Notes under the pieces: model-generated
The model's input: only the letters and a program-made list of their open reading frames with translations
The model's database searches: none
What the model was told of the DNA's origin: nothing
Part shown: positions 1 to 64,000 of the stretch, piece by piece
How positions within the stretch are numbered: the first letter of the stretch is position 1
How the letters are laid out: every line of letters starts with the position of its first letter
Sequence record: PX393110.1
DNA: 64,000 bases
Source: a phage
Strand: one strand, 5' to 3'
Program-made: the position numbers and the translations under genes

Positions 1-16
1 CGGTACAAAAGAGCGG
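1..16 (-). promoter_or_regulatory. partial copy of conserved promoter-like motif, truncated by window edge
   Basis: ACAAAAGAGCGG matches the 3' half (plus-strand reading) of the motif seen in 7 other intergenic sites. Confidence 0.3.
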
Positions 17-18
17 TT

Positions 19-174
19 TTAAATCTTACATGCGTCCCCGCAGTCGTCGTCACCAGGCTGGCTGATAACTTCGTCTACGTTAACCATGCGATCTTCGACA
101 CGCTTAGATGCTTCGTCGAGTTCTTCCTGAGAAGGAATATTATTGAAGTCCAACTCTTCAGCAGATTTGCTCAT
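19..174 (-). CDS. small acidic hypothetical protein (52 aa from internal ATG)
   Basis: ORF track 19..387; ATG at 172-174 preceded by GAGGAA RBS; upstream part overlaps another frame. Confidence 0.35.
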   Translation of the reverse strand: MSKSAEELDFNNIPSQEELDEASKRVEDRMVNVDEVISQPGDDDCGDACKI

Positions 175-181
175 AGTTTCC

Positions 182-517
182 TCATAAGAACATTTTGACA
201 AGATGTTTAGTACCGTTGATAGCAGCTTTCTTAGCAGCCGACTTAACATGAGCTTTAACTTTCTTATGTAAAGTCTTGGACTTAGCCTTATTTTTAAGGA
301 GTCGTCCGGCAGCTTTAGCCCTACGCTTGATTCTGTTAGCTGATTCGGAAATAGCAATACCTTCCTCATCAGTAACATCATCAACATTAGACGAAGCTAT
401 CATCAGTAACTGATCATCGGTTAAACCAGCTGCTATGGTTTTGACGAATATTCCTTCATCGACATCACCAACAGCATTAAGGAGATCCTGTGATTTTGAC
501 ATAATCTTCCCATACAT
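182..517 (-). CDS. hypothetical protein with Lys-rich basic C-terminus (start probably ATG at 500-502)
   Basis: ORF track; coherent acidic N-terminus and basic C-terminus. Confidence 0.4.
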   Translation of the reverse strand: MYGKIMSKSQDLLNAVGDVDEGIFVKTIAAGLTDDQLLMIASSNVDDVTDEEGIAISESANRIKRRAKAAGRLLKNKAKSKTLHKKVKAHVKSAAKKAAINGTKHLVKMFL

Positions 518-971
518 TAATTACTTCCTTACCCAGAGATTTAGCATGGGTTACACAGTTACCTGTACCACCCTTGCTGCCATCCCATAAGGCTAATCCC
601 TTCTGACTACGGTTAACCATGTAACGGTTACGCACCATCATCTTGAAAGAATCATACCCAGGCTCGGAAACTATAATTGTGCGACGACTTCTCCTGCAGA
701 GCTCAGTCCATTTTTCTACATCTGCAGATCGCCACATCTTGGGCTGGTCAATCATAGGGACTGCTGCGAAATATGGTATTCCGAGGTTAGCACATGCTTG
801 AGCACATGCCATGTCCCATCCTAAAGCCATACCCACGAACCAGCAGTCGACCTTATTTTCTTCGGTCAACCTCTGGATATGATGTTCGGCAAACTGGGTA
901 AGCTGATCATGGCTAAAGATATCCCAGCCACCCAGTTTATCTGGCCTATGACCAGTGACGAACATAAACAT
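477..971 (-). CDS. hypothetical protein, possible Rossmann-like (SLOG/DprA-like) nucleotide-binding fold
   Basis: 164 aa ORF; glycine-rich GSKGGTGN and GxxxG motifs; family assignment is weak inference. Confidence 0.4.
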   Translation of the reverse strand: MFMFVTGHRPDKLGGWDIFSHDQLTQFAEHHIQRLTEENKVDCWFVGMALGWDMACAQACANLGIPYFAAVPMIDQPKMWRSADVEKWTELCRRSRRTIIVSEPGYDSFKMMVRNRYMVNRSQKGLALWDGSKGGTGNCVTHAKSLGKEVINVWEDYVKITGSP

Positions 972-1312
972 TACTTCTTCTCTATCTTGGCCTGCTTAGC
1001 CTTAACTAAAGCCAATGCGTTAGCCAGTTTAGCAGAAGTATCCTGCGGACCATCTTCTTCGAGCTGTTTCTTCAGGGACTCCATACGATCGGTAGTCCCT
1101 TTAGTATCCATCTCGATTAATTCGTTGATGGTCGACCCGCCGACGTTAGGTAACTTGCCGAGTTGCGACAAATCCTTAACTTCGGGGATCTTAACGTGAA
1201 GTTGAATAGACTGGGATGCTCTCGCGAATGACCCAGCACGACGATTGTCTCCTACCTTATTATATAGGGAAGATAGGTTACCCAGGAACGTAATGATATC
1301 AGCAGTTTTCAT
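971..1312 (-). CDS. helix-hairpin-helix motif protein
   Basis: ATG at 1310-1312 with GGAGG RBS; LPNVGGSTINEL resembles an HhH DNA-binding motif. Confidence 0.45.
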   Translation of the reverse strand: MKTADIITFLGNLSSLYNKVGDNRRAGSFARASQSIQLHVKIPEVKDLSQLGKLPNVGGSTINELIEMDTKGTTDRMESLKKQLEEDGPQDTSAKLANALALVKAKQAKIEKK

Positions 1313-1330
1313 ATTTGATTCCTCCAACGG

Positions 1331-1366
1331 TTTAACAGCCTTTGGACCTTACAAAAGAGCGGTTTT
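1331..1366 (-). promoter_or_regulatory. conserved promoter-like motif (plus reading TTTAACAGCCTTT-N-ACAAAAGAGCGG)
   Basis: one of 8 near-identical intergenic copies, each 20-30 nt upstream of a minus-strand start codon. Confidence 0.5.
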
Positions 1367-1508
1367 TATTCAAAAAGAGTGTTAAAATTAGGTTTTTGAG
1401 CTTTACAGGACGCCCCTGCGCTCTAAAGATAGGCCTCAAAAGGGTGTTTTTGTGAAGGTTGTCCGAGCCCCGTCCGGGACGTCTTCAACTATAAACAGGA
1501 GAAATACA

Positions 1509-1982
1509 ATGGGCGAGTTAGCTAAGCAAAACTTAAGTACTATTCAAAAGGGTCTTTCCTTAGTTAATTCGGAGGGTTCTGAATCCGTTAACGTCAAAGC
1601 CCTACAAGGTAAAGAGATAGGCTTACAGATTCTCCAGCTAGGTCTGGCTGAGTCTGAGGCTAACCGAGTAGCCAAGCTTAACGGGATTATCGAGATCCTC
1701 GAAAAGAAAATCTTTGATCCTGAGCGTCTGGACAGACTCACCGAGAAGGAGCAGATCGAGAGATATCAACTGGCATTAGCTAGTGCATCTCAGTCGGCAG
1801 CATTCGTTAAATCGACCATTGGTTCGATTAACTGGACAGCTATCGAAGTATCTCTGCTGAGTCTGGCTTCCGCCATAGAGACTGCCAATGAAGGTCAGTC
1901 TCCTAAGGATCGTAAAGATATGTCTACTATCGCCAATAACTTGATTAAGCAATTGGCGGAAGGCATTGGTCCTAAGGGGTAA
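1509..1982 (+). CDS. putative terminase small subunit
   Basis: ATG at 1509 with AGGAG RBS; immediately upstream of large terminase; 157 aa helical protein. Confidence 0.5.
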   Translation: MGELAKQNLSTIQKGLSLVNSEGSESVNVKALQGKEIGLQILQLGLAESEANRVAKLNGIIEILEKKIFDPERLDRLTEKEQIERYQLALASASQSAAFVKSTIGSINWTAIEVSLLSLASAIETANEGQSPKDRKDMSTIANNLIKQLAEGIGPKG

Positions 1983-1985
1983 ACC

Positions 1986-3812
1986 ATGACTGATGCATTA
2001 GATGAGTTTATTGAAGCATGTGGCTCTAGACTCGAAGCTATGCATCAGTTAGCGTTGATGAGTGGCTACGAGGAGCGGGTTCCGACGATCCAGGATTTCA
2101 TAATGGATCCGTACTACCTGGGTAAGTCTCTGGTAGATGCTGACGGTGTCTGCTCGGTCTATCCTATATGGATGGATGCTCTAGCTAAGATTTACCCTAC
2201 TCCTTACACTTCACCAGCTGTAGAGATTTATCTAACTGGTGGTATCGGTCTGGGTAAGTCAACTGCTGCTAAGATTATCACTCTCTACGACCTGTGCAAA
2301 TTGCTATGTCTTAGAGATCCTCGCGCTCATTTTAAACTTCTGCCATCCACAGTAATTCGTTGGATGTTGATGAACGCCACTAAAGGTCTATCCTACGATG
2401 TACTCTACGCAGAGATCATCGAGTGGATAGAGAACAGTCCATTCTTCAAAGGTAAGATGACTGGTGGTAAGAATCCTCGTACTTTGTTCATTAAGAATGT
2501 GGACTTAGGATTCGGTTCTCGTGGTCAGGATGCTCTGGGGCAGGCTACCGTAGGTGCTATCTTCTCAGAGATAAACGACATGACCGTAGTTCATGGTCAG
2601 GCAGAAGATAACTTCGACACCATCTATACTCGTATGAACTCTCGTTTCGGGGGTAAAGGGGTAGAGATGATTGGCCACTTGATTCTAGACTCTTCGAATA
2701 AGGGAAACCGTTCCTTTATCGATGTTCGTCTAGAGGATAAAGCCAAGAAAGGAATTAACGACTATCTGTTATTCAGATATGCCCACTGGGAAGCTAAATG
2801 GCACCTCGGAGGGTATTCTGGGGAAATGTTCTACGTCTATGCTGGTGACCAGTATCGAGATCCGTTTATCTTTGATGAGAATACTCTCAAGATTAAAGAC
2901 GGTCTGGAGCCATCTCGTATTATCTCTGTACCTGTTGAACATAGACAGGAATTCGAGACTAACATTGTTAAGTCTCTCAGGGATCTTGCTGGTGTGTCTA
3001 CATTCGGTACATGGTCGTTCATCTCGTCCTACGAGGTGCTTAACCGAGCAGCTGACCACATTAACCCTACTGAATCTAACGTGGTAGTTCTGGACTTCTT
3101 CGATAAGGAGCAGACTCTTCACCAGACTATAGATGTCCCCAGACTTGCCTTCCTTAATAAGAAGGATCGGTTCATCCATATTGACTTGGGTCTTAAGAAC
3201 GACTCAACTGGTATAGCCTGTTCTTATCTCGATGGTTATGTAGACCAAGAGACCTATGATCCTCTGACCAGTACTCGCATGGTTACTCGTGAACCTAAGA
3301 TTGTTACTGAGTGGGCATTAGAAATTACCTGCCAGCCTGGTCAGGAAGTCCCTATCTACAAGATTAAGAACTTCTTAATAGAAGCATCTCAGCAAGGTTA
3401 CCCAATTAAAATGGTAACCACAGATGGATACCAATCCACGAACTTACGTCAGGATTTAACTCTGGCTGGGTTCGAGACTGCTCTGCTATCTGTAGACCGG
3501 ACTAAAGACCCGTATAACTACTTAAGAAACTCGATTCTCGAAGGTCGCAGCACTATTCCTGCTGTACCTAAACTGATCAAGGAGCTTAAAGAGTTGGAGG
3601 AAGGAGAAGGTAAGTTCGACCACCCTCCGTCGGGGAGTAAAGATATCGCGGATGCTGTCTGCGGATCTCAGTGGTCAGTTAAAGAGAATATCCATAAGAT
3701 AGGGTCTACTGCCACGGTTGAAGATCTTCAAGTTGCACTCCACGAACTTAATAAGTCTAGGGATGCGAAGGAGATGTTTCGGAACATTATTAAGCAACGA
3801 GTGGGTGGCTAA
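1986..3812 (+). CDS. terL: terminase large subunit
   Basis: 608 aa; Walker A-like LTGGIGLGKST; ATPase plus nuclease-sized architecture; precedes portal. Confidence 0.85.
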   Translation: MTDALDEFIEACGSRLEAMHQLALMSGYEERVPTIQDFIMDPYYLGKSLVDADGVCSVYPIWMDALAKIYPTPYTSPAVEIYLTGGIGLGKSTAAKIITLYDLCKLLCLRDPRAHFKLLPSTVIRWMLMNATKGLSYDVLYAEIIEWIENSPFFKGKMTGGKNPRTLFIKNVDLGFGSRGQDALGQATVGAIFSEINDMTVVHGQAEDNFDTIYTRMNSRFGGKGVEMIGHLILDSSNKGNRSFIDVRLEDKAKKGINDYLLFRYAHWEAKWHLGGYSGEMFYVYAGDQYRDPFIFDENTLKIKDGLEPSRIISVPVEHRQEFETNIVKSLRDLAGVSTFGTWSFISSYEVLNRAADHINPTESNVVVLDFFDKEQTLHQTIDVPRLAFLNKKDRFIHIDLGLKNDSTGIACSYLDGYVDQETYDPLTSTRMVTREPKIVTEWALEITCQPGQEVPIYKIKNFLIEASQQGYPIKMVTTDGYQSTNLRQDLTLAGFETALLSVDRTKDPYNYLRNSILEGRSTIPAVPKLIKELKELEEGEGKFDHPPSGSKDIADAVCGSQWSVKENIHKIGSTATVEDLQVALHELNKSRDAKEMFRNIIKQRVGG

Positions 3813-5390
3813 ATGGCAGAAAACGAAGTGGTCTCTAAGCAAGACTTAGATGACAAACCTGGTTCTCGCCAGGAGGTCTTAGCAAAGTTGCTAGACGATA
3901 CCATCACTATGAAGCATAGCGATGGATTGTTGGGCACGGTACAGGCTTACCTTACCGATCGCCTTACCAATATGGTAACCACTCGTGAAAAGTATTTCAA
4001 CGAGCTGGCGAGATTTCGCTATAACTATATCACAGCTGGTATCTATGATATCATCTGTAATGACGTGCTCACCAATACGGATGATGGTGGATTCGTCATA
4101 GAAATTGAAGGTGATGAAGAACTGACTCGGGAGGCAAATGAGCTAATTAAAGCTCTAGCTATCCCAGACTTCCTCACTTCCATTTTGCCGGAGTTACTGC
4201 ATTATGGATCATACCCCTTAAGACCGTCACTGGAAGATGGCGAGGGATTGATTGGGTTGGTGGATGATTTTGATCCTCGTGATGTTATCGCAGTAACTGA
4301 TTCATCCGGCCTTCCTATTTTCTTCTTCGTAAACTATACGACGAAGGATGCTGGGTATATAGACTATGAGTCTCGTCAGAAAATGGAGTATCTAGGCCCT
4401 CAAGAGGTATCTTACCTCTCTCTGGATCAGAACTTCATTAAGCTGCCGATTCCCGATAAAGTCACTGCCCAGATGAAGCGTAAAATCACGGAAGAGCTGG
4501 GTGAAGATGAACCCATGGTTAAGCTCATGGGTAAGTCGATTAAAATTCGTTCGTCCTTATCATTCTTATGGGGATCTCTGGATAAGCTCAAGAATATCTT
4601 GATGCTGGATAAGGTTAACGTCTATAAGACGCTGGCTAACCTCCTAAGTCCGTCTGTAATCGGTGTTCCTCTTCCGAACAATAACGACATTAAGCAGATG
4701 AAGTCTATAGTCAACGACTATGACCAAATCATTAACAGTACTAACCTGTTTGCTGCTGATATGAGTAACCTCCAGTTTAATCTGCAGGATATCGTATCAG
4801 TTAAAGTCGTTCCTATCTCTGGAGATCGGTCTGTACCTCAGATCCTGGATACTGGTAAGTCGGATAACACTATCGATCCGGAGAAGATCAGATCCGAGTT
4901 AGAGGTTCTGTTACAGTCCTATGGTATTCCTCTGGAATTATTCCTTGGAAGCCTTTCCTCTAAGGATAACCTAAGGACGAATATTCGTTACGCTAAGAAG
5001 ATCAAGCGCATCGGTAAGAGTCTGTGTAAATGGCTGCAGTATCTGCTGCTGTTACACTTCGGCTTTAAATACGAAAATCTGGATCTAGAGTTATCTGAAA
5101 TTAAGGTAACCCTGAAGTCCTCGATTAACGTAGATGCTCTTGAGAATATGGAGACTCAAGATCTTCTTATCACAAGTATTAATGGTATGACTGGAATGCT
5201 GGATTCTCTGAAGAACGAGATCGAGAACTCCAATTATACTATTGATAACGATGCTCTGCTTAAGGTAGTCGCGGATACTCTCGCAGATATAGGCTCTCCG
5301 TTCCATGGAGTAATTAAGCTTAAGTCTGAGGTACCAGTAACCCAGCAGACTCCTCCTGCTCCCCCAGAAGATGGTGAAGAGAATGAATAA
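3813..5390 (+). CDS. portal protein
   Basis: 525 aa ORF directly after terL, start abuts terL stop; acidic C-terminus. Confidence 0.7.
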   Translation: MAENEVVSKQDLDDKPGSRQEVLAKLLDDTITMKHSDGLLGTVQAYLTDRLTNMVTTREKYFNELARFRYNYITAGIYDIICNDVLTNTDDGGFVIEIEGDEELTREANELIKALAIPDFLTSILPELLHYGSYPLRPSLEDGEGLIGLVDDFDPRDVIAVTDSSGLPIFFFVNYTTKDAGYIDYESRQKMEYLGPQEVSYLSLDQNFIKLPIPDKVTAQMKRKITEELGEDEPMVKLMGKSIKIRSSLSFLWGSLDKLKNILMLDKVNVYKTLANLLSPSVIGVPLPNNNDIKQMKSIVNDYDQIINSTNLFAADMSNLQFNLQDIVSVKVVPISGDRSVPQILDTGKSDNTIDPEKIRSELEVLLQSYGIPLELFLGSLSSKDNLRTNIRYAKKIKRIGKSLCKWLQYLLLLHFGFKYENLDLELSEIKVTLKSSINVDALENMETQDLLITSINGMTGMLDSLKNEIENSNYTIDNDALLKVVADTLADIGSPFHGVIKLKSEVPVTQQTPPAPPEDGEENE

Positions 5391-5637
5391 ATCTGAGCTG
5401 CTTATGCAAGCTGTTGATGAGTCTGCTGCTACTACGTACACGCTGACTCGCCTTGCAAAAGATAACAGCGATACCGTAAATGGTGTGCTGGATAACTTCC
5501 TCCGTGACGTGCAGATCCACGATGCTGGCGCTACTGCATCTATCGATGACAATGGCGATCTCATAGTAACTACTCGCCTCGGCGATGGTCTGACTTATAT
5601 CATGGAAAAGTACGGCTTCGGCTACACTAAGTCGTAA
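5383..5637 (+). CDS. small head-module hypothetical protein
   Basis: ATG overlapping portal stop; 84 aa. Confidence 0.4.
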   Translation: MNKSELLMQAVDESAATTYTLTRLAKDNSDTVNGVLDNFLRDVQIHDAGATASIDDNGDLIVTTRLGDGLTYIMEKYGFGYTKS

Positions 5638-5649
5638 TAAGGAACCGCT

Positions 5650-7086
5650 ATGGAAGTAGTAGACTCGGTCAATGCTGTTGACTTAGTTGAGGTATCCGAG
5701 GCAGTCCAATTCGACGTAGTTGAAAATGCATCCGAAGTTGATGGAAAATACGTCCTAGCTAAAGCCGTAGGTCCTGCGTTCTTTCCTGGTCAAACCTCTG
5801 GTAATAAAGTTTATTACCCAGAGGCGCTCTGGGAAAAAGTGCTGGCTGATGGGGACGTTAATTCCCGGCTGCAAAACCGTACCATGTTTGGTACGATTGG
5901 TCACGACATTGAAGATATCAATGACGAGGTCATCCGTCGAGGCGAACTGTCTCATATCGTAACTAAACTTTTTGTAGATGATGCTGGTGTAGGTCGAGCT
6001 GAGTATCTGGTAGTCAATACCCCGACTGGTCAGATTCTCAACACGCTACTCCGAGCAGGCTCTAAGCTGCGGGTGTCTACAAAGGCTAAGGGAGCGCTAT
6101 CCCATCCAGATGAGAATGGGGTCAAAACTCTCAGAAGCTACTATCTTAAAAGGATAGACTTCGTACTTACCCCCGGATTCGAGCAGGCACTGCCCGAAGT
6201 AGCAGAGTCTCTGAACAAAATCCGTAACCAACTACCAGATCCCGTCGAGGAGAGTAAAATGGAACAGAACGAATTCATTGAGCACCTTAAGACTGAGAAT
6301 GCTCAGCTGAAGGCTCAGGTTGATGAATCTAAACAGGCCAATACGGTCCTGAAAACTCAGCTGGAAGAAGCGAAGACCCAACTGGCTACCGCTACCACCC
6401 AGCTGGCCGAAGTTAGCGAGTCCCTGGCTAAATACCAGACTCTGGGCACCTTCGAGCAGGTAGATGAGGCATTGACTAAAGGTGCTGAAACTATCACTTC
6501 TCTGAAAGAATCTCTGAACGAGACTATTGAAGAGTCTGCTCACGACATCCACGATCTGGAAGTCGTAGAAGAAGCTCTGGAGAAATATAAAGAGCTGGGT
6601 ACTCCAGAAGAGATCTCTGAAGCTATCGCCACCCTGAATGGACTGATCGAAGAGAAAGAGACCCAGGTCTGCGAATCTCTGGCCAAGAAATTCAAACGTA
6701 GCCCTAACATGATTAAAACCATGCAGACTGCGTTGGGTGGTCTGGATAAAGTCGAAGAAGCTCTGTTAGCCGAAGCTGCTGAACTGGGCATCAAAATCGA
6801 CGAATCCGACGATGGCGAAGATAAAGGCGACGGTAAAGACGATAAGGGTGATGACAAATCCGACAAGAAAGATGGTGGGGATGACAAAGGCGACGACGCT
6901 GATGAATCCAAGAAAACTCCATCTAAAGTCGAAGAGTCTCTGAATCGCGTAAATCGCCTGGGTTCTCTGATGTCTACCAGACAGATCCGTACCAATCTGA
7001 TTAATACTCAGAAAGTAGACGAGTCTGCCGGTAAAACTGCCGACGCACCTCAATCTCGTGCCGGTAAACTGATGTCTCGTCGATAA
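5650..7086 (+). CDS. scaffolding protein, possibly with N-terminal prohead protease domain
   Basis: 478 aa; long coiled-coil segment with Q/E/L heptads; acidic KGDD low-complexity tail; sits between portal and capsid. Confidence 0.55.
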   Translation: MEVVDSVNAVDLVEVSEAVQFDVVENASEVDGKYVLAKAVGPAFFPGQTSGNKVYYPEALWEKVLADGDVNSRLQNRTMFGTIGHDIEDINDEVIRRGELSHIVTKLFVDDAGVGRAEYLVVNTPTGQILNTLLRAGSKLRVSTKAKGALSHPDENGVKTLRSYYLKRIDFVLTPGFEQALPEVAESLNKIRNQLPDPVEESKMEQNEFIEHLKTENAQLKAQVDESKQANTVLKTQLEEAKTQLATATTQLAEVSESLAKYQTLGTFEQVDEALTKGAETITSLKESLNETIEESAHDIHDLEVVEEALEKYKELGTPEEISEAIATLNGLIEEKETQVCESLAKKFKRSPNMIKTMQTALGGLDKVEEALLAEAAELGIKIDESDDGEDKGDGKDDKGDDKSDKKDGGDDKGDDADESKKTPSKVEESLNRVNRLGSLMSTRQIRTNLINTQKVDESAGKTADAPQSRAGKLMSRR

Positions 7087-7141
7087 CAGACTCAGTATCC
7101 GTAAGTGTAATTTGACTTTCCATGATTAAGGACTAATTTTC

Positions 7142-8569
7142 ATGACTAAGCAGAATATCGTGCTGTCTAACGTCGACGAGGCTTCCGCAGATGTAATGGC
7201 TAACGCCTACTTCGACAAATACAGCGAACAAATGGATGCATACGCATCTAACTCCATCCTGGCTCGCGTTAACGAAAGCCTGTCTCCGTTCGAAATGATC
7301 GCTGTAGGTCAGACTCTGGACCAGTACCAAGGTTACCAGAAGTATGTCAACGAATCCATGAGCGGCCTGGCATCTATGGGTGCTATTCCGGCAATCGCTC
7401 TGGATGTTATCACCGCATCTGTCGGTAACTCTATCCTGCCTCTGGTCTGCTCTATCCAGCCGATCCCTGAAGAGCATGGTATTGTTTACTATCGCCAGAT
7501 TAAAGCATCCCAGACCTCCGGCGGTTACACTGCAGGCGACGTGATCCGTGATCCGCTGTCTCGTGATAATCCTGGTGAAGGTACCCTGGGTGCCCAGCGT
7601 CGTCAGCAGGTAATTGGTACCGGTAACGGCAGCGAAACTAACTTCGCCGCTACTCTGGAACTGTATCCGGTTCGTCCGAACATGGTCTTCGTCAACATCC
7701 CTGGTGTTGGTAACGGTCAGGACGACGGTAACGGTAAGATCCTGGGCTTCGGCTTCGATGGTACCATCAACTACAAAACTGGCGCGATCACTATCGCAGC
7801 TAAAGCAGCTGTTCCTAACACTGCTCAGGTTGCTGTTCGCTTCGACGTTGATGTTGATCTGCTGGATAACCTGGATAAAATCCAGGCTGGCCTGATCTCC
7901 AAAGATATCCGTGCGGAAATCTGGACCCTGGCTGCTGATATCGGTACCTTCGCTAACTTCGCCTTCCAGAACCGCTTCGGTCGTTCTGCAGAAGATGAAG
8001 TCGCATCCGATCTGTCCAACGAAATCACTAACGTTCTGAACGTTCGTGCTATCAAACAGATCGCTGCGATGGCTATCGGCGAAACTATCTGGGATCAGAC
8101 TCCTCCTGCTGGTGTTTCCTATGCGGAACACAAACTGACTCTGGTTGATACCTTCGCTCGTGCTGAATCCGTGTTGCACAACAACGCTGGTGTAGGCTCG
8201 GTGAACCGTATCATCTGCGGTCGCTCTGCTGCTGCGGTATTCCGTGGTATGCCTGAGTTCACCCCAGCAGGTCAGTCTGTCGGTACTTCCGTATCTCTGT
8301 ATGGCTTCTACGACGGCGTGCCGGTAATTCGTGCAACTGGTGTTATCGAAGATAACGCTGCTTATCTGATCTGCAACCCGGACGGTTATTTCAACTGCCC
8401 GCTGGCATACTCTCCGTTCATGCCGCTGATCGTTACCGATACCATCCAGAACCCGAACAACCCGTTCCGCGGTACTAAAGCTGCTGGCGTTTGGGCTGGT
8501 ATGACCCAGCTGAACCCGAACCTGGTAACCAAACTGACCTTCAAACTGGCTAACTTCTCTGGTAGCTAA
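7142..8569 (+). CDS. major capsid protein
   Basis: 475 aa; strongly biased high-expression codon usage; follows scaffold; followed by strong terminator. Confidence 0.75.
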   Translation: MTKQNIVLSNVDEASADVMANAYFDKYSEQMDAYASNSILARVNESLSPFEMIAVGQTLDQYQGYQKYVNESMSGLASMGAIPAIALDVITASVGNSILPLVCSIQPIPEEHGIVYYRQIKASQTSGGYTAGDVIRDPLSRDNPGEGTLGAQRRQQVIGTGNGSETNFAATLELYPVRPNMVFVNIPGVGNGQDDGNGKILGFGFDGTINYKTGAITIAAKAAVPNTAQVAVRFDVDVDLLDNLDKIQAGLISKDIRAEIWTLAADIGTFANFAFQNRFGRSAEDEVASDLSNEITNVLNVRAIKQIAAMAIGETIWDQTPPAGVSYAEHKLTLVDTFARAESVLHNNAGVGSVNRIICGRSAAAVFRGMPEFTPAGQSVGTSVSLYGFYDGVPVIRATGVIEDNAAYLICNPDGYFNCPLAYSPFMPLIVTDTIQNPNNPFRGTKAAGVWAGMTQLNPNLVTKLTFKLANFSGS

Positions 8570-8595
8570 GATTTGATGCGTTAAGTTGGCATTAG

Positions 8596-8628
8596 CTACG
8601 GCCTCTTATTGAGGCCGTAGTTTTTCTT
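8596..8628 (+). terminator. rho-independent terminator after capsid gene
   Basis: 10-bp perfect stem CTACGGCCTC/GAGGCCGTAG with TTATT loop followed by TTTTT. Confidence 0.8.
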
Positions 8629-8718
8629 GTTTTAATTTACTTTGACATATCTCGATTAGTCAAACTAAATTTAGTCAGGACGACACACTAGCACTAACCA
8701 CCAACCAAAGAGGTAGAT

Positions 8719-9429
8719 ATGTATAAGGTAACTAATAAGTCCGAGTACACTGTTCAAGCTAACCTGTCCGCAGACGGTCCGGTAAGCATCGCTCCTAAAG
8801 AGAGTCTGACCATTCGTAACCCGTCTCGCGATTTCGTTAAAGAGATCGGTCGCGTATCTAACCTGCTTTCCTATACGGAAGTAAGTGGTGATGCGTCTGG
8901 CGATCAGACCGATAAAGACGAAGTGGTCGCAGCTGAGCCTGAACATCCGAACTCTCTGGACAAAGAGCCAGGTACTGTTATCCAGGGTACTGCTCTGACC
9001 AAAGAAGAAATTAACACTGCTGCTGAGCGCTCTGATCATAAGATCAATGACAAAGTGCCCGATACTGCGGTAGTTGGCGCTAACCAGGATGCTGCTGCAC
9101 CTAAAACTGGTGGCGAGTCTAACGTCGCTCCTAAAGAAGTGACCGACGCAGAATTAAATAACGCTGGCGCTGCTGCTGGTGGTGAAGATCAGGGTGCTGG
9201 TAATGCGGAAGATGCTTCTGCAGATAAATCCGACTCTGGCATCCGTCAGTTTACCGGTGAAGAACCCACCAAATCTGAAGAAGATGGCGAAGGTGAGCAG
9301 TACACTCGCGAAGAGCTGGAATCTACTCACTGGGCCACCGTTAAGAGCATCGCGGAATCTAACGGTATTGATTACACCAACAAAGGTGAAGCGATCACCG
9401 CTATTCTGGATGCTAAAGTAACCAAGTAA
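8719..9429 (+). CDS. head-associated protein with C-terminal Rho-N/SAP-like motif (possible decoration protein)
   Basis: 236 aa; acidic low-complexity middle; C-terminal helix-hairpin resembling Rho N-terminal domain; own promoter-like TTGACA-N17-TAAATT upstream. Confidence 0.45.
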   Translation: MYKVTNKSEYTVQANLSADGPVSIAPKESLTIRNPSRDFVKEIGRVSNLLSYTEVSGDASGDQTDKDEVVAAEPEHPNSLDKEPGTVIQGTALTKEEINTAAERSDHKINDKVPDTAVVGANQDAAAPKTGGESNVAPKEVTDAELNNAGAAAGGEDQGAGNAEDASADKSDSGIRQFTGEEPTKSEEDGEGEQYTREELESTHWATVKSIAESNGIDYTNKGEAITAILDAKVTK

Positions 9430-9462
9430 TAGCTAAAATTCAACGAGCCTACGGAGCATAGT

Positions 9463-9999
9463 ATGGATATTCGCAGTTTAGTTCTCCAGGGAACAGATAC
9501 TCTCAGGAAGAATCAATATCCTACTGGTAAAGTAGGCTCGTTCGATTTTAACTATGTTATGAGAAATAAACAGCTCATCGTTAAATCTCAGGCACGCCCT
9601 TCCAGTGGTGAATCGTATTCGGCATATCAGTCCCAGATTGTATTCTCTGGAGTAGGTTATTCTGATGTTCCGTCTCCTGATTTCCCTCTGACGTACAATT
9701 CTCCTAACGGGAAGATTTATCTTCAGAAGCCTACCACTCGGAATACTGTCCAGATCAGATGTTCTTGTAAGGACGATTATTTCATGTGGCAGTACCCTAA
9801 TAAGTCTAAGGGTGCTCTCCTGGGTAGATTTAAGCCGTATGTACGTAAAACAACGGATCGTCCTCCTAGAAACCCAGGCAACGTACCAGGAATGTGTAAA
9901 CATGCTCTGGCTCTCGTGAAGAATCTGTTTTCTATGGGAGTTCTCCAGCCTGATTCTCAGGTACAAGAGTACTTATCAAGACCAACTAGGAGTATATAA
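9463..9999 (+). CDS. hypothetical protein with SWIM-like zinc-finger motif
   Basis: 178 aa; CxC...CxH arrangement (CSCKDD ... CKH). Confidence 0.45.
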   Translation: MDIRSLVLQGTDTLRKNQYPTGKVGSFDFNYVMRNKQLIVKSQARPSSGESYSAYQSQIVFSGVGYSDVPSPDFPLTYNSPNGKIYLQKPTTRNTVQIRCSCKDDYFMWQYPNKSKGALLGRFKPYVRKTTDRPPRNPGNVPGMCKHALALVKNLFSMGVLQPDSQVQEYLSRPTRSI

Positions 10000-10286
10000 T
10001 GGTAACTGCAGCAGAAGTTCTTTCGTCTGTTGACGAAGCCACTTATACGATCAAGCGCATCAAACAGATTCGTGACGGTCGTCTGGTGATTCGTCAGAAG
10101 CGTCAGTACGCTGGTCCGGCACCTAAGCCAGGATTTAAGCGTAATCCTCAGACTGGCAACATCGAGAAGATGACAGCTACTGAGCACCGTAAGCGTTCTA
10201 AAGCTGTCCGTAAGGTACAGCGTAAGGCCACGGTTAAGCTGAAACGCGCTAAATCAATTCGTCGCAGAGAGGCTATGGGGTTATGA
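9999..10286 (+). CDS. small basic hypothetical protein
   Basis: 95 aa Lys/Arg-rich ORF, start overlaps previous stop. Confidence 0.45.
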   Translation: MVTAAEVLSSVDEATYTIKRIKQIRDGRLVIRQKRQYAGPAPKPGFKRNPQTGNIEKMTATEHRKRSKAVRKVQRKATVKLKRAKSIRRREAMGL

Positions 10287-10912
10287 GTCTGAGCTATGAT
10301 GAACTCGTTGAATCGTTCCTGTTAGAATCAGGGCAATTTATTCTGGATAGTCTGGATGATACTGCTCTTACGCAGGACCGAGTGGAGCTTATCATAGCTA
10401 AAGAGCTGGCCACCTACTCCAGATATAAACCTAATCTGGTTACTGGAGCTTTGAATCTCTGGAATAACCGAAGATTTACTGGTAAGGATGAGCACGGTAA
10501 TCCTGAGCCCATCCCTATCGTAATTCACCGACTATTCGTTAATGGTGGTTTTACTCGCTTGATCACCAACAATAGATTCGGTACCATCTCCCAGAACTAC
10601 TGGCGCTTCGATAACGGGGTGTTCAATATGTATATGGAAGATGGGCAGTACTTGTGTGAGTATGCAGTAGCGCACGCCTATAATAAAGAAACTAAGTTAA
10701 TCGACTCCTTAGACTTAACAGCAACTACGTTCATGAGCATGGTTCATGGTAAGATGATGCAAGTCTTAGGCAGGTCCCGACGAGCCTTCCAGATTAGTGA
10801 TAGTCCTATACTGATGGATGGTGATGCACTAATAGCGGACGGCCAACAGATGTATGATCAGGCTATGGAAGATCTTAAAACCCAGAGCGATTACATGTTG
10901 GCTTCTATGTAA
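10283..10912 (+). CDS. putative head-tail connector/neck protein
   Basis: 209 aa ORF in head-to-tail transition region; position only. Confidence 0.45.
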   Translation: MSLSYDELVESFLLESGQFILDSLDDTALTQDRVELIIAKELATYSRYKPNLVTGALNLWNNRRFTGKDEHGNPEPIPIVIHRLFVNGGFTRLITNNRFGTISQNYWRFDNGVFNMYMEDGQYLCEYAVAHAYNKETKLIDSLDLTATTFMSMVHGKMMQVLGRSRRAFQISDSPILMDGDALIADGQQMYDQAMEDLKTQSDYMLASM

Positions 10913-10921
10913 GAGGCTTTT

Positions 10922-11485
10922 ATGGAGAAGAGAACTCACCAGGATAGACTGGAGGAGGCTTCCCGCAAGTTCGCATTAGTTCAAATACCGTTAGCAGTGA
11001 AAACTGCTGGTATATATTGTCGGTTGTACCGTAAAGTCAACGACCTACGTGATGAGGTCTACGGCAATTACGGCGGAGTCGACGAACTAATCCCCATTAC
11101 AGCGAACTCGGTGTATTCTGGCATGGATAATGCCGTTGCATCGGCATCAGGTTCGTCGCTGGACTTATCCAGCTTGGGTACTTTAGAGGACGGTGCGCTA
11201 GCTCAGAACGAAATAGACGTCTCTTCTGGCTACGAAGTAGAAGACGAGTTCCGAGTACTGCTTACCGCATCTCAATGGCGAATAGTAGCGGGCTATGAGG
11301 GAGGCTTCCTCGAGGATAGCGGATATGCTTTTGCTCTTACCTCAAAGGACTTAAAGACAGGTGATGTCGTAGAGTTCGATAGGAAAGACGGAGCTCTCGC
11401 GAGATTCCGAGTAATTAAGCCGGTATCTCTTGGTCGTAAGGTGGATATCGTAACCAGATTTCAATTATCGAACATAGGGGATTGA
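10922..11485 (+). CDS. putative neck/head completion protein
   Basis: 187 aa ORF; position only. Confidence 0.45.
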   Translation: MEKRTHQDRLEEASRKFALVQIPLAVKTAGIYCRLYRKVNDLRDEVYGNYGGVDELIPITANSVYSGMDNAVASASGSSLDLSSLGTLEDGALAQNEIDVSSGYEVEDEFRVLLTASQWRIVAGYEGGFLEDSGYAFALTSKDLKTGDVVEFDRKDGALARFRVIKPVSLGRKVDIVTRFQLSNIGD

Positions 11486-11486
11486 T

Positions 11487-12152
11487 ATGTCTAGCTTGTC
11501 AATTACCCCAGCTGATGTAGTGGCTGCTCTTAATAAGTGGATAGCTTTAAACTATAAAACTGTTAGGAGTATTGTGTTCGATCCTATGGCTGGTTACGAG
11601 ACTTCCATAGAGAATGTAAGGTCCACGAGTGTCCAGCTGAATAAATATCGTGAACCTAAATCCACGATGCCTATTCTGTCGTGGAACCGGACGCCCTTCC
11701 GCAGAGGAGATATGGGTAAGACCATAACTCAGAAGATGAAAGGTGCCGATGGCAAATGGTACAACGTAACTGTAGCCATGATGAAGATGGACTACAGATT
11801 CGTATTCTTCGCCACGAATATGAAAGATGTTGAGCAGTTTGAGGTTGACTGGTTAACGCAGCGTGGGTTAAACGGGATTACGAATGCTACAGTGAACATG
11901 GGGCAGTCGCTAGGTGAATTTACCTTCGCCTTAAACTGGGGCATGTCTCTGGAAGATATAACCTTTAATCTGGAGACTAATTACTACAAAGCCTTAACTG
12001 GCTCTGCGGAGATTAGTGGACCGGTTATATCAGCCACGGAACTGGGTGAGGATGACCTCAATAACCTTATCGAGGTGGTTGAGTTCCAACTCCAGTCCTG
12101 TAATGGCGGAGTACTTCCGGATAAGTTTACAATTACAGATCTCGGAGATTAA
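11487..12152 (+). CDS. putative neck/tail completion protein
   Basis: 221 aa ORF; position only. Confidence 0.45.
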   Translation: MSSLSITPADVVAALNKWIALNYKTVRSIVFDPMAGYETSIENVRSTSVQLNKYREPKSTMPILSWNRTPFRRGDMGKTITQKMKGADGKWYNVTVAMMKMDYRFVFFATNMKDVEQFEVDWLTQRGLNGITNATVNMGQSLGEFTFALNWGMSLEDITFNLETNYYKALTGSAEISGPVISATELGEDDLNNLIEVVEFQLQSCNGGVLPDKFTITDLGD

Positions 12153-12153
12153 G

Positions 12154-12345
12154 ATGTCTGAACAAAATAAAACCGACGCCCCAGTTAGCGAAAAGGTTCG
12201 CCTGTTCTCTATTGTGGATCATGACGTCGAGATCACCATTAAAGGTGGTCAAACTATCCTCGTTCCTCCGAAGGGCATCCTGAAAGATGTTCCTAAAGAG
12301 TGGCTGGAAGATGTCAAACTTCCCGCTGGCGTTAAGATGAAATAA
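12154..12345 (+). CDS. small hypothetical protein (63 aa)
   Basis: ATG at 12154 just after previous stop; the longer track ORF 12016..12345 overlaps the upstream gene. Confidence 0.4.
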   Translation: MSEQNKTDAPVSEKVRLFSIVDHDVEITIKGGQTILVPPKGILKDVPKEWLEDVKLPAGVKMK

Positions 12346-12355
12346 GGAGATTTAA

Positions 12356-14155
12356 ATGTCTGCACCACGCGTAAGCTATGCGGAGCGCGATCTGAGTGCG
12401 TACGTTCCTGCTACTGAGACTATTTATGCGGCTATCGTAGTTGATGCTGTTAAAGGTCCGGTAGAGAAACCGATCGTGCCTGGCAATGCTCCCAACTTCC
12501 TGAAAATCTTTACGCCAAATGAGCAAATCGACATCGGTATGTCTACTGCGCACTTCTCTGCGCTGACCGTGTTGGAGAAATACTCCAGCGTGGTAGTAGT
12601 CCGTGCTGCCTCTGCTGATGCTCGCTATTCCGGCGCTCTGGTAAATAACGACGGTACCGTCGTTACCGCCAGTGATATTAAAGATCCGTCTGCAGTGGAT
12701 ATGGACGATGAGTCCTTCCTGATTGCCGCAGCTAACCAGGGTCTTTGGGGTGATGAACTCCGCTTCCAGGTACTCGGCTATAAAGCTACTGAGACTGTCT
12801 CTGTAACTGGCGGTATTCTTAAGTCTACCCAGAAATGGGGTGCTGGTTATCCGGTTAAGTTGGCTGGGTCTAACCTGCCTGCTGAAGTAAATGATTATAC
12901 CACTTACTTCGCAGTTCCGGCTACCGGTGGTATTAAACTGGCTACCAGCCGAGCTAATGCTACTGCATCTACTCCGGTCACACTGACCGTGTCCGATGCC
13001 ACTGGCGTTATCGTATCTCCGGCTGTGGAGTACACCAAGACTCCTAATACCTTCAATCTGCGGGTATTTAAAGCAGACGATCTGGTTAATCCGGTGCTGG
13101 ATGTAATCGGTTCTAAGATCAATGGTCTTAAGGATCCGGACAATAAGTCTCTGTACATCGAAGATGTTACTGCCGACAATATCTATGCTCAGGTGTTTAA
13201 CAACCCTCTGAATACTGATCCGGTAGCCGACATCGTTATCCCAGCAGCATTGGGTGGTGGTTCTAACGGATCTCCGGTTACCGATGGCGACTGTATTCGT
13301 GCTCTGAACAAGCTCAACAACCCTCGTGAATTCGCCATTAAAGTGATCATGAACGGTGGCCGTACTTCTCAGGCTTACGGTTCGGCAATCATCGCTCTGG
13401 CAGAGTCCCGTGCTGACTGCGTCGGTATTACCTCGGTTCCTCTGACTGCACAGGGTGGCGTATCTCCTGCTCAGTCTATGGTTAACTATCGTAAGCACGA
13501 CACTAACTGGGATACCAGTTATGCTGCCATGTATGCGCCTCACGTTAAGATCTACGATCGTTACAACGACCGTAATCTGTGGGTATCTCCGGACGGTGTT
13601 GCGACGAAGGCTATCTTCGATACTGCGTCTAACTTCGAGATCTGGTACCCAGTTGGTGGTAACAAGCGCGGTGTGGTTAACGTGCTGGATACGTACGTAC
13701 ACCTGCTCGATTCTGACCAGGATCTTCTGTATGATGCGGGTATTAACCCTATCGTATTCGAAGAAGGCGAAGGTATCAAGATCTGGGGTCAGAAGACTCT
13801 TCAGTATGCCAGCTCCATGCTGGATCGTCTGAACGTCCGACTCCTGCTGGTTACCATCGGTCCGGCTATCCGTAAACTGTTGGCGAACTTCCTGTTCGAA
13901 TTCAACGATGCGGATACTCGTGCACTGGCTAAAGGTATGGTCGATACCTATATGGATTCGATCATGGCTCGTCGTGGTGTTACTAAGTACGTCACTATCT
14001 GTGATGATACCAACAACACTGCAAGCGATGTGGATAACCATATCCTGAGAGTAAGCCTGCTGGTTTGCCCGAATAATTCGACCGAATACATCCCTCTGAC
14101 TATTGGTATTACCAATAACAGTGTGGACTTCGATCTGGCCGCGGAAGCACTGTAA
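12356..14155 (+). CDS. tail sheath protein
   Basis: 599 aa; RBS AAGGAG; biased codon usage; directly followed by tube-sized gene. Confidence 0.7.
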   Translation: MSAPRVSYAERDLSAYVPATETIYAAIVVDAVKGPVEKPIVPGNAPNFLKIFTPNEQIDIGMSTAHFSALTVLEKYSSVVVVRAASADARYSGALVNNDGTVVTASDIKDPSAVDMDDESFLIAAANQGLWGDELRFQVLGYKATETVSVTGGILKSTQKWGAGYPVKLAGSNLPAEVNDYTTYFAVPATGGIKLATSRANATASTPVTLTVSDATGVIVSPAVEYTKTPNTFNLRVFKADDLVNPVLDVIGSKINGLKDPDNKSLYIEDVTADNIYAQVFNNPLNTDPVADIVIPAALGGGSNGSPVTDGDCIRALNKLNNPREFAIKVIMNGGRTSQAYGSAIIALAESRADCVGITSVPLTAQGGVSPAQSMVNYRKHDTNWDTSYAAMYAPHVKIYDRYNDRNLWVSPDGVATKAIFDTASNFEIWYPVGGNKRGVVNVLDTYVHLLDSDQDLLYDAGINPIVFEEGEGIKIWGQKTLQYASSMLDRLNVRLLLVTIGPAIRKLLANFLFEFNDADTRALAKGMVDTYMDSIMARRGVTKYVTICDDTNNTASDVDNHILRVSLLVCPNNSTEYIPLTIGITNNSVDFDLAAEAL

Positions 14156-14165
14156 GGAGATCAGG

Positions 14166-14690
14166 ATGCCGCCTATTACTTTGGATCAAGTCCGCAATCT
14201 GGGAGACTTCGCCACGATCGTCGACTGGGAATTACAGTTCATCACTGTACCTTCCGGCCTGAATAATCTGTCGGATGCAGTCTTCCTGCGTTGCGAATCT
14301 TCGGATATTCCGAAAAAGACTGGTACTTCCACATCTATCCAGATTCGTGGTCTGGTACCGGTTAAACAGCCTGGGATTTACGCTCCTCCGCAGACTCTTA
14401 CACTCACCTGTAACGAAACTGTGGATAACGCAATCGCTCAGCAGATTGCTAACTGGCGTGAAATGTGCTATCAGACTGGTACTGGCGTTGCTGGTCGTAC
14501 TCAGGATGTTAAGGCGAAACTGCGTCTTAAACGTCTGAATCGTCAGAAAGTCGGTATCTGGTATTATGATCTCGAAGGTGTATTCCTGGAAGATTATGAT
14601 GCTGGTGGCCAGCTGGGCTCTACTTCGGCTGACGTACTGAAACCAGTCCTGACGTTGTCCTACGACGACTTCAAGGAAGGAGCTCTTTAA
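14166..14690 (+). CDS. tail tube protein
   Basis: ATG at 14166 with AAGGAGA RBS; 174 aa; follows sheath. Confidence 0.6.
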   Translation: MPPITLDQVRNLGDFATIVDWELQFITVPSGLNNLSDAVFLRCESSDIPKKTGTSTSIQIRGLVPVKQPGIYAPPQTLTLTCNETVDNAIAQQIANWREMCYQTGTGVAGRTQDVKAKLRLKRLNRQKVGIWYYDLEGVFLEDYDAGGQLGSTSADVLKPVLTLSYDDFKEGAL

Positions 14691-14704
14691 TAGAGAGGTA
14701 GACC

Positions 14705-15181
14705 GTGTTTTTGAATAATGTTCAACAAGTACGGTCTATCGAATGGGGACAAATGCACTTATGGGATGTAAGATTCCCTGATGCTCCGTCCCCATTCTCC
14801 GACTGGTTTCCTGCTACGGATTATCAGTTGAACTCAGTAACTGGGCTAGCTATGTCTCAGCAGTTTTACATGCGAGATTTTAAGTTCCCCCAGAGTAAAG
14901 GATCTCCGGATTTAACTTTCCAGGTATTGGACGATGAGAAGATGACACTCCACGAGTGGTATCATCATTGGTTCGACGAAATATACCAGGAGTCTTCCGG
15001 AGTACTTACTTTAGCTGAGTGCGTTAGACCAGTTATAGTAGCTACCCTAAATCGTCAGAGACAGAGAGTGTTGTTAGAGACATTCTATGTATTCCCAGAC
15101 GGTGCGGTAAATAGAAGTGGCTCGTCCAATTCGGACCAAGTCAACTTCACAATGAACTTCATCATAGCAGGTAAGAACTAA
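14705..15181 (+). CDS. putative tail assembly chaperone
   Basis: 158 aa ORF between tube and tape measure; GTG or internal ATG start. Confidence 0.4.
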   Translation: MFLNNVQQVRSIEWGQMHLWDVRFPDAPSPFSDWFPATDYQLNSVTGLAMSQQFYMRDFKFPQSKGSPDLTFQVLDDEKMTLHEWYHHWFDEIYQESSGVLTLAECVRPVIVATLNRQRQRVLLETFYVFPDGAVNRSGSSNSDQVNFTMNFIIAGKN

Positions 15182-15187
15182 GGATCA

Positions 15188-16018
15188 ATGATGGAAACTG
15201 TATCTCGTGAAGAATTAGCGTCCCAGAAGGCTTCCGAGGAAGTCGTTGCTGCGACTCCTGTAGTCGATCCGGCTACGTCAGACTCTACTGGTATTCTGAT
15301 TACCGCGGAACAGCTTCCGTCTAGGTTCTTAGCTTACCCTGCTGGTACCACTATTTCGTATAAGCCCTACAGCTTCGGCGAAGTAGAAAGATGGTCCCAC
15401 GGTAAGATGACTCTTGAGCAGAAGATTGAACTAACCTTCGCCAACATCGAAACTCGCGGTATCACTAAGGGACAGATCGTATTCGAAGATCTCCTCCTTA
15501 TTATGGTACTCCGTAAGTTAACCACGTTTTCTAAGAACGAGTGGCGTCTTTCCTACACATGCCCAGGTTGCCAGGAATATATCTCCTCTAGCCGTAGCTT
15601 AAGCGAGATTATCTTCCAGGACTTAACCGAAATAGAAGAATTGCCTATTATCCTCGATCTTCCTAATGGGGATACTCTGGAATTCACTCCGTTTACTGTT
15701 GATGATATGATGGTGTGCCGTCGTATCTCTCCAGAGCGCTCTGCGGAAGTAGAGTTGCCTAAGATGGTCCGTAATAAGACCTACGAAGAAGCCAAGAAGA
15801 TTATCCTCGAGAATAAAGACTCTGATGTAATTCAGGCTCTCCAGATGATCGACGAAATTCTTGACTTTGGTCGCCAGTATATCGAATGTGCTTGCCCTAA
15901 GTGTGGACATAAGGCCGAAGTAACGGTCAAGGGGGTAAGCCAGCTGGCGGAACCGTTTCGTAGAGATGAAGTCTCTATTAAACATCTCATCTCTTTTGGC
16001 AAGAAGAAACATGGTTGA
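15188..16018 (+). CDS. tail assembly protein with zinc-ribbon motif
   Basis: 276 aa; two CxxC pairs (CPGCQEY, CPKCGHK); position upstream of tape measure. Confidence 0.45.
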   Translation: MMETVSREELASQKASEEVVAATPVVDPATSDSTGILITAEQLPSRFLAYPAGTTISYKPYSFGEVERWSHGKMTLEQKIELTFANIETRGITKGQIVFEDLLLIMVLRKLTTFSKNEWRLSYTCPGCQEYISSSRSLSEIIFQDLTEIEELPIILDLPNGDTLEFTPFTVDDMMVCRRISPERSAEVELPKMVRNKTYEEAKKIILENKDSDVIQALQMIDEILDFGRQYIECACPKCGHKAEVTVKGVSQLAEPFRRDEVSIKHLISFGKKKHG

Positions 16019-16096
16019 TCTTTACCACGTGAAAAGGATGGACTTTTCCGAGGCATTCCACCATTATCAAGAAATAGTTGCTGCGGAGAGTAAATA

Positions 16097-19018
16097 ATGG
16101 TTAGCATAGTTAGAGGCATATCTGGGATTGCTCGTACAGAAGCTACCGATCCGGTTAAGGATGCCTCTGATTACGAGCATGCCAGGTCTAAATTGGAAGA
16201 AGATCTTATCGGGATTCGTTCTACTGTTAAGATACTCTCCAGCAACGATGTAGATGTAGGTCTTAGCTCTGATGAAGTTAAGACCCTGAATACACTGATG
16301 GGTAAGTTTTATGGTAGGGCTAAGTTCTCTACCCAGGAAGCTGAGCAGCTGATCTCCTTAAGAGATAAAGTCGGCCAGGTTGCGGATATGTACGCTACTG
16401 CCGAGGATCAAAAGGCCATCGCTGCAGAATCTTTACTCGACACCTATCAGTCAATACTGAATGACTCTAGACTTACTCGTGGCGTCCGTATGACTGCTAT
16501 GAGAGAACTGAGTGGGTTACTTCGGGTACTTAACGTATCCAATTCCTCACTCAGTACTATCAATATGCGGAAGAATAACCGCATTATTGAGCAAGCTAGA
16601 GCCGAGTTAGCCAACCAGAACGTAAAGATTAAGTATTCTGATACGGTAAAAGTTGCTAACTTAACGAACAGGAGTAAGGATGAGAGGGATACTCTTGACA
16701 GATTTAACATACGTCAAACTGGCCGTAATTTAAGGGACTCGTTCCTTAATACCCCATCGCAGTTTTCCGTAGGTTCTGTCCGCAAGGAAGCACTCTCATC
16801 TGGTCTAGGTGCCCTAGGTTTAGGAGACCTGGATAGTGTATTCGGTATATCTGATAAATTGGATGGTGCTATATCATCCATGTTCCGTAAAAGGAAAGAT
16901 GAACCGGATACTACTGACGAAGAATTAAAGGCCATATCTCGAGAGATTCTTAAATCGGAAAATAAGCCCGATGGAGAATCTTCCACTGAGGCCTCTGCTA
17001 AAGTTGACGGTAAAGAGACTAAGGTCGAGATTACCACTCCAGATGCTACTGTAAATCCAAAACCCAGTTTCGGCCCTACTCCAGAAGAGGAGCAGAATCA
17101 GAAGCTGGATGAGATTAACAATAGCATTCGAGAGTTAATTAATGAGACTAGGTCTGGTCAGGACGAAATGTCCCGTAAGCAGACTCAGCTAATTAATGGT
17201 CAGTCTACTTTGGTGGATATCGACGAGCAATTGGTGTCGGTAACCAGAGCTAATGGAAGAGCTAACCATGAAGAAATTGATCCTTTCGCTAACGAACAGA
17301 AGCAGGGTGCTGCTGATTCTATCTTTGATGATCTTCTCGGTGGTGATGAGCGTGGCCGTAGAGGTAGAAGAGGTCGTGGAAGAAGAGGCAGGACTCGTCT
17401 CGGTCGTGGACTCAGTAAGTTCGGTAGACTCGGTAGGATGGCAGGCGGAGCAGTCGACGCAGCTGCCACCGGAGGACTTGCGAGAGGTGCTGCTCGTGGA
17501 GGCGGCGCGCTTCTGAGAGCTGGTCTTAAGGGAGCTAAGTTCATCCCAGGAATAGGGTTAGCCGTAACTGCTGGTATGGGAGTTTACGATGCTGTCTCTG
17601 GATGGGATGGAGATAAGGCTAAAGAGCTATTCGGTAGGGACGATAACTGGGCTAAGGCTGGCTCGTCGGCAGCTTCATTAGCGTCTGGGTTAACTTTCGG
17701 GTTAGCATCTCCAGAGGATGTGGTGAATGTCGCTAAGTCTGCTGTAGATACTGTACAGAAGACATACGAAGGTGCGGTTAATATTGCAAATAACCTGACG
17801 GCATCATTCTCGGGGATGTATAAGAATGCATCTGACTGGCTTTCCCAGACCGCCTCCGATACATCTAAGTGGTTCTCCGATAAGTATAATGATTCAGCTA
17901 ACTGGTTATCCAGTAAGATGGATGATACGACTAAATGGTTTTCCGATAGTTACGATTCGGTAACCAAGTCCATAACAGGAGAAATCAGTGAATTATCTAA
18001 CTTGGTTACAGAATTTATCAATGACCCTATGAAGTCTATAGGCGAGGGTATTGGTGGATTGTTCGACTGGCTATCAGACTTACCAGTAGTCGGTGACTTC
18101 TTTAAAGGACTTAAGAAAGGAGCTGCTGCGGTATCCAATGGGATTATCGGAGCAGGTGCCTCCATAGTTAATGGCGCAAGAACTGTTGGTGGTATAATCT
18201 CCAATGGTTATGATAGTGCTGTTGATGCTGGTGGCGGTATCCTACAGTCCGCTATGCAGAATGCCTCTCGATACCTCCCCAGCTCTAAAGAGCAGACGGA
18301 GCGTAAGAATAATCTGGCAGAGTATGCTAAGCAGCAAGGAATCGACGATAAAGAACTGGCTCTATTCATGGGTCAGGTTCAGCACGAATCTGGTAACTTC
18401 CGTTATAATAAAGAGCTAGCCTCTGGTAGAGCGTACGAAGGTCGTAAAGATCTGGGTAATGTAAATGCTGGTGACGGGGTTCGTTATAAGGGTCGTGGAT
18501 GGATACAGCTGACTGGTAGAGCTAATTACCAGAAATATGGTAAGATGCTGGGTATAGATCTCGAGAATAATCCTGAGATGGCCGAAGATCCCGAAATCGC
18601 CAATAAACTGGCGGTCGCATACTGGAAAGACCGTGTGCAACCTCAGCTGGAGAAGAAAGGAGCTACTGTTGAAGTGGCAACTAAGGCAGTCAATGGTGGG
18701 TATAATGGGTTAGCAGACCGTGCTGCATACACTGCAGAATGGATGAAGAATGGCTCTGATGCTGAGGCATCTAAGTCAGGAGCTACCCAGGTTGCTCAGA
18801 ACGTACCTCTCGAGGTTCCTAAAGCTCCTACCCCTACAGACGATGTTAATAAACAACGTCAAGATCAGAATAATCAATTGGCTGCTATGGCTGCTGGTTC
18901 CACCAGGAACCAGGATCCTGCTGCTACAACTCCTAACGTACCATCAGTGGTTACGGATAAGAGTGACACTATTGATGACTATGGTCTGGCGTTCTTCAAC
19001 AAGATGGTGTTCTCATAA
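16097..19018 (+). CDS. tape measure protein with C-terminal GH19 lysozyme-like domain
   Basis: 973 aa; Arg/Gly-rich tract; C-terminal QHESGNF...GRGWIQLTGRANY motif of GH19 chitinase-like lysozymes. Confidence 0.7.
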   Translation: MVSIVRGISGIARTEATDPVKDASDYEHARSKLEEDLIGIRSTVKILSSNDVDVGLSSDEVKTLNTLMGKFYGRAKFSTQEAEQLISLRDKVGQVADMYATAEDQKAIAAESLLDTYQSILNDSRLTRGVRMTAMRELSGLLRVLNVSNSSLSTINMRKNNRIIEQARAELANQNVKIKYSDTVKVANLTNRSKDERDTLDRFNIRQTGRNLRDSFLNTPSQFSVGSVRKEALSSGLGALGLGDLDSVFGISDKLDGAISSMFRKRKDEPDTTDEELKAISREILKSENKPDGESSTEASAKVDGKETKVEITTPDATVNPKPSFGPTPEEEQNQKLDEINNSIRELINETRSGQDEMSRKQTQLINGQSTLVDIDEQLVSVTRANGRANHEEIDPFANEQKQGAADSIFDDLLGGDERGRRGRRGRGRRGRTRLGRGLSKFGRLGRMAGGAVDAAATGGLARGAARGGGALLRAGLKGAKFIPGIGLAVTAGMGVYDAVSGWDGDKAKELFGRDDNWAKAGSSAASLASGLTFGLASPEDVVNVAKSAVDTVQKTYEGAVNIANNLTASFSGMYKNASDWLSQTASDTSKWFSDKYNDSANWLSSKMDDTTKWFSDSYDSVTKSITGEISELSNLVTEFINDPMKSIGEGIGGLFDWLSDLPVVGDFFKGLKKGAAAVSNGIIGAGASIVNGARTVGGIISNGYDSAVDAGGGILQSAMQNASRYLPSSKEQTERKNNLAEYAKQQGIDDKELALFMGQVQHESGNFRYNKELASGRAYEGRKDLGNVNAGDGVRYKGRGWIQLTGRANYQKYGKMLGIDLENNPEMAEDPEIANKLAVAYWKDRVQPQLEKKGATVEVATKAVNGGYNGLADRAAYTAEWMKNGSDAEASKSGATQVAQNVPLEVPKAPTPTDDVNKQRQDQNNQLAAMAAGSTRNQDPAATTPNVPSVVTDKSDTIDDYGLAFFNKMVFS

Positions 19019-19653
19019 TGGCAGTATTAGACATCGAGAAGCTATACGCGAATCCAGATGCTAGAATTGTCTTAGTCCATCCTGGTAACAAAGCCCGTAC
19101 TGTAGGTCTGATAGAGACGGATTTCGGATTCGATATTTCGTCTCTGTTTGAATCTGGTGAGAACCTGATGGCTGGCACCTTAACTCGTGGTGCTAATGCG
19201 GTAGCTAATACCGTAGGTATGGATCAGATGGTTATACGAAATATTCGTGAGACCATCGCTCAGTGGCGTGGGAGTACTAAACCGGTATTCCCTATACCTC
19301 TGACAATTATCTCATACAATCCATCCATCAGACCTCTGGACATAGTTAAAGAGTTCCTGGCTGGGGTAACTTACACCACCAGGAACGGACTTATGTTCGG
19401 AGCTCCTAATGGGTACTCTGTAACCAAGGCGACTGGTAATTTCAATCCGGATACCGCTATAACAGGTACATGGACTCTGCAGATCGGCCAGTGGTTCAGG
19501 GCAACTAGCCTTATACTCGTGAACGTGTCGACTCAGTACAGCAAGGAAATAGCTCGCTCTACTGGTCAGCCGTTATGGGCTAAGGTTCAACTGTCCTTTA
19601 CCCCAGCATATCTGCCGGATGAGGATCATGTAAGATCCTGGTTTATTAAATAG
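19018..19653 (+). CDS. putative baseplate/distal tail protein
   Basis: 211 aa ORF; start overlaps tape-measure stop. Confidence 0.45.
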   Translation: MAVLDIEKLYANPDARIVLVHPGNKARTVGLIETDFGFDISSLFESGENLMAGTLTRGANAVANTVGMDQMVIRNIRETIAQWRGSTKPVFPIPLTIISYNPSIRPLDIVKEFLAGVTYTTRNGLMFGAPNGYSVTKATGNFNPDTAITGTWTLQIGQWFRATSLILVNVSTQYSKEIARSTGQPLWAKVQLSFTPAYLPDEDHVRSWFIK

Positions 19654-19660
19654 GTGACTT

Positions 19661-20038
19661 ATGTTCAAGATAGACTCAGACAAATTGGCTCAGAGATATG
19701 ATATCTCTAAATTCATGTCTAATGAGAATGGGTCTATCTTGGACTCTGTCGATTCTGAATTTATGTACAAACTGAAGAATCTTTCTCGGTATGGTACATA
19801 TACAGTGATCTCAGAAGTGGGTAGACCCGACCTCCTCTCAGAACGAATCTATGGTGCTGGATTGACTCAGTACTGGTGGATTCTTATGATGGTGAATGAG
19901 TTGCGGTTCCCATGGGACTTAACCATGAACTTAGTTCTGAGATATCCACTGATTGACGATCTGGAAGATATTTACTTCTCGCTAACTCCAGATGTGTCAT
20001 CTGTCTCCGCTACTGCTAAAGTGGAGAGCTTATCATGA
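19661..20038 (+). CDS. LysM-like tail protein (P2 gpX-like)
   Basis: 125 aa; size and position typical of tail protein X; family call is inference. Confidence 0.45.
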   Translation: MFKIDSDKLAQRYDISKFMSNENGSILDSVDSEFMYKLKNLSRYGTYTVISEVGRPDLLSERIYGAGLTQYWWILMMVNELRFPWDLTMNLVLRYPLIDDLEDIYFSLTPDVSSVSATAKVESLS

Positions 20039-21159
20039 TAGGTGTAAAAGGTCAATATGTTGCCATGTTCAAGATTGGCGACTTTAAAGACTTCATCGGC
20101 CCTAGAGATCTTATCCAGTTTAAGATCATCGAAGAGGCTGGTAACGTTATGCCTACATATGAGCTAGTTTTCGAGTGCCGAGATGAGCAAATAGTTTCGG
20201 TACTTAAGGAAGGTAACTTCATTTATGCTAGTTTCGGTCGTAACGAAGCCAGCATGATTAACGTTAAGTTAGCTATCCTAAAACGTCAGAAAACTAATTT
20301 CGGCGTAGGGTCTCAAATCCTCAGAGTCCTGGGAGTCTTCGGAGCTGTTCCGTACAGAATAGATTCCCAGGCAGCAAGTCATACTGGTACCTCGATAGAG
20401 GTAATGAAGTCTATAGTCTCTAAGTATTTTAAGGCTGACTTCAACTGCCCAGCATCTGATAACAAGATGAACTGGTTGCAGAATAACATTAACGATCGAG
20501 ATTTCGTTAACCAGTTATGGCTTCACAGTAATTTAAACTCCGATACGCCATTGGTGGGTATTACTACCGATGGTTTGTTTAGGGTCCGGTCTATCTCTAC
20601 AGCAGTGGACAGGAATAATCCTAACTGGAAGTTAACTTCCCTAGAGACCAAAGATGCTGGTGCTATCTATTATGACAAGCCACCTAACATCTATAGCGAT
20701 TCAGGGGCAGTAAATGCTCTTGGTGGCTATGCCAAATCCAGGATTGTTCACAATCAGAGCGACAATCAGTCGTTCTACTCCACTCCTCAGGGATCCCCTA
20801 TCCTATCAGTATCGAGTAATCAGGAAGTCTCGGATACGGGACGGCGTCTGGGAGGAGTGTCTATCCTTAATGAGAATGTACATTCTTCCTACCATTCGTC
20901 CTTCGATTACAACATCCGAAACCTCCTCCGATTATCCATGATGAAAGCTAAAGTCGAGATTACTGGGTATTATTTCAACATCCGAGTTCTCGATTCTGTA
21001 TTACTTAAAGAAGACTCCGATGCTCGTCGTAAGGAAGCCAACATGGATTCGTCAGGTCTTTGGCTAACCCAGAAGGTGTGCAGGATCTTCACTAATAAAG
21101 ACTTATGTACCGTCCTTACGTTGTGCAGAGATGGGATGAATAATTCCAGAGAGGTTTAA
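20035..21159 (+). CDS. putative baseplate hub protein
   Basis: 374 aa ORF; position between gpX-like and spike. Confidence 0.45.
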   Translation: MIGVKGQYVAMFKIGDFKDFIGPRDLIQFKIIEEAGNVMPTYELVFECRDEQIVSVLKEGNFIYASFGRNEASMINVKLAILKRQKTNFGVGSQILRVLGVFGAVPYRIDSQAASHTGTSIEVMKSIVSKYFKADFNCPASDNKMNWLQNNINDRDFVNQLWLHSNLNSDTPLVGITTDGLFRVRSISTAVDRNNPNWKLTSLETKDAGAIYYDKPPNIYSDSGAVNALGGYAKSRIVHNQSDNQSFYSTPQGSPILSVSSNQEVSDTGRRLGGVSILNENVHSSYHSSFDYNIRNLLRLSMMKAKVEITGYYFNIRVLDSVLLKEDSDARRKEANMDSSGLWLTQKVCRIFTNKDLCTVLTLCRDGMNNSREV

Positions 21160-21161
21160 GT

Positions 21162-21821
21162 ATGATAAATATGATAGACCTCATGCGCAATGGTCAGGAT
21201 CCTCTGAAGGCCATCCATAAGGGAGTAGTCGTTGATAATAACGATCCTGCCCAAAAGTGTAGAGTAAAGGTTAGGGTTCCTGGGGTACTCGATGGCGAGG
21301 GTATCCCATGGGCCATGCCTATTGCATCTGCATTCCTGGGGGATGGGGAATCTGACCGTGTGGAAATACCAGAAGTAGGTACCGAGGTATCTGTATCGTT
21401 CCCCACGGGAGATCAGCATTTCCCATTCTACACTGGGAGATGGCACTCTAAGGAAGTGCCAGAAGAGTTTAAAGAGAATTATCCTAACAGGTACGGATTT
21501 AAGGATTCTACCGGCACTGTATTCTATATAGATAAAGTGTCTAAGGAAGTTCATTTTAAGCACTGTTCTGGATTTCAGTTCGATATTGACCAAGAGGCTA
21601 ATTGGACTCTCACCACTCCAGGAGGAGGTAAGGTCGATATCGCTAAAGCTCTGGAGATAATCGCCAAAGAGCATATCAAACTGGATACTCCTCTTGTCGA
21701 TGGAACAGGAGAGATCAAGGACAAGGTTCGCAAGATGTCGGAAGATCGCGCTATCTACAACGGTCACGATCATGTTGGCGATAGTGGTGGTAGCACATCT
21801 CCGCCTAACTCTAAACAGTAG
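21162..21821 (+). CDS. baseplate central spike protein (gpV/gp5 OB-fold-like)
   Basis: GVVVDNNDP...RVKVRVPG...PEVGTEVSVSF motifs typical of gpV-family spikes. Confidence 0.65.
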   Translation: MINMIDLMRNGQDPLKAIHKGVVVDNNDPAQKCRVKVRVPGVLDGEGIPWAMPIASAFLGDGESDRVEIPEVGTEVSVSFPTGDQHFPFYTGRWHSKEVPEEFKENYPNRYGFKDSTGTVFYIDKVSKEVHFKHCSGFQFDIDQEANWTLTTPGGGKVDIAKALEIIAKEHIKLDTPLVDGTGEIKDKVRKMSEDRAIYNGHDHVGDSGGSTSPPNSKQ

Positions 21822-21825
21822 GTTC

Positions 21826-22197
21826 ATGATGGTTCAGCCAATTTATCGAGATATAGACCAGACTCTTAAGCGTAACTCGCTTAAGGATGGTGATGCAGTA
21901 TTTCAGTCCATAGTTAATGTACTGAAGACTCGCAAAGGTACCAGAATGTTTAATATGGAGTTTGGTTCTAATCTCGAAGATATCATCATGGAACCATGCG
22001 ACGATATAACTGGTCTGCAGGTTTACGCAGAGGTGGTCGACGCTGTTACGAGATGGGAGCCAAGAGCCCTGTTAGACAGAGGTAAAACTAAGGTTACTCC
22101 TGATCCGGATAATCACATATTCTGGGTAGACTTATGGTTCTCTGTTAAAGGAATCGATGGTCAAGAATTTAACTATGAGGTGGGTCTGAAACGATGA
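21826..22197 (+). CDS. baseplate wedge protein (gp25/gpW-like)
   Basis: ATG at 21826; 123 aa; size and position match gp25-like proteins. Confidence 0.6.
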   Translation: MMVQPIYRDIDQTLKRNSLKDGDAVFQSIVNVLKTRKGTRMFNMEFGSNLEDIIMEPCDDITGLQVYAEVVDAVTRWEPRALLDRGKTKVTPDPDNHIFWVDLWFSVKGIDGQEFNYEVGLKR

Positions 22198-23567
22198 ACA
22201 TAATTCAAGATTCCTCTCTATCCTTCGACCAGATCAGAACGGATTTAGAGAACTATATTAAGTCTCTGCCAGATTATGAGACTAAGTGGAAGGACTTCTA
22301 CGAAGCTGGTGCTGGTGAAACGGTACTTAATACTGGTGCTGGTATTACCGCATTCCTGGCCTATGCTGCCTATATGAACCGCCGAGATTCATTACTGGAT
22401 TTCGGCAACATGACTTCGACCATCGTGTCGATTGGTTCAGCATTAGGTTATGTATATAATCGTAAATCTGCTCCTCTTCTCCAGATTACGTTCACATCTA
22501 CGGAGCAAGTTTACTGGGATAAGGAAGATCCCATCGGTAACTACATGGGCCGCTCCATGGTTCTCACCAGCTCTACCCAAATAGAAGTCGGTGTGAATAC
22601 TATTGTAGTTGCTATCGGTGATTGGGTCTCTCAAGAGATAACCATCACAGATGCTAAGGATTTTAAAGGTATCAACGTACCTATCCAGCCTGATAACAAC
22701 CTGGTTAACCTGTATATTGATGGAGAGAAGATCTCCTACACTACAGCTGCTGAAGATATGGATTCGGATAATGTCCTAATTCGTTCTTACTTCTCGGGAA
22801 TATTCATTATCTTCGGGAACGGCGCACTGGGCAGGAAGGCTGCTGTTAACCAGGTACTTAAGATAGAGTACGTTGCTCCTGCTGATAAATTAGATGGGTT
22901 AACTCTGGATCCTACCAAGATTCAGTTATACGTTGAAAATACGAGTAACTCATCTGAAGTTAAATACCCTGGATCAGATCCTGATAGTCCTGAGAAAATC
23001 GTCGCTATTGCTCCTGGTTATTATTCAGCCAAGAGACGTCTGGTTACTCTGGACGATTACGCCTCGATAGGTGCTTCTTATCAGGGTGTGGTAAGTGCTA
23101 ACGCTGCTCTTCCGACTACTTCTTGCTGCTCGGTTAACGTCTCGTACCTACGAGCCGACGAATTAACCATGAATGATGCTATGAAGGCAGATTTCGAGAA
23201 GTACATGCTTCAGTACGCCATGTTGGGTTCTAATATAAATGTTATAGACCCTATCAGGATCATGGTCGATGTTAAGATGCGAGTGGTTATTGATTCCGGA
23301 GCTGATACGGACGCCATTACCAAGAAGATTCGCGAAACCATCAATAAAAAGTGCATGACTAGCGGTGCATTCTTTACGGTTAACGATATGACTCTGCCAG
23401 AGTCTCTTCGCGTTAGACGTATCTACATTAAGCAGCCTATTCTCGACAGACAGGCTAAGTACAATGAGTACTATAAGCTCCGCAAACTGGAGATAAGTTA
23501 TACGGAAGATCGAACTCTGGTAGATTCCGGAGGCACAGATAAGAATGCGGGGTATGAGTATGGCTAA
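22194..23567 (+). CDS. baseplate wedge protein (gpJ/gp6-like)
   Basis: 457 aa; follows gp25-like gene with overlapping start. Confidence 0.6.
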   Translation: MNIIQDSSLSFDQIRTDLENYIKSLPDYETKWKDFYEAGAGETVLNTGAGITAFLAYAAYMNRRDSLLDFGNMTSTIVSIGSALGYVYNRKSAPLLQITFTSTEQVYWDKEDPIGNYMGRSMVLTSSTQIEVGVNTIVVAIGDWVSQEITITDAKDFKGINVPIQPDNNLVNLYIDGEKISYTTAAEDMDSDNVLIRSYFSGIFIIFGNGALGRKAAVNQVLKIEYVAPADKLDGLTLDPTKIQLYVENTSNSSEVKYPGSDPDSPEKIVAIAPGYYSAKRRLVTLDDYASIGASYQGVVSANAALPTTSCCSVNVSYLRADELTMNDAMKADFEKYMLQYAMLGSNINVIDPIRIMVDVKMRVVIDSGADTDAITKKIRETINKKCMTSGAFFTVNDMTLPESLRVRRIYIKQPILDRQAKYNEYYKLRKLEISYTEDRTLVDSGGTDKNAGYEYG

Positions 23568-25038
23568 GTTCAACACTCTAGATTACTTCTCTCCTAACCT
23601 TAGAGGGAACGAGTTATATAAGTTCTTCTCGCAGGTGCTGGATCATGGTCTAGAGACTGTTGTCTTTCCGGAGATGGATAAAAATACGGCGATTTATGAT
23701 CCTAGTAAACCGTCGTATGATCCGATTTACATCCTGGAGCTACTGGGTCAACCAGACTTAGCAGATCTCATAACTACCGAGGTAGACCAGAACTCAGTAT
23801 CTGTACTCCTCCCAAGTATCCTAGATAATAAGGGTATGAAGGATGGGGTTGATCTTATCTTTAAACTGATAAATGTAGAGATAGACGAGATCCTGTATCA
23901 GAAGACTCCGGAAGGGTGCTCACTAGCAACCATCCTGCTTCCTAAGAACGTGATCTTGTCTACTCGACAAATTAAGCTAATTGATCGTCTGTCGCGTAAG
24001 GTATTTCCGATATGCGTCAGACTTACCGGTATCGCTAACTGTCTTCCAGATGGTGTTGAGTCTCTCGGAAGCGCCTCGCTGGACACCAGCTGGTTGTTGG
24101 ACACATCAATCCTGGATGGTTCGGTAGGTATACGAGTACCTGATATTTCAGATACTCTATGGTTAAGATTCTGTCTCGACATTATGTCAGAGATGGAAGT
24201 ACCTCTTGAAGTGCTGATTGATCGCTTCTCGGATCGTCTGATTAACTCTTATCTGACCGTATTCGACAGAAGAACTATCAGATTGGATAATGGTCTTATT
24301 CTGGACATGGGTACGTACTATGATCTCCAGAATACTGACACTACTCATAGCAGGCTTTATAGCTCATTAGCTGAGTTTAATGTCGATTTAAGCACCGACT
24401 CTAGAACTACCGAGATTGAGTCCTTACTGGACTTATCAGACCTGGTAGCTGGTCTGGAGTTTAAGTCCTCTATGCTGCGTGAGATCTTCCTATTCTTGGA
24501 TATCGACCTCTCAGAGTTCGGATTCGGGAATTACATGGATAGGAAGATAGAGCACTTATCCAAGGGGATAGAGCAAGTAAATTACGGCTATGAGGGTGGT
24601 AATTACGCTGATGGTTACGATTTAACTAACTATCAGAGTTTCGAATACGAGAACTTATACGTAATCCAATCTCATCATGATGGCCAAACTCAGCGTAGCG
24701 GGATGGCTTATTACGGATTGCCGGAAATAGACTGGCTACACTTCGAAGGTATGGACTTCATTAATGGGTCTTACCTGCTGGATGGTACTCGCTATCTTCA
24801 CCAGGAGTTCATTAAAAAGATCAAAGTGTACGATTGGTATACTCATTGGTCTAGCTACCGAGAAGCTATGTTCCTAACCACTCATAAGACCGAAAGACTC
24901 TTAGAGAAACGGGATGGGACTATTCTCCATGACGGAACTTATAATCGCGGTGAGAAAGTAACTCGTTACGGATTCGAACCTCTGTACAACGACGTTATTA
25001 GTCACGATGATACTTACTATCGCGATGCCAATCTATAG
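23560..25038 (+). CDS. baseplate/tail fiber attachment protein
   Basis: 492 aa; ATG at 23560 overlaps previous stop. Confidence 0.45.
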   Translation: MAKFNTLDYFSPNLRGNELYKFFSQVLDHGLETVVFPEMDKNTAIYDPSKPSYDPIYILELLGQPDLADLITTEVDQNSVSVLLPSILDNKGMKDGVDLIFKLINVEIDEILYQKTPEGCSLATILLPKNVILSTRQIKLIDRLSRKVFPICVRLTGIANCLPDGVESLGSASLDTSWLLDTSILDGSVGIRVPDISDTLWLRFCLDIMSEMEVPLEVLIDRFSDRLINSYLTVFDRRTIRLDNGLILDMGTYYDLQNTDTTHSRLYSSLAEFNVDLSTDSRTTEIESLLDLSDLVAGLEFKSSMLREIFLFLDIDLSEFGFGNYMDRKIEHLSKGIEQVNYGYEGGNYADGYDLTNYQSFEYENLYVIQSHHDGQTQRSGMAYYGLPEIDWLHFEGMDFINGSYLLDGTRYLHQEFIKKIKVYDWYTHWSSYREAMFLTTHKTERLLEKRDGTILHDGTYNRGEKVTRYGFEPLYNDVISHDDTYYRDANL

Positions 25039-25046
25039 GTGATTAG

Positions 25047-25814
25047 ATGAGCAATTATACTGGGGCATTTAACTTCCCTGCTCAGGTGTACCAATTTGAA
25101 GAGAGTGATGTGGTTAAAGGTGGTCCGGACGGCGTTGATAACGTGCCTCTTACCCAGCTTTCCGACCGTACGTTTTATCTTAAGGCTCTTGCAGATTTCA
25201 CATTCCTTAAGCTGTTCAATCTGAACCCTCTCGGATCATTCAAAGAAGGATTCCAGATTAACGTGGCTGGGTATGCAGTCTTCGACGAGGCCTCCGGTAA
25301 GTGGTTTAAGTGGACAGGATCTCTGCCTAAAGTGGTGGTTAAGTCTTCTAAGCCCGAAACTACTGGCGGTATCTATGATCCGGTCACTAATCCGAGCGGT
25401 AAGTGGGTGGCTATTGACTTCAGTGTTCTAGACCTTGGCGCTGGGGTTAAGATCCCTACAGCAGCTGCTCTTGGTAATCTGTATAGCGGTAAGTACAATC
25501 CTGCCTTCGTTAAGATTGAGAATGTCTCCAATCTGGACATAGCAGAAGCTACATATACCCGACTCGGGAATGTAGTTACTGTTAATGGCAAGATCACTGC
25601 TTCTGCTACTGATGCTGGAGAAGTAATGAAAATCGGAATTGGCTTACCTATTAACTCTACCTTCTCAGATGACTCAAGTCTCTCAGGAGTTGGTGTTGGT
25701 GTAGTAGCTGGTCAGATTTATGCCGATGTGGACAGTAGCGTGGCTGTTCTTGAGATTAATCAGGGTAGTACAGACGAGCTGTCTCTGAGATACACGTTCT
25801 CTTACACTGTATAA
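25047..25814 (+). CDS. short tail fiber-like protein with conserved N-terminal anchor module
   Basis: 255 aa; N-terminus shares the GGxDGxDNVP...L.DRT.YL motif with the next two tailspike genes. Confidence 0.55.
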   Translation: MSNYTGAFNFPAQVYQFEESDVVKGGPDGVDNVPLTQLSDRTFYLKALADFTFLKLFNLNPLGSFKEGFQINVAGYAVFDEASGKWFKWTGSLPKVVVKSSKPETTGGIYDPVTNPSGKWVAIDFSVLDLGAGVKIPTAAALGNLYSGKYNPAFVKIENVSNLDIAEATYTRLGNVVTVNGKITASATDAGEVMKIGIGLPINSTFSDDSSLSGVGVGVVAGQIYADVDSSVAVLEINQGSTDELSLRYTFSYTV

Positions 25815-25826
25815 TAGGATATCGAA

Positions 25827-28736
25827 ATGGGTGCTTATCAGGGTAAAAATCAGTACGTAGAGGACATCTATACCTTCGAACGTACTGACAAAGTGTCGGG
25901 TGGAGATGACGGTATTGATAACGTACCCATTAAGAATCTCACCGACAGAACTACATATCTCCGTAGTTTAGCATTGAATTCATTCCTGGATATCTATGGG
26001 GTTAATCCTGTAGGTACTTTCGGAATAGGGTTTGATCTTCAGGAATCTGGGGACGGAGTGTACGATGAGGTATCTGGCAAATGGTATTACTGGCTGGGCT
26101 CCTTCCCCAAATCTGTTGCCGAGAACTCATCTCCGGAAGATACTGGAGGTATTTTCGACCCAGAAAGTAATCCTGATGGGTTATGGACTGAGGTAATTCC
26201 GGTAAACCAGCGTCAGGTGGACATGATAGCTCGGGCATTCAGAGTTAAGACAGAGGAAGTCCAGTTCATGAAAGTAGGTCGTCCTCTCGACGGCTTTCGT
26301 GTACTGTATGACTTAACTTCTCAGGAAGCCTATCGTTTGCCGATGGATATTCCAGAAGGATCAACTGTCGTCAGTCTAACAGCTGGTGGATGGCTCGTAC
26401 ACAGCAATGGTGGGGTGGACTTATCTGCCTATGCTGTTGAATTAGAAGAGTACAAGCACTTTACTGGGGGAGACTTCAGTACTGGCTTTACTCTACGTCA
26501 GAACCACTGCGTAGTTATGTATGACGGTGTTATGTATCGCTGGGATGGGGATTTTCCTAAAACAGTAAATGACAACAGTACTCCCGAAGAAGATGGTATC
26601 GGTGAAGGTAAATGGGTGGCGGTGGGTCCAAATTCCAAATTGCTTTATAACATTACCTGGGATGGATCATATCCAGATCAACCAGTTATGGACGACCGCA
26701 CCCAGAGATTAAATCTACCACTACCGGTTCAAACTAATAAACTGGTGGATGACGTTGTACGTCTGCGCGAGACCATTTCAACTCTGGACGAGAAGGTGGC
26801 TACCGTTGGAAACGATGGTAAGATCCCGGTCGAGCAGATCCCAGCAGTAGCTATAACTGAAACATTTCCTGTCTCGAGCCAGGATGAGATGTTGGCTCTC
26901 AATGCCCAGAAGGGAGACATTGCCATCCGTGACGACAATAGCCTGAGCTACATTCTGATGAATGAGCCAGCTTCCACGTTGGAAAACTGGAAGAAGTTCA
27001 AGAATGACGCTCTGGTGCAGTTAGGTAAGAACGGCGGTGTGAATCTGGTTAGTGGAGCTATCCATGCAGCCACGGATCAGGATTCACTTACTTTCGAGAA
27101 CATAACAATTTCCGGTGAAGTATATAGTCACGACCCTAGCATATCTGGATTGGTTGAAGGATTCTCTGTCTATAACGGTAATTTATATCTCACTCGCAAT
27201 CAGATATCTTACAAGCTGTTGTCCAAAAGAAATAAGTTGCGCTGGCCTGGTCTGTACCTCTCTGGTGTAACTGATATGAAATCTTCGATTGAGGCCATTA
27301 TGAGCCATGGCCTCCACGTTGATCTTGATGGGAATGCTATCAGCGTATCTACCTTAAATATCACCAAAAATCTTTATAATGGTGAAATCATTGCTACTGG
27401 AGATACCGGCTCGTTCATTACTGTGAACTCGTGCAAGCTGCTTAGAACCAGGATCAACTGTAACAATAAGGCTATACGCCGTGCTGTGCATCTGAAAACT
27501 GGTTCAATCCGTCCTACTTTGAAAAACACTGAGATTTTTGACAGTTCCGGAGCTACTAATGCAAATGGTGTCTTTATTGACGCGAATAACATCACCGATT
27601 TCCTAGTAGAGGGCGTGTATGTCCATAATCTCACCTCTGTAGCTAATGGATCACAGGGAGATGCAGATGGTCCGTGCCGTGGGATTATCGTTGGCACGGC
27701 TCTTGACCCAGCGCCATCTGAGGCCACGGTATCTAGCGGAGAAATTAATAATGTACGTATCCGCGACTTGGCACCTTTCGAGGACTGCGATGGTGTTGTG
27801 GTTCAGATTTACGATGCCTCGTCTGTAATGCTTAGAGCATCTAAAATCCGCGTCAAAAACGTTGATACTCACAATGTCAGGAAGAGAGCCGTCAAGATTC
27901 AGGCGAACGATGTCACCGTGAGCAACGTCTATGCTTATTGCGATACAACCGATACAGCAATGTATTCAATCGTCAGTCTATATGGTGATAATGGGTATGC
28001 TGAGAATGTCACCGGACGAGGACGCATCAGTAATGGCATAGATTGCGCTTACGGCTTCAACAGAGTTAGCACACTTCACCTTAAAACCGAACGCACGGGT
28101 GCCGATACCCTTGCTGGGATTGGAGCAGGGTTGCTTATCAACTCCGGGCAAGTGGAAGCCAGTGGTATCTATTCCGAAGGTGCGGAATATGTTCTTGCTA
28201 TCAGGGATGCCCTTGGCGTGACACCTTACGTCAAAGTCTCTGGTCTTCGCGGGCAGGGTTACAGCGGAGTGGCTCGTTTCCAGATACGAGCCGGAAACTC
28301 TATCGGCAGCGTTTACATTGACGACGTTTCGGCAAATTCCTCGGCAACAAATAAATCGGCGATATCCGTAGACATAACGTCCAATGGAATAGGACTGGTA
28401 AATATCTCGGACGTGAAACGACTAAGTCAGCCATTCACCGGAGCAGACATTAATATGTCTGGGGCTGTCACGGAGGCAATTTTCCGCGATTGTATTCTAA
28501 ATTCTGGAAGCTCTACTGTTGGTATTTCCATGGCAACAGGAAAACTGACTGTTGAGAATATCAGTGCCCCTAGTAAGACGTATGCAGTTCAAGCTGTTCA
28601 GACGAGTAATTCATGGCTGAATAATATCGACGGAATAGTGCGTCTTGAGAATACGGCGAACACCAGACTTGGCCTCTATCGCGGAGTTTCTTCAGCTGGC
28701 ACAAACACTGGTCTTCTCACGTTGAATTATGCGTAA
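25827..28736 (+). CDS. tailspike protein 1 (beta-helix-type putative depolymerase)
   Basis: 969 aa; N-terminal anchor module; repetitive N/G/S/T-rich beta-strand segments in C-terminal half. Confidence 0.65.
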   Translation: MGAYQGKNQYVEDIYTFERTDKVSGGDDGIDNVPIKNLTDRTTYLRSLALNSFLDIYGVNPVGTFGIGFDLQESGDGVYDEVSGKWYYWLGSFPKSVAENSSPEDTGGIFDPESNPDGLWTEVIPVNQRQVDMIARAFRVKTEEVQFMKVGRPLDGFRVLYDLTSQEAYRLPMDIPEGSTVVSLTAGGWLVHSNGGVDLSAYAVELEEYKHFTGGDFSTGFTLRQNHCVVMYDGVMYRWDGDFPKTVNDNSTPEEDGIGEGKWVAVGPNSKLLYNITWDGSYPDQPVMDDRTQRLNLPLPVQTNKLVDDVVRLRETISTLDEKVATVGNDGKIPVEQIPAVAITETFPVSSQDEMLALNAQKGDIAIRDDNSLSYILMNEPASTLENWKKFKNDALVQLGKNGGVNLVSGAIHAATDQDSLTFENITISGEVYSHDPSISGLVEGFSVYNGNLYLTRNQISYKLLSKRNKLRWPGLYLSGVTDMKSSIEAIMSHGLHVDLDGNAISVSTLNITKNLYNGEIIATGDTGSFITVNSCKLLRTRINCNNKAIRRAVHLKTGSIRPTLKNTEIFDSSGATNANGVFIDANNITDFLVEGVYVHNLTSVANGSQGDADGPCRGIIVGTALDPAPSEATVSSGEINNVRIRDLAPFEDCDGVVVQIYDASSVMLRASKIRVKNVDTHNVRKRAVKIQANDVTVSNVYAYCDTTDTAMYSIVSLYGDNGYAENVTGRGRISNGIDCAYGFNRVSTLHLKTERTGADTLAGIGAGLLINSGQVEASGIYSEGAEYVLAIRDALGVTPYVKVSGLRGQGYSGVARFQIRAGNSIGSVYIDDVSANSSATNKSAISVDITSNGIGLVNISDVKRLSQPFTGADINMSGAVTEAIFRDCILNSGSSTVGISMATGKLTVENISAPSKTYAVQAVQTSNSWLNNIDGIVRLENTANTRLGLYRGVSSAGTNTGLLTLNYA

Positions 28737-28743
28737 CAGTGCC

Positions 28744-28761
28744 CCCGCTGCTTGGCGGGGT
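28744..28761 (+). terminator. GC-rich hairpin after tailspike 1 (no U-tract)
   Basis: CCCCGC-TGCTTG-GCGGGG stem-loop 8 nt after the stop codon. Confidence 0.3.
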
Positions 28762-28951
28762 CCCACCAACCGGAGGTCAACTACACTTATGAATAAGGTA
28801 TCCATAAAGTTTAGTAGCCTGATTTATGGCAGGTTCACGCTATCTACAAAAAGTGAAAATCATAGTCATAATGTAGGTGATTATGATTTTAACCAAGAGG
28901 AACTTACTCTCTGGTTTGGGAATTAGTATATAATATATTATAGGTGAATAA

Positions 28952-31936
28952 ATGTCTTATAATCCGATCTTAGAAGGATCAACCTGGCCGGAGACTATTC
29001 GTCGCTTAGAAAAGACGGATAGGGCGGAAGGTGGGCCACTAGTTACTAATTCTGAGGATGAACCAGTATCTGGACATATTAATCATCCAATAACTCAGTT
29101 AGCTACCAGAACTTCCATTTTAAAAAAGTATAATTTATCGATAATTAATAACACTAAAGAACAGTGGAAATTATTACTCGGTGACTTAGGACTAACTCTT
29201 GTTGGTACTTTTGAAGAAGGCGCTACTACTAACAGCAAGACTGATGCTGTTTGGCATATTGCTGGTGGTCAGTGTTACGTGTGGGGTGGTTTACTCCCTA
29301 AGACTGTATATGCTAACTCCACACCGCTAACTACTGGTGGTATCTCTGCTGATGCTTGGGTTAGTATTGGTGATGCCGCACTGCGAGGGCAAATATCAGA
29401 CCCGGACGGTGCGACAAAATACCCTGAATTGCAGATTGCTAGATGGCGTGACACTTTTGACCCTCGCGGTTGGGGAGCTAAAGGTGATGGATTAGTTGAT
29501 GATACTGTGGCTCTTAATAATCTGTTAAACGCTGCGCCAGTGGGTCAGAAAATTAATGGTAACGGTAGAACCTATAAAGTATCTGTGCTTCCAGATATTA
29601 GCCGATTCGTCAACACTCGTTTCGTTTATGAGCGTATTCCTGGCCAGACGCTTTATTATGTGTCTGACGAGTTTGTTCAGGGTGAGTTAATTAAAATAAC
29701 CGACACGCCTTATTACAATGCCTGGCCGCAGGATAAAGCGTTCGTTTACGACGATGTTATTTACTGTCCGTTCATGGCTAGCGATCGGCACGGGGTTAGC
29801 AGGCTGCATGTATCCTGGGTTCGCTCAGGTGATGACGGACAGACCTGGACGACCCCGGAGTGGCTAACCGACCTGCACCCTAATTACCCGACAGTTAACT
29901 ATCACTGTATGAGTATGGGTGTGATGCGCAACCGCCTATTTGCGATGATTGAAACCCGTACATTGGCATCTAACGCACTGGTGACTTGCGAGTTATGGGA
30001 TCGGCCCATGTCCCGTAACTACCATCCGACAGGTGGCATCACAAAAGCCGCCAACCAGCCTGTGGCTGTAATTACCATCCCTGAACACGGTCTTTTTGCT
30101 GGGGATTTTGTTAACTTCTCAAACTCTGGGGTGACTGGCGTTTCAGGGAATATGACTGTAACTTCAGTTATTGACCGCAACACGTTTACAGTTACCACGC
30201 CAAATCAACAAGCATTCGACCAAAATAACTCTACCAGCCGCTGGCATATGGGGACATCGTTCCATCAGTCACCATGGCGTAAAACCAGCCTTGGATTGAT
30301 CCCCATGGTTACCGAGGTTCACAGTTTTACCGCCATCAATAACGATTCATTCATGATGGGATATCACCAGGGTGATGTTGCTCCGCGTGAAGTCGGTATG
30401 TTGTATTTTCCGGATGCGTTCAACAATCCTGGGCTTTATCAGAAACGGCATATTCCTGCTGAATATGAGCCAGATGCGGCAGAACCCTGCGTTAAGTATT
30501 TTGACGGTGTTCTTTATGTTGTAACCCGTGGAACCAGGTCTGATCGTCTTGGTAGTTCTCTGCATCGCAGTAGCGACCTGGGGATTACCTGGCAATCACT
30601 GAGGTTTCCGAATAACGTCCACCACTCTACCCTGCCATTCGCTAAGGTAGGAAACGAACTGATTCTTTTCGGCACCGAACGCGCCGACAACGAGTGGGAA
30701 GCAAACGCACCGGATCAACGATATTTCAGTTCTTACCCACGGACGTTCTACACGAGAGTGAACCTCGACACCTGGAACCTGAATAATACTCAGTGGGTAA
30801 ATATCACTGATCAGATTTATCAGGGTGGTATTGTTAACTCTGGCGTCGGTGTCGGATCGGTCGTCGTGAAAGATAGTTATATCTATTACATGTTCGGTGG
30901 GGAAGACCATCTGAACCCATGGACATATGGAGATAACTTAGAGAAAGACCCATTCAAATCAGACGGTCATCCCTCAGATTTGTATTGTTACAAAATGCAG
31001 ATCGGTCCAGACAATCGTGTTTCTCGTGATTTCAGGTACGGTGCTGTACCTGACAGAGCGGTTCCAGTGTTTTTTGATACGAATGGAATTCGCACTGTTC
31101 CTGCGCCTATGGAGTTCACCGGTGATTTAGGGTTAGGTCATGTGACCATTAGAGCCAGCACCAGTAATAACGTTCGCTCTGAAGTTTTAATGGAAGGTGA
31201 GTATGGGTTTATTGGGAAATCTGTACCTACTAATAACCCAGCAGGACAGCGCACCATATTTTGCGGTGGCGAAGGAACCAGTTCTTCTACTGGTGCACAG
31301 ATTACGCTTTATGGTGCTAATAACACAGCTTCTCGCAGGATAGTTTACAACGGAGCTGAGCATCTGTTCCAGACTGCTGACGTTAAGCCTTATAACGATA
31401 ACGCGATTGCGCTCGGTGGGCCTAGCAACCGATTCACTACTGCATACCTCGGAAGCAACCCTATTGTTACTTCTAACGGGGAGAAGAAAACAGAGCCGGT
31501 ATTTTTTGACGATGCTTTTTTAGATGCTTGGGGCGACGTTCATTACATCATGTACCAGTGGTTGGATTCTGTACACTTGAAAGGAAATGACGCTAGAATT
31601 CATTTTGGCGTAATTGCTCAGCAGATCCGCGATGTATTCATTGCTCACGGTCTGATGGATGAGAATAGCACGGATTGCCGCTATGCCGTTCTGTGTTACG
31701 ACAAATATCCTCGCATGACAGACATGGTGTTCTCTCACAATGAAATCGTTGAACACACTGACGAGGAGGGTAATGTAACTACCACGGAAGAACCTGTATA
31801 CACCGAGGTGGTTATTCACGAAGAGGGTGAGGAGTGGGGTGTGCGGCCTGATGGAATTTTCTTTGCTGAGGCAGCATTCCAGAGAAGAAGACTGGAGAGA
31901 ATCGAAGCCAGACTTTCCGATCTTGAAAAGAAATAG
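28952..31936 (+). CDS. sialidase-like tailspike (endosialidase-like) with C-terminal intramolecular chaperone domain
   Basis: 994 aa; two Asp-box motifs (SGDDGQTW, SSDLGITW); GAKGDG motif; C-terminal S74-like chaperone region; distinct codon usage. Confidence 0.7.
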   Translation: MSYNPILEGSTWPETIRRLEKTDRAEGGPLVTNSEDEPVSGHINHPITQLATRTSILKKYNLSIINNTKEQWKLLLGDLGLTLVGTFEEGATTNSKTDAVWHIAGGQCYVWGGLLPKTVYANSTPLTTGGISADAWVSIGDAALRGQISDPDGATKYPELQIARWRDTFDPRGWGAKGDGLVDDTVALNNLLNAAPVGQKINGNGRTYKVSVLPDISRFVNTRFVYERIPGQTLYYVSDEFVQGELIKITDTPYYNAWPQDKAFVYDDVIYCPFMASDRHGVSRLHVSWVRSGDDGQTWTTPEWLTDLHPNYPTVNYHCMSMGVMRNRLFAMIETRTLASNALVTCELWDRPMSRNYHPTGGITKAANQPVAVITIPEHGLFAGDFVNFSNSGVTGVSGNMTVTSVIDRNTFTVTTPNQQAFDQNNSTSRWHMGTSFHQSPWRKTSLGLIPMVTEVHSFTAINNDSFMMGYHQGDVAPREVGMLYFPDAFNNPGLYQKRHIPAEYEPDAAEPCVKYFDGVLYVVTRGTRSDRLGSSLHRSSDLGITWQSLRFPNNVHHSTLPFAKVGNELILFGTERADNEWEANAPDQRYFSSYPRTFYTRVNLDTWNLNNTQWVNITDQIYQGGIVNSGVGVGSVVVKDSYIYYMFGGEDHLNPWTYGDNLEKDPFKSDGHPSDLYCYKMQIGPDNRVSRDFRYGAVPDRAVPVFFDTNGIRTVPAPMEFTGDLGLGHVTIRASTSNNVRSEVLMEGEYGFIGKSVPTNNPAGQRTIFCGGEGTSSSTGAQITLYGANNTASRRIVYNGAEHLFQTADVKPYNDNAIALGGPSNRFTTAYLGSNPIVTSNGEKKTEPVFFDDAFLDAWGDVHYIMYQWLDSVHLKGNDARIHFGVIAQQIRDVFIAHGLMDENSTDCRYAVLCYDKYPRMTDMVFSHNEIVEHTDEEGNVTTTEEPVYTEVVIHEEGEEWGVRPDGIFFAEAAFQRRRLERIEARLSDLEKK

Positions 31937-32056
31937 TAAATAAAGCTTTTTTACCGTAGGTAGGGGGGCTTCAATTTAAGATTTAACTTAAACCAATTAC
32001 CACTCTAAAGTTACTAAGTATTTGTACATCATGTAATATTTTTATGGAGATCACCA

Positions 32057-34678
32057 ATGGGCGGTCGTTCTAGGTTATTTAGCGAACTGGGCGGAGCTCC
32101 TCTTAATACTTATCAGCATGATAATCAGACTCTCGATATTCGCGAGTTAGAGAGTCAGCAGAAAGTATTAGACGAGACTCTTGCCGAAACAATCGGCGAT
32201 GTTAGCGAACTACAGCAGACTGCTGGACAGTCTATGTATATCCTCGGTAACTACGCTGCTGGAATGGTGATCGAGAACGACCGCCAGTACGTCAGACATG
32301 AGAATCTGCTGTACTACTGGACTGGTCCTGTACCGTTTACCACTACTGGTAACTTCTACGAAGAATCCTACTGGACTGGTGGGGTGCAGAGTGGTATCGA
32401 ATGGAGCTACGAAGTACAGGAAGATGGTGAGTTTGAGTTTGAAGTACCATACTCCTTCACCAGCGTACGCCTGTTCGTGGGTGGCGCTCGCCTTACTCGC
32501 GTAGAAGATTACACTATCGATGTGATTAATCGCAAGATCACTCTGACTAAGATTAAACTGTCGAAGGGCGTCCTGGTAACTGCCGAGCTGAATTCTCGTG
32601 ATGCTCTCAGCGTTACCCAGGATCGCATCGATAGCCTTACCAGAGAGATCTCAGAGAAAGTAGGCTTTGTTAACTACAAACTTACTGATCTGTCGGAAGG
32701 TCAGAGCCTTACCCTAACTACCAGAGTTCAGACTGTAAGCTTCTCACTAAATGGGGAGTATTACAAATGGGATGGTGTTCTTCCTAAAGTCGTTAACTAT
32801 GGAGATCCGGAACCAGCTCAATCTGAGCAGGGTACTGGTAAGTGGATTCCTGTAGGTTCTGGCGCCTTGAAATCAGAACTGGGCAAAGTCAGCGACACTA
32901 CTGGAGCGGTTCTTGTAGCTCTACCACAAGGCGGTAACGTGGCGAACGGTATTCGCTATGTAACTCCCGAAATGGCTGGTGCTAAAGGAGATGGTACCAC
33001 TGATGACACCACAGCCGTTCGTAACGTTGTAGCTCTCGCCAAATTAACTGGTCTTAAAATCACCGGTGGAGCGAACTATAAGATCTCGAATGCTTCAATC
33101 GATATCTCTGGTACTGTCATTGAGAACCTACGTCTTAAAGGAAGTGGGTCTAGCTCTATACTGCTAGTTAATGGCAATACTGCCATATCTAATCTAACCC
33201 TAAATAGGGTAGGTATTAGACACACTAACGGTATCTTAAACCTGGACAAATTTGAGATCAATGACTGTAGTGCTACTGCGGCTATTTTAAGCCTTCAGCT
33301 AACATCACCTGGACAAATATTTCTCACCAATGGTGTTATGCGTCGTTGTAATTACGGTTACCTTCGTCAGGGATCTCCAGCTTCTTCCCAGCCGCTGACT
33401 ACTTCATTACTTCGGAATTTACAATTCTTCGATATGAAGGGTGATCCAATCGAGATCAATCTGGCGATAGCTGATACCAACACTACTATCGATCAAATAA
33501 CCATAGATAACGTGGACTCCACAGCTACCGGGAATACTAACTGGGGTATTGCTATAGGCTTAGCTGGGATGGGTAACTACTCACCCACTGCCGCAGACTC
33601 AGAGTACATGTCTGATGTAACCATAAGTAATATTAAGATTACCGGAGCCAAACAGTGTCTGCACTTGGAGAAATGCAGAAACATTAGAATCAGAAATATC
33701 GACATACATCCGGATTCCACTAAGTCAACCGGAGTTGGGTTGGATACTGGTGGTTTCATAGCTTATGGATGTAAAGAGATATACGTGGATGGTGTAACTG
33801 GGTCTCCAACCAACGGAACGGAAGATATGATTCGTTTCGCTTGGGGATCTGTTAACAATGCGTTTACCTTCGCTCATCGAAATGTGCACTTAAGAAACGT
33901 CAATGTAACAGGTACTGTTAAAGTGGAGGTTAGCTGTTCTGATACCCTAGCTTCGACTGTAGAGATGAGAAATATCAATGCAACAACGATATCTCTCCAA
34001 GGCATGGCGTCTGAATACCAGCTGTCAGATTGGTCCGCTGAGAAGATGGTGTTGGATTTCAGATATGTTAGCGGAGATGCTAGAGATAATTACCGTAGAA
34101 ATGCGTGGTCAATTGCTACCATCAGTAATTTGAAATGCCTGAATTCTAACACTGGCGCTCCTGAGGTTACTGTACAGAACATCACTGTGGATACATTGGA
34201 AGTTTCTGGGTGTAACTTCCCTATCCAGAAGACTTTAACTGCTACCCATTGGAGAGGAACTCCTGCATGGCGGCAGAATGGTATTATTTACCACTCTAAG
34301 ACCGGAACTCCTTATGGCATGGCTCTTCTTGCTGGTGACACTATCGTTGCTAGTGACGGAACTATGTTCACGGTGACCTCCCCTGGAGCTCTGTTCTACT
34401 CAAACGAAACTGTTGCGGCCGCTACTGCTGGGTCTAACGCTATTCGTTCTAAAACTAACCTTAACTGGACTGGTCAGTATTATAAGACTGCTGGGTGTAA
34501 GGTTAAAATAGCAGGAGGTGGAGGTGCTGACGGCTCTGATTACATCGGTACTATTGTCCGCAGTGGTTATATTAACAGTGGTAATTACTACTTTGATGTT
34601 TACCCACCACTTCAGTCTAACGTACCTGATGGCGCAGTATTAACTTCCGTAGAAGTACCAGCCTTTAAAACAGTTTAA
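32057..34678 (+). CDS. tailspike protein (pectate-lyase-like beta-helix)
   Basis: 873 aa; GAKGDGTTDDTTAV motif typical of pectate_lyase_3-type tailspikes; internal YKWDGVLPK module. Confidence 0.65.
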   Translation: MGGRSRLFSELGGAPLNTYQHDNQTLDIRELESQQKVLDETLAETIGDVSELQQTAGQSMYILGNYAAGMVIENDRQYVRHENLLYYWTGPVPFTTTGNFYEESYWTGGVQSGIEWSYEVQEDGEFEFEVPYSFTSVRLFVGGARLTRVEDYTIDVINRKITLTKIKLSKGVLVTAELNSRDALSVTQDRIDSLTREISEKVGFVNYKLTDLSEGQSLTLTTRVQTVSFSLNGEYYKWDGVLPKVVNYGDPEPAQSEQGTGKWIPVGSGALKSELGKVSDTTGAVLVALPQGGNVANGIRYVTPEMAGAKGDGTTDDTTAVRNVVALAKLTGLKITGGANYKISNASIDISGTVIENLRLKGSGSSSILLVNGNTAISNLTLNRVGIRHTNGILNLDKFEINDCSATAAILSLQLTSPGQIFLTNGVMRRCNYGYLRQGSPASSQPLTTSLLRNLQFFDMKGDPIEINLAIADTNTTIDQITIDNVDSTATGNTNWGIAIGLAGMGNYSPTAADSEYMSDVTISNIKITGAKQCLHLEKCRNIRIRNIDIHPDSTKSTGVGLDTGGFIAYGCKEIYVDGVTGSPTNGTEDMIRFAWGSVNNAFTFAHRNVHLRNVNVTGTVKVEVSCSDTLASTVEMRNINATTISLQGMASEYQLSDWSAEKMVLDFRYVSGDARDNYRRNAWSIATISNLKCLNSNTGAPEVTVQNITVDTLEVSGCNFPIQKTLTATHWRGTPAWRQNGIIYHSKTGTPYGMALLAGDTIVASDGTMFTVTSPGALFYSNETVAAATAGSNAIRSKTNLNWTGQYYKTAGCKVKIAGGGGADGSDYIGTIVRSGYINSGNYYFDVYPPLQSNVPDGAVLTSVEVPAFKTV

Positions 34679-34702
34679 TAGATTAAACTGAGGAGATTAT
34701 TG

Positions 34703-36154
34703 ATGTCCACCCAATTGCCAGATAGTCTGCAGCCAAGCAGCCTTAAGTATAAAGGTGACTATGCGGCTGGTATTTACCTTAACGGAAACCACTGCATCCT
34801 TCGCTTTGTACGCACTGATGGTAAGAAGGTGTTGGTTAAGTGGGTGGGGGAAGTCCCCCACACCACCGACGGCGAGACTCCGTATACCGATACCGACCAA
34901 ACTACTCTTAAAGCTGGTTACGAGCTCTTCTCCCAGACGAATGCAGTAGACTTCATTATTTCAATGTTCAGTTCCTCCACATCCTGGCGCTATATCGGCC
35001 AGGTTAACTCTGTGGAAGATCTGAAGACTATCACTCCTAAGGATGGCGATCGAGTGATAGTTAAAGGCTACTTCGGGGAAGGTACTCCCGGAGGTGGTGA
35101 GTTCCGAGTTAAGACTACCAATGACTCTATTCCTTCGGACAGTAAGGATGTAGTCAATGGTTGGGTACGAGTTCGTCGTAGCAAGGAGTATCACGCTACC
35201 GAGTTTGGTGCTGTTCCTGATAAGTTAACTGACTCTACTGGTCAGGTTCAGGATATGCTCACTACTATCACCACTGGTCTGGCTATAATTGATCCTGGTG
35301 TTAAGTATACCCTAGCTAACTTAACTATCAAGCCTGGCGTCCAGATTCTGGATATGTCTGGATGGGACGGTAGTTCATGGACGGCTGCAGTGAGATTCAT
35401 CAGTAACTCTACTGATGGGTTGATAATCTCTTCTGCATCCAATGCTAACCTTAACCTCAACAGTAACAACGGGTTAGCCAGAGCTAAGGTATCTTACAGC
35501 GTAAGCGGAACTAAGATCTGGGAATCGGGTATGAGCGATGACTCTAACCGAGACTGGCATGTTCTTCGAGGATCTGAGTCTCGTTACCGTGTGGTATCTG
35601 CTTCCCAGGCTCACGCATGGAACAGAGATACCATAGTTGAAGGTGTCGATTACCACTACGGTAAGAGAGCATCTGAGAATCATGTTCTTCGCTACGATGC
35701 AGTGAGTACTGGCTATGATATCATTCATACCTATTACCACGGTACCACTCTCACCTCTAAGATAACCCATAAAGGCGATGGATCAGTAATCCTGACCCAG
35801 AATGGTAAGGATACCATCAAGATAGTAGATGGTGTAATGACTGGTGCCCTGAAGAAGATCATCACGTCTACAGCTAACGTAACTCTTACTGCAGCTGATA
35901 CTGGTGCTATTTGCACTACTGATGGTGCCACTTCTTCGGTTACCATTACCCTGCCAGTAGCTGTTCCTGGTATGACCTATGATGTACTCGTAGGTGCCAA
36001 CTACAGCGTATCAGTGAAAACTGGCGGTACAGATCTCTTCCGTAATGGGAACGCTACTGTTTCTAACTCGGATAAGGGATCCTGGTTACGCTTAGTTTGC
36101 GCTATCTCCGGTTACTGGGAGATGGATACTGTTCAGGGTACCTGGGCAAGTTAA
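34703..36154 (+). CDS. tail fiber/tailspike protein
   Basis: ATG at 34703 after GAGGAG RBS; 483 aa; beta-rich, anchor-like N-terminus. Confidence 0.55.
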   Translation: MSTQLPDSLQPSSLKYKGDYAAGIYLNGNHCILRFVRTDGKKVLVKWVGEVPHTTDGETPYTDTDQTTLKAGYELFSQTNAVDFIISMFSSSTSWRYIGQVNSVEDLKTITPKDGDRVIVKGYFGEGTPGGGEFRVKTTNDSIPSDSKDVVNGWVRVRRSKEYHATEFGAVPDKLTDSTGQVQDMLTTITTGLAIIDPGVKYTLANLTIKPGVQILDMSGWDGSSWTAAVRFISNSTDGLIISSASNANLNLNSNNGLARAKVSYSVSGTKIWESGMSDDSNRDWHVLRGSESRYRVVSASQAHAWNRDTIVEGVDYHYGKRASENHVLRYDAVSTGYDIIHTYYHGTTLTSKITHKGDGSVILTQNGKDTIKIVDGVMTGALKKIITSTANVTLTAADTGAICTTDGATSSVTITLPVAVPGMTYDVLVGANYSVSVKTGGTDLFRNGNATVSNSDKGSWLRLVCAISGYWEMDTVQGTWAS

Positions 36155-36170
36155 TTAAACGGAGACTACT

Positions 36171-36992
36171 ATGTCCTTTATGGTATTGGCCGAAAGTGGC
36201 CACATAGCTTTAGCTAAAACGGTGCATGATGCAAATCTGCACTTTGCATGGGGCACCATCCCAGATGCTGTAGCTGCTCCAGAAACCATGTCTGCCTCCG
36301 CGGTAGATGGTGGTACTCTGGATCCTGCCACGTATACTTATGTGGTTACTGCAGCCAACAAATTCGGTGAAACCACCGCATCCATGGCTGCTACTGCTAC
36401 TATCGTTGCTTCGGCTTCTCAGCAGTCTATTCAGTTAAACTGGGGTGCATCTGCGAATGCTGAGAAATACATCATCTATCGCCAGGGCACCAACTCCTAT
36501 GATAAAATTGGTGAGTCTACTTCTAATACTTTTACTGATAACGGCAGCACTACTCCAGATAGCTCGGTTAATCCTCCTACGACGAACACTACATTCCCGT
36601 CTGCATGGACTAAACCAGCACCTAACCCGGACCCGTCGCTACCTGATATGTATGCTGAAGTCGGACGCCGTAAGATCCTCACCAAGGAATATGTGAAACA
36701 GGATCCTAATGGTACCATCGAGACTTCAGAAGGAAAGTGGTCTATCTCCGATAAGCCAACTAAGCATCTGTATCTGCATGTTCAGTTTAACTATACTGAT
36801 GCTCCAGATGACATGATCTACCAGTTCGCTATCTTCATAGGGACTGTACCTACTGATGGTAATGAGAATGCTCTTTACCTCACCCCAGATATGATTAAGG
36901 AAAAGGGAGAGATGCTCGGAATTGAGAACCATACCCTGATTATTCGTGAGTCCACTACCCGCGAAGGTCATTCCGTCATCCTCACGTTCTAA
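36171..36992 (+). CDS. tail fiber-associated hypothetical protein
   Basis: 273 aa; S/T/P-rich linker; lies within the fiber array. Confidence 0.45.
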   Translation: MSFMVLAESGHIALAKTVHDANLHFAWGTIPDAVAAPETMSASAVDGGTLDPATYTYVVTAANKFGETTASMAATATIVASASQQSIQLNWGASANAEKYIIYRQGTNSYDKIGESTSNTFTDNGSTTPDSSVNPPTTNTTFPSAWTKPAPNPDPSLPDMYAEVGRRKILTKEYVKQDPNGTIETSEGKWSISDKPTKHLYLHVQFNYTDAPDDMIYQFAIFIGTVPTDGNENALYLTPDMIKEKGEMLGIENHTLIIRESTTREGHSVILTF

Positions 36993-37003
36993 CGGAGTAA
37001 TAA

Positions 37004-40000
37004 ATGGCAACTTTACCGTCTGATTACTTTAACAGATTCGCGGCTAAGAAGAACTATGCCAAGCATCTGTTTATCGCGGACAGACCGCTCCAGAGCTCGG
37101 AGCTAAATGAAATTCAGGATCAGCAGCTCAATAACGTCTCTACACTGTCCGGCTTCTTGGTCGGTGATGGTGCCATTACTGATGGGGCGGATATTTCCGC
37201 TCTTGGGGACGGTGTGATCTCTATCACTGAGGGTACGTTAATCTATGCCGGTATGGCTATGAACGTACCCGCTGTTACGGATGCATCGTTCCCGACTGCT
37301 GGAGAGGCTGTTTTAGGTGTATCTATCTCTGATAAGGTAATCACCTATCTCGATGATCCTGAGCTTCTCATGCAGTATCAGAACTCTCCGAGCTATGGTT
37401 CAGCTGGTGCTGACCGTCTCCAGAAGGTGACTACTTGGCTGTTAGCCGATGATGTCCCAGAGGGAGATACCTTCTTCCCAGTATTCTACTTCAAGAATGG
37501 CGTACTGGTAAAAACCACTAAGTCTCGTAACGATCTCGACCAGTTCTCTGGTCTTCTGGGTCGCTACGACTCTGATACCCATGGTAACTACGTACTGGAT
37601 GGCCTTACTCTGTCCTATGCAGGTATCGATGGTTCCACCCAGCAGATCATGTTGAACATGGCTGCGGGCAAGGCTCGTGTACTTGGCAACGAAGCACTGT
37701 TCGCCTATGAAAGTACCGTGCGTCTGGACCCTATCAACGATACCGGTAACGTAGCTTCCGAGCCGTATGTGTTTACAGCAGGTACTTATACCTATCAATT
37801 GCGCTACTCTGTAATTGATCAGGTAACTGCTGTTTCTGGTACTAAGCAGGTAACTCGTACGGTAACTCATGGCTCCGCAACGGGTTCGTCTGACTTACTT
37901 CCGGATACTCCTGTTCTGCAGATTATTTCTGTGCAGCAGGGTGGTACTGTCTACGTTAAAGGTAGTGACTATGTACAGAACGGGGACTCTGTAGACTGGT
38001 CACCTACTGGTAACGAACCATCTCCTGGTTCTACTTATCAGGTTACGTACCAGTACATTGACCAGTTCATCCCGACCTGGAACGATACCTCTATCACTAT
38101 TTCCACCAGTGATGCTCTGGTATCTGGGTCTACGTTCTACGTAACCTACTCTTACTTCCTGTCTCGCTATGACCGTGTATCTATCGATGCCTCCGGCGCG
38201 GTGCAGATTACTAAGGGTATTCCAGCAATCCTGGCGAATGCTCAGTTGCCAGGTACTTCCGCTACGTTGCTGTCCATTGCAACTATTCGTCTGACTAAAG
38301 GTCAGGATCCGGTCATCAACAATGATCGTATCGAAGTAGTTACTTATAATGAGCTGAAAGATCTGATGTCTCTGGTAAGCGACATGCAGTACAACATCGC
38401 CCAGCTTTCGCTTCGTGATGAAACTCGCTCTACCGATCCGACTACGACTAAGAAAGGTGTGGTAGTTGACTCTCTGCTTAACGGTAACATGCGTGATGAT
38501 GGTCTTACCAACAACGCCATCGTTGATGAAGGTCAGCTGTTCATCGGAGCATCTTTCTCTCGTCAGTCTAGCCTGGCTCCTGATGGTCTTATGTTATCGT
38601 TTACCGATACCGTAATTCAGTCTCAGGAATTCCGTACCAAGGATACTCGCATCAACCCGTATGCTGGTTCCGGCCAGGTACCTCAGGCGATGATCTCTGT
38701 GTCTCCAGCTAAGATCGATACTCGTGGCTTCTGGTCGTACTTCCATGGTGGATTCCTGCCAGTGGATACTACGATTACGATTAAGCTGTCTGGGTATGCT
38801 GCTAATGAGCAGATTGATCTTACGTTCCGTAACCTCGCAGTGGTTACCTTGGTTGCGGATGACAACGGTACAGCACAGTATGCTCATATGCTATCTGGTG
38901 GCTTGATTAACGGTACGTATCAGTATGTTGCTACCGGTAAGACTACTAAGGCTGTGACTCGCGGTACAGTAACCATCTACAACTCCGGTAGGGTCGACTA
39001 CGGTCAGAACTGGACTGGTGGTGCTGTGCCATGGGGTTACGACCCAGTAGCTCAGACTTTCACTATCCAGGCTACTCGTGATATTAACGCAGTGTCTATC
39101 TACCTAACTGAACTGCCTACTAACACGCTCCAGATTAAACTGGTTCCGACTAAGGTCGGTATTCCGGACTCTACCCAGCTTTACGGCTTCGGTGAAGTTC
39201 CGGCTAATAAATGCGTGCTGGGATGGAACAAGATCAATCTTCGTTATCCAGTAACGGTAACTGGCGGTACTGAGTACTCCATCATCGTCGCTACGGCTAA
39301 CTATCAGGGTAAGGTGGCTACAGCTAAGATTAACGGGTACGATACCGATAAGAAACAGTATGTAGTGAATCAGCCAGCGCAGGGTGTACTGTTAACTTCT
39401 GCGAACGAATCTACCTGGTCTCCGGTTCAGGATGAAGACTTGATGTATCGTCTCCATGCCACTAACTATGGCTCTACCCGTACCGTGAACTTAGGTTCTG
39501 TAACAGTAGCTAGCAATACCAACAGTCTGTCACTGACTGCTGATATTGAGACTCCGGCAAATACCTCCGTGAGATTCTACCTCACTAACGGTACTGATAA
39601 CATTAACCTCAACGTTAACTCTGAAACGTACACTGAGAACTTCTCTGGTACTTTCAGTCTGATGGCAGAGTTTAATACTGGTGATCCTACTGTATCTCCG
39701 AAGGTCTTCGGTGGCGTCATCTTCCGTTCTGGCACTACTGATACTCCTGGGGTATATACCCAGCGTCAGTTCAGTATTCCTAACGGTAACGTTACTCCGG
39801 TAACGCTTAACGTCATCCTGGATCAGTATGTGCCATCTGGTGCCAGCGTAACTGTTCAGTACCAGAATGGTAGTAACTGGGTAGCCTTGACTGGGGGCAC
39901 CGGAACCGCTCTGGGAGATGGGTGGTATACCGTACCTTACAAACTGTCAGGAGTCAATGTGGCTAATACCCGCATCCGTATCATCCTGTCTCTGTCTAAC

Positions 40001-40048
40001 CCAGTTAACCGTCCGTTCGTTAAGAACGTTCGCGCATACTTTAGCTAA
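37004..40048 (+). CDS. large tail fiber/baseplate attachment protein
   Basis: 1014 aa; long beta-rich G/T/S/V-rich protein at end of fiber array. Confidence 0.55.
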   Translation: MATLPSDYFNRFAAKKNYAKHLFIADRPLQSSELNEIQDQQLNNVSTLSGFLVGDGAITDGADISALGDGVISITEGTLIYAGMAMNVPAVTDASFPTAGEAVLGVSISDKVITYLDDPELLMQYQNSPSYGSAGADRLQKVTTWLLADDVPEGDTFFPVFYFKNGVLVKTTKSRNDLDQFSGLLGRYDSDTHGNYVLDGLTLSYAGIDGSTQQIMLNMAAGKARVLGNEALFAYESTVRLDPINDTGNVASEPYVFTAGTYTYQLRYSVIDQVTAVSGTKQVTRTVTHGSATGSSDLLPDTPVLQIISVQQGGTVYVKGSDYVQNGDSVDWSPTGNEPSPGSTYQVTYQYIDQFIPTWNDTSITISTSDALVSGSTFYVTYSYFLSRYDRVSIDASGAVQITKGIPAILANAQLPGTSATLLSIATIRLTKGQDPVINNDRIEVVTYNELKDLMSLVSDMQYNIAQLSLRDETRSTDPTTTKKGVVVDSLLNGNMRDDGLTNNAIVDEGQLFIGASFSRQSSLAPDGLMLSFTDTVIQSQEFRTKDTRINPYAGSGQVPQAMISVSPAKIDTRGFWSYFHGGFLPVDTTITIKLSGYAANEQIDLTFRNLAVVTLVADDNGTAQYAHMLSGGLINGTYQYVATGKTTKAVTRGTVTIYNSGRVDYGQNWTGGAVPWGYDPVAQTFTIQATRDINAVSIYLTELPTNTLQIKLVPTKVGIPDSTQLYGFGEVPANKCVLGWNKINLRYPVTVTGGTEYSIIVATANYQGKVATAKINGYDTDKKQYVVNQPAQGVLLTSANESTWSPVQDEDLMYRLHATNYGSTRTVNLGSVTVASNTNSLSLTADIETPANTSVRFYLTNGTDNINLNVNSETYTENFSGTFSLMAEFNTGDPTVSPKVFGGVIFRSGTTDTPGVYTQRQFSIPNGNVTPVTLNVILDQYVPSGASVTVQYQNGSNWVALTGGTGTALGDGWYTVPYKLSGVNVANTRIRIILSLSNPVNRPFVKNVRAYFS

Positions 40049-40057
40049 GGAGTAAAC

Positions 40058-40234
40058 ATGTCTAGCAACGAACCATGGTTCAAGACTGGATTCGAAACCG
40101 AGATACCGGCCGTAGCGCCGGTAAACTCAATCTTCCAGTCCTTACAGGGTAAAAGATGGAGATTTGATGGCCAGGGATGGGTCGAAATAGAGTCTCTACA
40201 GGCGGCTCTCCAGAGAAAACAGGCTCAGAAATGA
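40058..40234 (+). CDS. small hypothetical protein (58 aa)
   Basis: AAGGAG RBS 6 nt upstream of ATG; below the ORF-track length cutoff. Confidence 0.35.
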   Translation: MSSNEPWFKTGFETEIPAVAPVNSIFQSLQGKRWRFDGQGWVEIESLQAALQRKQAQK

Positions 40235-40258
40235 GTCTTAACTAGGTAGGGGTATAAT

Positions 40259-40906
40259 ATGGGCGTTACACTTGACCAGCTGAAGAAGTTCCTCCCAACG
40301 ACTTCAACGGAAGTACTGGAAAAGCTACTGCCTGCCATTAATACTACTATCGAGCGTTACGGTATCAATACCAATCGTCGTCTGCGCTATTTTATGGCGC
40401 AGACTGCTTTTGAAACTCGGGACTACACTAAATTTGTGGAGTCCCTGTATTATACCACTGCGTCTCGTCTGGTAGATGTATGGCCGAGCAGATTTACTCT
40501 TCGTGGCGAGCCTGGGAAGCTTAATGCGACTGCTTATATACGCGATTCAGAGAAATTGGCTAATCAGGTATATGCTAATCGCATGGGTAACGGGAATCCG
40601 GCCAGTGGTGATGGGTACAAGTACATTGGTCGTGGCGCGATGCATCTAACTGGCAAAGCAAACTATCGTGAAGCCTCATTGGATATCTTCGGCGATGACC
40701 GTTTGGTAGAAGACCCAGAGTTAGTCGCGACGGATTTCGAGACGATCATGCTTACTGCAGGATGGTTCTGGGATAAAAATAAATTAAATCAATTAGCAGA
40801 TCAGGACGCATTCACCAAAGTAACCCAGAAGATAAATGGGTCTGCTGCGACCGTACCTGACCGACTGCCTGTACTACGCAGAGCAAATCAGACTTTAACT
40901 CTTTAA
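40259..40906 (+). CDS. endolysin, GH19 chitinase-like lysozyme
   Basis: 215 aa; FMAQTAFETRDY...GDGYKYIGRGAMHLTGKANY motif. Confidence 0.7.
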   Translation: MGVTLDQLKKFLPTTSTEVLEKLLPAINTTIERYGINTNRRLRYFMAQTAFETRDYTKFVESLYYTTASRLVDVWPSRFTLRGEPGKLNATAYIRDSEKLANQVYANRMGNGNPASGDGYKYIGRGAMHLTGKANYREASLDIFGDDRLVEDPELVATDFETIMLTAGWFWDKNKLNQLADQDAFTKVTQKINGSAATVPDRLPVLRRANQTLTL

Positions 40907-40920
40907 TATGGTGATCAATA

Positions 40921-41337
40921 ATGGACAATATCCTGGATGTAATTGATGGCACCAAGATCGATGATTACATCGCTCTTGCACTAGCCATCATCGGCTTCGC
41001 ATCAGTGCTGGTGCAAGCTCTGGAGAAGATCGCTAAGATCACTCCTAATACTAAAGACGACGAATACATTGGGGTAATTAAGAAATACCTCGGTTATGCA
41101 TCGTCCATCTTAAACTTCGTCGCTCTGAACTTGCCTAAATCAGCTGCCAGGGTAGATAAGAAAGCTGCCGCTCAGGATGAGCAGAAAGTGCAGACCATGG
41201 ATAAAGCTAAGCAGGTTCTTTCCGACGTAGTCCAAACTCAGGATGATCCGCACCTAGTGAGTAAGGCTACCCAGGCTATTGATGCCCTTGATTACGGTAA
41301 GTCTCTGATCAAAAATCCAGAGGGTAAAAAGGAGTAA
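40921..41337 (+). CDS. putative holin / membrane protein
   Basis: 138 aa; hydrophobic helix IALALAIIGFASVLV; directly downstream of endolysin. Confidence 0.4.
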   Translation: MDNILDVIDGTKIDDYIALALAIIGFASVLVQALEKIAKITPNTKDDEYIGVIKKYLGYASSILNFVALNLPKSAARVDKKAAAQDEQKVQTMDKAKQVLSDVVQTQDDPHLVSKATQAIDALDYGKSLIKNPEGKKE

Positions 41338-41340
41338 GGT

Positions 41341-41571
41341 ATGAAAGCTCTTACTCTTATTCTTCAGCTTATTACCCTACTCGTATCTGCTATGCAGACT
41401 CGCTCTCGGGAGAAGAAAGATGAAGAAATTAAAAATGACCCTACTGGTGCTTGGGAGTCTAAGTTTGGTAAGCTGCAACAGCCTACCGGTACAGATGCAG
41501 ACGCCGAAGGTAAGGTGCGACCGTCCACCGATAGCAGCGATAGCGGAAAAAGACGGGATCAGGATTCCTAA
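41341..41571 (+). CDS. putative i-spanin-like protein (N-terminal TM)
   Basis: 76 aa; N-terminal hydrophobic segment; contains embedded lipoprotein ORF in another frame. Confidence 0.35.
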   Translation: MKALTLILQLITLLVSAMQTRSREKKDEEIKNDPTGAWESKFGKLQQPTGTDADAEGKVRPSTDSSDSGKRRDQDS

Positions 41572-41629
41572 CGCTGAATTAGCTAAATTGGTATCTTATA
41601 TAGATTGCCTAGAGAGCAATCAGAAGTGA
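41420..41629 (+). CDS. putative o-spanin outer-membrane lipoprotein
   Basis: signal peptide with lipobox LVSC; 69 aa; overlaps upstream gene in another frame. Confidence 0.5.
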   Translation: MKKLKMTLLVLGSLSLVSCNSLPVQMQTPKVRCDRPPIAAIAEKDGIRIPNAELAKLVSYIDCLESNQK

Positions 41630-41639
41630 GGAATCTTGT

Positions 41640-41972
41640 ATGCGCGAGAGGGAAGAGTCTGAGTTCGGTGGACACCAACTCGATAGGCTAGCGAGACTTG
41701 AATCTAACCAGAAGTTTCAGGGAGTAATCCTTGATCAACTTATGGAGTCTTCTCGTAAGCAGACGGAGATATTAGCGGATATCCGTGAGCTAGTCGTTGC
41801 ACAGAATTTCATGTCTAAGAAGATTTCTGACCTTGAAGATGAGCAGGATGATCTAAGGAAGGAGATTAAGGAAGTAAATGACAAGATTAAATTCTGGAGT
41901 GGTGCGTTAGCAATTATTAGTGTACTGGTAGGATTGTTTAACGACGCCATCATCGGCATCTTTAAGCACTAA
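41640..41972 (+). CDS. coiled-coil protein with C-terminal transmembrane anchor
   Basis: 110 aa; heptad-rich helix then hydrophobic ALAIISVLVGLF. Confidence 0.45.
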   Translation: MREREESEFGGHQLDRLARLESNQKFQGVILDQLMESSRKQTEILADIRELVVAQNFMSKKISDLEDEQDDLRKEIKEVNDKIKFWSGALAIISVLVGLFNDAIIGIFKH

Positions 41973-42013
41973 ATAAATGGGACTCACTCGTGATAGAGTG
42001 AGTCCCATTTTTG
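41971..42013. terminator. bidirectional rho-independent terminator at convergence of plus and minus transcription
   Basis: 11-bp perfect stem GGGACTCACTC/GAGTGAGTCCC, flanked by A-rich on the left and T-run on the right. Confidence 0.8.
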
Positions 42014-42024
42014 TGTAGATTAAT

Positions 42025-42267
42025 TTAGTTATGACGATTCCACATCTCGACCATAAGCCCCAGCTCACGATCAGCAACTGCTTCATCTTCCATATCTAAA
42101 TCAGTAACCACTTCATGGTCGTCCCATTTACAGTTAGGACACTCCAGATGTAAGTGGTTATTCTCGTCAAGACGTAGAGTGGGGTGCTCTTTACAGTTAT
42201 AGCATACCTTCACTATCCCTGCCTTACACACTCCCTCTAGTTTGATGTTTAATTTCATCAAGTCCAT
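42025..42267 (-). CDS. zinc-ribbon protein
   Basis: 80 aa; CxxC ... CxxC (CYNC, CPNC). Confidence 0.5.
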   Translation of the reverse strand: MDLMKLNIKLEGVCKAGIVKVCYNCKEHPTLRLDENNHLHLECPNCKWDDHEVVTDLDMEDEAVADRELGLMVEMWNRHN

Positions 42268-42821
42268 CAGATACTCCGTACAAATAATTCCCGGAATGGT
42301 TTAATTACCTTCTCTACTTCAGCATCCATCTTGGTTTCTGACTTACCAGATAAGATATTGAAAAGAGATACACGAACGGCCTCCCGAACCGACTCTTGAG
42401 TCATATCGACCTTGCCTTCATACGCTGAATAAATAGTCTGGCAGTTGCTAAGTAAAAATACTAGCTCTACCGCCTGATGAACGACTTCTTGATACTGCTG
42501 GTCGCGCTCGATAGCTTCGTTCATCTTAGGAGTGTGTGGATTATCGCAGATTTCCCAGGTCTTTACGATATCAGGATTAGCGAATACATCGGACGATTTA
42601 ATACCTATCGACACTTTAAGTAGACGGTGCTTAATACCGTTATTGGTAATAGTCAGATCGTGCATAGCATGACGAAGAGCTTGCTCGAATTCAAAGCTAG
42701 ACTCTCGGACTACTATATCATAGCTCTCAGCCTGGTCGATAGGACGGACTGTTAGAACGAGTACTGCTGTACCTCCCAACATACCGATTAGGTTGTCTAT
42801 ATCCATATTACTCAAAGTCAT
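42267..42821 (-). CDS. hypothetical protein
   Basis: 184 aa ORF, overlapping start/stop with neighbours. Confidence 0.45.
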   Translation of the reverse strand: MTLSNMDIDNLIGMLGGTAVLVLTVRPIDQAESYDIVVRESSFEFEQALRHAMHDLTITNNGIKHRLLKVSIGIKSSDVFANPDIVKTWEICDNPHTPKMNEAIERDQQYQEVVHQAVELVFLLSNCQTIYSAYEGKVDMTQESVREAVRVSLFNILSGKSETKMDAEVEKVIKPFRELFVRSI

Positions 42822-43180
42822 TTCTTTACCTTCTTATAGAACTTGTGGTCGCCTATTCTGGCTGTCATTCTATAGCCCTTCCAGTTAGGCCTAACCTTTA
42901 CATTATGAAAGTGAGTAGCCCCGAATGTGGGATCTTCACTGTATTTAACTCTTGCCGCAATATGAATAGCAGATGCCTTAGATTTAGGATCTTTCATATT
43001 CTGGTAAGAGATGTGACGGTACCACGGAAAGGTATTCCTGTTTTTAACTACCTTACATGGGCTTATACCGTATTTCTTCGCTCGGTTGAGTACCACGTGG
43101 GCTACAGCTAACTGCCCACGTTCCGACTCTCCCCTGGCCTCATAGTAGACGACCATAGCTACGCAATCGGCAGAAGTCAT
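42818..43180 (-). CDS. SleB-like cell wall hydrolase
   Basis: VVYYEARGESERGQLAVAHVVLNR matches hydrolase_2/SleB signature. Confidence 0.6.
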   Translation of the reverse strand: MTSADCVAMVVYYEARGESERGQLAVAHVVLNRAKKYGISPCKVVKNRNTFPWYRHISYQNMKDPKSKASAIHIAARVKYSEDPTFGATHFHNVKVRPNWKGYRMTARIGDHKFYKKVKK

Positions 43181-43211
43181 AGTTCATTCCAAATTAATCA
43201 TCCGTGACGGA

Positions 43212-43589
43212 TTACAGAGATTTCTCTGTGGTGGGCTCTTCCAGTAGCCCACCCAGAGCTGAGAATACCATGTTCACCGAGTCGTCAATCTCTTTGATTA
43301 ACGATTGGAGATTATTGGTATCTGCGACCATGCCTCTGACCTGGTCGCTAATATCAGCCGCACCCAACTTAGTACCTTCACCAGCCAGACTGTCGATTAA
43401 ACGAACTTTGGCCTTATTTAACTGGTCGATTTTATCCTGGATAGCAGCTTTACGCTGATTACATGCCAGAACTATGATTTGTTTTAAATCAACCTGGCTA
43501 GCATAGCTCTCGCGGAAGCGCTTTACCAGATTAGCTTCGTCGATTACCGGCAGAGCCTCTGGATGAGGTCCGTTGAATGCGTTGTACAT
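43212..43589 (-). CDS. hypothetical protein
   Basis: 125 aa ORF. Confidence 0.45.
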   Translation of the reverse strand: MYNAFNGPHPEALPVIDEANLVKRFRESYASQVDLKQIIVLACNQRKAAIQDKIDQLNKAKVRLIDSLAGEGTKLGAADISDQVRGMVADTNNLQSLIKEIDDSVNMVFSALGGLLEEPTTEKSL

Positions 43590-43601
43590 AATTTCTCCTA
43601 A

Positions 43602-44225
43602 TTAGAAACGATCGCGACCTATGATTGGTGCGACTGGTTTAAAGTCAGTCTGGTCGTAACCTTTGTAAAGGTCGTAGCCACCACCAGCAACCTCAGTAAA
43701 GTAAATCTGACCGATGCGCATGTTAGAACGCAGTCGGATAGTGTTAGGGCTTAGGTTAACAATCTCTAGAGTAAATGCTCCCTTGAATCCAAAGTCCCCG
43801 AAACCTGCACTGACATGGCTCAGTATTCCCAGACGACCCATAGTGCTGCGACCGTCGTAATGCTGACAGAATGCCACACCACGGTCTACAGTGCTGTTAC
43901 GGTATCGTGGGTCATAATGCTCGAACCACTTCTCAGGCAACATGGTAGTACAGTCGATACGTTCAGATGCTGAGCCTAAGATGAACTCCCCAGGTTTAAG
44001 ATCGTAGTATAGTGCCTCTACCTCGCGATACTCCGGAAGAGTACATGGTTTATAGGGATCTACTACATGGCCATCAGGCATCTTTTGAGGAACCAGGAAG
44101 AACGGAGCTAAGCGTACATCTACACTATTCTGTCCGATTCGTGGTTCCTGATTGTCCAGATAACTGTGATAGGTCCATAATCCTTGAGTAATTGCCTGCT
44201 CAATATAAGATTTACCAAGGATCAT
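43602..44225 (-). CDS. dCTP deaminase-like protein (dUTPase superfamily)
   Basis: 207 aa; size and motif layout of Dcd family. Confidence 0.55.
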   Translation of the reverse strand: MILGKSYIEQAITQGLWTYHSYLDNQEPRIGQNSVDVRLAPFFLVPQKMPDGHVVDPYKPCTLPEYREVEALYYDLKPGEFILGSASERIDCTTMLPEKWFEHYDPRYRNSTVDRGVAFCQHYDGRSTMGRLGILSHVSAGFGDFGFKGAFTLEIVNLSPNTIRLRSNMRIGQIYFTEVAGGGYDLYKGYDQTDFKPVAPIIGRDRF

Positions 44226-44427
44226 TACGGATGCTCCAGCATGTTCTTAACAGATTCTTCATCTGTAGCTTCTACAGTAGCATTATTATTATTATTATTA
44301 TTATTATTCTTGAATGTGCCCCAGATATCATCAGACACGATCATAGTCTTGGGAGCTAAGTGCTCCGAACGAATAACCGTAATCTGGTTACGATTAAGAT
44401 CCTTAGTTAGTTGCTCAATATCCATCA
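44225..44427 (-). CDS. small protein with poly-Asn tract
   Basis: ATG at 44425-44427 with GAGGA RBS; contains 9 consecutive Asn from (ATT)9. Confidence 0.4.
44282..44308. repeat. (ATT)9 trinucleotide microsatellite
   Basis: 27 nt perfect ATT repeat read directly. Confidence 0.95.
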
Positions 44428-44455
44428 TATTCCTCGGTTCTATGGTAGAATAACA

Positions 44456-44479
44456 TTGACCTCTCCGCAAAGAGGTCAA
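44456..44479 (-). terminator. hairpin downstream of dUTPase gene
   Basis: 9-bp stem TTGACCTCT/AGAGGTCAA; U-tract weak. Confidence 0.35.
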
Positions 44480-44510
44480 TAGTAATTACCGTAGTCTAAC
44501 TACCCCAGGA

Positions 44511-44981
44511 TTACTTAATCCCGGAATGGCCAAACCCACCGTCGCCACGTTCAGAAACATCAGAGAATTTATCCACAAGCTGGAGCTCTGGATGGATAAC
44601 GGGAAGAAACACCATTTGAGCGATACGGTCGCCGTGGTTAATAACGAAAGATTCGTTACTACGGTTCCACACAGACACCATCAGTTCTCCTTGATAGCCG
44701 GAGTCGATAAGACCAACCAAGTTACCCAGTACGATGCCATTTTTATGGCCGAGGCCGCTGCGGGGAAGAATCACAGAAGCGATGTTCGGATCGCCGATGT
44801 TGATCGCTAGACCGGTAGGGACCAGGATAGTTTCGCCAGGATTTACAGCGATTTTATCGATTTCGTCAGTCTTAATCATCGCACGAAGATCAAGACCAGC
44901 ATCACCAGCTTTAGCGTATTTCGGTAACTCCAGAGAGTCGTCCCAGTTAATAGTTTTCTTTACTTGAACTACGGTCATCAT
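44511..44981 (-). CDS. dut: dUTP diphosphatase
   Basis: 156 aa; [39 protein letters not shown] motifs of trimeric dUTPases. Confidence 0.85.
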
Positions 44982-45358
44982 GATGCCCTTTTGTACTGTT
45001 TAATGAATGCTGCGCAGATGCTGGTGAAGAGGTGATCTTTGACTCGATGCTCTTCCGGCAACCGTGAATATGGAACCATACACGGGTGCGTCTTAGCTGC
45101 GAGATCTTTGATTTCTCCATACTTCCAGCCCTGCTCCTTTTTAGTTTTAACCCAGAATTCATGGGACTCTTCTGGGCTGATACGGTTATTGTGTAAGCAG
45201 TTATACGCTCCATCAATAGCCGACTGTTTTATTTCATCGGATGTTGCTTCCCAGCTTAATTGGGTGAAGTCTCCGATAGAATGGCAGTATGCACGATTAG
45301 CTTCGTGACACACCTTAGCCACCATCAATACGATTTCTTCTCGGGTCATATGAGACAT
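44978..45358 (-). CDS. RyR-domain protein
   Basis: [20 protein letters not shown]...[20 protein letters not shown] resembles RyR repeat. Confidence 0.5.
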
Positions 45359-45582
45359 TATTTACCCTTGTGACGTTGCTTATTAACCTTACGGCCTTTA
45401 GCCTTCTTAGCCGCACGCTTTAATGCAGATGCTGTAGTAGTCTTAGGGCAGCTTACCTTGGTACAGGCGCGACGGAATCCGTCATAGCCTTTAGCAGACA
45501 CTGCTGGGGTGGGCCACATATGACCTAATCCAGCCAGAACCATACCGATACCGCTTAACAAACCAATACGACGTGATTGCAT
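45358..45582 (-). CDS. small membrane-anchored basic protein
   Basis: 74 aa; N-terminal hydrophobic helix, Lys/Arg-rich C-terminus. Confidence 0.45.
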   Translation of the reverse strand: MQSRRIGLLSGIGMVLAGLGHMWPTPAVSAKGYDGFRRACTKVSCPKTTTASALKRAAKKAKGRKVNKQRHKGK

Positions 45583-45602
45583 AGAGATTTCCTTTCCAAC
45601 AG

Positions 45603-45634
45603 TTTAACAGCCTTTGGAGGCTACGAAAGAGCGG
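45603..45634 (-). promoter_or_regulatory. conserved promoter-like motif
   Basis: TTTAACAGCCTTTGGAGGCTACGAAAGAGCGG, about 20 nt upstream of start at 45582. Confidence 0.5.
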
Positions 45635-45944
45635 AATCTTCGTCAGGTAATGAATTAACGAAGTCAGCTATAACTTGAGCATGACATGGTAACGGTAAGC
45701 AGGAGCACCCTAAAGTCTTACCCTTAAGAGTCCGTAAGTAGGAGATGCTTATGTGGCCATCTTTTACTTGCTGGTGGAACCATAGTCTGTATTTCGCGAT
45801 GGCTAATGTTCGGGAACCTACGTTAATAGCGTTAGGTAAATCTTTATGGCTCCACTTATTCCCGAATATAGTACCTCTCCCAACATATAAATCGTAGTTA
45901 GGATTGGTACGTATATTAACCACCCGACAAAGCTTACTCTCCAT
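45621..45944 (-). CDS. DUF4326-like protein
   Basis: YVGRG...GNKW...GKTLGCSCLPLPCHAQV layout recalled from DUF4326. Confidence 0.5.
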   Translation of the reverse strand: MESKLCRVVNIRTNPNYDLYVGRGTIFGNKWSHKDLPNAINVGSRTLAIAKYRLWFHQQVKDGHISISYLRTLKGKTLGCSCLPLPCHAQVIADFVNSLPDEDSALS

Positions 45945-46647
45945 CTTCCACAGAGTTACCCTGCATAGCAATCATGGTATTCACCTCGTGCTCCAGATCC
46001 TGTAACTCTTTTACACGATTGATGGTGCGAACCCAAGTCTTAGCTTCCAGCATCGCATCGAACAATGCATGGTGATCAGACATAGACTCGTGCTGGCTAC
46101 TCAGTTCTTCTTTAATCATGCGACGATCATCGAATGAGATCAGCTGCAGACTAGCCAGAGTGCGGTAATCTCGATTCATCCAGTGTAGGAACGGGGTCTT
46201 ACGTCCTTTAGCCTTAAAGTACCAATCCAGGAATCCCTGGTCGAACTCTGGTGCGTTACCGATGAAGTTCAACATCTGGCAACCAGGATCCTGTAGTACC
46301 TTAGCTACGTACTCTTCGATGATATCCAGAGCTTCGTCAACAGATACTGGATTAGCATATGCAGCATCACGGACGGGTTTCGGGAGAGTGTTGAGCCATT
46401 CAACTACGTTAGGGTCAGACTTCATACCCAGAGCCAGCGACTCTTCTCGATCAATAGTGAAGTAGACGTGGGAGTAGTGATCAGGACCAACCGTCACCAT
46501 ACCTACAGATAGAACTACCCCAGGCTCTTTAAAATCGAGATACTCGGTCTCGATGTCAATTGCGCAGTGGTAGGAGTCGTGATATGACAGGAATCGGTTA
46601 AACAGTTTATTCGGAGCCAGATGGTGTGGCATCATCTTAGTAGACAT
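45934..46647 (-). CDS. 3'-5' exonuclease, DEDDh (DnaQ/RNase T-like)
   Basis: AIDIETE (Exo I), FDQGFL (Exo II), HHALFDA (Exo III) motifs. Confidence 0.7.
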   Translation of the reverse strand: MSTKMMPHHLAPNKLFNRFLSYHDSYHCAIDIETEYLDFKEPGVVLSVGMVTVGPDHYSHVYFTIDREESLALGMKSDPNVVEWLNTLPKPVRDAAYANPVSVDEALDIIEEYVAKVLQDPGCQMLNFIGNAPEFDQGFLDWYFKAKGRKTPFLHWMNRDYRTLASLQLISFDDRRMIKEELSSQHESMSDHHALFDAMLEAKTWVRTINRVKELQDLEHEVNTMIAMQGNSVEDGE

Positions 46648-46677
46648 CGGTTATCCTTATCAGTTGAGGTGCAACAA

Positions 46678-46708
46678 TTTAACAGCCTTTCGAGGGTAAG
46701 AAACGGCG
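46678..46708 (-). promoter_or_regulatory. conserved promoter-like motif (degenerate copy)
   Basis: TTTAACAGCCTTTCGAGGGTAAGAAACGGCGG upstream of exonuclease gene. Confidence 0.4.
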
Positions 46709-46711
46709 GAA

Positions 46712-47065
46712 TTAATCCTTATCCACAGTATACCCTAGACTGGTTAATAATGTATCTACTTCAACGGCATCATATACTGGAGATGCCTTACCTATTGTGA
46801 TATGATCTGTGTAATGAATTTTAGGGGTAGTTACTTTACGCTCTCTACCCGATAGGAATTTTACTGCATCCTCAACATTACTATTATGATCACCAGTCCA
46901 GCCATCATCAATAGCCATCTGAATAATACGATGATGCATAGCTCGGTTTTCAGCATTCTCTACTCTAGCCTTACTCAGATTAGCCTTAGTAGTGTCTAAT
47001 TCCTGTCGTACTGAGTTATATCGATCTTCCCAGCGTCCGTCATGAATCCCAGTATCTTCAGCCAT
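46712..47065 (-). CDS. hypothetical protein
   Basis: internal ATG at 47063-47065; 117 aa. Confidence 0.4.
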   Translation of the reverse strand: MAEDTGIHDGRWEDRYNSVRQELDTTKANLSKARVENAENRAMHHRIIQMAIDDGWTGDHNSNVEDAVKFLSGRERKVTTPKIHYTDHITIGKASPVYDAVEVDTLLTSLGYTVDKD

Positions 47066-47297
47066 TACGTGCCTTCTTAAGATGCCATTGTGCGACCCAC
47101 CAGAATGTAGTTCCTGGTGCAGAGTAGTTATTGAAGACCCCACCATTACTAAGCAGACTCTTAGCTGCTCGACGATGACCACGACGCTTCTTGCGAGGAT
47201 CGAGTTTAACTGATTGAGCTACTTGCTCATAGGTATCATAACCCACGATCTGCATGCTCCCAACCGCATTAGTTACTGCTTGGATAGGTTGTTCCAT
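47058..47297 (-). CDS. hypothetical basic protein
   Basis: ATG at 47295-47297 with GGGAG RBS; 79 aa. Confidence 0.4.
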   Translation of the reverse strand: MEQPIQAVTNAVGSMQIVGYDTYEQVAQSVKLDPRKKRRGHRRAAKSLLSNGGVFNNYSAPGTTFWWVAQWHLKKARNG

Positions 47298-47312
47298 AAT
47301 TACTCCCAACAT

Positions 47313-47344
47313 TAAATAAAAATAGCGCTCCCTAAAGAGCGCTA
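47313..47344 (-). terminator. rho-independent terminator after NADAR gene
   Basis: 8-bp stem TAGCGCTC/GAGCGCTA followed (minus sense) by TTTTTATTT. Confidence 0.7.
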
Positions 47345-47351
47345 AGATAGG

Positions 47352-48011
47352 TTAGTCTTCTTCGCCCCACTCATCGTCGTAGGCCTGCTTAGGGGTCTTA
47401 CCTTCATCGTAATCATCCCGCCAGGCTTCCGCATCAGCAGCGCTACCGCCACGAGACTGAGCGTATTGGTGCAGCAGTTTATGCCACTCCGCAAACGATC
47501 CTGTCTCCTTGGTCATTTGTTCCATAACTAACTCCTCCCGAAGTTTCATCAGTAATCGTCCGAGCATATTAATACCAGTGAGGACGGACTTGTACTCCTC
47601 ACGAGTCATACCCCAGAAGGAATCTCCGTGGGTATTTCCTTCGACCAGCTCCTTAGGCCAAGTATCGGTCAATTTTTGAGCTAGCTCCCCACCTTTCGCG
47701 AATTTAATCCGGAGTAGGTGTTCCATCACATCTACTCTCTGTTCCTTCCACGATTCAGTAATGGGCAGCTTACGTCCATATCTCTTGGCCTCACCAGGAG
47801 TATGAAGTCTAGCTATGATAAGACGATGGGCTAGTGATGGAGACTTAGATGCTTGATAGGCATGCTCCACACTAGGGTAAGTAAGGGAGGGAAGAGTCTC
47901 GTTCCCGTAAGGATTCTTATCCTCAATAGGAACAGGATAAAAGTTAGATAGGAATCGGTACTCTCCGATAAACTCCAGAATAGAGTTCTTGTCGGTCCAG
48001 ATCCGCATCAT
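47352..48011 (-). CDS. NADAR (YbiA-like) domain protein, putative ADP-ribosyl N-glycosidase
   Basis: YRFLSNFYP, VEHAYQASK, KRYGRK...WKEQRVDVMEHLLRIKF, LVEGN..D.FWG colinear with E. coli YbiA. Confidence 0.75.
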   Translation of the reverse strand: MMRIWTDKNSILEFIGEYRFLSNFYPVPIEDKNPYGNETLPSLTYPSVEHAYQASKSPSLAHRLIIARLHTPGEAKRYGRKLPITESWKEQRVDVMEHLLRIKFAKGGELAQKLTDTWPKELVEGNTHGDSFWGMTREEYKSVLTGINMLGRLLMKLREELVMEQMTKETGSFAEWHKLLHQYAQSRGGSAADAEAWRDDYDEGKTPKQAYDDEWGEED

Positions 48012-48586
48012 CCCTCCATAAATGCACGTTCAATACGGCACACATCACATAGGTCCTTACCCAGCTGACGAGTGCCATGCTTCTCACAATATCCAGTACG
48101 GGATTCACGAGTTAATTCACGTAAGATACGCTTGGCTTCCAGATCAGCACATCCCTTATCCAGCTCAGCACTAAACTGTTCGGCACTCATAATCCCTAAC
48201 GACATCTCCGCCAGCTGTTCCCTATTTAACTGGCTATTTCCTCCGCCAGTTAGGAACCAGTCCTTAACCCACCAGTAACGATAGTGGTGCTTGGGATGAC
48301 GATTATGTATTTCCATACAGTCGTCCAGAGTAAGGAACTTAACCTGCTTATCTTTCCAGATGAATGGCTTATCGAACGGTATGTCGTCACGATTATCATA
48401 GCATGCCCACTGAGGAACTGGGCAGCCATCGCCATCTATCATCTGGTAGTGGAACTCTACTTGCATCTGTAGCATTTCTACTCGGGAATAGAATCGCTCG
48501 TGGTAGAAGACTACTACGCTCTTACCATGCTCTGGTACAAAGTCTTCAAGACTCTGCATACTGAAATTAATTGGCATGTTTCTCAC
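48008..48586 (-). CDS. hypothetical protein
   Basis: 192 aa ORF; Cys-rich C-terminus. Confidence 0.45.
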   Translation of the reverse strand: MRNMPINFSMQSLEDFVPEHGKSVVVFYHERFYSRVEMLQMQVEFHYQMIDGDGCPVPQWACYDNRDDIPFDKPFIWKDKQVKFLTLDDCMEIHNRHPKHHYRYWWVKDWFLTGGGNSQLNREQLAEMSLGIMSAEQFSAELDKGCADLEAKRILRELTRESRTGYCEKHGTRQLGKDLCDVCRIERAFMEG

Positions 48587-48821
48587 CGAGATCGCGGAGG
48601 TAGTGGAACCCTTTCGTGCAAGCTATTTCGGCCAGTTTAGTTATGATAACTGCCACGATCACGAAAGGGATTAACGGCCAAAATACCGTAGCCAATACTG
48701 TGTAGCCACCATGCTTAATACGGAATCTGCCAGTAACATAAGCAGCAATCGGATAAACGATGATCCCACCGATGACATAAGCAATCATCAGTCCTACGAT
48801 CATATTATCAGTAAAGTACAT
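48567..48821 (-). CDS. small membrane protein (2 predicted TM helices)
   Basis: 84 aa; two hydrophobic segments. Confidence 0.45.
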   Translation of the reverse strand: MYFTDNMIVGLMIAYVIGGIIVYPIAAYVTGRFRIKHGGYTVLATVFWPLIPFVIVAVIITKLAEIACTKGFHYLRDLGEKHAN

Positions 48822-48830
48822 AATTATTCC

Positions 48831-49052
48831 TTATCTTTTCAGGACGTATTGTTTACATGGGTAATTCTTTACCTTCTTGCCAGATCCGCAGTAGCAATCT
48901 TCGTTAGCCTTACTACGCTTAATTACTTTCGGCTCTCCAGTAAACTCAGCCTCTTTCTTAGCATCCTTAGCTTTGTAATATTCCCAACTCGCCATCCAGA
49001 CACCATCTAGACAGAGAGCATTAATCTGTACGGGATTACTCCTCGTCATCAT
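48831..49052 (-). CDS. SEC-C motif protein
   Basis: C-terminal CYCGSGKKVKNYPC resembles the SecA C-terminal zinc-binding motif. Confidence 0.5.
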   Translation of the reverse strand: MMTRSNPVQINALCLDGVWMASWEYYKAKDAKKEAEFTGEPKVIKRSKANEDCYCGSGKKVKNYPCKQYVLKR

Positions 49053-49174
49053 CGGAGCCTCCTCCCATAGCCTGCTCTTCGATTACCTGCATACAGGTAA
49101 GACATACTGGTTCGAGACCATACTCCGACATATCGATAGGAGTCTCATCCTTATGTTGTTTACACCAGGAGCAC

Positions 49175-49369
49175 TTAAACTGTGGCATCTGTCATATCCT
49201 TAGTGATATAGTCAAACAGAATCTCTTCTCTAGATGTCCGCCAGCATTCATGGCCATCTTTCATGCAGATCAATTCGTTAGTCTCTTCATCATACTCCCA
49301 GTAACAGGAAGCAGAGATAGGACCATGAACCTGATTGTACATATGGATCATCTTTTCTTCAGTAGTCAT
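49175..49369 (-). CDS. hypothetical protein (64 aa)
   Basis: ATG at 49367-49369 with AGGAG RBS, leaving the promoter motif upstream. Confidence 0.4.
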   Translation of the reverse strand: MTTEEKMIHMYNQVHGPISASCYWEYDEETNELICMKDGHECWRTSREEILFDYITKDMTDATV

Positions 49370-49397
49370 AATTTCTCCTAACAGTAGTTCTGACACC

Positions 49398-49428
49398 TTA
49401 ACAGCCTTTCAGCACCTAAAAAGAGCGG
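49398..49428 (-). promoter_or_regulatory. conserved promoter-like motif
   Basis: TTAACAGCCTTTCAGCACCTAAAAAGAGCGG. Confidence 0.5.
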
Positions 49429-49429
49429 C

Positions 49430-49663
49430 CTACGAATCTTCCAGATCTACTAAGTATTCGATCTTGAGTCTGAATGGCCCCATATACTGGGTAATAGCCA
49501 TAATCCTGCCATTCTCCTTTTCCCATATCCATGGTGCTGGTGGCTTAGGAGTGTCCTTAGGAACATAACCCATATTGGTTAGTTTAGCTATTGCTACTCT
49601 TCCAACAGCCTTCCCACCAGCCTTAGACTGGGAGGTAATATACTCTTCAGTAACTACGATCAT
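49430..49663 (-). CDS. hypothetical protein
   Basis: 77 aa ORF. Confidence 0.45.
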   Translation of the reverse strand: MIVVTEEYITSQSKAGGKAVGRVAIAKLTNMGYVPKDTPKPPAPWIWEKENGRIMAITQYMGPFRLKIEYLVDLEDS

Positions 49664-50192
49664 TAATAGTGTTCCTCAACATAATCAAATAATAACTCCT
49701 AAACTAATGGACGTAGGAACTACCGGCCCCTTATCTAATTTAACCAATTGGAGTGTAGCGGCGGCTGGCAGAGCCGCCGCGTACACGAGACTAAGCTCCT
49801 CCGGAGACTCTGACCTTGCCCACCCGAGCCTCCCCCTGGGATTCGCTCCCTAAAGCCACTTTGGGCTTTAACTCGCTCACCCTACGCGTGACGCAAGGTA
49901 TACTACGTAGATGCCCCTAAGAATGTTGAGAGGGTATAAACCTTAGTGTAGTTCGCATCAGTCCCCACTAAGGTCTCGACAATACCTTCATCCTCTATCC
50001 AGTTCCGGACAATCTGAATAGGGACACTACCTAACTATTCGTAATGCAACCATAGCCGGAGACGTAACTTAATCGTGCCCTATGTATACGCATTACTTAA
50101 TGAGAGTATATAGCTGCTCTTCCCAGACTATCGAATCTGTTTTACGGAAGAGCAACTATTAGGCCGTTAGGTGCCTTAATAGAACTCAGCTA
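49664..50192. other. ~530-bp non-coding region with multiple strong hairpins (candidate structured RNA or replication/regulatory element)
   Basis: no ORF above 60 aa on either strand; 9-bp GC stem GCGGCGGCT/AGCCGCCGC at 49759-49781; 11-bp stem at 50113-50158; nested inverted repeat at 50041-50096. Confidence 0.4.
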
Positions 50193-50363
50193 TTAGTAAA
50201 GTTTCACTACTTTGTTAGATACCCAGGACTGAGGGTTGGCAGATTCCACCATTTTGTCGTAGGCACGATCTGCTTGATCTTTAGTCTCAAATTCCGCAAT
50301 TACCGAGTGAACTGATGGAGCATCCCGAGCAACAATACTACTTATAATAAGTAACTTAAACAT
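50193..50363 (-). CDS. small hypothetical protein (56 aa)
   Basis: internal ATG at 50361-50363; longer track ORF overlaps the upstream gene. Confidence 0.35.
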   Translation of the reverse strand: MFKLLIISSIVARDAPSVHSVIAEFETKDQADRAYDKMVESANPQSWVSNKVVKLY

Positions 50364-50715
50364 GAGCCATCCTCCTGGAGCGGTCGCAGGAGTCCCAGAT
50401 TGCGTTATATACTCTCTTACCATCTTCGTAAGATAGACCGTAAGCATCACCATTACAGTCAATTAACGCACTTACTCCTCCCAGCTTAACTTCCGGACCG
50501 TAAATATCGTTATAGACATGGATTACACCATTAGCGCTTACCCAAGTCCATGTATCTTTACGAATCATCCGGATTTCGTCATTATCCAACATTCTGATAA
50601 ATTCGGTAGGGTCCCCAGTACGGATCATATTCTCATAAGCTAGTCGCTCTTCCGATTTAGTCAGTAAGGGAATTGCTGGAACAGTTTTAAATATAGATTT
50701 TAATTTCTCAAACAT
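50356..50715 (-). CDS. hypothetical protein
   Basis: 119 aa; preceded by tandem duplicated SD sequence. Confidence 0.5.
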   Translation of the reverse strand: MFEKLKSIFKTVPAIPLLTKSEERLAYENMIRTGDPTEFIRMLDNDEIRMIRKDTWTWVSANGVIHVYNDIYGPEVKLGGVSALIDCNGDAYGLSYEDGKRVYNAIWDSCDRSRRMAHV

Positions 50716-50740
50716 ATCTTAATATCTCCTAATATCTCCT
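50714..50740 (-). repeat. tandem 10-bp direct repeat forming duplicated Shine-Dalgarno
   Basis: AATATCTCCT x2 on plus, i.e. AGGAGATATT AGGAGATATT in sense orientation. Confidence 0.8.
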
Positions 50741-50752
50741 AAGACTATTCAC

Positions 50753-50776
50753 ATAGAGCACCATCAGATGCTCTAT
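50753..50776 (-). promoter_or_regulatory. conserved intergenic stem-loop (ACATAGRGCACC family)
   Basis: 7-bp stem ATAGAGC/GCTCTAT with 10-nt loop. Confidence 0.45.
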
Positions 50777-50793
50777 AGGAATAACCTCTACAG

Positions 50794-50825
50794 TTTAACA
50801 GCCTTTTGACCGTACAAAAGAGCGG
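50794..50825 (-). promoter_or_regulatory. conserved promoter-like motif
   Basis: TTTAACAGCCTTTTGACCGTACAAAAGAGCGG. Confidence 0.5.
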
Positions 50826-50827
50826 TT

Positions 50828-51061
50828 TTATTTAGTATACTTATTTCTGGCTAAGTCTACCCCAAGGGAAGTAAGCATACACATGTTACGGTCATCATAA
50901 ATCTTAGGGCAGAGATTATTACCCTTAAACCAGGCAGCTAATCCTTTATCTACCAAGCCAGATGCTCCAGATTTAGATGGTAGGTCTCCGTCTGCTGCTG
51001 GTCCGAACCAGAATAATTTGTACAGAACATCTTCTTCTGCACCATTTAACTCTTTATCCAT
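50828..51061 (-). CDS. hypothetical protein
   Basis: 77 aa ORF. Confidence 0.45.
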   Translation of the reverse strand: MDKELNGAEEDVLYKLFWFGPAADGDLPSKSGASGLVDKGLAAWFKGNNLCPKIYDDRNMCMLTSLGVDLARNKYTK

Positions 51062-51071
51062 TTTAAGCTCC

Positions 51072-51383
51072 TTAATACTCTTTATCTATCGTTATGTTGA
51101 TATGGATAAGCTCAGGATCTACCAGCTTAATTATGTTCACGGAGCCTAGTTCCCAGTTAGATAAACGTAGGGAATTACGGCATCTTGCAGCTAAACCGAA
51201 CAGATTTAGCTCATCCAGACGGTCATAACTAAGCAAAGTAGCCTTATCTTTATCTAAAGTCCAGTCTTCTTCATTAACAGGACCTAAAATGCAGTAGGCA
51301 GTTCTCCAGTTAACGTCCCCCTCCGGAGGGCGTTCCCCGATATCTGCGCTCCATATCTTTAATTCAATGCGGAACTGTTCCAT
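51072..51383 (-). CDS. hypothetical protein
   Basis: 103 aa ORF. Confidence 0.45.
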   Translation of the reverse strand: MEQFRIELKIWSADIGERPPEGDVNWRTAYCILGPVNEEDWTLDKDKATLLSYDRLDELNLFGLAARCRNSLRLSNWELGSVNIIKLVDPELIHINITIDKEY

Positions 51384-51610
51384 TATCTGTCCTTAGGAGG
51401 AGCAGCAACCTCCCCAGTTGGTGTGGTATTCTCTGGGTGACCAACAGACTTAGTTTCCTTATACTTAACAGAACTAAGATTGAATACCAATAGCCCAGGT
51501 ATAGCCGACCACCATGATGCTCCCATATAATAAAGGCCCAATACTAGAACAGTCATGCAGATAAGGGTTACAATATTTTCGAGTATACCCATCATCATTA
51601 TTTTATTCAC
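51383..51610 (-). CDS. small membrane protein
   Basis: 75 aa; two hydrophobic segments. Confidence 0.45.
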   Translation of the reverse strand: MNKIMMMGILENIVTLICMTVLVLGLYYMGASWWSAIPGLLVFNLSSVKYKETKSVGHPENTTPTGEVAAPPKDR

Positions 51611-52161
51611 TGAGGCATGTCTCCTATGCTACCAACATAATCGGTCCCATATCCAGGCTCGGTTGCTGGTTTAATGGACCCTACCATACCCTTATTGTCG
51701 ATGGTGACAGTGTGTGGGGCAGGGACATATTTAGCGGACCATCCATGCCAATCCATGAATGCGCAGTAGTTAGCCACGTCGACAGGATCACCCTTATCGA
51801 TATGGTGGCTAAATGCGATGATGCACTGGGTAGGGTCTTCGAACTGATCATTACCCTTAGCCGTATCCCAGTTAGGATGACGCCATCCGTTGGTGAATCC
51901 ATACTTAACCTGGGCTTTATGTAACTTCTTAGCCATCTTCCCAGCGAAGTCCAGAACCAACTCACGAGTATCAGGATGCAGACCATCAGGAATAGCGACG
52001 CAGTTATTCGTGATAGACATCTTCACGTGATTGAGGATGTCTGCTACTTCTTTACGGCTCATGGTGAACTCCATAGCATTGAGATCACCACTTAATTTAC
52101 TGCGGAAGAGATTGTTGATTAAGTCCAGAGTCTCTTCCACTACATTACGATTACTACTCAT
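51607..52161 (-). CDS. hypothetical protein
   Basis: ATG at 52159-52161 with AAGGAAG RBS; avoids overlap with upstream gene. Confidence 0.45.
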   Translation of the reverse strand: MSSNRNVVEETLDLINNLFRSKLSGDLNAMEFTMSRKEVADILNHVKMSITNNCVAIPDGLHPDTRELVLDFAGKMAKKLHKAQVKYGFTNGWRHPNWDTAKGNDQFEDPTQCIIAFSHHIDKGDPVDVANYCAFMDWHGWSAKYVPAPHTVTIDNKGMVGSIKPATEPGYGTDYVGSIGDMPQ

Positions 52162-52171
52162 AGATACTTCC

Positions 52172-52741
52172 TTATTTCTTATTGCAATGAGGACATACCA
52201 TATGCTCAATACCGAGCTCGCCATGGTCTATCACTGCTTGACCAGCACCACCGCAGCGGTTGCATCCGATCTCTTCAATTACCTCATCTCTCTGAATCTG
52301 TAACTTAACTGCGGATAAGAGATCGAATAGTACCTCTTCGTTTACTGAGCAACTCATTACCGCGAAGTTAGATGCCATACCAGCATCGATGGGAGTAAAC
52401 GATAAATCTGAGAAGGAGAACTCCTCATCGTTACCATAGCCACGGAAGTCTCTCATGACTACCTTAACATCCGGACGAGATTCTAGTAGTTTGTAATCTT
52501 CTGCAGTAATTACGGCATTTACTTCCCAGCTACGCCAAGACCATGTTGCCTGATAAAACTGAGGAGCGGGTCTGGTATGTGGATGGTCCGGCTCTACGTA
52601 TTGATCCACTACCTTAGCCAGATGTGTACGGAGCTGCTGAGTCTGGCCATAAGTCATTACGGCATCCATCAACTCTTTCAGCATTCTATTGTACAGATGA
52701 GGAGCTAACCTAAGTTTACTGTTCATCATCAACTCCTGCAA
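52172..52741 (-). CDS. hypothetical protein with C-terminal zinc ribbon
   Basis: 189 aa; CNRCGG ... CPHC. Confidence 0.45.
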   Translation of the reverse strand: MQELMMNSKLRLAPHLYNRMLKELMDAVMTYGQTQQLRTHLAKVVDQYVEPDHPHTRPAPQFYQATWSWRSWEVNAVITAEDYKLLESRPDVKVVMRDFRGYGNDEEFSFSDLSFTPIDAGMASNFAVMSCSVNEEVLFDLLSAVKLQIQRDEVIEEIGCNRCGGAGQAVIDHGELGIEHMVCPHCNKK

Positions 52742-52904
52742 TTATAGATACATTATTATAACCAGCATCGAAGGTAACATCGATATCACCTTCAATGTTC
52801 TCTACATCTTTCAGCTTGGCGATCAGCTTAGAGATAGGACCACTCCAGTCGTCTAACTCTTCTAAAATTCGTTTAGCCTCGTCAGATATATCTAACGTAT
52901 GCAT
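52716..52904 (-). CDS. small acidic hypothetical protein
   Basis: 62 aa; AGGAG RBS. Confidence 0.4.
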   Translation of the reverse strand: MHTLDISDEAKRILEELDDWSGPISKLIAKLKDVENIEGDIDVTFDAGYNNVSIIAGVDDEQ

Positions 52905-52931
52905 TTGATTACTCCTAACGTTAACATTTCA

Positions 52932-52957
52932 CATAGGGCACCGAAATACCCTATAGG
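52932..52957 (-). promoter_or_regulatory. conserved intergenic stem-loop (ACATAGRGCACC family)
   Basis: 6-bp stem ATAGGG/CCCTAT with 10-nt loop. Confidence 0.4.
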
Positions 52958-52962
52958 CTATG

Positions 52963-53178
52963 CTAACCGTACAGTGTTCCTGGTCTAGGTTCCACCATGG
53001 TTGTTGCGTCTACATTCTCGAATATAACATCGTCATTAGCCACGGAACATGTAGCGGTGTGTTCGTCCATAACCAGGCTACCACGTACCATACAGACCAT
53101 CTCTCCGTTATATTCAAAATGCATACCAGTAGTCATATGAATCGGAATCTTATCTACCATAACGGATGAATCTCCCAT
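52963..53178 (-). CDS. hypothetical protein
   Basis: 71 aa ORF. Confidence 0.4.
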   Translation of the reverse strand: MGDSSVMVDKIPIHMTTGMHFEYNGEMVCMVRGSLVMDEHTATCSVANDDVIFENVDATTMVEPRPGTLYG

Positions 53179-53259
53179 CCCATAGCTACACAGAATGAGC
53201 AGAAGAGCAATCCCAGGAAGAATCCGATCACTATAAGAAATCCAGCGCCGTCCAGCATA

Positions 53260-53550
53260 TTAGTCATCCAGTCTGATTACATTACCAGCTAACCATCCTC
53301 CGCATACTGCTCCTGTTACTTTGGTGCCAGTAGGACTAGTTGCTGAAAATTTAGTGGAGAACATACCATTCTTGGAGCACTTAAACCAGGATCTCCCATG
53401 TATCGTTACATTGGTGAATCCACTGTTATTTAGGGTTTTAGTTGCTCCAGATTCGTCGTAACACCTGCTTAAAATGAAGATGCTTAAAATGAAGATTATA
53501 ACGATCACCATAATTACCGGTAGAAACCCACCAATAGCTGATAATTTCAT
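53260..53550 (-). CDS. membrane-anchored/secreted hypothetical protein
   Basis: ATG at 53548-53550 with GGGAG RBS; N-terminal hydrophobic helix. Confidence 0.45.
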   Translation of the reverse strand: MKLSAIGGFLPVIMVIVIIFILSIFILSRCYDESGATKTLNNSGFTNVTIHGRSWFKCSKNGMFSTKFSATSPTGTKVTGAVCGGWLAGNVIRLDD

Positions 53551-53551
53551 A

Positions 53552-53839
53552 TTACTCCCAGCAGTGATATTCGGCGAAATCGCAGATCTGGAAGAATGGA
53601 CCATGACGAATCCATGGTTTATCCGGAAGGGTTTCCCATAGATGGTGACACCATTTCGCGAACCTCTTAGCGGACTCCAGATCAGTAACCTTATCAGTGC
53701 GAATATCGAATCCGGTCCGCTTAGCTACTGTATCCCAGTCAGTCCACCCCTTCCATACCTCGTTAATGTAAGGCATGATTCGTCCAGATTCGATCAATTT
53801 TTGAGCTTCAGATACGATGTTCTCATCTAAGATCTGCAT
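53552..53839 (-). CDS. hypothetical protein
   Basis: 95 aa ORF. Confidence 0.45.
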   Translation of the reverse strand: MQILDENIVSEAQKLIESGRIMPYINEVWKGWTDWDTVAKRTGFDIRTDKVTDLESAKRFAKWCHHLWETLPDKPWIRHGPFFQICDFAEYHCWE

Positions 53840-54029
53840 CGTTACTCCTTAATATGTTTCCATGTTGCTGATTCAATATCGTAGTCGTCTAGGCATGGGT
53901 TATCCAGTCTCATACCTCCACATTCTCCGAACTCCACATCTACAAAGTCCTTAATATCGGAATCGGATGCTGTGTCTGGTACTTCGACGACTACGGTTAC
54001 TTCTATAAGTTTGCGGTCCACAGTAGCTC

Positions 54030-54248
54030 CTACTTATTCGGAGTAATGATGCATGGTGCCGCAGCAGTGATCACTACTGGATTACCACTACTGTCCCAGA
54101 TGGTGGTTGCCGCAGTCTCGATTACATAGCGTTGAGCATTAGGCTCACTATACAGAGACCGACCATCCGGACCGAAGCATTCGATATTTACTGATGCGCT
54201 AGCCATTCCGCTTGTTGCAAGAAGAGCAACTACAAGAATCTTTTTCAT
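54030..54248 (-). CDS. small secreted protein
   Basis: N-terminal signal peptide MKKILVVALLATSGMASA. Confidence 0.45.
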   Translation of the reverse strand: MKKILVVALLATSGMASASVNIECFGPDGRSLYSEPNAQRYVIETAATTIWDSSGNPVVITAAAPCIITPNK

Positions 54249-54408
54249 CGTTAGTTCCTTTCGTTTTACGTAAATCGTTACACTTACCCAGCAAAGTCTT
54301 AACGGAATTAAGATCTGAGTTTAGCTTAGATAAGCGATCTTTTAATAAAGCCAATCTGAACAGGAGTATCATAACTACCCCTATCAATACTCCTATCGTT
54401 ATAGCCAT
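54199..54408 (-). CDS. small membrane protein
   Basis: 69 aa; N-terminal TM helix; overlaps downstream gene by about 50 nt. Confidence 0.35.
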   Translation of the reverse strand: MAITIGVLIGVVMILLFRLALLKDRLSKLNSDLNSVKTLLGKCNDLRKTKGTNDEKDSCSCSSCNKRNG

Positions 54409-54410
54409 GG

Positions 54411-54743
54411 TTACCCCAGTTCGATGAATATCCTCTCGTTGCGGTAGTTAGAGGACATAGAGTAGCTTACCTTAAATCCTAGAGCATGGTACAGATTAGA
54501 CAGCACCGTAGTGTTGGTAGTCTTGCCATCCTTATTCAGGAGTGCTCGGTCTCCCTTAAATGCTTCGTCCAGCTGGGTAAGATGTACATCCGCACTGAAG
54601 TGAGTGATCAGCATCTTATTGATAGCGTCGAAACCATCGTTCCAGTGTTCGTCCAGGAACTTCAGGGCATTCTCTTTATCTACCTGCTGCTTATGTTCAC
54701 GAGCCAGACGTACGTGTTCTGCAGTTGCAATAATGTTGCTCAT
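54411..54743 (-). CDS. hypothetical protein
   Basis: ATG at 54741-54743 with AGGAG RBS. Confidence 0.45.
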   Translation of the reverse strand: MSNIIATAEHVRLAREHKQQVDKENALKFLDEHWNDGFDAINKMLITHFSADVHLTQLDEAFKGDRALLNKDGKTTNTTVLSNLYHALGFKVSYSMSSNYRNERIFIELG

Positions 54744-54804
54744 AATATCTCCTAAGATTAACAGCAATATTAATAGATGGCACTCGTAAGTACCATCGAT
54801 AATA

Positions 54805-55050
54805 CTACTCAGAGAAACTAACGCCTAACCTCTCCAGCTCTAGTCGCTTATCATCAATACGGCGAGATAACTCGGCAAGAACTGCTGGACGTATTGCATC
54901 AATGAAGGCATCGTCCTGGTACTGAGACTGGATAGTGATACCCAACGCCACATGACCAGTACTTTCTTCGATGATATTGTACTGCCTTTCCAGTTCTTTA
55001 AGAGCCTGCATACCGTAGTGAATCTTATCTACATCGGCTGCCTTAACCAT
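54805..55050 (-). CDS. hypothetical protein
   Basis: 81 aa ORF. Confidence 0.45.
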   Translation of the reverse strand: MVKAADVDKIHYGMQALKELERQYNIIEESTGHVALGITIQSQYQDDAFIDAIRPAVLAELSRRIDDKRLELERLGVSFSE

Positions 55051-55051
55051 A

Positions 55052-55249
55052 TTACCCTATTTTAGTAAATCGCCCATCCTCCATCTCGGAGGCGCGTCGG
55101 ACCCATTTCTTAAAGTCCTTACCACGATAGACATAGGCACGCTCATTAGTTTCTTCCAGATATACTTCATCATCCAGAATATGATAATGATTACCAGACT
55201 TCTCGTGTAGGACTTTATCCCCAGGATTAAACATGCTCATTATGTGCAA
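55052..55249 (-). CDS. hypothetical protein
   Basis: 65 aa ORF. Confidence 0.4.
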   Translation of the reverse strand: MHIMSMFNPGDKVLHEKSGNHYHILDDEVYLEETNERAYVYRGKDFKKWVRRASEMEDGRFTKIG

Positions 55250-55425
55250 TGTGCTCCCACTTCACGAATAATGACATCCTGCTGTTCCGGAGTCATGGGA
55301 TTAGCAATAGCGCTAGCCATCTCTCCGAAGTTACCGATTAACTCATGGCCTACCTGCATCTGGGTAAGTAGCTCTGATAACTTAACATAGTCATCAGTCT
55401 TTACTCTGATCTGCACAAACTTCAT
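55240..55425 (-). CDS. hypothetical protein
   Basis: 61 aa ORF. Confidence 0.4.
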   Translation of the reverse strand: MKFVQIRVKTDDYVKLSELLTQMQVGHELIGNFGEMASAIANPMTPEQQDVIIREVGAHCT

Positions 55426-55679
55426 TTACGGAGATCCGTGTAGACATAGTTCTGATGCTCGGTACGAGTTACCAGACCCAGCTTACCTTTACTGGTGACT
55501 GCGTACTGAACACCATCTTCGTTGATCAGTTTGTAGTTATCAGCACGTACCCTCTCGCCACGTTTATCTTCAGGCTCAAGAATAGTTGCTTCTATGGTGT
55601 TATTGGGATGAATGATGGCTTTCTCCACCACCATATCCACATGTACCGATACACCTAATCGGCCACCAAGAGAAGGCAT
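55422..55679 (-). CDS. hypothetical protein
   Basis: 85 aa ORF; start may be internal ATG. Confidence 0.4.
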   Translation of the reverse strand: MPSLGGRLGVSVHVDMVVEKAIIHPNNTIEATILEPEDKRGERVRADNYKLINEDGVQYAVTSKGKLGLVTRTEHQNYVYTDLRK

Positions 55680-55842
55680 GTAATTTAACTCCCATCTTTT
55701 GGTATTTCTTGCGGATCTTCTGAACTACGCGATCCTGGTTACGTCTGGTATTCTTACGCATACCATTAATAGCTTCTTCCATCTCACGATGCATAGCGCT
55801 ACGCATCTTATCGTTAAGAGTCAATTCCTGACGTTCTCCCAT
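55600..55842 (-). CDS. hypothetical basic protein, first gene after promoter motif
   Basis: 80 aa; AGAGGAGG RBS; 3' end overlaps next ORF so true extent is uncertain. Confidence 0.4.
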   Translation of the reverse strand: MGERQELTLNDKMRSAMHREMEEAINGMRKNTRRNQDRVVQKIRKKYQKMGVKLHAFSWWPIRCIGTCGYGGGESHHSSQ

Positions 55843-55862
55843 GTGTCCTCCTCTTTGAACAC

Positions 55863-55894
55863 TTTAACAGCCTTTGGAACCCTATAAAGAGCGG
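55863..55894 (-). promoter_or_regulatory. conserved promoter-like motif
   Basis: TTTAACAGCCTTTGGAACCCTATAAAGAGCGG. Confidence 0.5.
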
Positions 55895-55896
55895 TT

Positions 55897-56526
55897 TTAT
55901 TTAGGGATCCATGAATACTTTAAATTCCATGGCCTAGGGGTACCATGGAAACAAACTACTGCAACCCCATTAGGCACCGACCCGTTTCCGGTAGACCTGT
56001 GACAGTAATGCTCCTGGTCAGGACCTACTACTGATACCTTGTAGGAACAGAATTTACCTGGGTAGAGATCTTGTATGCGAGGTACTCCATTAAAGAATGG
56101 GCAGATAAACTCCTGATCACCACCTACAGAGTGATTAGCCATGAATCTATCTGGACTAACTATCCAAGCATTCCAGATGCGCTCAGCTAAGATAGGCTCA
56201 ACACGCATCACGCTACTGTTAACCATCCCAGTATGGTACCAGTCTCGGAGAATAGTTGATTCGTCACAGTTCAGCAGGAATGTGATATCGTCGATAATTG
56301 CTGTATCTAAATCGAAGAACACGAATGGCTCCTGGATAGTGAATAGCTCCATCTTACTCCACCAGCCAGGATAATCATGCTTCATAGGTATCCACTCAAC
56401 TCCTTCGATAGGCTCTTTAGAGATACATGCATATCTTGTACCTTCTGGGAGTTGTCTACCTACCCATTTAACGTGATCTTCTGTGAAGTCCTTACCCTTA
56501 CGAAATACCGTAACCACTAGCGACAT
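55897..56526 (-). CDS. putative glycosyltransferase (DxD-containing)
   Basis: 209 aa; FDLDTAIIDD possible DxD motif; in glycosyltransferase cluster. Confidence 0.4.
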   Translation of the reverse strand: MSLVVTVFRKGKDFTEDHVKWVGRQLPEGTRYACISKEPIEGVEWIPMKHDYPGWWSKMELFTIQEPFVFFDLDTAIIDDITFLLNCDESTILRDWYHTGMVNSSVMRVEPILAERIWNAWIVSPDRFMANHSVGGDQEFICPFFNGVPRIQDLYPGKFCSYKVSVVGPDQEHYCHRSTGNGSVPNGVAVVCFHGTPRPWNLKYSWIPK

Positions 56527-57485
56527 TTAGTCTTCTCCATATGTTTAAATCCCTGGATCATGTTCTTAGCCACGTTATCCCAGGTACAATCTTTAACCTT
56601 ATCAGCAATCTTGGTTCTGTTAAGCTTAAGGAGTATTTCGTCCCAGTTTATCTTAGAGCCAACTATGTGATGCTCCACAGATTCCAGACGATCTTTAGGA
56701 ATAAGCCCTTCCTTAGTTACTATCAGAGCTCCGCACCGAGCCGCTTCCAGGACAGTAAGGCCTAACGACTCCTTATGAGTAACTATGAAGATGTCGCAGC
56801 ATCTGATTAATGCAGCGAACTCCTGACTGCTTACTCCTCCACGACGATACTCCTCAACACTTATATTCTCCTCGTCGATAACGCATAATCCATTATCGGT
56901 AAGAGTGTAAGATACGTGAGGAACCGGAATATGCTTAAGGTTCATCATCATGGTTAGGGAGTAATCGAAGTCCGACAGGTCAAATAGCGGATGGTCTACG
57001 AATATCCTAAGTACACCATCCGACATCTTCTCTGGGTAGAATAGCTTATCATCAGCTGCCCACCCTACCTGCCAGTTATTATCCAGATGCCTTTTCAGAC
57101 GACTCGGATTGTCTAAGTACTTATAGGTATCGTCCCGAAGAGTGAAAGTTACGTCTACCTGTTTACAGTCTAGCATCGAACCATCATAGATATGGGTAAC
57201 TAATCCCTTAAAGTGCTTCTTAAGGTATTCTCCTATTTCTAGAGGAATCTGAGTAAACGGACGTACTCCCACATATAAGATATGATCGCACTTCTCTTCC
57301 CGAGCTATTTCTAATACTTGATCAGCATAGACATGAGGATTAACCGAATCGTGGTACTCTGGCCATAATACTAACTCTACTCCATTAGCCTCCAGAGCGC
57401 CTCGGAGATGATATTTCCACATGGTACTGAAGTTAGTTATCTGATGTGAACTACCAGGACAATTTGCTATATACAGTAACTTCAT
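56517..57485 (-). CDS. GT-B fold glycosyltransferase (GT4-like)
   Basis: 322 aa; ESLGLTVLEAARCGALIV matches the E-x7-E motif. Confidence 0.65.
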   Translation of the reverse strand: MKLLYIANCPGSSHQITNFSTMWKYHLRGALEANGVELVLWPEYHDSVNPHVYADQVLEIAREEKCDHILYVGVRPFTQIPLEIGEYLKKHFKGLVTHIYDGSMLDCKQVDVTFTLRDDTYKYLDNPSRLKRHLDNNWQVGWAADDKLFYPEKMSDGVLRIFVDHPLFDLSDFDYSLTMMMNLKHIPVPHVSYTLTDNGLCVIDEENISVEEYRRGGVSSQEFAALIRCCDIFIVTHKESLGLTVLEAARCGALIVTKEGLIPKDRLESVEHHIVGSKINWDEILLKLNRTKIADKVKDCTWDNVAKNMIQGFKHMEKTKCR

Positions 57486-58086
57486 TCACCCATTCCTCAA
57501 CAGTAGTTTTACGAGTCCCACCAATCCCTGATAGCGACTGTATATTTATCTTTTCTGTAGCCGACTTAATTAAAATAGGAAGATGGCTAAGGTTATTTGG
57601 TACCCCACCAGATACTCTTGGTTCTGGGCTACCATCTACCCCAACCAACAAGAGATCAGTGTGACCCATATGATAAGCTAATCCGATCGCCCCATAAGCG
57701 CTATTCCCGGAACTGATTACATCAGGATCCTCAGATAACCCAGGAACTGCTCGCCATCTCCACAGCCACCATAGAGGAGTACCATAGATAGGCTCCTCCC
57801 CACGATGTTCGTCCCGCTTAAGTAAGTGTGCTTTATAACCAGAATATAGATGCATATCTGCTTCGTCCACAGCAAGGTAATAACGAGTACCCATCCTAGG
57901 ATTCTGGATACGGCATAGATTAGCTTGGCTAGGATCCAGAGTAAAGAAGTAATTAGCTCTGGGTAACCACTCTATGGCACCATTAACCGCAAATATCGGT
58001 ATCTCATGTGGAGGAGTGAATCCTCTTGCCGATGGTCCATCTGCTACAATTATGGCAGGTCTTCTATACTTAGCCTCTCGAAGCAT
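57451..58086 (-). CDS. CstII/Maf-like (GT42/DUF115 superfamily) putative glycosyltransferase
   Basis: ADGPSA ... SSGNSAYGAIGLAYHMG ... LLVGVDGS layout; paralog of next gene. Confidence 0.45.
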   Translation of the reverse strand: MLREAKYRRPAIIVADGPSARGFTPPHEIPIFAVNGAIEWLPRANYFFTLDPSQANLCRIQNPRMGTRYYLAVDEADMHLYSGYKAHLLKRDEHRGEEPIYGTPLWWLWRWRAVPGLSEDPDVISSGNSAYGAIGLAYHMGHTDLLLVGVDGSPEPRVSGGVPNNLSHLPILIKSATEKINIQSLSGIGGTRKTTVEEWVNEVTVYSKLSW

Positions 58087-58586
58087 GTTATTTTAGTCCT
58101 TCTGGTACAATTGATTATAGTAATACTATCTGGAAGGTATCTCTGGACCAAGTAATAGTCCTCAATCCATTTAGCAACTGTTTCAAGATCTGGATTAGTT
58201 AACCCACCAGTATGATCTCCATGGAAATGGCTACCATCTGAAATATCACAGTCATAGCCGAGAAGTACTATCTCTTTAGGAGCAAATACGCTGGCCAAGA
58301 AGATAGCTTGAGCGCCCGAGCTATAACAACTATTCAAGTAGAAGAACTGTTTTACATCTGGGTGATTCTCTACAGGAAGATGGCTGTACTTAGAGCATGT
58401 GCTTGGGACATTATTATAATTATGCTCCCACCAGATAGGATCGAATCCATAAACTATATTGGGAGGTCTGGATGAGAACATGGCGTTATTAGCGCTAATA
58501 ACCAAGTCGGACTTACTAGCAAGTAGTAAATAATCCTCCTCGGTTAGAGAAGGACCGCTAGCTACACACATTATTCTCTTTATCAT
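58050..58586 (-). CDS. CstII/Maf-like (GT42/DUF115 superfamily) putative glycosyltransferase
   Basis: ASGPSLTEEDY ... YSSGAQAIFLASVF ... LLGYDCD layout resembles CstII-type sialyltransferase. Confidence 0.5.
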   Translation of the reverse strand: MIKRIMCVASGPSLTEEDYLLLASKSDLVISANNAMFSSRPPNIVYGFDPIWWEHNYNNVPSTCSKYSHLPVENHPDVKQFFYLNSCYSSGAQAIFLASVFAPKEIVLLGYDCDISDGSHFHGDHTGGLTNPDLETVAKWIEDYYLVQRYLPDSITIINCTRRTKITCFERLSIEDLP

Positions 58587-59290
58587 AAGTACTGTCTAAC
58601 CTCTGGGCTAAGGACCGTATCCATAATAGCTGAAGTGCATTCCCCATCAACCCAGTCACCAAGTACTTCAGTAAGTGCTGAGTTAATTGCGGTAGTCATG
58701 TACTCTTTAAGGAGTAATGCCTCTTCGTTAATGTAGTCGGTTACGTCCTTAACGAAAGTAGCTACCGACTCAAAAGCACCATCCAGAGTATCCTTAAGTT
58801 CCTGAGCCTTAACCAGAAGATCTTCGGTATCGTCCAGGCCCAGGAACTCCTCAATGCTGTTAGCTGCTTCCCCAACGGCCTCTGTGACTGTATTCAGTGC
58901 TCGTTGGCCAATACCACCCACGATACCCATCACAGAGTTAAATGGGGTACATGCCGTAGCTACACCGAATTTATCCATGGCTGCTGCATAGTTCTTGGCT
59001 ATGTTAATTCTGGAGTACATGTTCTGTACAGATTCATCACCGTAGGCAACTAGCGTAGAGATGCTGGATAAGTTACCCTCCATAGCTATCTGGGCTGCGT
59101 TGATATAGGCTGGATCTATACCGGCCTTATTAAGAGCTTCTGCCTTAAGTGCCGAAGGATTCTGTAGCTGGCTTAATCCGCTAACTACAGACTGGGTTTT
59201 CTCACCAGCTACAGCGCCTACATCGCTGAGTGGGTTAATAGTACCACGGCCAGCTTGCAGAACCTGGAATACTTTATTCTTATCAACCAT
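58583..59290 (-). CDS. hypothetical protein
   Basis: 235 aa; GGAG RBS; immediately downstream of terminator. Confidence 0.5.
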   Translation of the reverse strand: MVDKNKVFQVLQAGRGTINPLSDVGAVAGEKTQSVVSGLSQLQNPSALKAEALNKAGIDPAYINAAQIAMEGNLSSISTLVAYGDESVQNMYSRINIAKNYAAAMDKFGVATACTPFNSVMGIVGGIGQRALNTVTEAVGEAANSIEEFLGLDDTEDLLVKAQELKDTLDGAFESVATFVKDVTDYINEEALLLKEYMTTAINSALTEVLGDWVDGECTSAIMDTVLSPEVRQYL

Positions 59291-59305
59291 CGTTAAACTC
59301 CATAC

Positions 59306-59333
59306 GTAAAAATAAGGGAGACCGAAGTCTCCC
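59306..59333 (-). terminator. rho-independent terminator
   Basis: 7-bp stem GGGAGAC/GTCTCCC with CGAA loop; minus-sense U-tract TTATTTTTA. Confidence 0.7.
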
Positions 59334-59382
59334 TATGATTATTTTATTCTAGTAGATTACATGTACCAGTATCTAATAAGCA

Positions 59383-59649
59383 TTATCTTTGTTCATCGTA
59401 CTTCTCCAATGTATAGTTACCGCTGCTGCTGGGGTAGAGGTGAATAACTCCTTCAGGAAATCCCCTGTGACCTCTTAATTCGTCTTCGGTCTGAGGAGCT
59501 TTAACGCAGTCTTTAGGGCTAACCCTATATAGCTGGCATAACCTGTGGAATGATATATGATGCATATCACCATCGGCACTTAACACAGGACCTGGGTGAA
59601 CTACATATTTAACCATTATTTTATCCTCAATGATACCGACATAGGACAC
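59383..59649 (-). CDS. hypothetical protein
   Basis: 88 aa ORF. Confidence 0.45.
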   Translation of the reverse strand: MSYVGIIEDKIMVKYVVHPGPVLSADGDMHHISFHRLCQLYRVSPKDCVKAPQTEDELRGHRGFPEGVIHLYPSSSGNYTLEKYDEQR

Positions 59650-59664
59650 CCGAAGATGTCCTAT
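59641..59664 (-). promoter_or_regulatory. conserved intergenic stem-loop (ACATAGRGCACC family)
   Basis: 8-bp stem ATAGGACA/TGTCCTAT with 8-nt loop. Confidence 0.4.
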
Positions 59665-59670
59665 AGCTTA

Positions 59671-59925
59671 TCACTGGTTCAGAACTGCCACGATCTTTTC
59701 TGCCACCTGCTCCAGAGTATCGTCGCTATCATAGTCGAAGTCTGGAATACTGTCTTCCATACCCAGTTCATCTTCAACACGCATGATGATCTCCACTTCA
59801 TCCAGAGAATCTGCACCTAACTGCTCACCGGTAGTAGTTTCAGTTACTTCCAGAATATCAACCATCATGATGTCAGCTACTGCAGATCGCAGTGCATCTT
59901 TAACCTGTTCCAAAGTTACAGACAT
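59671..59925 (-). CDS. acyl carrier protein homolog
   Basis: 84 aa acidic; LGADSLDEVEIIMRVEDELG matches ACP phosphopantetheine-attachment motif; start shares one nt with ligase stop. Confidence 0.75.
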   Translation of the reverse strand: MSVTLEQVKDALRSAVADIMMVDILEVTETTTGEQLGADSLDEVEIIMRVEDELGMEDSIPDFDYDSDDTLEQVAEKIVAVLNQ

Positions 59926-61868
59926 TATTCAGCTCCAATGATTTTACGGAATTGATCTTCGGTAACGATCTTGGTACCCTTAGCTTCGGCAGCCTTAAAC
60001 TTACTGGACTGACTTGGTTTATCGCATACCAGATATTCTGCGTCGCCGATACCGACTTCGACTACGCCATATTTGATCCAGGAGTTAACCAGTTCGCTAC
60101 GAGGCTTACTAAGCTTACCAGTTAAGCAGATCTTGAACTTTCCTTCCGGAAGCGGTTCCTCTACCTTAGAGGCCACCCAGTTCAGAGGAAGATTCAGCAC
60201 CTTCAGGATTACTTCCTGATTCTCTACAATCTTCTTAGCTACGGAACCCATGCATGCATCATAGATTGCCTTACAGATTTTGTAGTCCTCGGTATTGACC
60301 TGGATACCGTCATTAACCATGTCGTGGAAGCTATTGTTACGCAATACACGAATCATCTGGTCGCGAGTCACCGCAGTGGCAATACGCACTCCTGTTGCAT
60401 AACCAAGGCCATCCGTCCAGGTACAGGTCAGCATGTGGTCCATAGAGATAGGACGATCCTTCATATTGAAGAAGGACTGACGAGTAAGCTGGAGAGGGCC
60501 ATCGTACATCTCTACCATACTGAATACTGGATGAGATGGACCAGTCTCGATGATATCGTTCAACATGGCAACATCATCTAGTTTAGCCTGCTCGGCAAAC
60601 TTGTTGATATTCGTCCCACCGAGACCCTTAGGAGCGAAGTCACGGATTATCGTACGAATAACCATCGGGTCTAACTTAGTCTTGATGCGAATATGCACGC
60701 CATCCCAGAAAGTACGTACCCCATCGACGAATTCAGGAATTACCGCAGTGACGGGTTCCACGACTTCTTCGATATGAGGAATTACCTCGTTACGGCGACT
60801 GATCTTGATCTTAGCACCAGGTCCGATACCAGCACTCTTGATGTACTCAGCATTCCATCCGGATGCATAAGTTACATTAACTCCACTCATGTCTACCGTC
60901 TCGAACTCAACAGTAGGCACGACTCGGCCGTAACCACTAACTACCCAGTGTACCTTAACCACGGTAGTGTCATAGAATGCTGATTGGTACTTGATCTTAT
61001 AGTGGACAGTATTCTTGCCCAGCATATTCTCATCCCAGTCAACATTCAGAGATCCCAGAACTACGCCATCCAACAGGTAGTTGCAGACCGGATCTTCGCG
61101 GAACTTAGATGGTGGGTTAGCCACTAGCCAAGTATTGACATAACCAGCAGGAAGAACGAAGTACTTAACTACTTTGAACCCAGCCTTACTTAAACATAGT
61201 AGCAGCTGGTTGTAGTCATCCATCCATGTCTCGTGATCCACATCCTCGTAGAATGCAGTTACCGAATATGCAACCACATCCAGCAGTTCCATTAATGCAG
61301 GATCACTGTATTTAGCCAGAGCAATACCAGAAGCAGCATTACGCTGGTTACTGTACTCGTGGCTGATCCGCTCGAACTTATCATCGGGAATAACGATTTC
61401 GCAGCGGACTTCTTTAATACCTTTAGGAACCTGGCGAGGAAACTCGGCACACTCCAGACTCTTCGTGATGTCCAGACCAGTGACGCCGTCGTGACGAGTT
61501 AAGCCACGGACGAAGTTACCGTCGTAGTCGTAATACAGAACTACCGAGATGCCGTCCAGTTTAGCCGAAGCGACGAATCCCTTAACTTCTTCGTGACCAT
61601 GGAGGAAGTTAAATCCCTCTTCCACAGCACCGATCTTAACCTGGTCAAGACCACCCACGAATGAACCATGTGGGCACTTAGCCAGATGTTCAGCAGCTTC
61701 GGTTACTCCCCAGCCTGGGGTAGTGAGGAGTGGGTTAGTAGGATCCAGCTCAGCTAATTTCTCGGTAAGAGCATCGAACTCTTCGTCCGTAATAATGGGC
61801 TGGTCACCATTATAATATGCATTAGCCGCATTCTTAATTTGCTCTATCAGAGCAGCGACTTTTTCCAT
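59925..61868 (-). CDS. ligA: NAD-dependent DNA ligase
   Basis: 647 aa; KLDG adenylation motif in context colinear with E. coli LigA; C-terminal BRCT-like region. Confidence 0.85.
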   Translation of the reverse strand: MEKVAALIEQIKNAANAYYNGDQPIITDEEFDALTEKLAELDPTNPLLTTPGWGVTEAAEHLAKCPHGSFVGGLDQVKIGAVEEGFNFLHGHEEVKGFVASAKLDGISVVLYYDYDGNFVRGLTRHDGVTGLDITKSLECAEFPRQVPKGIKEVRCEIVIPDDKFERISHEYSNQRNAASGIALAKYSDPALMELLDVVAYSVTAFYEDVDHETWMDDYNQLLLCLSKAGFKVVKYFVLPAGYVNTWLVANPPSKFREDPVCNYLLDGVVLGSLNVDWDENMLGKNTVHYKIKYQSAFYDTTVVKVHWVVSGYGRVVPTVEFETVDMSGVNVTYASGWNAEYIKSAGIGPGAKIKISRRNEVIPHIEEVVEPVTAVIPEFVDGVRTFWDGVHIRIKTKLDPMVIRTIIRDFAPKGLGGTNINKFAEQAKLDDVAMLNDIIETGPSHPVFSMVEMYDGPLQLTRQSFFNMKDRPISMDHMLTCTWTDGLGYATGVRIATAVTRDQMIRVLRNNSFHDMVNDGIQVNTEDYKICKAIYDACMGSVAKKIVENQEVILKVLNLPLNWVASKVEEPLPEGKFKICLTGKLSKPRSELVNSWIKYGVVEVGIGDAEYLVCDKPSQSSKFKAAEAKGTKIVTEDQFRKIIGAE

Positions 61869-61898
61869 CTTTGTTATTCCTTACGGTTGGATTGACAC

Positions 61899-61930
61899 TT
61901 TAACAGCCTTTTAGCACCCTAAAAGAGCGG
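61899..61930 (-). promoter_or_regulatory. conserved promoter-like motif
   Basis: TTTAACAGCCTTTTAGCACCCTAAAAGAGCGG, 30 nt upstream of ligase start. Confidence 0.5.
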
Positions 61931-61932
61931 AA

Positions 61933-62706
61933 TTAGCGATTCTCAGGTTCTACGTATTCCAGACCAAGCAGCTGATACAGTTCTTCCTCAGAGGAATTAG
62001 TATCCACACGTTCACCGGTCTCTACATTAAACAGGCCATACTCATTAAGAGTCATGCCCATACGCTTAGCCACCGAACGCATGTGTACGTTATTCTGCAT
62101 TGATCCTGTGGAGTGAAGTAAGCACGCGTTCCAGGATTCTTCTGGACAGATCTTGATATCAAATTCCATACCAGTATTAGTATGGACGAATCGGATCTTT
62201 TTATCCTTACCATACAGTTCCTCCATACCGGTAAGACGGAAAGCATGGCGAACTATTTCTGGAGGGAAGGTAGTAAGCAGGTCTACGTCGCGAATCCACA
62301 TCTTACCACGACGTACCGAACCAGCTGTAGAGATACGACCAGAGCTACCCTCGGCAAGACTCAGTTTGGTCACTTCCGTTAGGTAGGACTCAATGATATC
62401 CTTAACCTCAGTGGAGTAAGCAACACGACCTTCTGGGACTTTAGACATAAGTTCAATGAACTTAGGAGTCATGGTGCCATACTTAGCGAAGGCTTCTAAC
62501 TCGCTAGCAATCCCAGCACCTATCCATGGGATTGTAGTGAAGTTCATCTGGGAAGTTACACCATACGGGTAATCATCCAAGGAACGGGCTGCACGATCAT
62601 ACGCCCTAACATGCCACACGGAATCACCATGGGCTTTCTTAAGCTCGGCTATTTGGCGAAGGTGGCGAACAGCATCAATACGGAAGGTCATCCTAACAGG
62701 CTCCAA
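61933..62706 (-). CDS. DNA polymerase X family (Pol beta-like) nucleotidyltransferase
   Basis: GSVRRGKMWIRDVDLL nucleotidyltransferase motif; C-terminal region colinear with Pol beta thumb. Confidence 0.7.
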   Translation of the reverse strand: MEPVRMTFRIDAVRHLRQIAELKKAHGDSVWHVRAYDRAARSLDDYPYGVTSQMNFTTIPWIGAGIASELEAFAKYGTMTPKFIELMSKVPEGRVAYSTEVKDIIESYLTEVTKLSLAEGSSGRISTAGSVRRGKMWIRDVDLLTTFPPEIVRHAFRLTGMEELYGKDKKIRFVHTNTGMEFDIKICPEESWNACLLHSTGSMQNNVHMRSVAKRMGMTLNEYGLFNVETGERVDTNSSEEELYQLLGLEYVEPENR

Positions 62707-62856
62707 AACAGAGTTCTAAAAGTGGCGAATCCGCTGATAATGATGGTGGCCAACACCACCATCCAGAAATACTTTTTAGGGATATTCCAGACCAGACGAC
62801 GGATCACCGTGTGCATTGCTGTGGTGAGTAATTGATCAAGAGTCGGAATTTTCATT

Positions 62857-63228
62857 TTATCGTACCTGAACTTGCTCTAGACCCACAATTCCTTCCAGGC
62901 TCGGAAGGAGCATCGACATCAGCTTGATATAACGAGCTGTGTCGCCTTCGCTAAGATCAACACACCAGAGATTCGGAGAACCGAAGATGCCTGGCCACTT
63001 AGGAGTGCGAGGACCGTATGTAACCATCAGGCCAGTATTAGCTTTTGAGGCTTCGTGGATTTTAGCCTTCCACTCATCATAGACTTCTGGGTTAGCTTTA
63101 GGATCCATCACGAAATAGGCGAGGCAGTGACTTCCCTCCAGATAAGTGGAGTTAGACAGCATTGTACGCTTACCAGGCTGGTAAGAATCAACACGACAAA
63201 CGGTAACGTCTTTTTCTAAGTTAGTCAT
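62857..63228 (-). CDS. hypothetical protein
   Basis: 123 aa ORF. Confidence 0.45.
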   Translation of the reverse strand: MTNLEKDVTVCRVDSYQPGKRTMLSNSTYLEGSHCLAYFVMDPKANPEVYDEWKAKIHEASKANTGLMVTYGPRTPKWPGIFGSPNLWCVDLSEGDTARYIKLMSMLLPSLEGIVGLEQVQVR

Positions 63229-63406
63229 GATAGAGTTCCTTATGCGAAGTGGAAGATAGCAACAACAGCAGCCCAGAATGCAAAGCTCAGACCAAATACC
63301 AGAGCCCAGCTGTAACGATCTACGAAGCGGATGAGTTTAGTTGACATTATTTTCTCCAAAATTAGATTATACTAAGTTAGTGGACTGGAGCCGCCGGAGC
63401 CGCCCC

Positions 63407-63435
63407 ACCCAAAAGAACGGGCTTTAAACCCGTTC
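63407..63435 (-). terminator. rho-independent terminator
   Basis: 7-bp stem GAACGGG/CCCGTTC; minus-sense U-tract; adjacent GAGCCGCC direct repeat. Confidence 0.6.
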
Positions 63436-63461
63436 ATAATTCGTTTATTTGAAAAATAATT

Positions 63462-63704
63462 TTACCACTGCTCGATAGACTTCTCTACTGCTTGTGGAAA
63501 GAGAGTCTTAGCCTTTTCCATAGCCATCTGGGATGGTCCACTATGATCCCAATTAGGCAGCAAGTGCATCTCAGTAGGCTTAGGAAATAGACCACGTAGC
63601 TTATTAACACAGCTGGCGTAGACAGCATCAGAGCGAGTAAGGTGCTTGGCACGGATGTAGTCGTTATACTGCCGTTGATCTTTGGCGAATACCAGAATGG
63701 CCAT
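63462..63704 (-). CDS. hypothetical protein
   Basis: 80 aa ORF. Confidence 0.45.
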   Translation of the reverse strand: MAILVFAKDQRQYNDYIRAKHLTRSDAVYASCVNKLRGLFPKPTEMHLLPNWDHSGPSQMAMEKAKTLFPQAVEKSIEQW

Positions 63705-63994
63705 TATTTATAATCCCTAATTAATTTTAAGATATCTTCGTTTAATACAGATGCGAGGTTAGGCTTATCTTCCAGAATACGTTTAGCATTCAGGATCTCA
63801 GACTTCCTCTTAGATAGAGGCTTATCCCGATTAATGAGGTAAGCCAGTTTCTCCTGGGTATCGACTAAGATACCAGTAAGAGTCGGATGGAACCACTTAA
63901 CCTGCTTGTCATATGCATCCTGTTCAGTGGTTCCGTGGAAGAGTAATCCTTCACTCACCAGCTTAAGGCAGGTAGAGATGTTTGCCATGTTCAC
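63704..63994 (-). CDS. hypothetical protein
   Basis: 96 aa ORF; start overlaps next gene's stop. Confidence 0.45.
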   Translation of the reverse strand: MNMANISTCLKLVSEGLLFHGTTEQDAYDKQVKWFHPTLTGILVDTQEKLAYLINRDKPLSKRKSEILNAKRILEDKPNLASVLNEDILKLIRDYK

Positions 63995-64000
63995 AGAATT

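What the first reader, a model, noticed from the sequence alone, without database searches (positions are those of the whole stretch)
1331..61930. Eight copies of a conserved ~32-bp promoter-like motif heading minus-strand operons
Plus-strand reading TTTAACAGCCTTT-(5-9 nt variable)-(T)A(C/A)AAAAGAGCGG occurs at 1..16 (truncated), 1331..1366, 45603..45634, 46678..46708, 49398..49428, 50794..50825, 55863..55894 and 61899..61930. Every copy is intergenic with the same orientation, and its left end lies 20-30 nt upstream of the start codon of a minus-strand gene. It has no good sigma70 -35/-10 match, so it is more likely recognised by a phage-modified or phage-encoded transcription factor, or is a conserved 5'-leader element.
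Basis: seen in the sequence. Interest (0 to 1): 0.6.

Follow-up and report, generated by a model that had tools for sequence, protein, structure and literature searches.

The report
Phage-specific bipartite promoter, many copies
A 35-base two-part signal sits in front of the early and replication gene groups of a rare E. coli phage; it is almost certainly the phage's own promoter, and the phage carries an RNA polymerase beta-prime gene but no beta gene, which could link the two.

Summary
The window holds seven full copies and one cut copy of CCGCTCTTT-N10-AAAGGCTGTTAA-NN-TG, all on the minus strand (0.00 expected by chance). The window is a relative of E. coli myophages vB_EcoM_IME392 and EP_H11. 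Their complete genomes carry 25 and 24 copies, all on the strand of the non-structural arm and none inside the 40-kb structural arm. The motif holds about 50 bits. Between orthologous copies the two blocks hardly change, while the spacer and flanks do. No RNA structure, covariation or Rfam family fits it.

Relatives have homologous two-block motifs: Acinetobacter phage Ab1-TPeters, Ralstonia phage RP13 and a metagenomic contig. The sigma-70-like TGnTAAnnT sub-motif of the E. coli phages is not kept in them. The genome has no excess of canonical sigma-70 promoters.

My reading is a lineage-specific promoter read with phage-encoded help. Which polymerase reads it is inferred, not shown.

The lineage encodes a split, apparently active beta-prime but no detectable beta subunit. 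It also has a thymidine-hypermodification gene set. I also found a second promoter-like class, and a related variant at the head of the structural arm. As a kind, phage-specific promoters are well known. This one, and its possible link to a beta-prime-only polymerase, appears undescribed.

The parts
1..16 (-). Truncated class-1 copy: upstream block CCGCTCTTT plus part of the spacer. The rest lies beyond the left edge of the window.
   Evidence: The orthologous complete copy is at IME392 60160 and EP_H11 98511.
1328..1362 (-). Class-1 promoter-like motif CCGCTCTTT-TGTAAGGTCC-AAAGGCTGTTAA-AC-CG. The ATG follows 18 nt later (gene about 971-1312).
45600..45634 (-). Class-1 motif heading 45358-45582 and the RyR-domain and dUTPase genes. 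The stop codon of upstream ORF 45621-45971 lies in its spacer.
46675..46709 (-). Class-1 motif (upstream block CCGCCGTTT) heading 45934-46647, an Rv2179c-like exoribonuclease.
49394..49428 (-). Class-1 motif heading a run of small genes and the NADAR gene 47352-48011.
50791..50825 (-). Class-1 motif followed by a stable 5' hairpin. The next ORF (50356-50715) starts about 78 nt downstream.
   Evidence: orthologous EP copy 50219: -17.8 kcal/mol, z -5.05
55860..55894 (-). Class-1 motif heading 55600-55842 and following small genes.
61896..61930 (-). Class-1 motif heading the 647-aa DNA ligase gene 59925-61868.
63401..63462 (-). Related element not in the original finding ('class 2'): TTATTTTTCAAATAAACGAATTATGAAC-N7-TAAAGCCCGTTCTTTTGGGTGGGGCG. 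It shares the core AAAG-NNN-GTT with class 1.
   Evidence: There are five copies per genome in EP_H11 and IME392, and a homologous class in metagenomic contig L015.
1418..1454 (+). Related variant at the head of the structural arm: GCGCTCTAAAG-N10-AAAAGGGTGTTTTTGTG. It has the same two blocks with spacing 2 nt longer, and is the only such element on the plus strand of the 40-kb structural arm.
   Evidence: conserved in IME392 and EP_H11

Best explanation
The motif is the main promoter of the non-structural (early/middle, replication and nucleotide-metabolism) genes of an IME392-like E. coli myophage. It has two parts. An upstream block CCGCTCTTT and a downstream block AAAGGCTGTTAA(NN)TG lie at a fixed distance of about two helical turns, start to start 19 bp. 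Transcription probably starts a few bases after the TG, giving short leaders that carry the Shine-Dalgarno sequence or, in some copies, a 5' hairpin.

SHOWN: the copies, their strand and their positions; the genome-wide restriction to one arm; selection on the two blocks but not on the spacer; the absence of RNA structure; homologous two-block motifs in related phages of other hosts; the absence of the motif from bacterial genomes; no excess of canonical sigma-70 promoters.

INFERRED: the motif is read by an RNA polymerase that carries phage-encoded components, not by the plain host sigma-70 holoenzyme. The candidates are the split beta-prime that this lineage encodes, plus one or more unidentified specificity factors. 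One module would read each block, in the way sigma region 4 or an activator reads an upstream element and sigma regions 2/3 read a downstream one. Related motif classes that share the core AAAG-NNN-GTT but differ upstream would then give temporal classes. These are class 2 in front of the beta-prime genes and the variant at the head of the structural arm.
For: - Seven full copies against 0.00 expected.
- 24 copies in EP_H11 and 25 in IME392, all on the gene strand of the non-structural arm and none on the other strand.
- About 50 bits of information.
- 18 of 24 EP_H11 copies lie 17-82 nt upstream of an annotated start codon.
- In 18 orthologous EP/IME392 pairs the differences per position are 0.005 in AAAGGCTGTTAA and 0.031 in CCGCTCTTT, against 0.083 in the spacer, 0.111 in the NN positions and 0.083 in the upstream flank.
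- Consensus fold is -0.62 kcal/mol with no compensatory pair, and Rfam gives nothing.
- Homologous bipartite motifs occur in Ab1-TPeters (CTGTCTCTTAA-N9/10-AAAACCTGTT..TGT), RP13 (AACnnCTCTAT-N9-AGACCTTGT) and contig L015 (AAAGGCTGTTAA..TGT). The TAnnnT reading is not kept in Ab1 class A or in RP13.
- Sigma-70-like sites number 35 against 39.8 expected in window 44-64 kb, and 27 against 33 expected in the whole EP_H11 genome.
- The motif is absent from IMG/VR. In GTDB genomes and JGI metagenomes it occurs only as single, chance-level hits.
- The lineage encodes beta-prime N and C halves with the Mg-binding triad kept.
Against: - No transcription start or expression data exist for this phage, so promoter function is inferred from anatomy.
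- 6 of 7 window copies and 22 of 24 EP_H11 copies read TGnTAnnnT, a workable extended -10 for E. coli sigma-70. Host sigma-70 may therefore take part, or even suffice for basal activity.
- The beta-prime genes themselves lie downstream of a class-1 copy (EP_H11 22480) and of class-2 copies. If phage beta-prime were required for all of these, the first round of expression would need virion-delivered protein or some host recognition.
Confidence: 0.68

Rival explanations
1. Sigma appropriation, as in T4 middle promoters. Host sigma-70 reads TGnTAAnnT as an extended -10 element, and a phage activator bound to CCGCTCTTT (and perhaps to AAAGGC) replaces the -35 contact. The phage beta-prime would play no part in recognition.
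For: TGnTAnnnT is present in 6/7, 22/24 and 23/25 copies. The upstream block lies where a -35 substitute would sit. There is no -35 hexamer.
Against: In Ab1-TPeters class A only 3 of 6 copies keep TAnnnT, and RP13 shows no constant register for it, although the two-block motif is clearly homologous. The strongest conservation (AAAGGC, 2 bits per position) lies where sigma-70 makes no base-specific contact. 5' hairpins that begin directly after TGT in several copies would be cut by a start site 7 nt after the hexamer. No MotA- or AsiA-like protein turned up in the Pfam scans that were run, but these did not cover every small protein.
Confidence: 0.22
2. Plain host promoters: the copies are ordinary extended -10 early promoters used by unmodified E. 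coli RNA polymerase. The extra conservation would be historical, from recent duplication of one promoter cassette.
For: An extended -10-like string is present. The genome has no other candidate host promoters, so something must be read first.
Against: Duplication history does not explain the pattern. Spacers and flanks differ completely between copies while both blocks are kept. Between orthologues the blocks change 3-16 times less often than the spacer. The motif is also kept in phages of Acinetobacter and Ralstonia that lack the -10 reading.
Confidence: 0.07
3. An RNA element rather than a DNA signal: a conserved 5' leader, processing site or terminator in the transcripts.
For: It lies between genes, just upstream of ribosome-binding sites. 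One EP_H11 copy (32906) has its AGGCTGTTAAC as the 5' arm of a terminator-like hairpin.
Against: RNAalifold gives -0.62 kcal/mol, and 0 pairs show changes on both sides. The named stem does no better than slid controls. There is no Rfam match. A fixed-length variable spacer between two invariant blocks is not how known leaders or RNase sites look. There is no T-run after the motif.
Confidence: 0.04
4. An operator array: the motif is the binding site of a phage regulator (repressor or activator) placed next to weak, unrecognised promoters, and is not the promoter core itself.
For: A two-block site with fixed spacing also fits a two-domain or dimeric DNA-binding protein.
Against: The blocks are neither inverted nor direct repeats of each other. 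The orientation is strictly that of the genes in about 25 of 25 copies. No separate promoter-like sequence accompanies them.
Confidence: 0.05

Closest known systems
T7/T3/SP6-type promoters of single-subunit phage RNA polymerases
   Same: Long, nearly invariant, phage-specific consensus. Some tens of copies per genome, all in gene orientation. They lie immediately upstream of genes with short leaders, some with 5' hairpins. They are absent from the host genome.
   Different: Those promoters are one continuous 23-bp element read by a single-subunit polymerase. Here there are two blocks with a free 10-bp spacer. No ORF is left in EP_H11 or IME392 that could encode such a polymerase: all non-structural ORFs of 500 aa or more are assigned to SbcC, topoisomerase, DNA polymerase, helicases, ligase or beta-prime.
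T4 middle promoters (MotA box plus sigma-70 -10; MotA/AsiA sigma appropriation). Own knowledge of the system.
   Same: A bipartite promoter in which a phage-specific upstream element replaces the -35 hexamer and the downstream part resembles TAnnnT. It serves replication and nucleotide-metabolism genes of a phage with modified DNA.
   Different: The upstream block has a different sequence and lies about 6 bp further upstream. AAAGGC in the spacer region is invariant. The -10 reading is lost in related phages. No MotA or AsiA homologue was seen.
Bacillus phage SPO1 middle and late promoters (gp28, gp33/34 sigma factors on hmU DNA). Own knowledge.
   Same: Non-sigma-70 bipartite promoters on thymine-replaced DNA, read by the host core with phage-encoded specificity subunits and used as a temporal cascade.
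   Different: The sequences are unrelated. No sigma-family protein is detectable here. This lineage additionally encodes beta-prime.
Promoters of multisubunit RNA polymerases of jumbo phages (phiKZ, AR9), reviewed in PMC7598289
   Same: Phages that encode beta-prime homologues split into N and C halves, with a bioinformatically visible conserved motif upstream of early operons.
   Different: Jumbo-phage early motifs are about 10-nt AT-rich elements centred at -10. Late motifs are TATG (phiKZ) or AACA-N6-TW (AR9). Those phages encode beta as well as beta-prime, usually in two sets. The genome here is 111-116 kb, has one beta-prime set about 31% identical to bacterial RpoC, and has no detectable beta.

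Membership tests
Canonical sigma-70 promoter | -35 hexamer resembling TTGACA, 16-18 bp upstream of the -10 hexamer | tested here: not met
   The consensus scan does not call any motif copy. The region shows 35 sites against 39.8 expected. The bases at the -35 position read CTTTTn.
Canonical sigma-70 promoter | -10 hexamer TAnnnT, optionally with TG one base upstream | tested here: met
   TGnTAnnnT is present in 6/7 window copies, 22/24 EP_H11 copies and 23/25 IME392 copies. It is not conserved in the homologous motifs of Ab1-TPeters class A (3/6) or RP13.
T7-like single-subunit RNAP promoter | A single-subunit RNA polymerase gene in the same genome | tested here: not met
   The annotated records and my Pfam scans assign all large non-structural ORFs to other functions. 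No unassigned ORF of 500 aa or more remains in that arm.
T4-type middle promoter (sigma appropriation) | MotA box (a/t)(a/t)(a/t)TGCTTtA centred at -30, with MotA and AsiA encoded by the phage | tested here: not met
   The upstream block is CCGCTCTTT, centred near -36 if TAAnnT is taken as -12..-7. No MotA or AsiA domain appeared in the Pfam scans of 60 proteins, but not every small protein was scanned.
Jumbo-phage multisubunit-RNAP promoters | Early: AT-rich motif of about 10 nt at -10. Late: TATG or AACA-N6-TW. | tested here: not met
   The motif is a 35-bp two-block element containing G+C. Consensus sequences were taken from PMC7598289.
Jumbo-phage multisubunit-RNAP promoters | The phage encodes both beta-like and beta-prime-like subunits | tested here: not met
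   Beta-prime halves are found at E 1e-19 to 1e-53. Salmonella RpoB and YerA41 beta find nothing better than E 0.1 in the three complete genomes.
Intrinsic terminator or structured leader RNA | A conserved stem supported by covariation, and a T-run for terminators | tested here: not met
   Consensus energy is -0.62 kcal/mol with 0 compensatory pairs. There are no Rfam hits at gathering thresholds.
Functional promoter (any class) | A primary transcript 5' end just downstream, with activity that depends on the motif | not testable with these tools
   No transcriptome was found for IME392, EP_H11 or Ab1-TPeters (literature searches).

The most novel reading that the evidence does not exclude
The motif is the promoter of a hybrid RNA polymerase. 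A phage-encoded, split but catalytically intact beta-prime would replace the host beta-prime on host beta, alpha and omega, because the lineage has no beta gene of its own. With an unidentified phage specificity factor, this enzyme would read a two-block promoter on thymidine-hypermodified DNA. Promoter classes sharing the core AAAG-NNN-GTT would set the temporal programme.
Probability: 0.3. Interest if true: 0.85.

Novelty: new member of a known kind. Interest (0 to 1): 0.55.

Why it matters
Phage-specific promoters are the handles by which phage transcription programmes are worked out and reused as tools. This one defines the transcription units of a rare, barely annotated coliphage lineage; the one paper that characterises IME392 calls it 'genetically unique' in its title. 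It also gives exact sequences for start-site mapping, in vitro transcription and pull-downs.

The motif further points at an odd apparatus. Three complete genomes encode a beta-prime about 31% identical to bacterial RpoC, with the active-site aspartates kept, yet no beta. They also carry a 5-hmdU kinase-based thymidine hypermodification set. If the motif is read by a host core re-fitted with phage beta-prime, that would be a way of taking over host transcription that I could not find described. If it turns out to be a sigma-70 plus activator promoter, it is a further example of a known strategy.

Tried and rejected
1. RNA hairpin or leader reading. RNAalifold and explicit pair counting on 33 distinct copies gave no structure and no covariation. 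Rfam found nothing.

2. Searches for further carriers of the motif. IMG/VR gave none. The JGI metagenome scan gave 4 single hits and the GTDB genome scan 7 single hits in unrelated bacteria, about what chance gives for 19 specified bases. The protein-based locus search in IMG/VR with beta-prime N found nothing.

3. Looking for the reader of the motif.
   - Pfam and PHROG scans of the proteins around the beta-prime genes, of the structural-arm unknowns and of 20 window proteins found no sigma, MotA/AsiA or HTH regulator.
   - The conserved 400-483-aa family next to the DNA polymerase has 30 homologues. A lone sub-threshold hit to RNA_pol_Rpb2_3 (E 0.1, 1 of 25 members) is treated as chance. There is no PDB sequence hit.
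   - The 218-aa protein upstream of beta-prime N has only two close homologues and no annotation.

4. A search for beta with Salmonella RpoB, YerA41 beta and motif regexes found nothing.

5. I first thought that the flank upstream of the 50806 copy marked a recombination junction. BLAST shows continuous homology with small indels, so this was dropped.

6. YerA41, a distant relative that does have beta, shows no similar motif in the 19 kb examined.

7. Literature: no paper on transcription or promoters of IME392-like phages was found. The IME392 description (Arch Virol 2021) is not held in the library.
Full report
**1. Observation**

Read in the direction of the genes (window minus strand), the repeat is (A/T-rich, often a stop codon)-CCGCTCTTT-N10-AAAGGCTGTTAA-NN-TG(T)-N2-3-(G)GAGG. 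The pattern CCGCNNTTT-N10-AAAGGCTGTTAA matches seven times with at most one mismatch, all on the minus strand, at 1332-1362, 45604-45634, 46679-46709, 49398-49428, 50795-50825, 55864-55894 and 61900-61930. One hundred dinucleotide-preserving shuffles gave 0.00 matches (half-sites).

Window bases 1-16 are the upstream block of an eighth copy. That copy is complete at the orthologous place in IME392.

Six copies end 18-30 nt before an ATG with a Shine-Dalgarno sequence. The 50795-50825 copy is followed by a stable hairpin, and its next ORF starts about 78 nt away. In five copies the upstream gene's stop codon ends 1-2 nt before CCGC. In one copy the stop codon lies in the spacer.

**2. Identity of the window**

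Megablast places the window next to Escherichia phage vB_EcoM_IME392 (MH719082.1, 116 kb, 95% identity) and EP_H11 (OP688485.1, 111 kb, 92%). These are the only two hits among 50,697 phage records.

Both genomes have one long arm of non-structural genes on one strand and a 40-kb structural arm on the other. In the window, 1452-41972 (plus strand) is the structural arm. The regions 42025-64000 and 19-1327 (minus strand) belong to the non-structural arm.

**3. Genome-wide picture**

EP_H11 has 24 copies and IME392 has 25. All are on the strand of the non-structural genes and none is on the other strand. None lies inside the structural arm.

Of the EP_H11 copies, 18 of 24 lie 17-82 nt upstream of an annotated start. 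These head the genes for topoisomerase, 5-hmdU kinase, thymidylate-synthase homologue, DNA polymerase, ligase, helicases and many small genes. Three copies lie in a gene-poor stretch just left of the window.

The motif carries about 50 bits. AAAGGCTGTT and CCGC are close to 2 bits per position, and the spacing never varies.

**4. Selection**

In 18 orthologous EP_H11/IME392 pairs the differences per position are as follows:

| Region | Differences per position |
|---|---|
| AAAGGCTGTTAA | 0.005 |
| TG | 0.028 |
| CCGCTCTTT | 0.031 |
| Spacer | 0.083 |
| Upstream flank | 0.083 |
| NN positions | 0.111 |

Paralogous copies share nothing outside the two blocks. Two invariant blocks separated by a free spacer of constant length is the signature of recognition of double-stranded DNA by two protein modules.

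**5. It is not an RNA element**

On 33 distinct copies RNAalifold finds three pairs, -0.62 kcal/mol and no compensatory change. The only plausible stem (CTCTTT/AAAGG) pairs no better than slid controls and shows no covariation. Rfam gives no hit anywhere in the window.

**6. Relatives**

A tblastn search with the phage beta-prime N half finds a diverse set of phages.

- **Acinetobacter phage Ab1-TPeters** (109.7 kb, same genome layout, beta-prime N 38-39% identical). It has two motif classes on its non-structural strand: CTGTCTCTTAA-N9/10-AAAACCTGTT(A/T)A..TGT.GGG and AAACTC(A/G)AAATTGA...-AAA(A/C)GCTGTTTAAAGTG.
- **Ralstonia phage RP13**. It has AAC..C(T/G)CTAT-N9-AGACCTTGT.
- **Metagenomic contig L015**, with the same gene order. 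It keeps CTAAAAGGCTGTTAA..TGT at four gene heads.
- **Vibrio phage Va2**, which is more distant. It has a different motif, GAACC-N5-AACCTTGCT.

The two-block promoter is therefore a lineage trait that drifts with the phage, not with the host. The sub-string that looks like an extended -10 in the E. coli phages (TGnTAAnnT; 6/7, 22/24 and 23/25 copies) is kept in only 3 of 6 Ab1 class-A copies. In RP13 it has no constant register.

**7. Host-type promoters**

Sigma-70-like sites are no more frequent than in shuffled sequence. There are 35 against 39.8 expected in window 44-64 kb, and 27 against 33 expected in the whole EP_H11 genome at 10 or more matches of 12. The motif does not occur in bacterial genomes beyond chance.

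**8. Transcription apparatus of the lineage (outside the window)**

EP_H11 26582-28096 and 29676-31244 encode the C and N halves of a beta-prime homologue.

- Pfam finds Rpb1 domains 1-5.
- phmmer with Salmonella RpoC gives E 9e-53 and 2e-25.
- Identity is 31%, and NADFDGD is kept as NMDVDGD.

No beta was found. Salmonella RpoB and the 924-aa beta of the distant relative YerA41 were both used as queries; YerA41 beta itself hits RpoB at 6e-46. Neither gives anything better than E 0.1 against all six-frame ORFs of the three complete genomes. In the same searches the beta-prime halves score 1e-19 to 1e-27.

The lineage also encodes a 5-hmdU DNA kinase (PF18723, 4e-35), a dCTP deaminase, a dUTPase and a thymidylate-synthase homologue. 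IME392 is listed among phages with a YerA41-type DNA polymerase in work on T-hypermodified genomes (PMC12686479). The DNA is therefore probably thymidine-hypermodified. This is an inference from gene content.

**9. Related promoter-like classes**

A second conserved intergenic element occurs five times per genome and once in the window, at 63401-63462 on the minus strand. Its sequence is TTATTTTTCAAATAA(A/C)CGAnTTnTGrAC-N6-8-TAAAGCCCGTTCTTTTGGGTGGGGCG. In EP_H11 two of these head the operons that contain the beta-prime C and N halves. L015 has the homologous class, AAAGCGAGTTCTTTTGGG.

The head of the structural arm (window 1418-1454, plus strand) carries GCGCTCTAAAG-N10-AAAAGGGTGTTTTTGTG. This has the same two blocks with a spacing 2 nt longer, and it is the only such element in the 40-kb arm.

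All three classes share the core AAAG-NNN-GTT at about the same distance from a class-specific upstream block. This is what one expects if one polymerase reads the core and different factors read the upstream blocks. That reading is an inference.

**10. Mechanism and its rivals**

The best-supported reading is a lineage-specific promoter that needs phage-encoded recognition. Two blocks totalling about 50 bits are far more than the host holoenzyme reads. The most conserved bases (AAAGGC) lie where sigma-70 makes no specific contact. The motif also survives in phages whose copies lack a -10 reading.

Which proteins do the reading is open. A T4-like arrangement, with sigma-70 on TGnTAAnnT plus a phage activator on the upstream block, remains a serious rival for the E. 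coli phages. Plain host promoters, an RNA element and an operator array are unlikely, for the reasons given under the rival explanations.

The start site is not known. In four EP_H11 copies (98511, 108665, 15295, 102471) a hairpin begins 0-2 nt after the T of TGT. This hints at a start close to TGT rather than 7 nt after TAAnnT, but only a minority of copies have such hairpins.

**11. Comparison with known systems and novelty**

In distribution and conservation the motif behaves like T7-group promoters. In architecture it resembles T4 middle or SPO1 middle promoters. The presence of a split beta-prime recalls phiKZ and AR9, but it meets the defining features of none of these (see the membership table). 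The known jumbo-phage consensus sequences are quite different (PMC7598289).

I found no paper that describes promoters or transcription of IME392-like phages. The original IME392 description could not be read, so I cannot exclude that it mentions the repeat.

As a kind, a phage-specific promoter consensus is well known, so the finding is a new member of that kind. The unusual part is the apparatus it points to.

Noticed in passing
window 63401-63462 (minus strand); EP_H11 2266, 25022, 28846, 33061, 36559: A second conserved intergenic element ('class 2'): AT-rich tract, then CGAnTTnTGrAC-N6-8-TAAAGCCCGTTCTTTTGGGTGGGGCG, then a GC hairpin. There are five copies per genome. Two head the beta-prime operons. 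A partial GAAC/GTTC inverted repeat followed by TTTT also makes it look terminator-like (the tool called 63435-63415 a terminator-like site).
   Followed up: partly
window 1418-1454 (plus strand): The head of the 40-kb structural arm carries a variant of the same two blocks (GCGCTCTAAAG-N10-AAAAGGGTGTTTTTGTG) with spacing 2 nt longer. It is conserved in IME392 and EP_H11 and is a possible late promoter. Nearby, at 1374-1388 on the plus strand, lies AAAGAGTGTTAAAAT; the TG is not conserved in IME392.
   Followed up: partly
outside the window: EP_H11 26582-28096 and 29676-31244; IME392 16457-21418; Ab1-TPeters 22684-24207 and 62831-64147: The lineage encodes a split beta-prime with the catalytic triad kept (about 31% identical to RpoC). 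No beta homologue is detectable in three complete genomes, whereas the distant relative YerA41 has beta next to its beta-prime halves. Vibrio phage Va2 has an unsplit 1192-aa beta-prime.
   Followed up: partly
window 43602-44225, 44511-44981, 56517-57485; EP_H11 12422-13393: A gene set for thymidine hypermodification: dCTP deaminase, dUTPase and a glycosyltransferase in the window; a 5-hmdU DNA kinase (PF18723), a thymidylate-synthase homologue, a PIG-L deacetylase and a methyltransferase elsewhere in the genome. All T positions of the promoter may therefore be modified in virion DNA.
   Followed up: partly
window 49820-49895 (minus strand), in the ORF-poor stretch 49664-50190: A 76-nt element about 81% identical to one in the gene-poor, promoter-rich region left of the window (IME392 57382-57454; EP_H11 101333-101405). 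It contains the hairpin AAAGCCC-AAAGT-GGCTTT. The fold z-score is only -1.5 and there is no Rfam hit. It may be a small RNA or a remnant.
   Followed up: partly
EP_H11 98.5-103.5 kb / IME392 55.3-60.2 kb (just left of window position 1): Seven class-1 copies lie within 6 kb that has very few annotated genes, several followed directly by hairpins. This may be an early region with tiny ORFs or non-coding RNAs. IME392 has two copies only 58 bp apart (59555 and 59497).
   Followed up: no
window 41975-42012: Where the two arms converge there is a perfect hairpin flanked by A-runs and T-runs (AAATGGGACTCACTC-GTGATA-GAGTGAGTCCCATTTTT). It looks like a bidirectional intrinsic terminator.
   Followed up: no
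window 8590-8666 (plus strand): After the major capsid gene comes a terminator-like hairpin (CTACGGCCTC-TTATT-GAGGCCGTAG plus TTTTT). It is followed by TTGACA-18-TAAATT, the best sigma-70-like site of the structural arm (also found in EP_H11 at 90191).
   Followed up: no
window 47352-48011, 45621-45971, 45934-46647, 44978-45358: Accessory genes behind the promoters: a NADAR domain, DUF4326, an Rv2179c-like 3'-5' exoribonuclease and a RyR domain. EP_H11 32054-32560 has an Acb1-like (anti-CBASS) domain. These are possible counter-defence genes.
   Followed up: no
Ab1-TPeters 62831-64678: The beta-prime N gene of the Acinetobacter phage is annotated in three pieces, and the first ORF ends right at the NAD of the catalytic NADFDGD motif. 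This may be an intervening sequence or a frameshift.
   Followed up: no

Follow-up and report, generated by a model that had tools for sequence, protein, structure and literature searches.

A probable tail tape measure protein with an embedded GH19 endolysin-type domain in a contractile-tailed Escherichia coli phage

The lytic module of the T5 protein Pb2 is of the peptidase type and is not known to belong to GH19. Pb2 serves as the tape measure of its phage and has fusogenic as well as C-terminal muralytic activity (Boulanger et al. 2008, related in PMC4870245 and PMC5380687). The 973-aa protein analysed here resembles Pb2 in its predicted features, namely a long protein of the tail lumen with hydrophobic membrane-interacting segments and a C-proximal peptidoglycan-degrading module, and in a proposed role in crossing of the wall and formation of a DNA channel. 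In contrast to our phage, however, T5 is a siphovirus, and no sequence similarity between the 973-aa protein and Pb2 was detected in this analysis. A closer parallel in tail type is T4. The domain order of its gp29 is coiled coil, TM, bundle and a C-terminal loop bound at the tube's distal end; the distal part is ejected first, and gp29 forms a channel (bioRxiv 10.64898/2026.03.06.709160). The contractile tail is common to both systems, and the tape measure order of coiled coil, TM, helical region and C-terminal loop would be so too. However, T4 carries its lysozyme on the gp5 spike, whereas here a 219-aa spike is devoid of lysozyme and the hydrolase would reside on the tape measure.

Structural peptidoglycan hydrolases are also known from larger phages. 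The phiKZ protein gp181 has 2237 aa (Briers et al. 2008, related in PMC5380687), and in that review its domain is given as lysozyme or lytic transglycosylase, not GH19. Like the 2222-aa protein of PhiEaH1, gp181 resembles our protein in being a very large tail protein of a myovirus whose glycosidase domain is C-proximal, and the GH19 domain of the PhiEaH1 protein is 51-53% identical to that of the 973-aa protein; unlike the latter, both belong to jumbo phages, are over twice as long and lie in a different genomic context. Piuri and Hatfull reportedly described in 2006 mycobacteriophage tape measures with embedded lysin motifs, for example the Rpf-like and peptidase motifs of TM4. In mycobacteriophages, GH19 has been described in LysA endolysins and is not known from tape measures. 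Lytic transglycosylases are known from enterococcal tape measures (PMC10194240). What these proteins have in common with ours is the concept of small peptidoglycan-hydrolase modules that are built into a tape measure and act during infection, but they belong to siphoviruses of Gram-positive or mycolata hosts and the motif family is different. Finally, stand-alone GH19 endolysins (PWe2, 9ms7; SPN1S, 4ok7; Acinetobacter prophage lysins of about 193 aa) share the fold and the catalytic residues. The domain studied here is 36% identical to 9ms7 in the Foldseek alignment and 55-61% identical to the Acinetobacter proteins of about 193 aa (BLASTP, 80-90% of the query). Those enzymes are soluble lysis proteins of 180-260 aa, whereas the present domain lies within a putative structural protein of 973 aa. 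In the literature that was searched, no explicit description was found of a tape measure protein with a GH19 or chitinase domain.

The gene lies in a window of 64,000 nucleotides (the whole stretch of DNA that was analysed), which is 95-97% identical to the deposited phages IME392 and EP_H11. The gene and the tail genes around it are:

16097..19018, + strand: 973-aa putative tape measure protein with embedded GH19 (whole gene including the stop codon, ATG start)
12356-14155, + strand: tail sheath (Pfam Phage_sheath_1, phrog_23)
about 14166-14690, + strand: tail tube (weak match, phrog_4542)
21162..22197, + strand: gpV-type spike (219 aa; PF04717, E=1.3e-12) and gp25-like sheath initiator (PF04965, GPW_gp25)

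The reading frame exists as the initial annotation had described it. Its orthologues at the same locus, AXY86112.1 of IME392 (952 aa) and WBU87743.1 of EP_H11 (945 aa), show 95-98% amino acid identity and are shorter by 21 and 28 aa, respectively; a 22-aa double repeat unit is missing from both. They are labelled 'putative glycoside hydrolase' (AXY86112.1) and 'membrane-bound lytic murein transglycosylase D precursor' (WBU87743.1), and a tape measure is named in neither label. The present analysis would thus correct the GenBank annotation, which records merely a glycoside hydrolase or a transglycosylase D precursor.

Tape measure proteins are a functional class; they are not monophyletic and form no single homologous family. 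None of the tape-measure models in Pfam and NCBIfam matched the 973-aa protein, and four PHROG 'tail length tape measure' families matched aa ~524-729 weakly, in compositionally biased sequence (E 4e-5 to 3e-4). Matches to Streptococcus tape measures were obtained by tblastn (E~3e-5). In a class of this kind, profile matches do not decide membership either way. Along the module, sheath and tube are followed by two small genes, the 973-aa gene, three genes, Phage_base_V spike, GPW_gp25 and Baseplate_J-like, and the same order was observed in a diverged metagenomic orthologue (L006), in Acinetobacter phage Ab1-TPeters and in Vibrio phage Va2. The gene upstream of the 973-aa gene matches the Pfam T4_baseplate model. 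In the spike only an OB domain was found: the match to phrog_430, 'hub subunit and tail lysozyme', covers profile positions 10-124 of 868, and no lysozyme domain appeared among the profile matches. The tail module contains no tape-measure candidate besides the 973-aa protein; large ORFs at 25827-40048 were considered for this role and rejected, as they match tailspike or fibre families.

Length periodicity points in the same direction. Residues W581, W592, W603 and W614 are exactly 11 apart, with W658 at +44, and the four-Trp spacing occurred in 0 of 20000 shuffles. Exact 22-aa indels are found in two lineages, in IME392/EP_H11 and, independently, in P0003/P0004. Belcaid et al. are said to have put forward in 2011 an 11-residue aromatic periodicity, with length changes in multiples of 11, as a hallmark of tape measures. 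Also counted towards this identity were the C-terminal motif, which is conserved across the family, and two hydrophobic segments rich in Gly and Ala. Taken together, these features of the sequence make the gene very probably that of the tail tape measure, as had been proposed, in a myovirus of E. coli. In the searchable literature, no electron microscopy, virion proteomics or enzymology was found for the IME392/EP_H11 clade, and no morphology paper for IME392, EP_H11 or Va2.

From N- to C-terminus the protein is arranged as follows:

16097..17347, + strand: N-terminal body, aa 1-417, predicted long helices broken by an acidic Ser/Thr-rich linker (aa 269-330)
17351..17410, + strand: Arg/Gly-rich basic tract RGRRGRRGRGRRGRTRLGRG, aa 419-438
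17438..17602, + strand: Gly/Ala-rich stretch with hydrophobic segment 1 at its end (aa 472-501; conserved KF(I/L)PGIG motif), Kyte-Doolittle peak 1.41
17822..17956, + strand: Trp-periodic repeat segment, aa 576-620
18053..18202, + strand: motif GGLFDWLSDLPVVGDFFKGL, aa 653-672, then hydrophobic segment 2, aa 675-702, Kyte-Doolittle peak 1.31
18314..18754, + strand: GH19 (endolysin-type) catalytic domain, aa 740-886, assigned by Pfam, PDB sequence matches, AF2 and Foldseek
18755..18952, + strand: Pro/Thr/Gln-rich variable linker, aa 887-952, of low pLDDT and with little structure in the model
18953..19015, + strand: C-terminal motif ...DTIDDYGLAFFNKMVFS, aa 953-973, 90-100% conserved in orthologues

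The N-terminal body would, by analogy with T4 gp29, be the end nearest the genome. Its acidic linker is variable and is the least conserved region, with 36-64% identity in diverged orthologues. The full-length AlphaFold model is mostly helical and contains neither a beta-helix nor an OB fold; because this model is unreliable (pLDDT 37), the long helices are merely suggestive. The Arg/Gly tract had been placed at 17.34-17.53 kb; it is present, but that range also takes in the Gly/Ala-rich stretch that follows. Its Arg positions are invariant in five orthologues (75-98% identity). Distant family members have Lys/Arg/Gly-rich tracts of other sequence at the equivalent relative position, and the tract is absent from the Acinetobacter homologue; therefore, it is not essential to the scaffold. 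Since Arg and Gly codons are mixed, the tract does not constitute a DNA repeat, and Tandem Repeats Finder detected no DNA-level tandem repeat in the gene. Antisense and overlapping ORFs inside the gene, among them 17200..17544 on the - strand and 17253..17516 on the + strand, were dismissed as artefacts, of the mirror or the compositional kind, that the RG and GA-rich coding sequence produces.

In an exhaustive search the stretch with hydrophobic segment 1 was conserved most widely, many matches aligning to aa ~420-560, and this stretch is conserved in the Ab1-TPeters and Va2 proteins. Both hydrophobic segments are only moderately hydrophobic (Kyte-Doolittle 1.3-1.4). The 22 aa that are missing from IME392 and EP_H11 correspond to aa 591-612 (nt 17867-17932) within the Trp-periodic segment. 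The two 22-aa units are identical at 11 of 22 amino acids and 41 of 66 nucleotides, by which measure they are old and diverged. The motif GGLFDWLSDLPVVGDFFKGL is kept in the Acinetobacter homologue, with 49% identity locally. Among orthologues 71-76% identical overall, the linker at aa 887-952 retains 48-54% identity. A C-terminus of the IDD-x-G(L/I)-xx-FN type recurs across family members whichever enzyme module they carry, and aa 953-973 are a putative anchor at the hub or at the tube's distal end, again by comparison with gp29.

The initial annotation had proposed a C-terminal GH19 block in this protein. The Pfam model Glyco_hydro_19 (PF00182) scores 37.8 bits on aa 750-849 (E=2.4e-9), above the gathering score of 25.5. 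In PHROG searches, phrog_181 'endolysin' was the best match both of the 973-aa protein (2.7e-38) and of a 215-aa ORF elsewhere in the window (6.5e-60). The motif QHESGNF starts at aa 762 (nt 18380) and GRGWIQLTGRANY occupies aa 799-811 (nt 18491-18529). A phmmer search of the PDB retrieved 9ms7 (E=3.3e-23), 4ok7 and others, with the HES...E-x8-E and (Q/H)(L/I)TG motifs aligned. The predicted catalytic residues are:

nt 18386-18388, + strand: E764
nt 18413-18415, + strand: E773
nt 18512-18514, + strand: T806

E764 and E773 (E-x8-E) and T806 are invariant across 39 homologues; we take the two glutamates to be the catalytic acid/base pair and T806 to be the water-positioning Ser/Thr. The AF2 model of the domain reached a pLDDT of 91.1, and Foldseek placed it on 9ms7 with TM 0.81 and rmsd 2.3 Å, in an alpha-rich lysozyme-like fold. 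All 39 Foldseek matches at E<=1e-3 were GH19 structures or GH19-like proteins, one of them a T6SS effector. In the orthologues that are 71-76% identical, GH19 is the best-conserved region (88%). Profile, catalytic residues and fold thus uphold the assignment to GH19, but the block is C-proximal and not at the C-terminus itself, as ~87 residues follow it, made up of the Pro/Thr/Gln-rich linker and the conserved terminal motif. The putative tail-borne cell-wall hydrolase is intact-looking in sequence and model, and muralytic activity may be expected of it. From the gene context, the domain would be a virion-associated peptidoglycan hydrolase, apart from the endolysin of the phage.

We consider it likely that the protein is the tape measure of a contractile-tailed E. 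coli phage near IME392/EP_H11, with an endolysin-type GH19 muramidase in its distal part, and that it works in the following way, modelled on T4 gp29 and T5 Pb2. The layout would comprise, from N to C, a helical body, the RG tract, hydrophobic segment 1, helical repeats with a period of 11 residues, hydrophobic segment 2, GH19, linker and anchor, with the N-terminus nearest the genome and the C-terminus at the baseplate end. During assembly the protein would fill the lumen of the tube, fixed by its C-terminus to the hub or the distal tube end, and would set the length of the tail. On entry, contraction of the sheath and loss of the gpV-type spike would let the distal third leave the tube first and pass into the periplasm, where GH19 would cleave peptidoglycan locally; the hydrophobic segments would then reach the inner membrane, insert, and form or extend a DNA conduit. 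Lysis of the cell, late in the infection, would fall to another GH19 enzyme, the distantly related endolysin, together with holin and spanins. A point against this scheme is that the folded GH19 domain of ~17 kDa may not fit the lumen of the tube, in which case it would have to sit in the hub cavity or travel unfolded.

The putative wall-cutting tail enzyme of this phage is a sound, fairly ordinary example of a tail-borne lysin, and nothing found here overturns current understanding. Wall hydrolases carried on tails influence the efficiency of infection, chiefly on thick or heavily cross-linked walls, and are a source of enzybiotics. The locus would add a clear case of a Gram-negative myovirus in which the lysin is on the tape measure and not on the spike.

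The relatives of the protein vary in what they carry. A word-indexed search with the full-length query found 5 proteins only, probably as low-complexity words swamped the candidates, and an exhaustive HMMER search was used instead. The non-enzymatic body proved to be a rare family, with 90 representatives among 1.84 billion proteins. GH19 is present in 8 of its relatives, a VgrG3-like C domain in 8 and VanY in 6; glucosaminidase, amidase_2, phage tail lysozyme, NlpC/P60 and SLT also occur, and the modules occupy the same C-proximal slot where positions were checked. In the Acinetobacter homologue another module, with matches to phrog_873 'endolysin' and phrog_7182 'tail injection transglycosylase', stands in place of GH19. 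One tentative interpretation, which we think somewhat doubtful, is that the body family is a cargo scaffold with a fixed C-proximal slot into which unrelated cell-wall hydrolases have repeatedly been swapped. The slot would have a membrane-insertion segment on one side and, on the other, a flexible linker with its conserved C-terminal anchor, and would accept GH19, VgrG3-like muramidase, VanY/M15 peptidase, SLT, tail lysozyme, amidase or NlpC/P60; wall cutting would have moved from the spike (gp5, its carrier in T4) to the tape measure. The basic Gly-rich tract, conserved in composition just upstream of hydrophobic segment 1, might act as an electrostatic latch on an acidic tube lumen or, alternatively, as an element of topology or DNA contact that sets the time of membrane insertion. 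Were this reading right, phage entry enzymes could be engineered by means of the slot. A small family of tape measures whose lysin slot is exchangeable would also offer a natural experiment on how folded enzymes travel through the tail tube.

The protein might instead be a lysin of the tail or baseplate, or part of a cell-puncturing device, as phiKZ gp181 was first described, with tail length set otherwise. The deposited orthologues are labelled only as glycoside hydrolase or transglycosylase, no curated tape-measure profile matches, the PhiEaH1 GH19 protein lies outside an obvious sheath-tube context and is labelled 'tail fiber', and a 498-aa GH19 protein of Motura, in the baseplate region, is too short for a tape measure. 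However, the gene is exactly in the tape measure slot of a module that offers no other candidate, the Trp periodicity and the 22-aa indels are tape measure hallmarks, a separate gpV-type spike is encoded nearby, and the full-length model (pLDDT 37) shows neither a beta-helix nor an OB fold. Therefore, this alternative seems unlikely, and the tape measure reading is preferred. A related doubt concerns the enzyme itself, since GH19 might not cut peptidoglycan at entry; it might be of the chitinase type, bind glycans, act as a structural plug or be vestigial, with mechanical puncture alone opening the wall. The family does include chitinases and catalytically dead lectin-like members (PMC8547705), some contractile phages are described in PMC11948020 as having no enzymatic penetration domains, and the Acinetobacter homologue does without GH19. 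This seems highly improbable: the catalytic Glu pair and Thr are invariant, no part of the protein is better conserved than the domain, its nearest relatives among solved structures and in databases are endolysins of phages or prophages and not chitinases, and the Acinetobacter protein has another lysin-like module in place of GH19, not nothing. In addition, the slot of sibling proteins holds other known peptidoglycan hydrolases (SLT, VanY, amidase, tail lysozyme), and this suggests that selection has acted on wall cleavage.

It had also been proposed that the phage uses one peptidoglycan hydrolase family, shared between tape measure and endolysin, for both entry and lysis. The lysis genes are:

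40259..40906, + strand: 215-aa GH19 endolysin of another GH19 clade (Pfam PF00182, E=8.2e-9, 36 bits; phrog_181)
40921-41337, + strand: 138-aa holin-like protein with two hydrophobic helices, read from the translation
41341-41571, + strand: 76-aa TM protein, read from the translation, resembling a spanin pair with an embedded ORF
41420-41629, + strand: embedded lipobox ORF within the spanin-like pair, read from the translation

The ORF at 40259..40906 is the endolysin, as claimed, of a holin/spanin-type cassette, by its GH19 match and its position beside holin-like and spanin-like ORFs, which are named from sequence features only. It has no N-terminal TM segment, and its nearest relatives are the endolysins of BcepSaruman, phiRSL1 and Motura (49-54% identity). 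Both copies belong to the same Pfam family with phrog_181 as best match, and to this extent GH19 is shared; one might then suppose that a single gene was duplicated within the phage lineage, one copy being fused to the tape measure, after which the copies diverged rapidly. However, BLASTP gives the two copies only 31% identity over 110 aa, and across the full trimmed domain the figure is 24%; unrelated phages and prophages have proteins to which each copy is 49-61% identical. A neighbour-joining tree (156 columns; stand-alone sample drawn from the top matches to the tape measure domain) placed the endolysin in a group of stand-alone endolysins (100% bootstrap) that is separate from the tape-measure-type clade. 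Within the latter, support was low (16% for monophyly of the body-family GH19), and the deep split alone is relied on. With 24-31% identity and separate deep clades there was, therefore, no recent duplication, and an origin of the two genes by duplication within the phage lineage is very unlikely. The use of GH19 for both entry and lysis, the former presumed from the position of the domain, would thus draw on two independent GH19 lineages and not on a duplicated gene. Motura likewise carries one GH19 copy of each clade.

We located the open reading frame, its basic tract and the QHESGNF block in the translation as the initial annotation had described them, and its interpretation as a whole, a tape measure protein (TMP) carrying a GH19 domain of the same family as the endolysin, was supported. 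The elements concerned are:

16097..19018, plus strand: putative TMP gene, an open reading frame of 973 aa
aa 419-438 (nt 17351-17410), plus strand: basic Arg/Gly-rich (RG) tract in the translation, RGRRGRRGRGRRGRTRLGRG
from aa 762, plus strand: QHESGNF, within the GH19 block
aa 799-811, plus strand: GRGWIQLTGRANY, within the GH19 block

The profile search that had been proposed as a check matched Pfam Glyco_hydro_19 to aa 750-849 of the TMP with 37.8 bits (gathering score 25.5). The same model matched the 215-aa ORF 40259..40906, the endolysin, with 36 bits, and phrog_181 'endolysin' was the best PHROG match of both, in agreement with the claim of a common family; the NCBIfam scan contributed nothing further on these two proteins. 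The block had been called C-terminal; the domain is there, and the sole refinement needed is that about 87 residues lie beyond it. Among solved phage GH19 endolysins, the TMP domain matched that of phage PWe2 (9ms7, E=3.3e-23), then 4ok7 and others, and its HES, E-x8-E and QLTG motifs line up with these structures. An alignment of 39 homologues showed no variation at E764, E773 or T806. Modelled with AlphaFold, aa 725-895 (pLDDT 91.1) superposed on 9ms7 with a TM-score of 0.81, the remaining top matches being GH19 enzymes. In orthologues of 71-76% overall identity, conservation peaks at 88% in the GH19 block and at 90% over the final 21 residues, while the flanking linkers drop to 36-54%. Conservation of the GH19 block between variable linkers indicates that purifying selection acts on the enzyme module.

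The 973-aa protein is likely, if not proven, to be the tail tape measure protein. The gene order in the window is sheath (matching PF04984 and phrog_23), tube (a weak phrog_4542 match), a 158-aa gene, a 276-aa gene, the TMP gene, genes of 211, 125 and 374 aa, spike (219 aa, Phage_base_V), GPW_gp25 and Baseplate_J-like. The same order is found around a metagenomic orthologue of 71% identity, and also in Acinetobacter phage Ab1-TPeters and Vibrio phage Va2. No rival candidate was seen, the other large ORFs (25827-40048) matching tailspike/fibre or unknown-function families. W581, W592, W603 and W614 are spaced by exactly 11 residues, with W658 another 44 on; when the non-enzymatic body (aa 1-735) was shuffled 20000 times, four Trp at this exact spacing never occurred. 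In this Trp-periodic segment the window protein has two 11-residue units, exactly 22 aa, that are missing from the deposited orthologues of E. coli phages IME392 and EP_H11; a different 22-aa block of the segment is missing from two orthologues that are more diverged. An 11-residue periodicity with indels in multiples of 11 was reportedly recognised as a tape-measure trait by Belcaid et al. in 2011. PHROG tape-measure families matched aa ~524-729, weakly (E~1e-4 to 1e-5). Weaker support comes from tblastn matches to Streptococcus TMPs (E down to ~3e-5) and from two hydrophobic Gly/Ala-rich segments. A full-length structure model was mainly helical, at low confidence. Counting against the identification, no curated TMP model was matched in the Pfam and NCBIfam scans.

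Directly upstream of the TMP gene, the 276-aa gene (15188-16018) matches Pfam T4_baseplate (PF12322) just over threshold and phrog_150 'baseplate hub'. Its product, which may act in hub assembly or as a chaperone, has two CxxC pairs (CPGC...CPKC) that point to a zinc ribbon; no chaperone pair of the frameshift type was apparent.

The window region has 95-97% DNA identity to the E. coli myoviruses vB_EcoM_IME392 (116 kb) and EP_H11 (111 kb), whose records label the orthologue 'putative glycoside hydrolase' and 'membrane-bound lytic murein transglycosylase D precursor', respectively. The gene itself is already in the databases under a generic name, and a tape-measure label is absent from both annotations.

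The most useful by-product of the analysis is a family in which the hydrolase appears to be exchangeable. The body was used as query in an exhaustive HMMER search against 1.84 billion representatives, and only 90 proteins, most of them 600-1300 aa long, were found at E<=1e-3. The window protein and 40 of these 90 were scanned with Pfam. GH19 and T6SS_VgrG3-like_C were each found in 8/41 members, VanY in 6/41, and Glucosaminidase, Amidase_2, Phage_lysozyme2, NlpC/P60 and SLT in 1/41 each. In the members whose positions were checked, the modules share one C-proximal region (VgrG3-like C ~630-840, tail lysozyme 663-787, SLT 684-777, VanY 974-1051). A C-terminal IDD-x-G(L/I)-xx-FN motif recurs family-wide, independent of the enzyme carried, and in many members the first hydrophobic segment is closely preceded by Lys/Arg/Gly-rich tracts of differing sequence. 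Since different hydrolases occupy the same slot among shared scaffold motifs, the family seems to be a tape-measure scaffold whose wall-hydrolase cassette is exchangeable. In the tape-measure slot of Ab1-TPeters (L003 6020-8113) lies a 697-aa protein with no Pfam domain. It has in common with the TMP the KF-x-PGIG hydrophobic segment, the GGLFDWL..LPV.G.FFKGL motif and the IDD-x-GL C-terminus, and by these motifs is clearly the same scaffold. GH19 and RG tract are both absent from it, and at the position of GH19 it has a module (aa ~466-590) with a WRNNNPGN motif, matching phrog_873 'endolysin' and phrog_7182 'tail injection transglycosylase'. Its annotation as 'endolysin' is wrong; it is a syntenic tape-measure-slot homologue with a lysin-like module.

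Tail-borne lysins are well established, also inside tape measures, as with T5 Pb2 and the motifs of mycobacteriophage TMPs. Further examples are the enterococcal TMP transglycosylases (PMC10194240) and the tail-borne phiKZ gp181 (PMC5380687). A GH19 domain in a tape measure was not found described in the searchable literature. GH19 within tail-region proteins occurs in other phages too. Erwinia phage PhiEaH1 (L005 1442-8110) has a 'tail fiber protein' of 2222 aa with GH19 at aa ~1852-2007, which resembles phiKZ gp181 in size and layout, and Achromobacter phage Motura (L010, L013) has a 498-aa 'chitinase' with GH19 near baseplate genes (L013 5137-6633) and a separate GH19 endolysin.

In T4 gp29 an N-terminal coiled coil at the genome end is followed by a TM segment, then a helical bundle, and lastly a C-terminal loop bound at the distal tube; the distal part exits first once the hub detaches, and the TM region helps form the inner-membrane conduit after wall digestion by gp5 (bioRxiv 10.64898/2026.03.06.709160). 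For T5 Pb2, a ruler function is cited together with fusogenic and muralytic ones (PMC5380687; PMC4870245). By analogy, the GH19 domain would sit in the part of the TMP expected to exit the tube first, with the hydrophobic segments behind it. T4 has its wall lysozyme on the gp5 spike, whereas the window phage has GH19 on the TMP and a 219-aa spike in which profile searches found no lysozyme domain. Because of this arrangement, the most economical model would be that the TMP is both ruler and muramidase carrier: it would set tail length and bring the GH19 muramidase to the periplasm before membrane insertion, standing in for the gp5 lysozyme. The RG tract, with mixed codons and Arg positions invariant in orthologues, is constrained at the protein level and not the DNA level; it might serve contact with an acidic tube lumen, membrane topology or DNA contact.

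The initial annotation had left duplication and separate acquisition of the two GH19 copies to a comparison of domain trees. The copies share 31% identity over 110 residues (BLASTP) and 24% across the whole trimmed domain. GH19 proteins of unrelated sources share 49-61% identity with the TMP-type domain, among them the 2222-aa protein of PhiEaH1, the protein in the tape-measure slot of Va2, proteins of Synechococcus phages and many that stand alone at ~190-260 aa, e.g. Acinetobacter prophage lysins; for the endolysin, tblastn gave 49-54% identity to its counterparts in BcepSaruman, phiRSL1 and Motura. An NJ tree with bootstrapping placed the endolysin-type sequences in one clade with 100% support, and all tail-embedded GH19s sampled fell in a clade apart, Motura having one gene in each (the 498-aa tail-module protein and the stand-alone endolysin). 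With such low mutual identity, closer outside relatives and separate clades, a recent within-genome duplication is rejected. The two copies derive from different GH19 subfamilies, in line with the GH19 Engineering Database (PMC8547705), where endolysin-type catalytic domains typically share ~30% identity.

The lysis cassette continues downstream of the endolysin (40921-41629):

40921-41337: holin-like protein, 138 aa, two hydrophobic (TM) helices
41341-41571: N-terminal-TM protein, 76 aa, holding an embedded ORF
41420-41629: out-of-frame ORF embedded in the TM-protein gene, lipoprotein signal ending LSLVSC (lipobox)

The latter two look like an embedded i-spanin/o-spanin pair. Since holin-like and spanin-like genes adjoin ORF 40259..40906, its 'endolysin' label is justified.

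Between the tailspike genes and this cassette, a 1014-aa protein (37004-40048) matches only unknown-function PHROGs, phrog_877 (E=4e-163), phrog_358 and phrog_5986, and is a large conserved virion-module protein without annotation. At 25047-36154 lie consecutive tailspike- or fibre-like genes of 255, 969, 994, 873 and 484 aa; for the one at 32057-34678, a PHROG labelled 'colanic acid degradation' gave a strong match (E=4e-170). Such a run points to an adsorption apparatus built from multiple tailspikes, with several depolymerases.

The early or replication block (43602-62706, minus strand) includes:

43602-44225, minus strand: dCTP deaminase-like protein
45934-46647, minus strand: Rv2179c-like 3'-5' exoribonuclease
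47352-48011, minus strand: NADAR domain protein
56517-57485, minus strand: GT1 glycosyltransferase, weak match
58583-59290, minus strand: DUF7217
59925-61868, minus strand: NAD-dependent DNA ligase
61933-62706, minus strand: Pol X/beta-like protein

Two papers (PMC12686479; bioRxiv 10.1101/2025.03.26.645540) include IME392 and EP_H11 in lists of phages with predicted thymidine hypermodification, a feature that the window phage probably shares.

Follow-up and report, generated by a model that had tools for sequence, protein, structure and literature searches.

In the phages CBA120 and phi92, different fibres or spikes are described as being carried together. In CBA120 the tailspike (TSP) genes follow the baseplate wedge genes one after another, and next comes a DUF4815-type gene. 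A D1 domain is found in all four of these TSPs and an XD domain in two, and XD and TD1 are the pair that links the tailspikes to each other. Ackermannviridae exchange their receptor-binding domains downstream of conserved N-terminal domains. In phi92, gp145/gp146 are described as the wedge; fibres attach to the gp145 C-terminal domain and to one another, fibres I and III at different sites of one wedge protein and fibre II at the base of fibre I. In the arms of phages 812 and A511 the arm scaffold is baseplate wedge 3 (BW3) and the arm segment is the BW3-tail fibre network connector (BW3TFN), together with a tripod (for the roles of BW3, BW3TFN, XD and TD1: PMC10811340, PMC13433997, PMC8825819, PMC11414711).

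The DNA analysed here (the window) is a stretch of 64,000 nucleotides from record PX393110.1, a lytic, rare E. coli myovirus of the small IME392/EP_H11 clade. Its host-recognition gene cluster at 25047-40048 consists of seven plus-strand genes. The first-pass annotation had counted six consecutive fiber or spike genes; all six open reading frames were found in place, and a seventh, encoding a 273-aa protein, had been missed. The features are as follows:

23545..25038, plus strand: 497-aa protein just outside 25047-40048, candidate BW3 by gene position
25047..25814, plus strand: P1, 255 aa; N-block, D2, all-beta C-terminal domain
25827..28736, plus strand: P2, 969 aa; N-block, two D2 copies, TD1, linker domain, beta-helix
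28952..31936, plus strand: P3, 994 aa; diverged N-block, D2, K1F-type endosialidase, chaperone domain
32057..34678, plus strand: P4, 873 aa; degenerate D2, XD-like domain, D2, colanidase-type beta-helix
34700..36154, plus strand: P5, 484 aa from a TTG start (483 aa from the next ATG at 34703); degenerate D2, depolymerase-like region
36171..36992, plus strand: P6, 273 aa; BW3TFN
37004..40048, plus strand: P7, 1014 aa; DUF4815 baseplate protein

The gene order agrees with that of CBA120, and the TD1-TD2 (D1-D2, PF18668) head domains are homologous, the tandem of P2 resembling TSP1, TSP3 and TSP4. However, the genome backbones are unrelated at the nucleotide level, a homologue of the TSP4 anchor domain is absent, three spikes open with a Mu-like-type fibre block, BW3TFN is a separate gene, and there is one XD-like domain (P4) and one TD1 (P2). 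Like phi92, this is a contractile-tailed coliphage with an endosialidase spike, a colanidase spike and further fibres, and P4 is homologous to phi92 gp150; it differs in its BW3TFN and DUF4815 genes and its anchors, and no backbone similarity to phi92 was found. Phages 812 and A511 also encode a BW3TFN member and a DUF4815 protein beside their receptor-binding genes, but the receptor-binding proteins are unrelated.

We consider it likely that the locus is a modular, multivalent host-recognition cluster with five co-produced receptor-binding proteins. At least five such proteins with a shared module had been proposed, which holds for P1-P5, whereas the last two genes encode baseplate parts. A multivalent adsorption apparatus is the best reading and is well supported, because five adjacent genes share N-terminal modules and differ in their predicted C-terminal specificities. 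The branching that had been claimed along with it is only suggested, by one XD-like domain and one TD1.

The exact pattern of the N-terminal block (GG.DG.DNVP..L.DRT.YL) occurred only twice in the six-frame translation, in P1 and P2. It had been assigned to the first three proteins; the P3 version has diverged and contains a 10-residue insertion. Smith-Waterman scores over the first 55-65 residues were 135 for P1-P2, 60 for P1-P3 and 50 for P2-P3, and none of 2000 shuffles (mean ~21, sd ~4) reached them. Over residues 1-123, P1 and P2 were 48% identical (BLASTP, E = 1e-40). With a 60-aa N-block query, tblastn matched the starts of tail-fibre genes in BcepMu, phiE255, AFS-2018a and KP12. In several records an adjacent 'tail protein' feature lay under the N-block match, one of them named 'tail protein I'. 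Both P1 and P2 align over their first ~47 residues with the tail-fibre starts of these Mu-like and other small myophages (BcepMu gp52, phiE255, Pasteurella phage AFS-2018a, Klebsiella phage KP12) and with collar-domain fibres in metagenomes. Three database proteins have the N-block alone in common and carry different domains downstream, one of them a Collar domain, and the block is in register with the N-termini of tail-fibre PHROGs. It appears to be an independent, mobile N-terminal fibre module. To our knowledge BcepMu, phiE255, AFS-2018a and KP12 apparently have one such fibre gene per phage; unlike in their fibres, the block is here triplicated and fused to tailspike modules.

The second shared block (W.G..PK.V) was identified as Pfam PF18668 (Tail_spike_N), the D2/TD2 'head' domain of the CBA120 tailspikes. 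The exact pattern given for it in the first-pass annotation had four sites in the whole window, all within these genes. In total seven copies are spread over five proteins (P1-P5), both N-terminal and internal as had been described, and no further copy was found in the 273-aa and 1014-aa proteins or the rest of the window. PF18668 scored above the gathering threshold in P1, P2 (two copies), P3 and P4. Degenerate copies in P4 (aa 62-108, score 59) and P5 (aa 19-64, score 81), aligned to the second copy of P2, fell below Pfam and small-HMM thresholds, but 0/2000 shuffles reached either score. Both shared blocks are thus real by alignment. As the true baseplate anchor, the short N-block is a better candidate than the W.G..PK.V module.

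P1 has the N-block at aa 1-50, D2 at aa 57-125 (nt 25215-25421; PF18668, 1.9e-9) and an all-beta C-terminal domain at aa 126-255. The AF2 model was marginal (pLDDT 55-78 in the C-terminal domain, 51 overall), and the fold matches (reovirus sigmaC head, adenovirus knob, Det7 tailspike) were not significant (E >= 0.09), leaving the putative small all-beta fold uncertain. P2 opens with the same arrangement (N-block aa 1-50, first D2 copy aa 57-125), followed by TD1 (aa 132-205, nt 26220-26441) and a second D2 copy (aa 206-270, nt 26442-26636). A linker domain at aa ~330-410 leads into the receptor-binding beta-helix of aa ~400-969. PF18668 matched P2 in two stretches (1.5e-24). Residues 133-326 matched residues 21-218 of CBA120 TSP1 (4oj5, 1.7e-30), with further matches to TSP3, TSP4 and G7C-type proteins, and TD1 was 45-47% identical to the D1 domains of TSP1/3/4. 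The beta-helix was 64% identical to the Agtrevirus tailspike gp168 of phage Gloob, and the predicted ligand or substrate of P2 is an O-antigen-type polysaccharide.

In P3 the diverged N-block occupies aa 1-62 and D2 aa 79-143 (nt 29186-29380). The K1F-type endosialidase spans aa 171-840 (nt 29462-31471), and a self-cleaving chaperone domain forms the C-terminus (aa 841-994, nt 31472-31933). P3 matched PF12217 (9e-204), PF12219, PF12195, PF12218 and PF13884 in Pfam, and 3gvl/1v0e (E = 0), 3gw6 (3e-174) and the phi92-type endosialidase 4hiz in the PDB. P3 was 80% identical to K1F gp17 (endoNF) over 918 aa without gaps, sharing Tail_spike_N, beta-propeller, beta-barrel, stalk, catalytic residues and the self-cleaving chaperone; gp17 starts with a T7-type adaptor (aa 1-146), whereas P3 has a 76-residue myovirus-type N-block region instead. 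The catalytic residues of endoNF, which we take to be E581/R596/R647, align by position to E511/R526/R577 of P3, and S911/K916 to S841/K846, S911 being annotated as the start of the chaperone mat_peptide in the K1F record. Judged by this alignment the catalytic and chaperone residues appear intact, and the K1 polysialic-acid capsule is the predicted substrate of P3.

P4 has an N-terminus of its own type (MGGRS...), predicted to be a coiled coil, then the degenerate D2, an XD-like (T4 gp10-like) domain (aa 110-182, nt 32384-32602), a D2 (aa 213-270, nt 32693-32866; 25.7 bits against a PF18668 cutoff of 25) and a colanidase-type beta-helix (aa 275-866). It matched PDB 6e0v (phi92 gp150) at 1.4e-66 and phrog_6117 'colanic acid degradation' at 4e-170, its L005 ortholog contains PF27800 WcaM, and P4 is predicted to cut colanic acid. 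In P5 the degenerate D2 (nt 34754-34891) is followed by a depolymerase-like region, with matches to phrog_4250 'EPS depolymerase' (4.7e-11 over aa 85-222) and the tailspike PDB 6e1r (0.002); an ortholog contains PF27114 Phage_tail_beta, and the P5 C-terminus did not match XD1.

By their sequences, P6 and P7 are conserved baseplate components and not fibres or spikes. P6 matched PF25691 BW3TFN (8.1e-25, 88 bits against a cutoff of 27) and was 48-83% identical to the EP_H11 protein. The BW3TFN family takes in T4 gp8, A511 gp105 and the phage 812 arm segment (PMC10811340, PMC13433997). P7, which had been taken for a sixth spike, matched PF16075 (DUF4815) at 1.1e-129 and a chain of the phage 812 baseplate structures (PDB 9euf) at 5.5e-44, and is homologous to and collinear with CBA120 orf209, a neighbour of the CBA120 tailspike genes. 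Its identity to the IME392 and EP_H11 proteins is 96-97%, even though one of these relatives has an entirely different set of spikes, and neither a D2 nor an N-block copy was found in it; as a swappable spike it was ruled out. Upstream, the 497-aa gene lies directly 3' of a gp25-like (PF04965) gene and a 457-aa baseplate wedge subunit (phrog_219). Its product had no Pfam or PHROG match, and by gene position it is a candidate for BW3 (the position of P2 gpI/T4 gp7) and likely the docking platform for the spikes. Compared with EP_H11, its residues 1-200 were 90-100% identical and residues 200-497 28-58%, a divergence that the spike anchors share.

In three relatives (IME392, EP_H11 and the Logan contig L005) the anchors were kept and the receptor-binding parts swapped. 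The breakpoints lie right after D2, at aa ~264 of P2, ~143 of P3 and ~256-756 of P4. Homology of P2 to IME392 ends at nt 26617 and resumes at 28935, and nt 32826-34324 (P4) are ~70% identical to IME392 with flanks of ~90%. D2/TD2 marks the joint at which the receptor-binding domains get swapped. Against EP_H11, a co-diverged block runs from mid-BW3 through BW3TFN, while its flanks (BW2, the N-terminal part of BW3, DUF4815) are 86-100% identical. A single continuous recombination tract, and not co-adaptation, could explain why the C-terminal half of BW3 and the anchors diverged together.

In the reading that we prefer, five different trimeric receptor-binding proteins, P1-P5, would be made together with the baseplate, most likely all five on each of the six wedges. 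Each would be built from an attachment part, the Tail_spike_N joint and a variable receptor-binding part; the attachment part would be the N-block in P1, P2 and P3 and an unrelated N-terminus in P4, P5 having only the degenerate joint domain. Docking sites for the N-terminal parts would be provided by the BW3TFN connector and the C-terminal half of BW3. New specificities would arise by recombination immediately after the joint, the anchors staying fixed to their slots. Part of the assembly may be branched through the XD domain of P4 and the TD1 of P2, because this is the pair that links the tailspikes in CBA120.

A multivalent apparatus in which every trimer docks independently, at a site of its own, on an extended baseplate periphery made of BW3, the BW3TFN 'arm segments' and DUF4815, with no spike-to-spike links, as in phage 812/A511 or phi92, is possible but rather doubtful. 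P2 has a CBA120-type TD1-TD2 tandem (E = 1e-30), and in a shallow profile comparison the middle domain of P4 matched CBA120 XD2/XD3 (hhalign probability 74%, E = 2.8e-5) and not TD1 (0.15%). The slot-A protein of IME392 and L005 is an anchor-only protein of 305-316 aa (I_305; 316-aa in L005) followed by fibre genes, resembling an adaptor that carries other fibres. The evidence for XD is only moderate, however, direct PDB sequence searches did not find the domain in P4, and a TD1-XD link cannot be general, because EP_H11 keeps the XD-like domain without a TD1-bearing partner. Independent docking also agrees with the N-block common to three spikes, which would dock directly on the wedge in small myophages, and with the presence of genes for BW3TFN and DUF4815, families whose members form arms offering several docking sites in phage 812. 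The phi92 wedge binds fibres I and III directly, although fibre II sits on fibre I.

It is improbable that some of the five are structural adaptors or decoration (P1 a cap or plug, P5 a baseplate strut), which would reduce the valency to three. P1 is small with an uncertain C-terminal fold, anchor-only proteins do occur in the relatives, and P5 is the only spike conserved full-length in all of them (93% identical to the IME392 protein), with very few homologues elsewhere. Yet P5 is depolymerase-like in sequence (phrog_4250, 6e1r) and only 39% identical to the EP_H11 protein, far more variable than true structural proteins (96-100%), and the P1 C-terminal domain is all-beta, its best, non-significant fold matches being viral fibre heads. 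Least probable of all is that the spikes are alternatives, P1, P2 and perhaps P3 competing for one docking site, so that particles within one lysate would differ in their spike sets and host range would be 'switchable' at the level of the population. In its favour, the P1 and P2 anchors share 48% identity over 123 aa and EP_H11 has a single protein with a P1/P2-type anchor. Against it, such an identity is low enough to allow distinct site specificities, IME392 retains the two paralogues (93-96% identity), suggesting a need for both, no regulatory or inversion element was found, and phi92 and CBA120 are described as carrying theirs together.

Nothing supports a mechanism for the switchable host range that had been suggested earlier: all genes lie on one strand, and no invertible segment or inversion element for spike switching was found. 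Among the genomes compared, spike switching is visible solely on an evolutionary timescale, where relatives have exchanged cassettes. Interchangeable N-terminal attachment modules are a real but already familiar route to multiple host-recognition proteins.

The spike region (25047-40048) comprises seven tightly spaced ORFs, all on the plus strand, where the first-pass annotation had counted six genes and overlooked P6 (273 aa).

Genes of the cluster
25047-25814, plus strand: P1, receptor-binding protein, 255 aa
25827-28736, plus strand: P2, receptor-binding protein, 969 aa
28952-31936, plus strand: P3, receptor-binding protein, 994 aa
32057-34678, plus strand: P4, receptor-binding protein, 873 aa
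34700-36154, plus strand: P5, receptor-binding protein, 484 aa from a TTG start or 483 aa from the next ATG
36171-36992, plus strand: P6, BW3TFN connector, 273 aa
37004-40048, plus strand: P7, DUF4815 protein, 1014 aa

Upstream of the cluster are genes for a central spike (PF04717), a gp25-like protein (PF04965), a 457-aa baseplate wedge subunit (BW2; phrog_219) and a 497-aa protein that occupies the place of wedge protein 3 (BW3). A GH19 endolysin gene lies downstream. The cluster is therefore the distal part of the baseplate module of a myovirus. By its match to Pfam PF25691 (88.2 bits, cutoff 27), P6 is a BW3TFN connector, a family that also includes T4 gp8, A511 gp105 and the arm segment of phage 812. 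P7 had been listed as a further spike, which was not borne out: it is a DUF4815 baseplate component (PF16075, 433.8 bits, cutoff 30) and matched a chain of the phage 812 baseplate structures (PDB 9euf; 5.5e-44), putatively the tripod protein. P7 keeps 96-97% identity in all relatives. Both P6 and P7 belong to the baseplate and are not swappable spikes. In CBA120, an Ackermannviridae phage with branched tailspikes, orf209 (L006 3976-8814), a 1612-aa 'conserved hypothetical' protein adjoining the tailspike genes, was found to be a collinear homologue of P7 (best segment E = 5e-14). Tailspike genes followed by DUF4815 is thus an arrangement that the cluster shares with Ackermannviridae.

The structural genes of the window were 96% identical to those of Escherichia phage vB_EcoM_IME392 (116 kb; unclassified Caudoviricetes) and 95% to those of EP_H11 (111 kb); the phage collection contains no other relatives. 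Scans of IMG/VR with BW3 and DUF4815 found none, and a handful of contigs was detected among Logan assemblies. Across public data the lineage is very rare. Homologue searches returned one protein for P5, where the search was exhaustive, none for the P4 N-terminus and six for P1, and an exhaustive search of the representative library returned five for the P4 N-terminus; deep profiles were therefore not available for these three. Two representative-library proteins, P0003 (1526 aa) and P0004 (1034 aa), matched P4 residues ~14-109 in 11 and 14 stretches, respectively, and seem to contain tandem arrays of the degenerate Tail_spike_N-like unit.

The earlier observation that the spikes share two sequence blocks proved real and significant in the alignment and HMM checks, with gene-level corrections for P6 and P7. 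Block 1 (N-block; GG.DG.DNVP..L.DRT.YL), which had been assigned to the first three proteins, is exact in P1 and P2 and diverged in P3, where it carries a 10-residue insertion. Local alignment of the first 55-65 residues scored 135, 60 and 50 for the pairs among P1, P2 and P3, values reached by 0 of 2000 shuffles (mean ~21, sd ~4), and in residues 1-123 P1 shares 48% identity with P2 (E = 1e-40). In tblastn (4e-6 to 6e-4), a 60-aa Block 1 query matched tail-fibre genes right at their start in the Mu-like phage BcepMu and in phiE255, Pasteurella phage AFS-2018a and Klebsiella phage KP12. The match also overlaps an adjoining 'tail protein' feature in several records ('tail protein I' in one). 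PHROG matches to Block 1 are in register, and three database proteins have Block 1 alone in common, followed by other domains (a Collar domain in one). By these comparisons Block 1 is an independent N-terminal module. An internal copy in P2 (aa 270-335) had been suspected from a match to a 560-aa protein of EP_H11; shuffling did not support it, and the similarity actually lies in the next domain, at aa ~330-410.

Block 2 ([YF][KYR]W.G.[LF]PK.V...GG...W[VI]) corresponds to Tail_spike_N (PF18668), which forms the D2/TD2 'head' domain of tailspikes in CBA120 (PMC8825819), for instance TSP1, and of G7C gp66. As claimed, it recurs both at N-termini and internally. Scores above the curated gathering score of 25 bits were obtained for P1 (37.9), P2 (86.3, in two stretches), P3 (55.7) and P4 (25.7). 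Degenerate copies at the N-termini of P4 and P5 scored 59 and 81 against the second copy of P2, which 0 of 2000 shuffles reached; they fall below the PF18668 threshold, are not HMM-significant and were recognised from the pairwise scores only. The five proteins together hold seven copies, and no Tail_spike_N was found elsewhere in the window. No long DNA repeats occur among the repeated modules within the window.

Behind these anchors the five proteins carry different bodies. P3 is, by homology, a K1F-type endosialidase and is predicted to hydrolyse alpha-2,8-polysialic acid. It is 80% identical to K1F gp17 over 918 residues without a gap and has all domains of the K1F endoNF, namely beta-propeller, beta-barrel, N-terminal extension and stalk (PF12217, 9e-204; PF12219, 9.8e-77; PF12195, 2.3e-40; PF12218, 4.8e-34), with residues 171-840 matching PDB 3gvl/1v0e at E = 0. 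Glu581, Arg596 and Arg647 of K1F, the endoNF catalytic residues, align gap-free (offset +70) with the identical P3 residues E511, R526 and R577. The C-terminal intramolecular chaperone is also present (PF13884, 2.5e-8; PDB 3gw6, 3.4e-174), and its cleavage serine and lysine, S911 and K916 in K1F, are conserved as S841 and K846; the K1F record places a mat_peptide boundary at aa 911. The two proteins differ at the N terminus, which is of the T7 type in K1F gp17, whereas P3 has a myovirus-type N-block instead.

P4 is a sequence homologue of the phi92 gp150 colanidase, and this activity is predicted for it. Residues 275-866 matched gp150 residues 27-616 (PDB 6e0v; 1.4e-66), covering the full beta-helix body; P4 also matched phrog_6117 (4e-170), and its L005 ortholog matched PF27800 (WcaM). 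P2 consists of the N-block, a first D2, a TD1-TD2 tandem and a terminal beta-helix. Its residues 133-270 matched CBA120 TSP1, TSP3 and TSP4 (1.7e-30 to 5e-26), with 45-47% identity to these in TD1, and its beta-helix shares 64% identity with gp168, which is the spike at the TSP4 position in Shigella phage Gloob, an Agtrevirus. P5 is depolymerase-like (phrog_4250; PDB 6e1r; PF27114 on its ortholog) and limited to the IME392/EP_H11 clade. P1 ends in a 130-residue all-beta domain. AlphaFold2 modelled P1 with a pLDDT of 35 from the single sequence and a marginal 51 from a shallow 8-sequence alignment; fold searches with this marginal model gave only non-significant matches, the best being viral fibre heads.

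When the locus was compared among the window, IME392, EP_H11 and the Logan contig L005, its four versions showed an arrangement that reads as fixed slots with variable cargo.

Slots of the locus and their contents
Slot A (N-block and D2), window: P1 and P2
Slot A, IME392: 255-aa and 305-aa proteins
Slot A, L005: 316-aa protein, at the edge where the locus is cut off
Slot A, EP_H11: one 780-aa spike
Slot B (diverged N-block): endosialidase in the window and IME392, an unrelated beta-helix in L005, another domain in EP_H11
Slot C (P4 N-terminus): colanidase-type body in the window, IME392 and L005, a different body in EP_H11
Slot D: P5

The breakpoints between versions lie directly after Tail_spike_N. 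Homology between the window and IME392 ends at nt 26617 (P2 aa ~264) and restarts at nt 28935, identity to IME392 drops to ~70% at nt 32826-34324 in P4, and identity between P3 and its L005 counterpart stops at aa ~143. In IME392 (L001 6781-12595) and L005 (1-4711), the 305-316-aa slot-A protein is made up of anchor, TD1 and D2, lacks a receptor-binding body and is followed by several fibre genes and tail-fibre assembly chaperones (PF16778). The adaptor is split there and fused in the window, where the same anchor is joined to a 700-residue beta-helix.

Divergence from EP_H11 was also determined across the flanking baseplate genes.

Identity to EP_H11, per 50 residues
BW2: 96-100%
BW3 residues 1-200: 90-100%
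BW3 residues 200-497: 28-58%
Spike anchors: 44-76%
P5: 20-54%
BW3TFN: 48-83%
DUF4815: 86-100%

The diverged unit therefore extends from the middle of BW3 to the end of BW3TFN. In the window it forms a contiguous tract (24150-36992), with near-identical BW2 and DUF4815 genes on either side. This pattern fits the probable contact of the anchors with BW3TFN and with BW3 in its C-terminal half, a contact that receptor-binding proteins make in other contractile tails (PMC10811340). Alternatively, the co-divergence could reflect a single recombination tract. The entire spike-holding unit may be exchanged as one piece.

The multivalent adsorption apparatus proposed in the first-pass annotation is well supported by homology, whereas its branching and a broad host range are so far inferences. 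The tailspikes of CBA120 are linked through TD1 of one spike, which binds a T4 gp10-like XD domain of another (PMC8825819, PMC11414711). In the Ackermannviridae-type complex, two spikes bear XD domains and bind each other and the other spikes. Among the cluster proteins TD1 occurs in P2 only, and the single XD candidate is P4 aa 110-182, which matched the XD2/XD3 profile of TSP4/TSP2 (hhalign probability 74%, E = 2.8e-5) and not the TD1 profile (0.15%, by which a TD1 assignment was rejected); a link between P2 and P4 is therefore plausible, though unproven. A PDB search with the P4 middle domain joined to the P5 C terminus by poly-G gave no direct match and was dominated by linker artefacts. 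The P5 C terminus, visually XD1-like, was not supported as such (hhalign probability 0.9%). EP_H11 keeps the XD-like domain and lacks the TD1 partner. The anchor-only slot-A proteins of IME392 and L005 suggest branching of the adaptor type.

The cluster belongs with the CBA120-, phi92- and G7C-type multi-spike phages, and its combination of anchor types is structurally uncharacterised so far. Unlike in CBA120, no spike here matched the N-terminal 340 residues of TSP4: every PDB match to the CBA120 tailspikes starts at D1/D2, and in place of the TSP4 anchor the N-termini are a Mu-like-type block or the P4-specific MGGRS... region. Tentatively, and with low confidence, the IME392/EP_H11 clade would have a structurally unseen hybrid baseplate periphery that combines three Mu-like-type docking peptides, Ackermannviridae-type TD1/TD2/XD and A511/812-type BW3TFN/DUF4815, with at least five different trimers (~30 per virion) placed partly in parallel and partly branched, and with mid-BW3 to BW3TFN as an exchangeable block.

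A switchable host range, as first proposed, did not hold as a mechanism: the genes lie on one strand, and what was found is cassette exchange over evolutionary time. Switching by an invertible segment or by repeats was rejected, the inverted repeats being short, imperfect chance matches and long direct repeats being absent. In a promoter and terminator scan, sites were no more numerous than in shuffled sequence.

Beyond the cluster, the window carries two distinct cell-wall hydrolases, the GH19 endolysin and a Hydrolase_2 family protein, and other enzyme genes.

Other genes of the window
40259-40906, plus strand: GH19 endolysin
42818-43180, minus strand: Hydrolase_2 protein
43602-44225, minus strand: dCTP deaminase-like gene
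44511-44981, minus strand: dUTPase gene
45934-46647, minus strand: Rv2179c-like exoribonuclease
47352-48011, minus strand: NADAR-domain protein

Transcription flips direction near 41-42 kb, and the GC skew switches sign there. IME392 and EP_H11 are among the candidate 'RP13-like' phages with hypermodified thymidine in a 2025 paper (PMC12686479); given this listing and the dCTP deaminase-like and dUTPase genes, the DNA of the present phage may be modified.

How multi-spike phages are currently understood to work is not altered by the cluster. It adds one more case of a joint domain common to tailspikes of unlike backbones, those of Ackermannviridae, K1F-type podoviruses and the IME392/EP_H11 clade. 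The lineage is predicted to be armed against the K1 capsule, colanic acid and probably an O-antigen, and its spikes can be cut and re-joined directly after Tail_spike_N, which is practical for host-range engineering of a K1-targeting myovirus.
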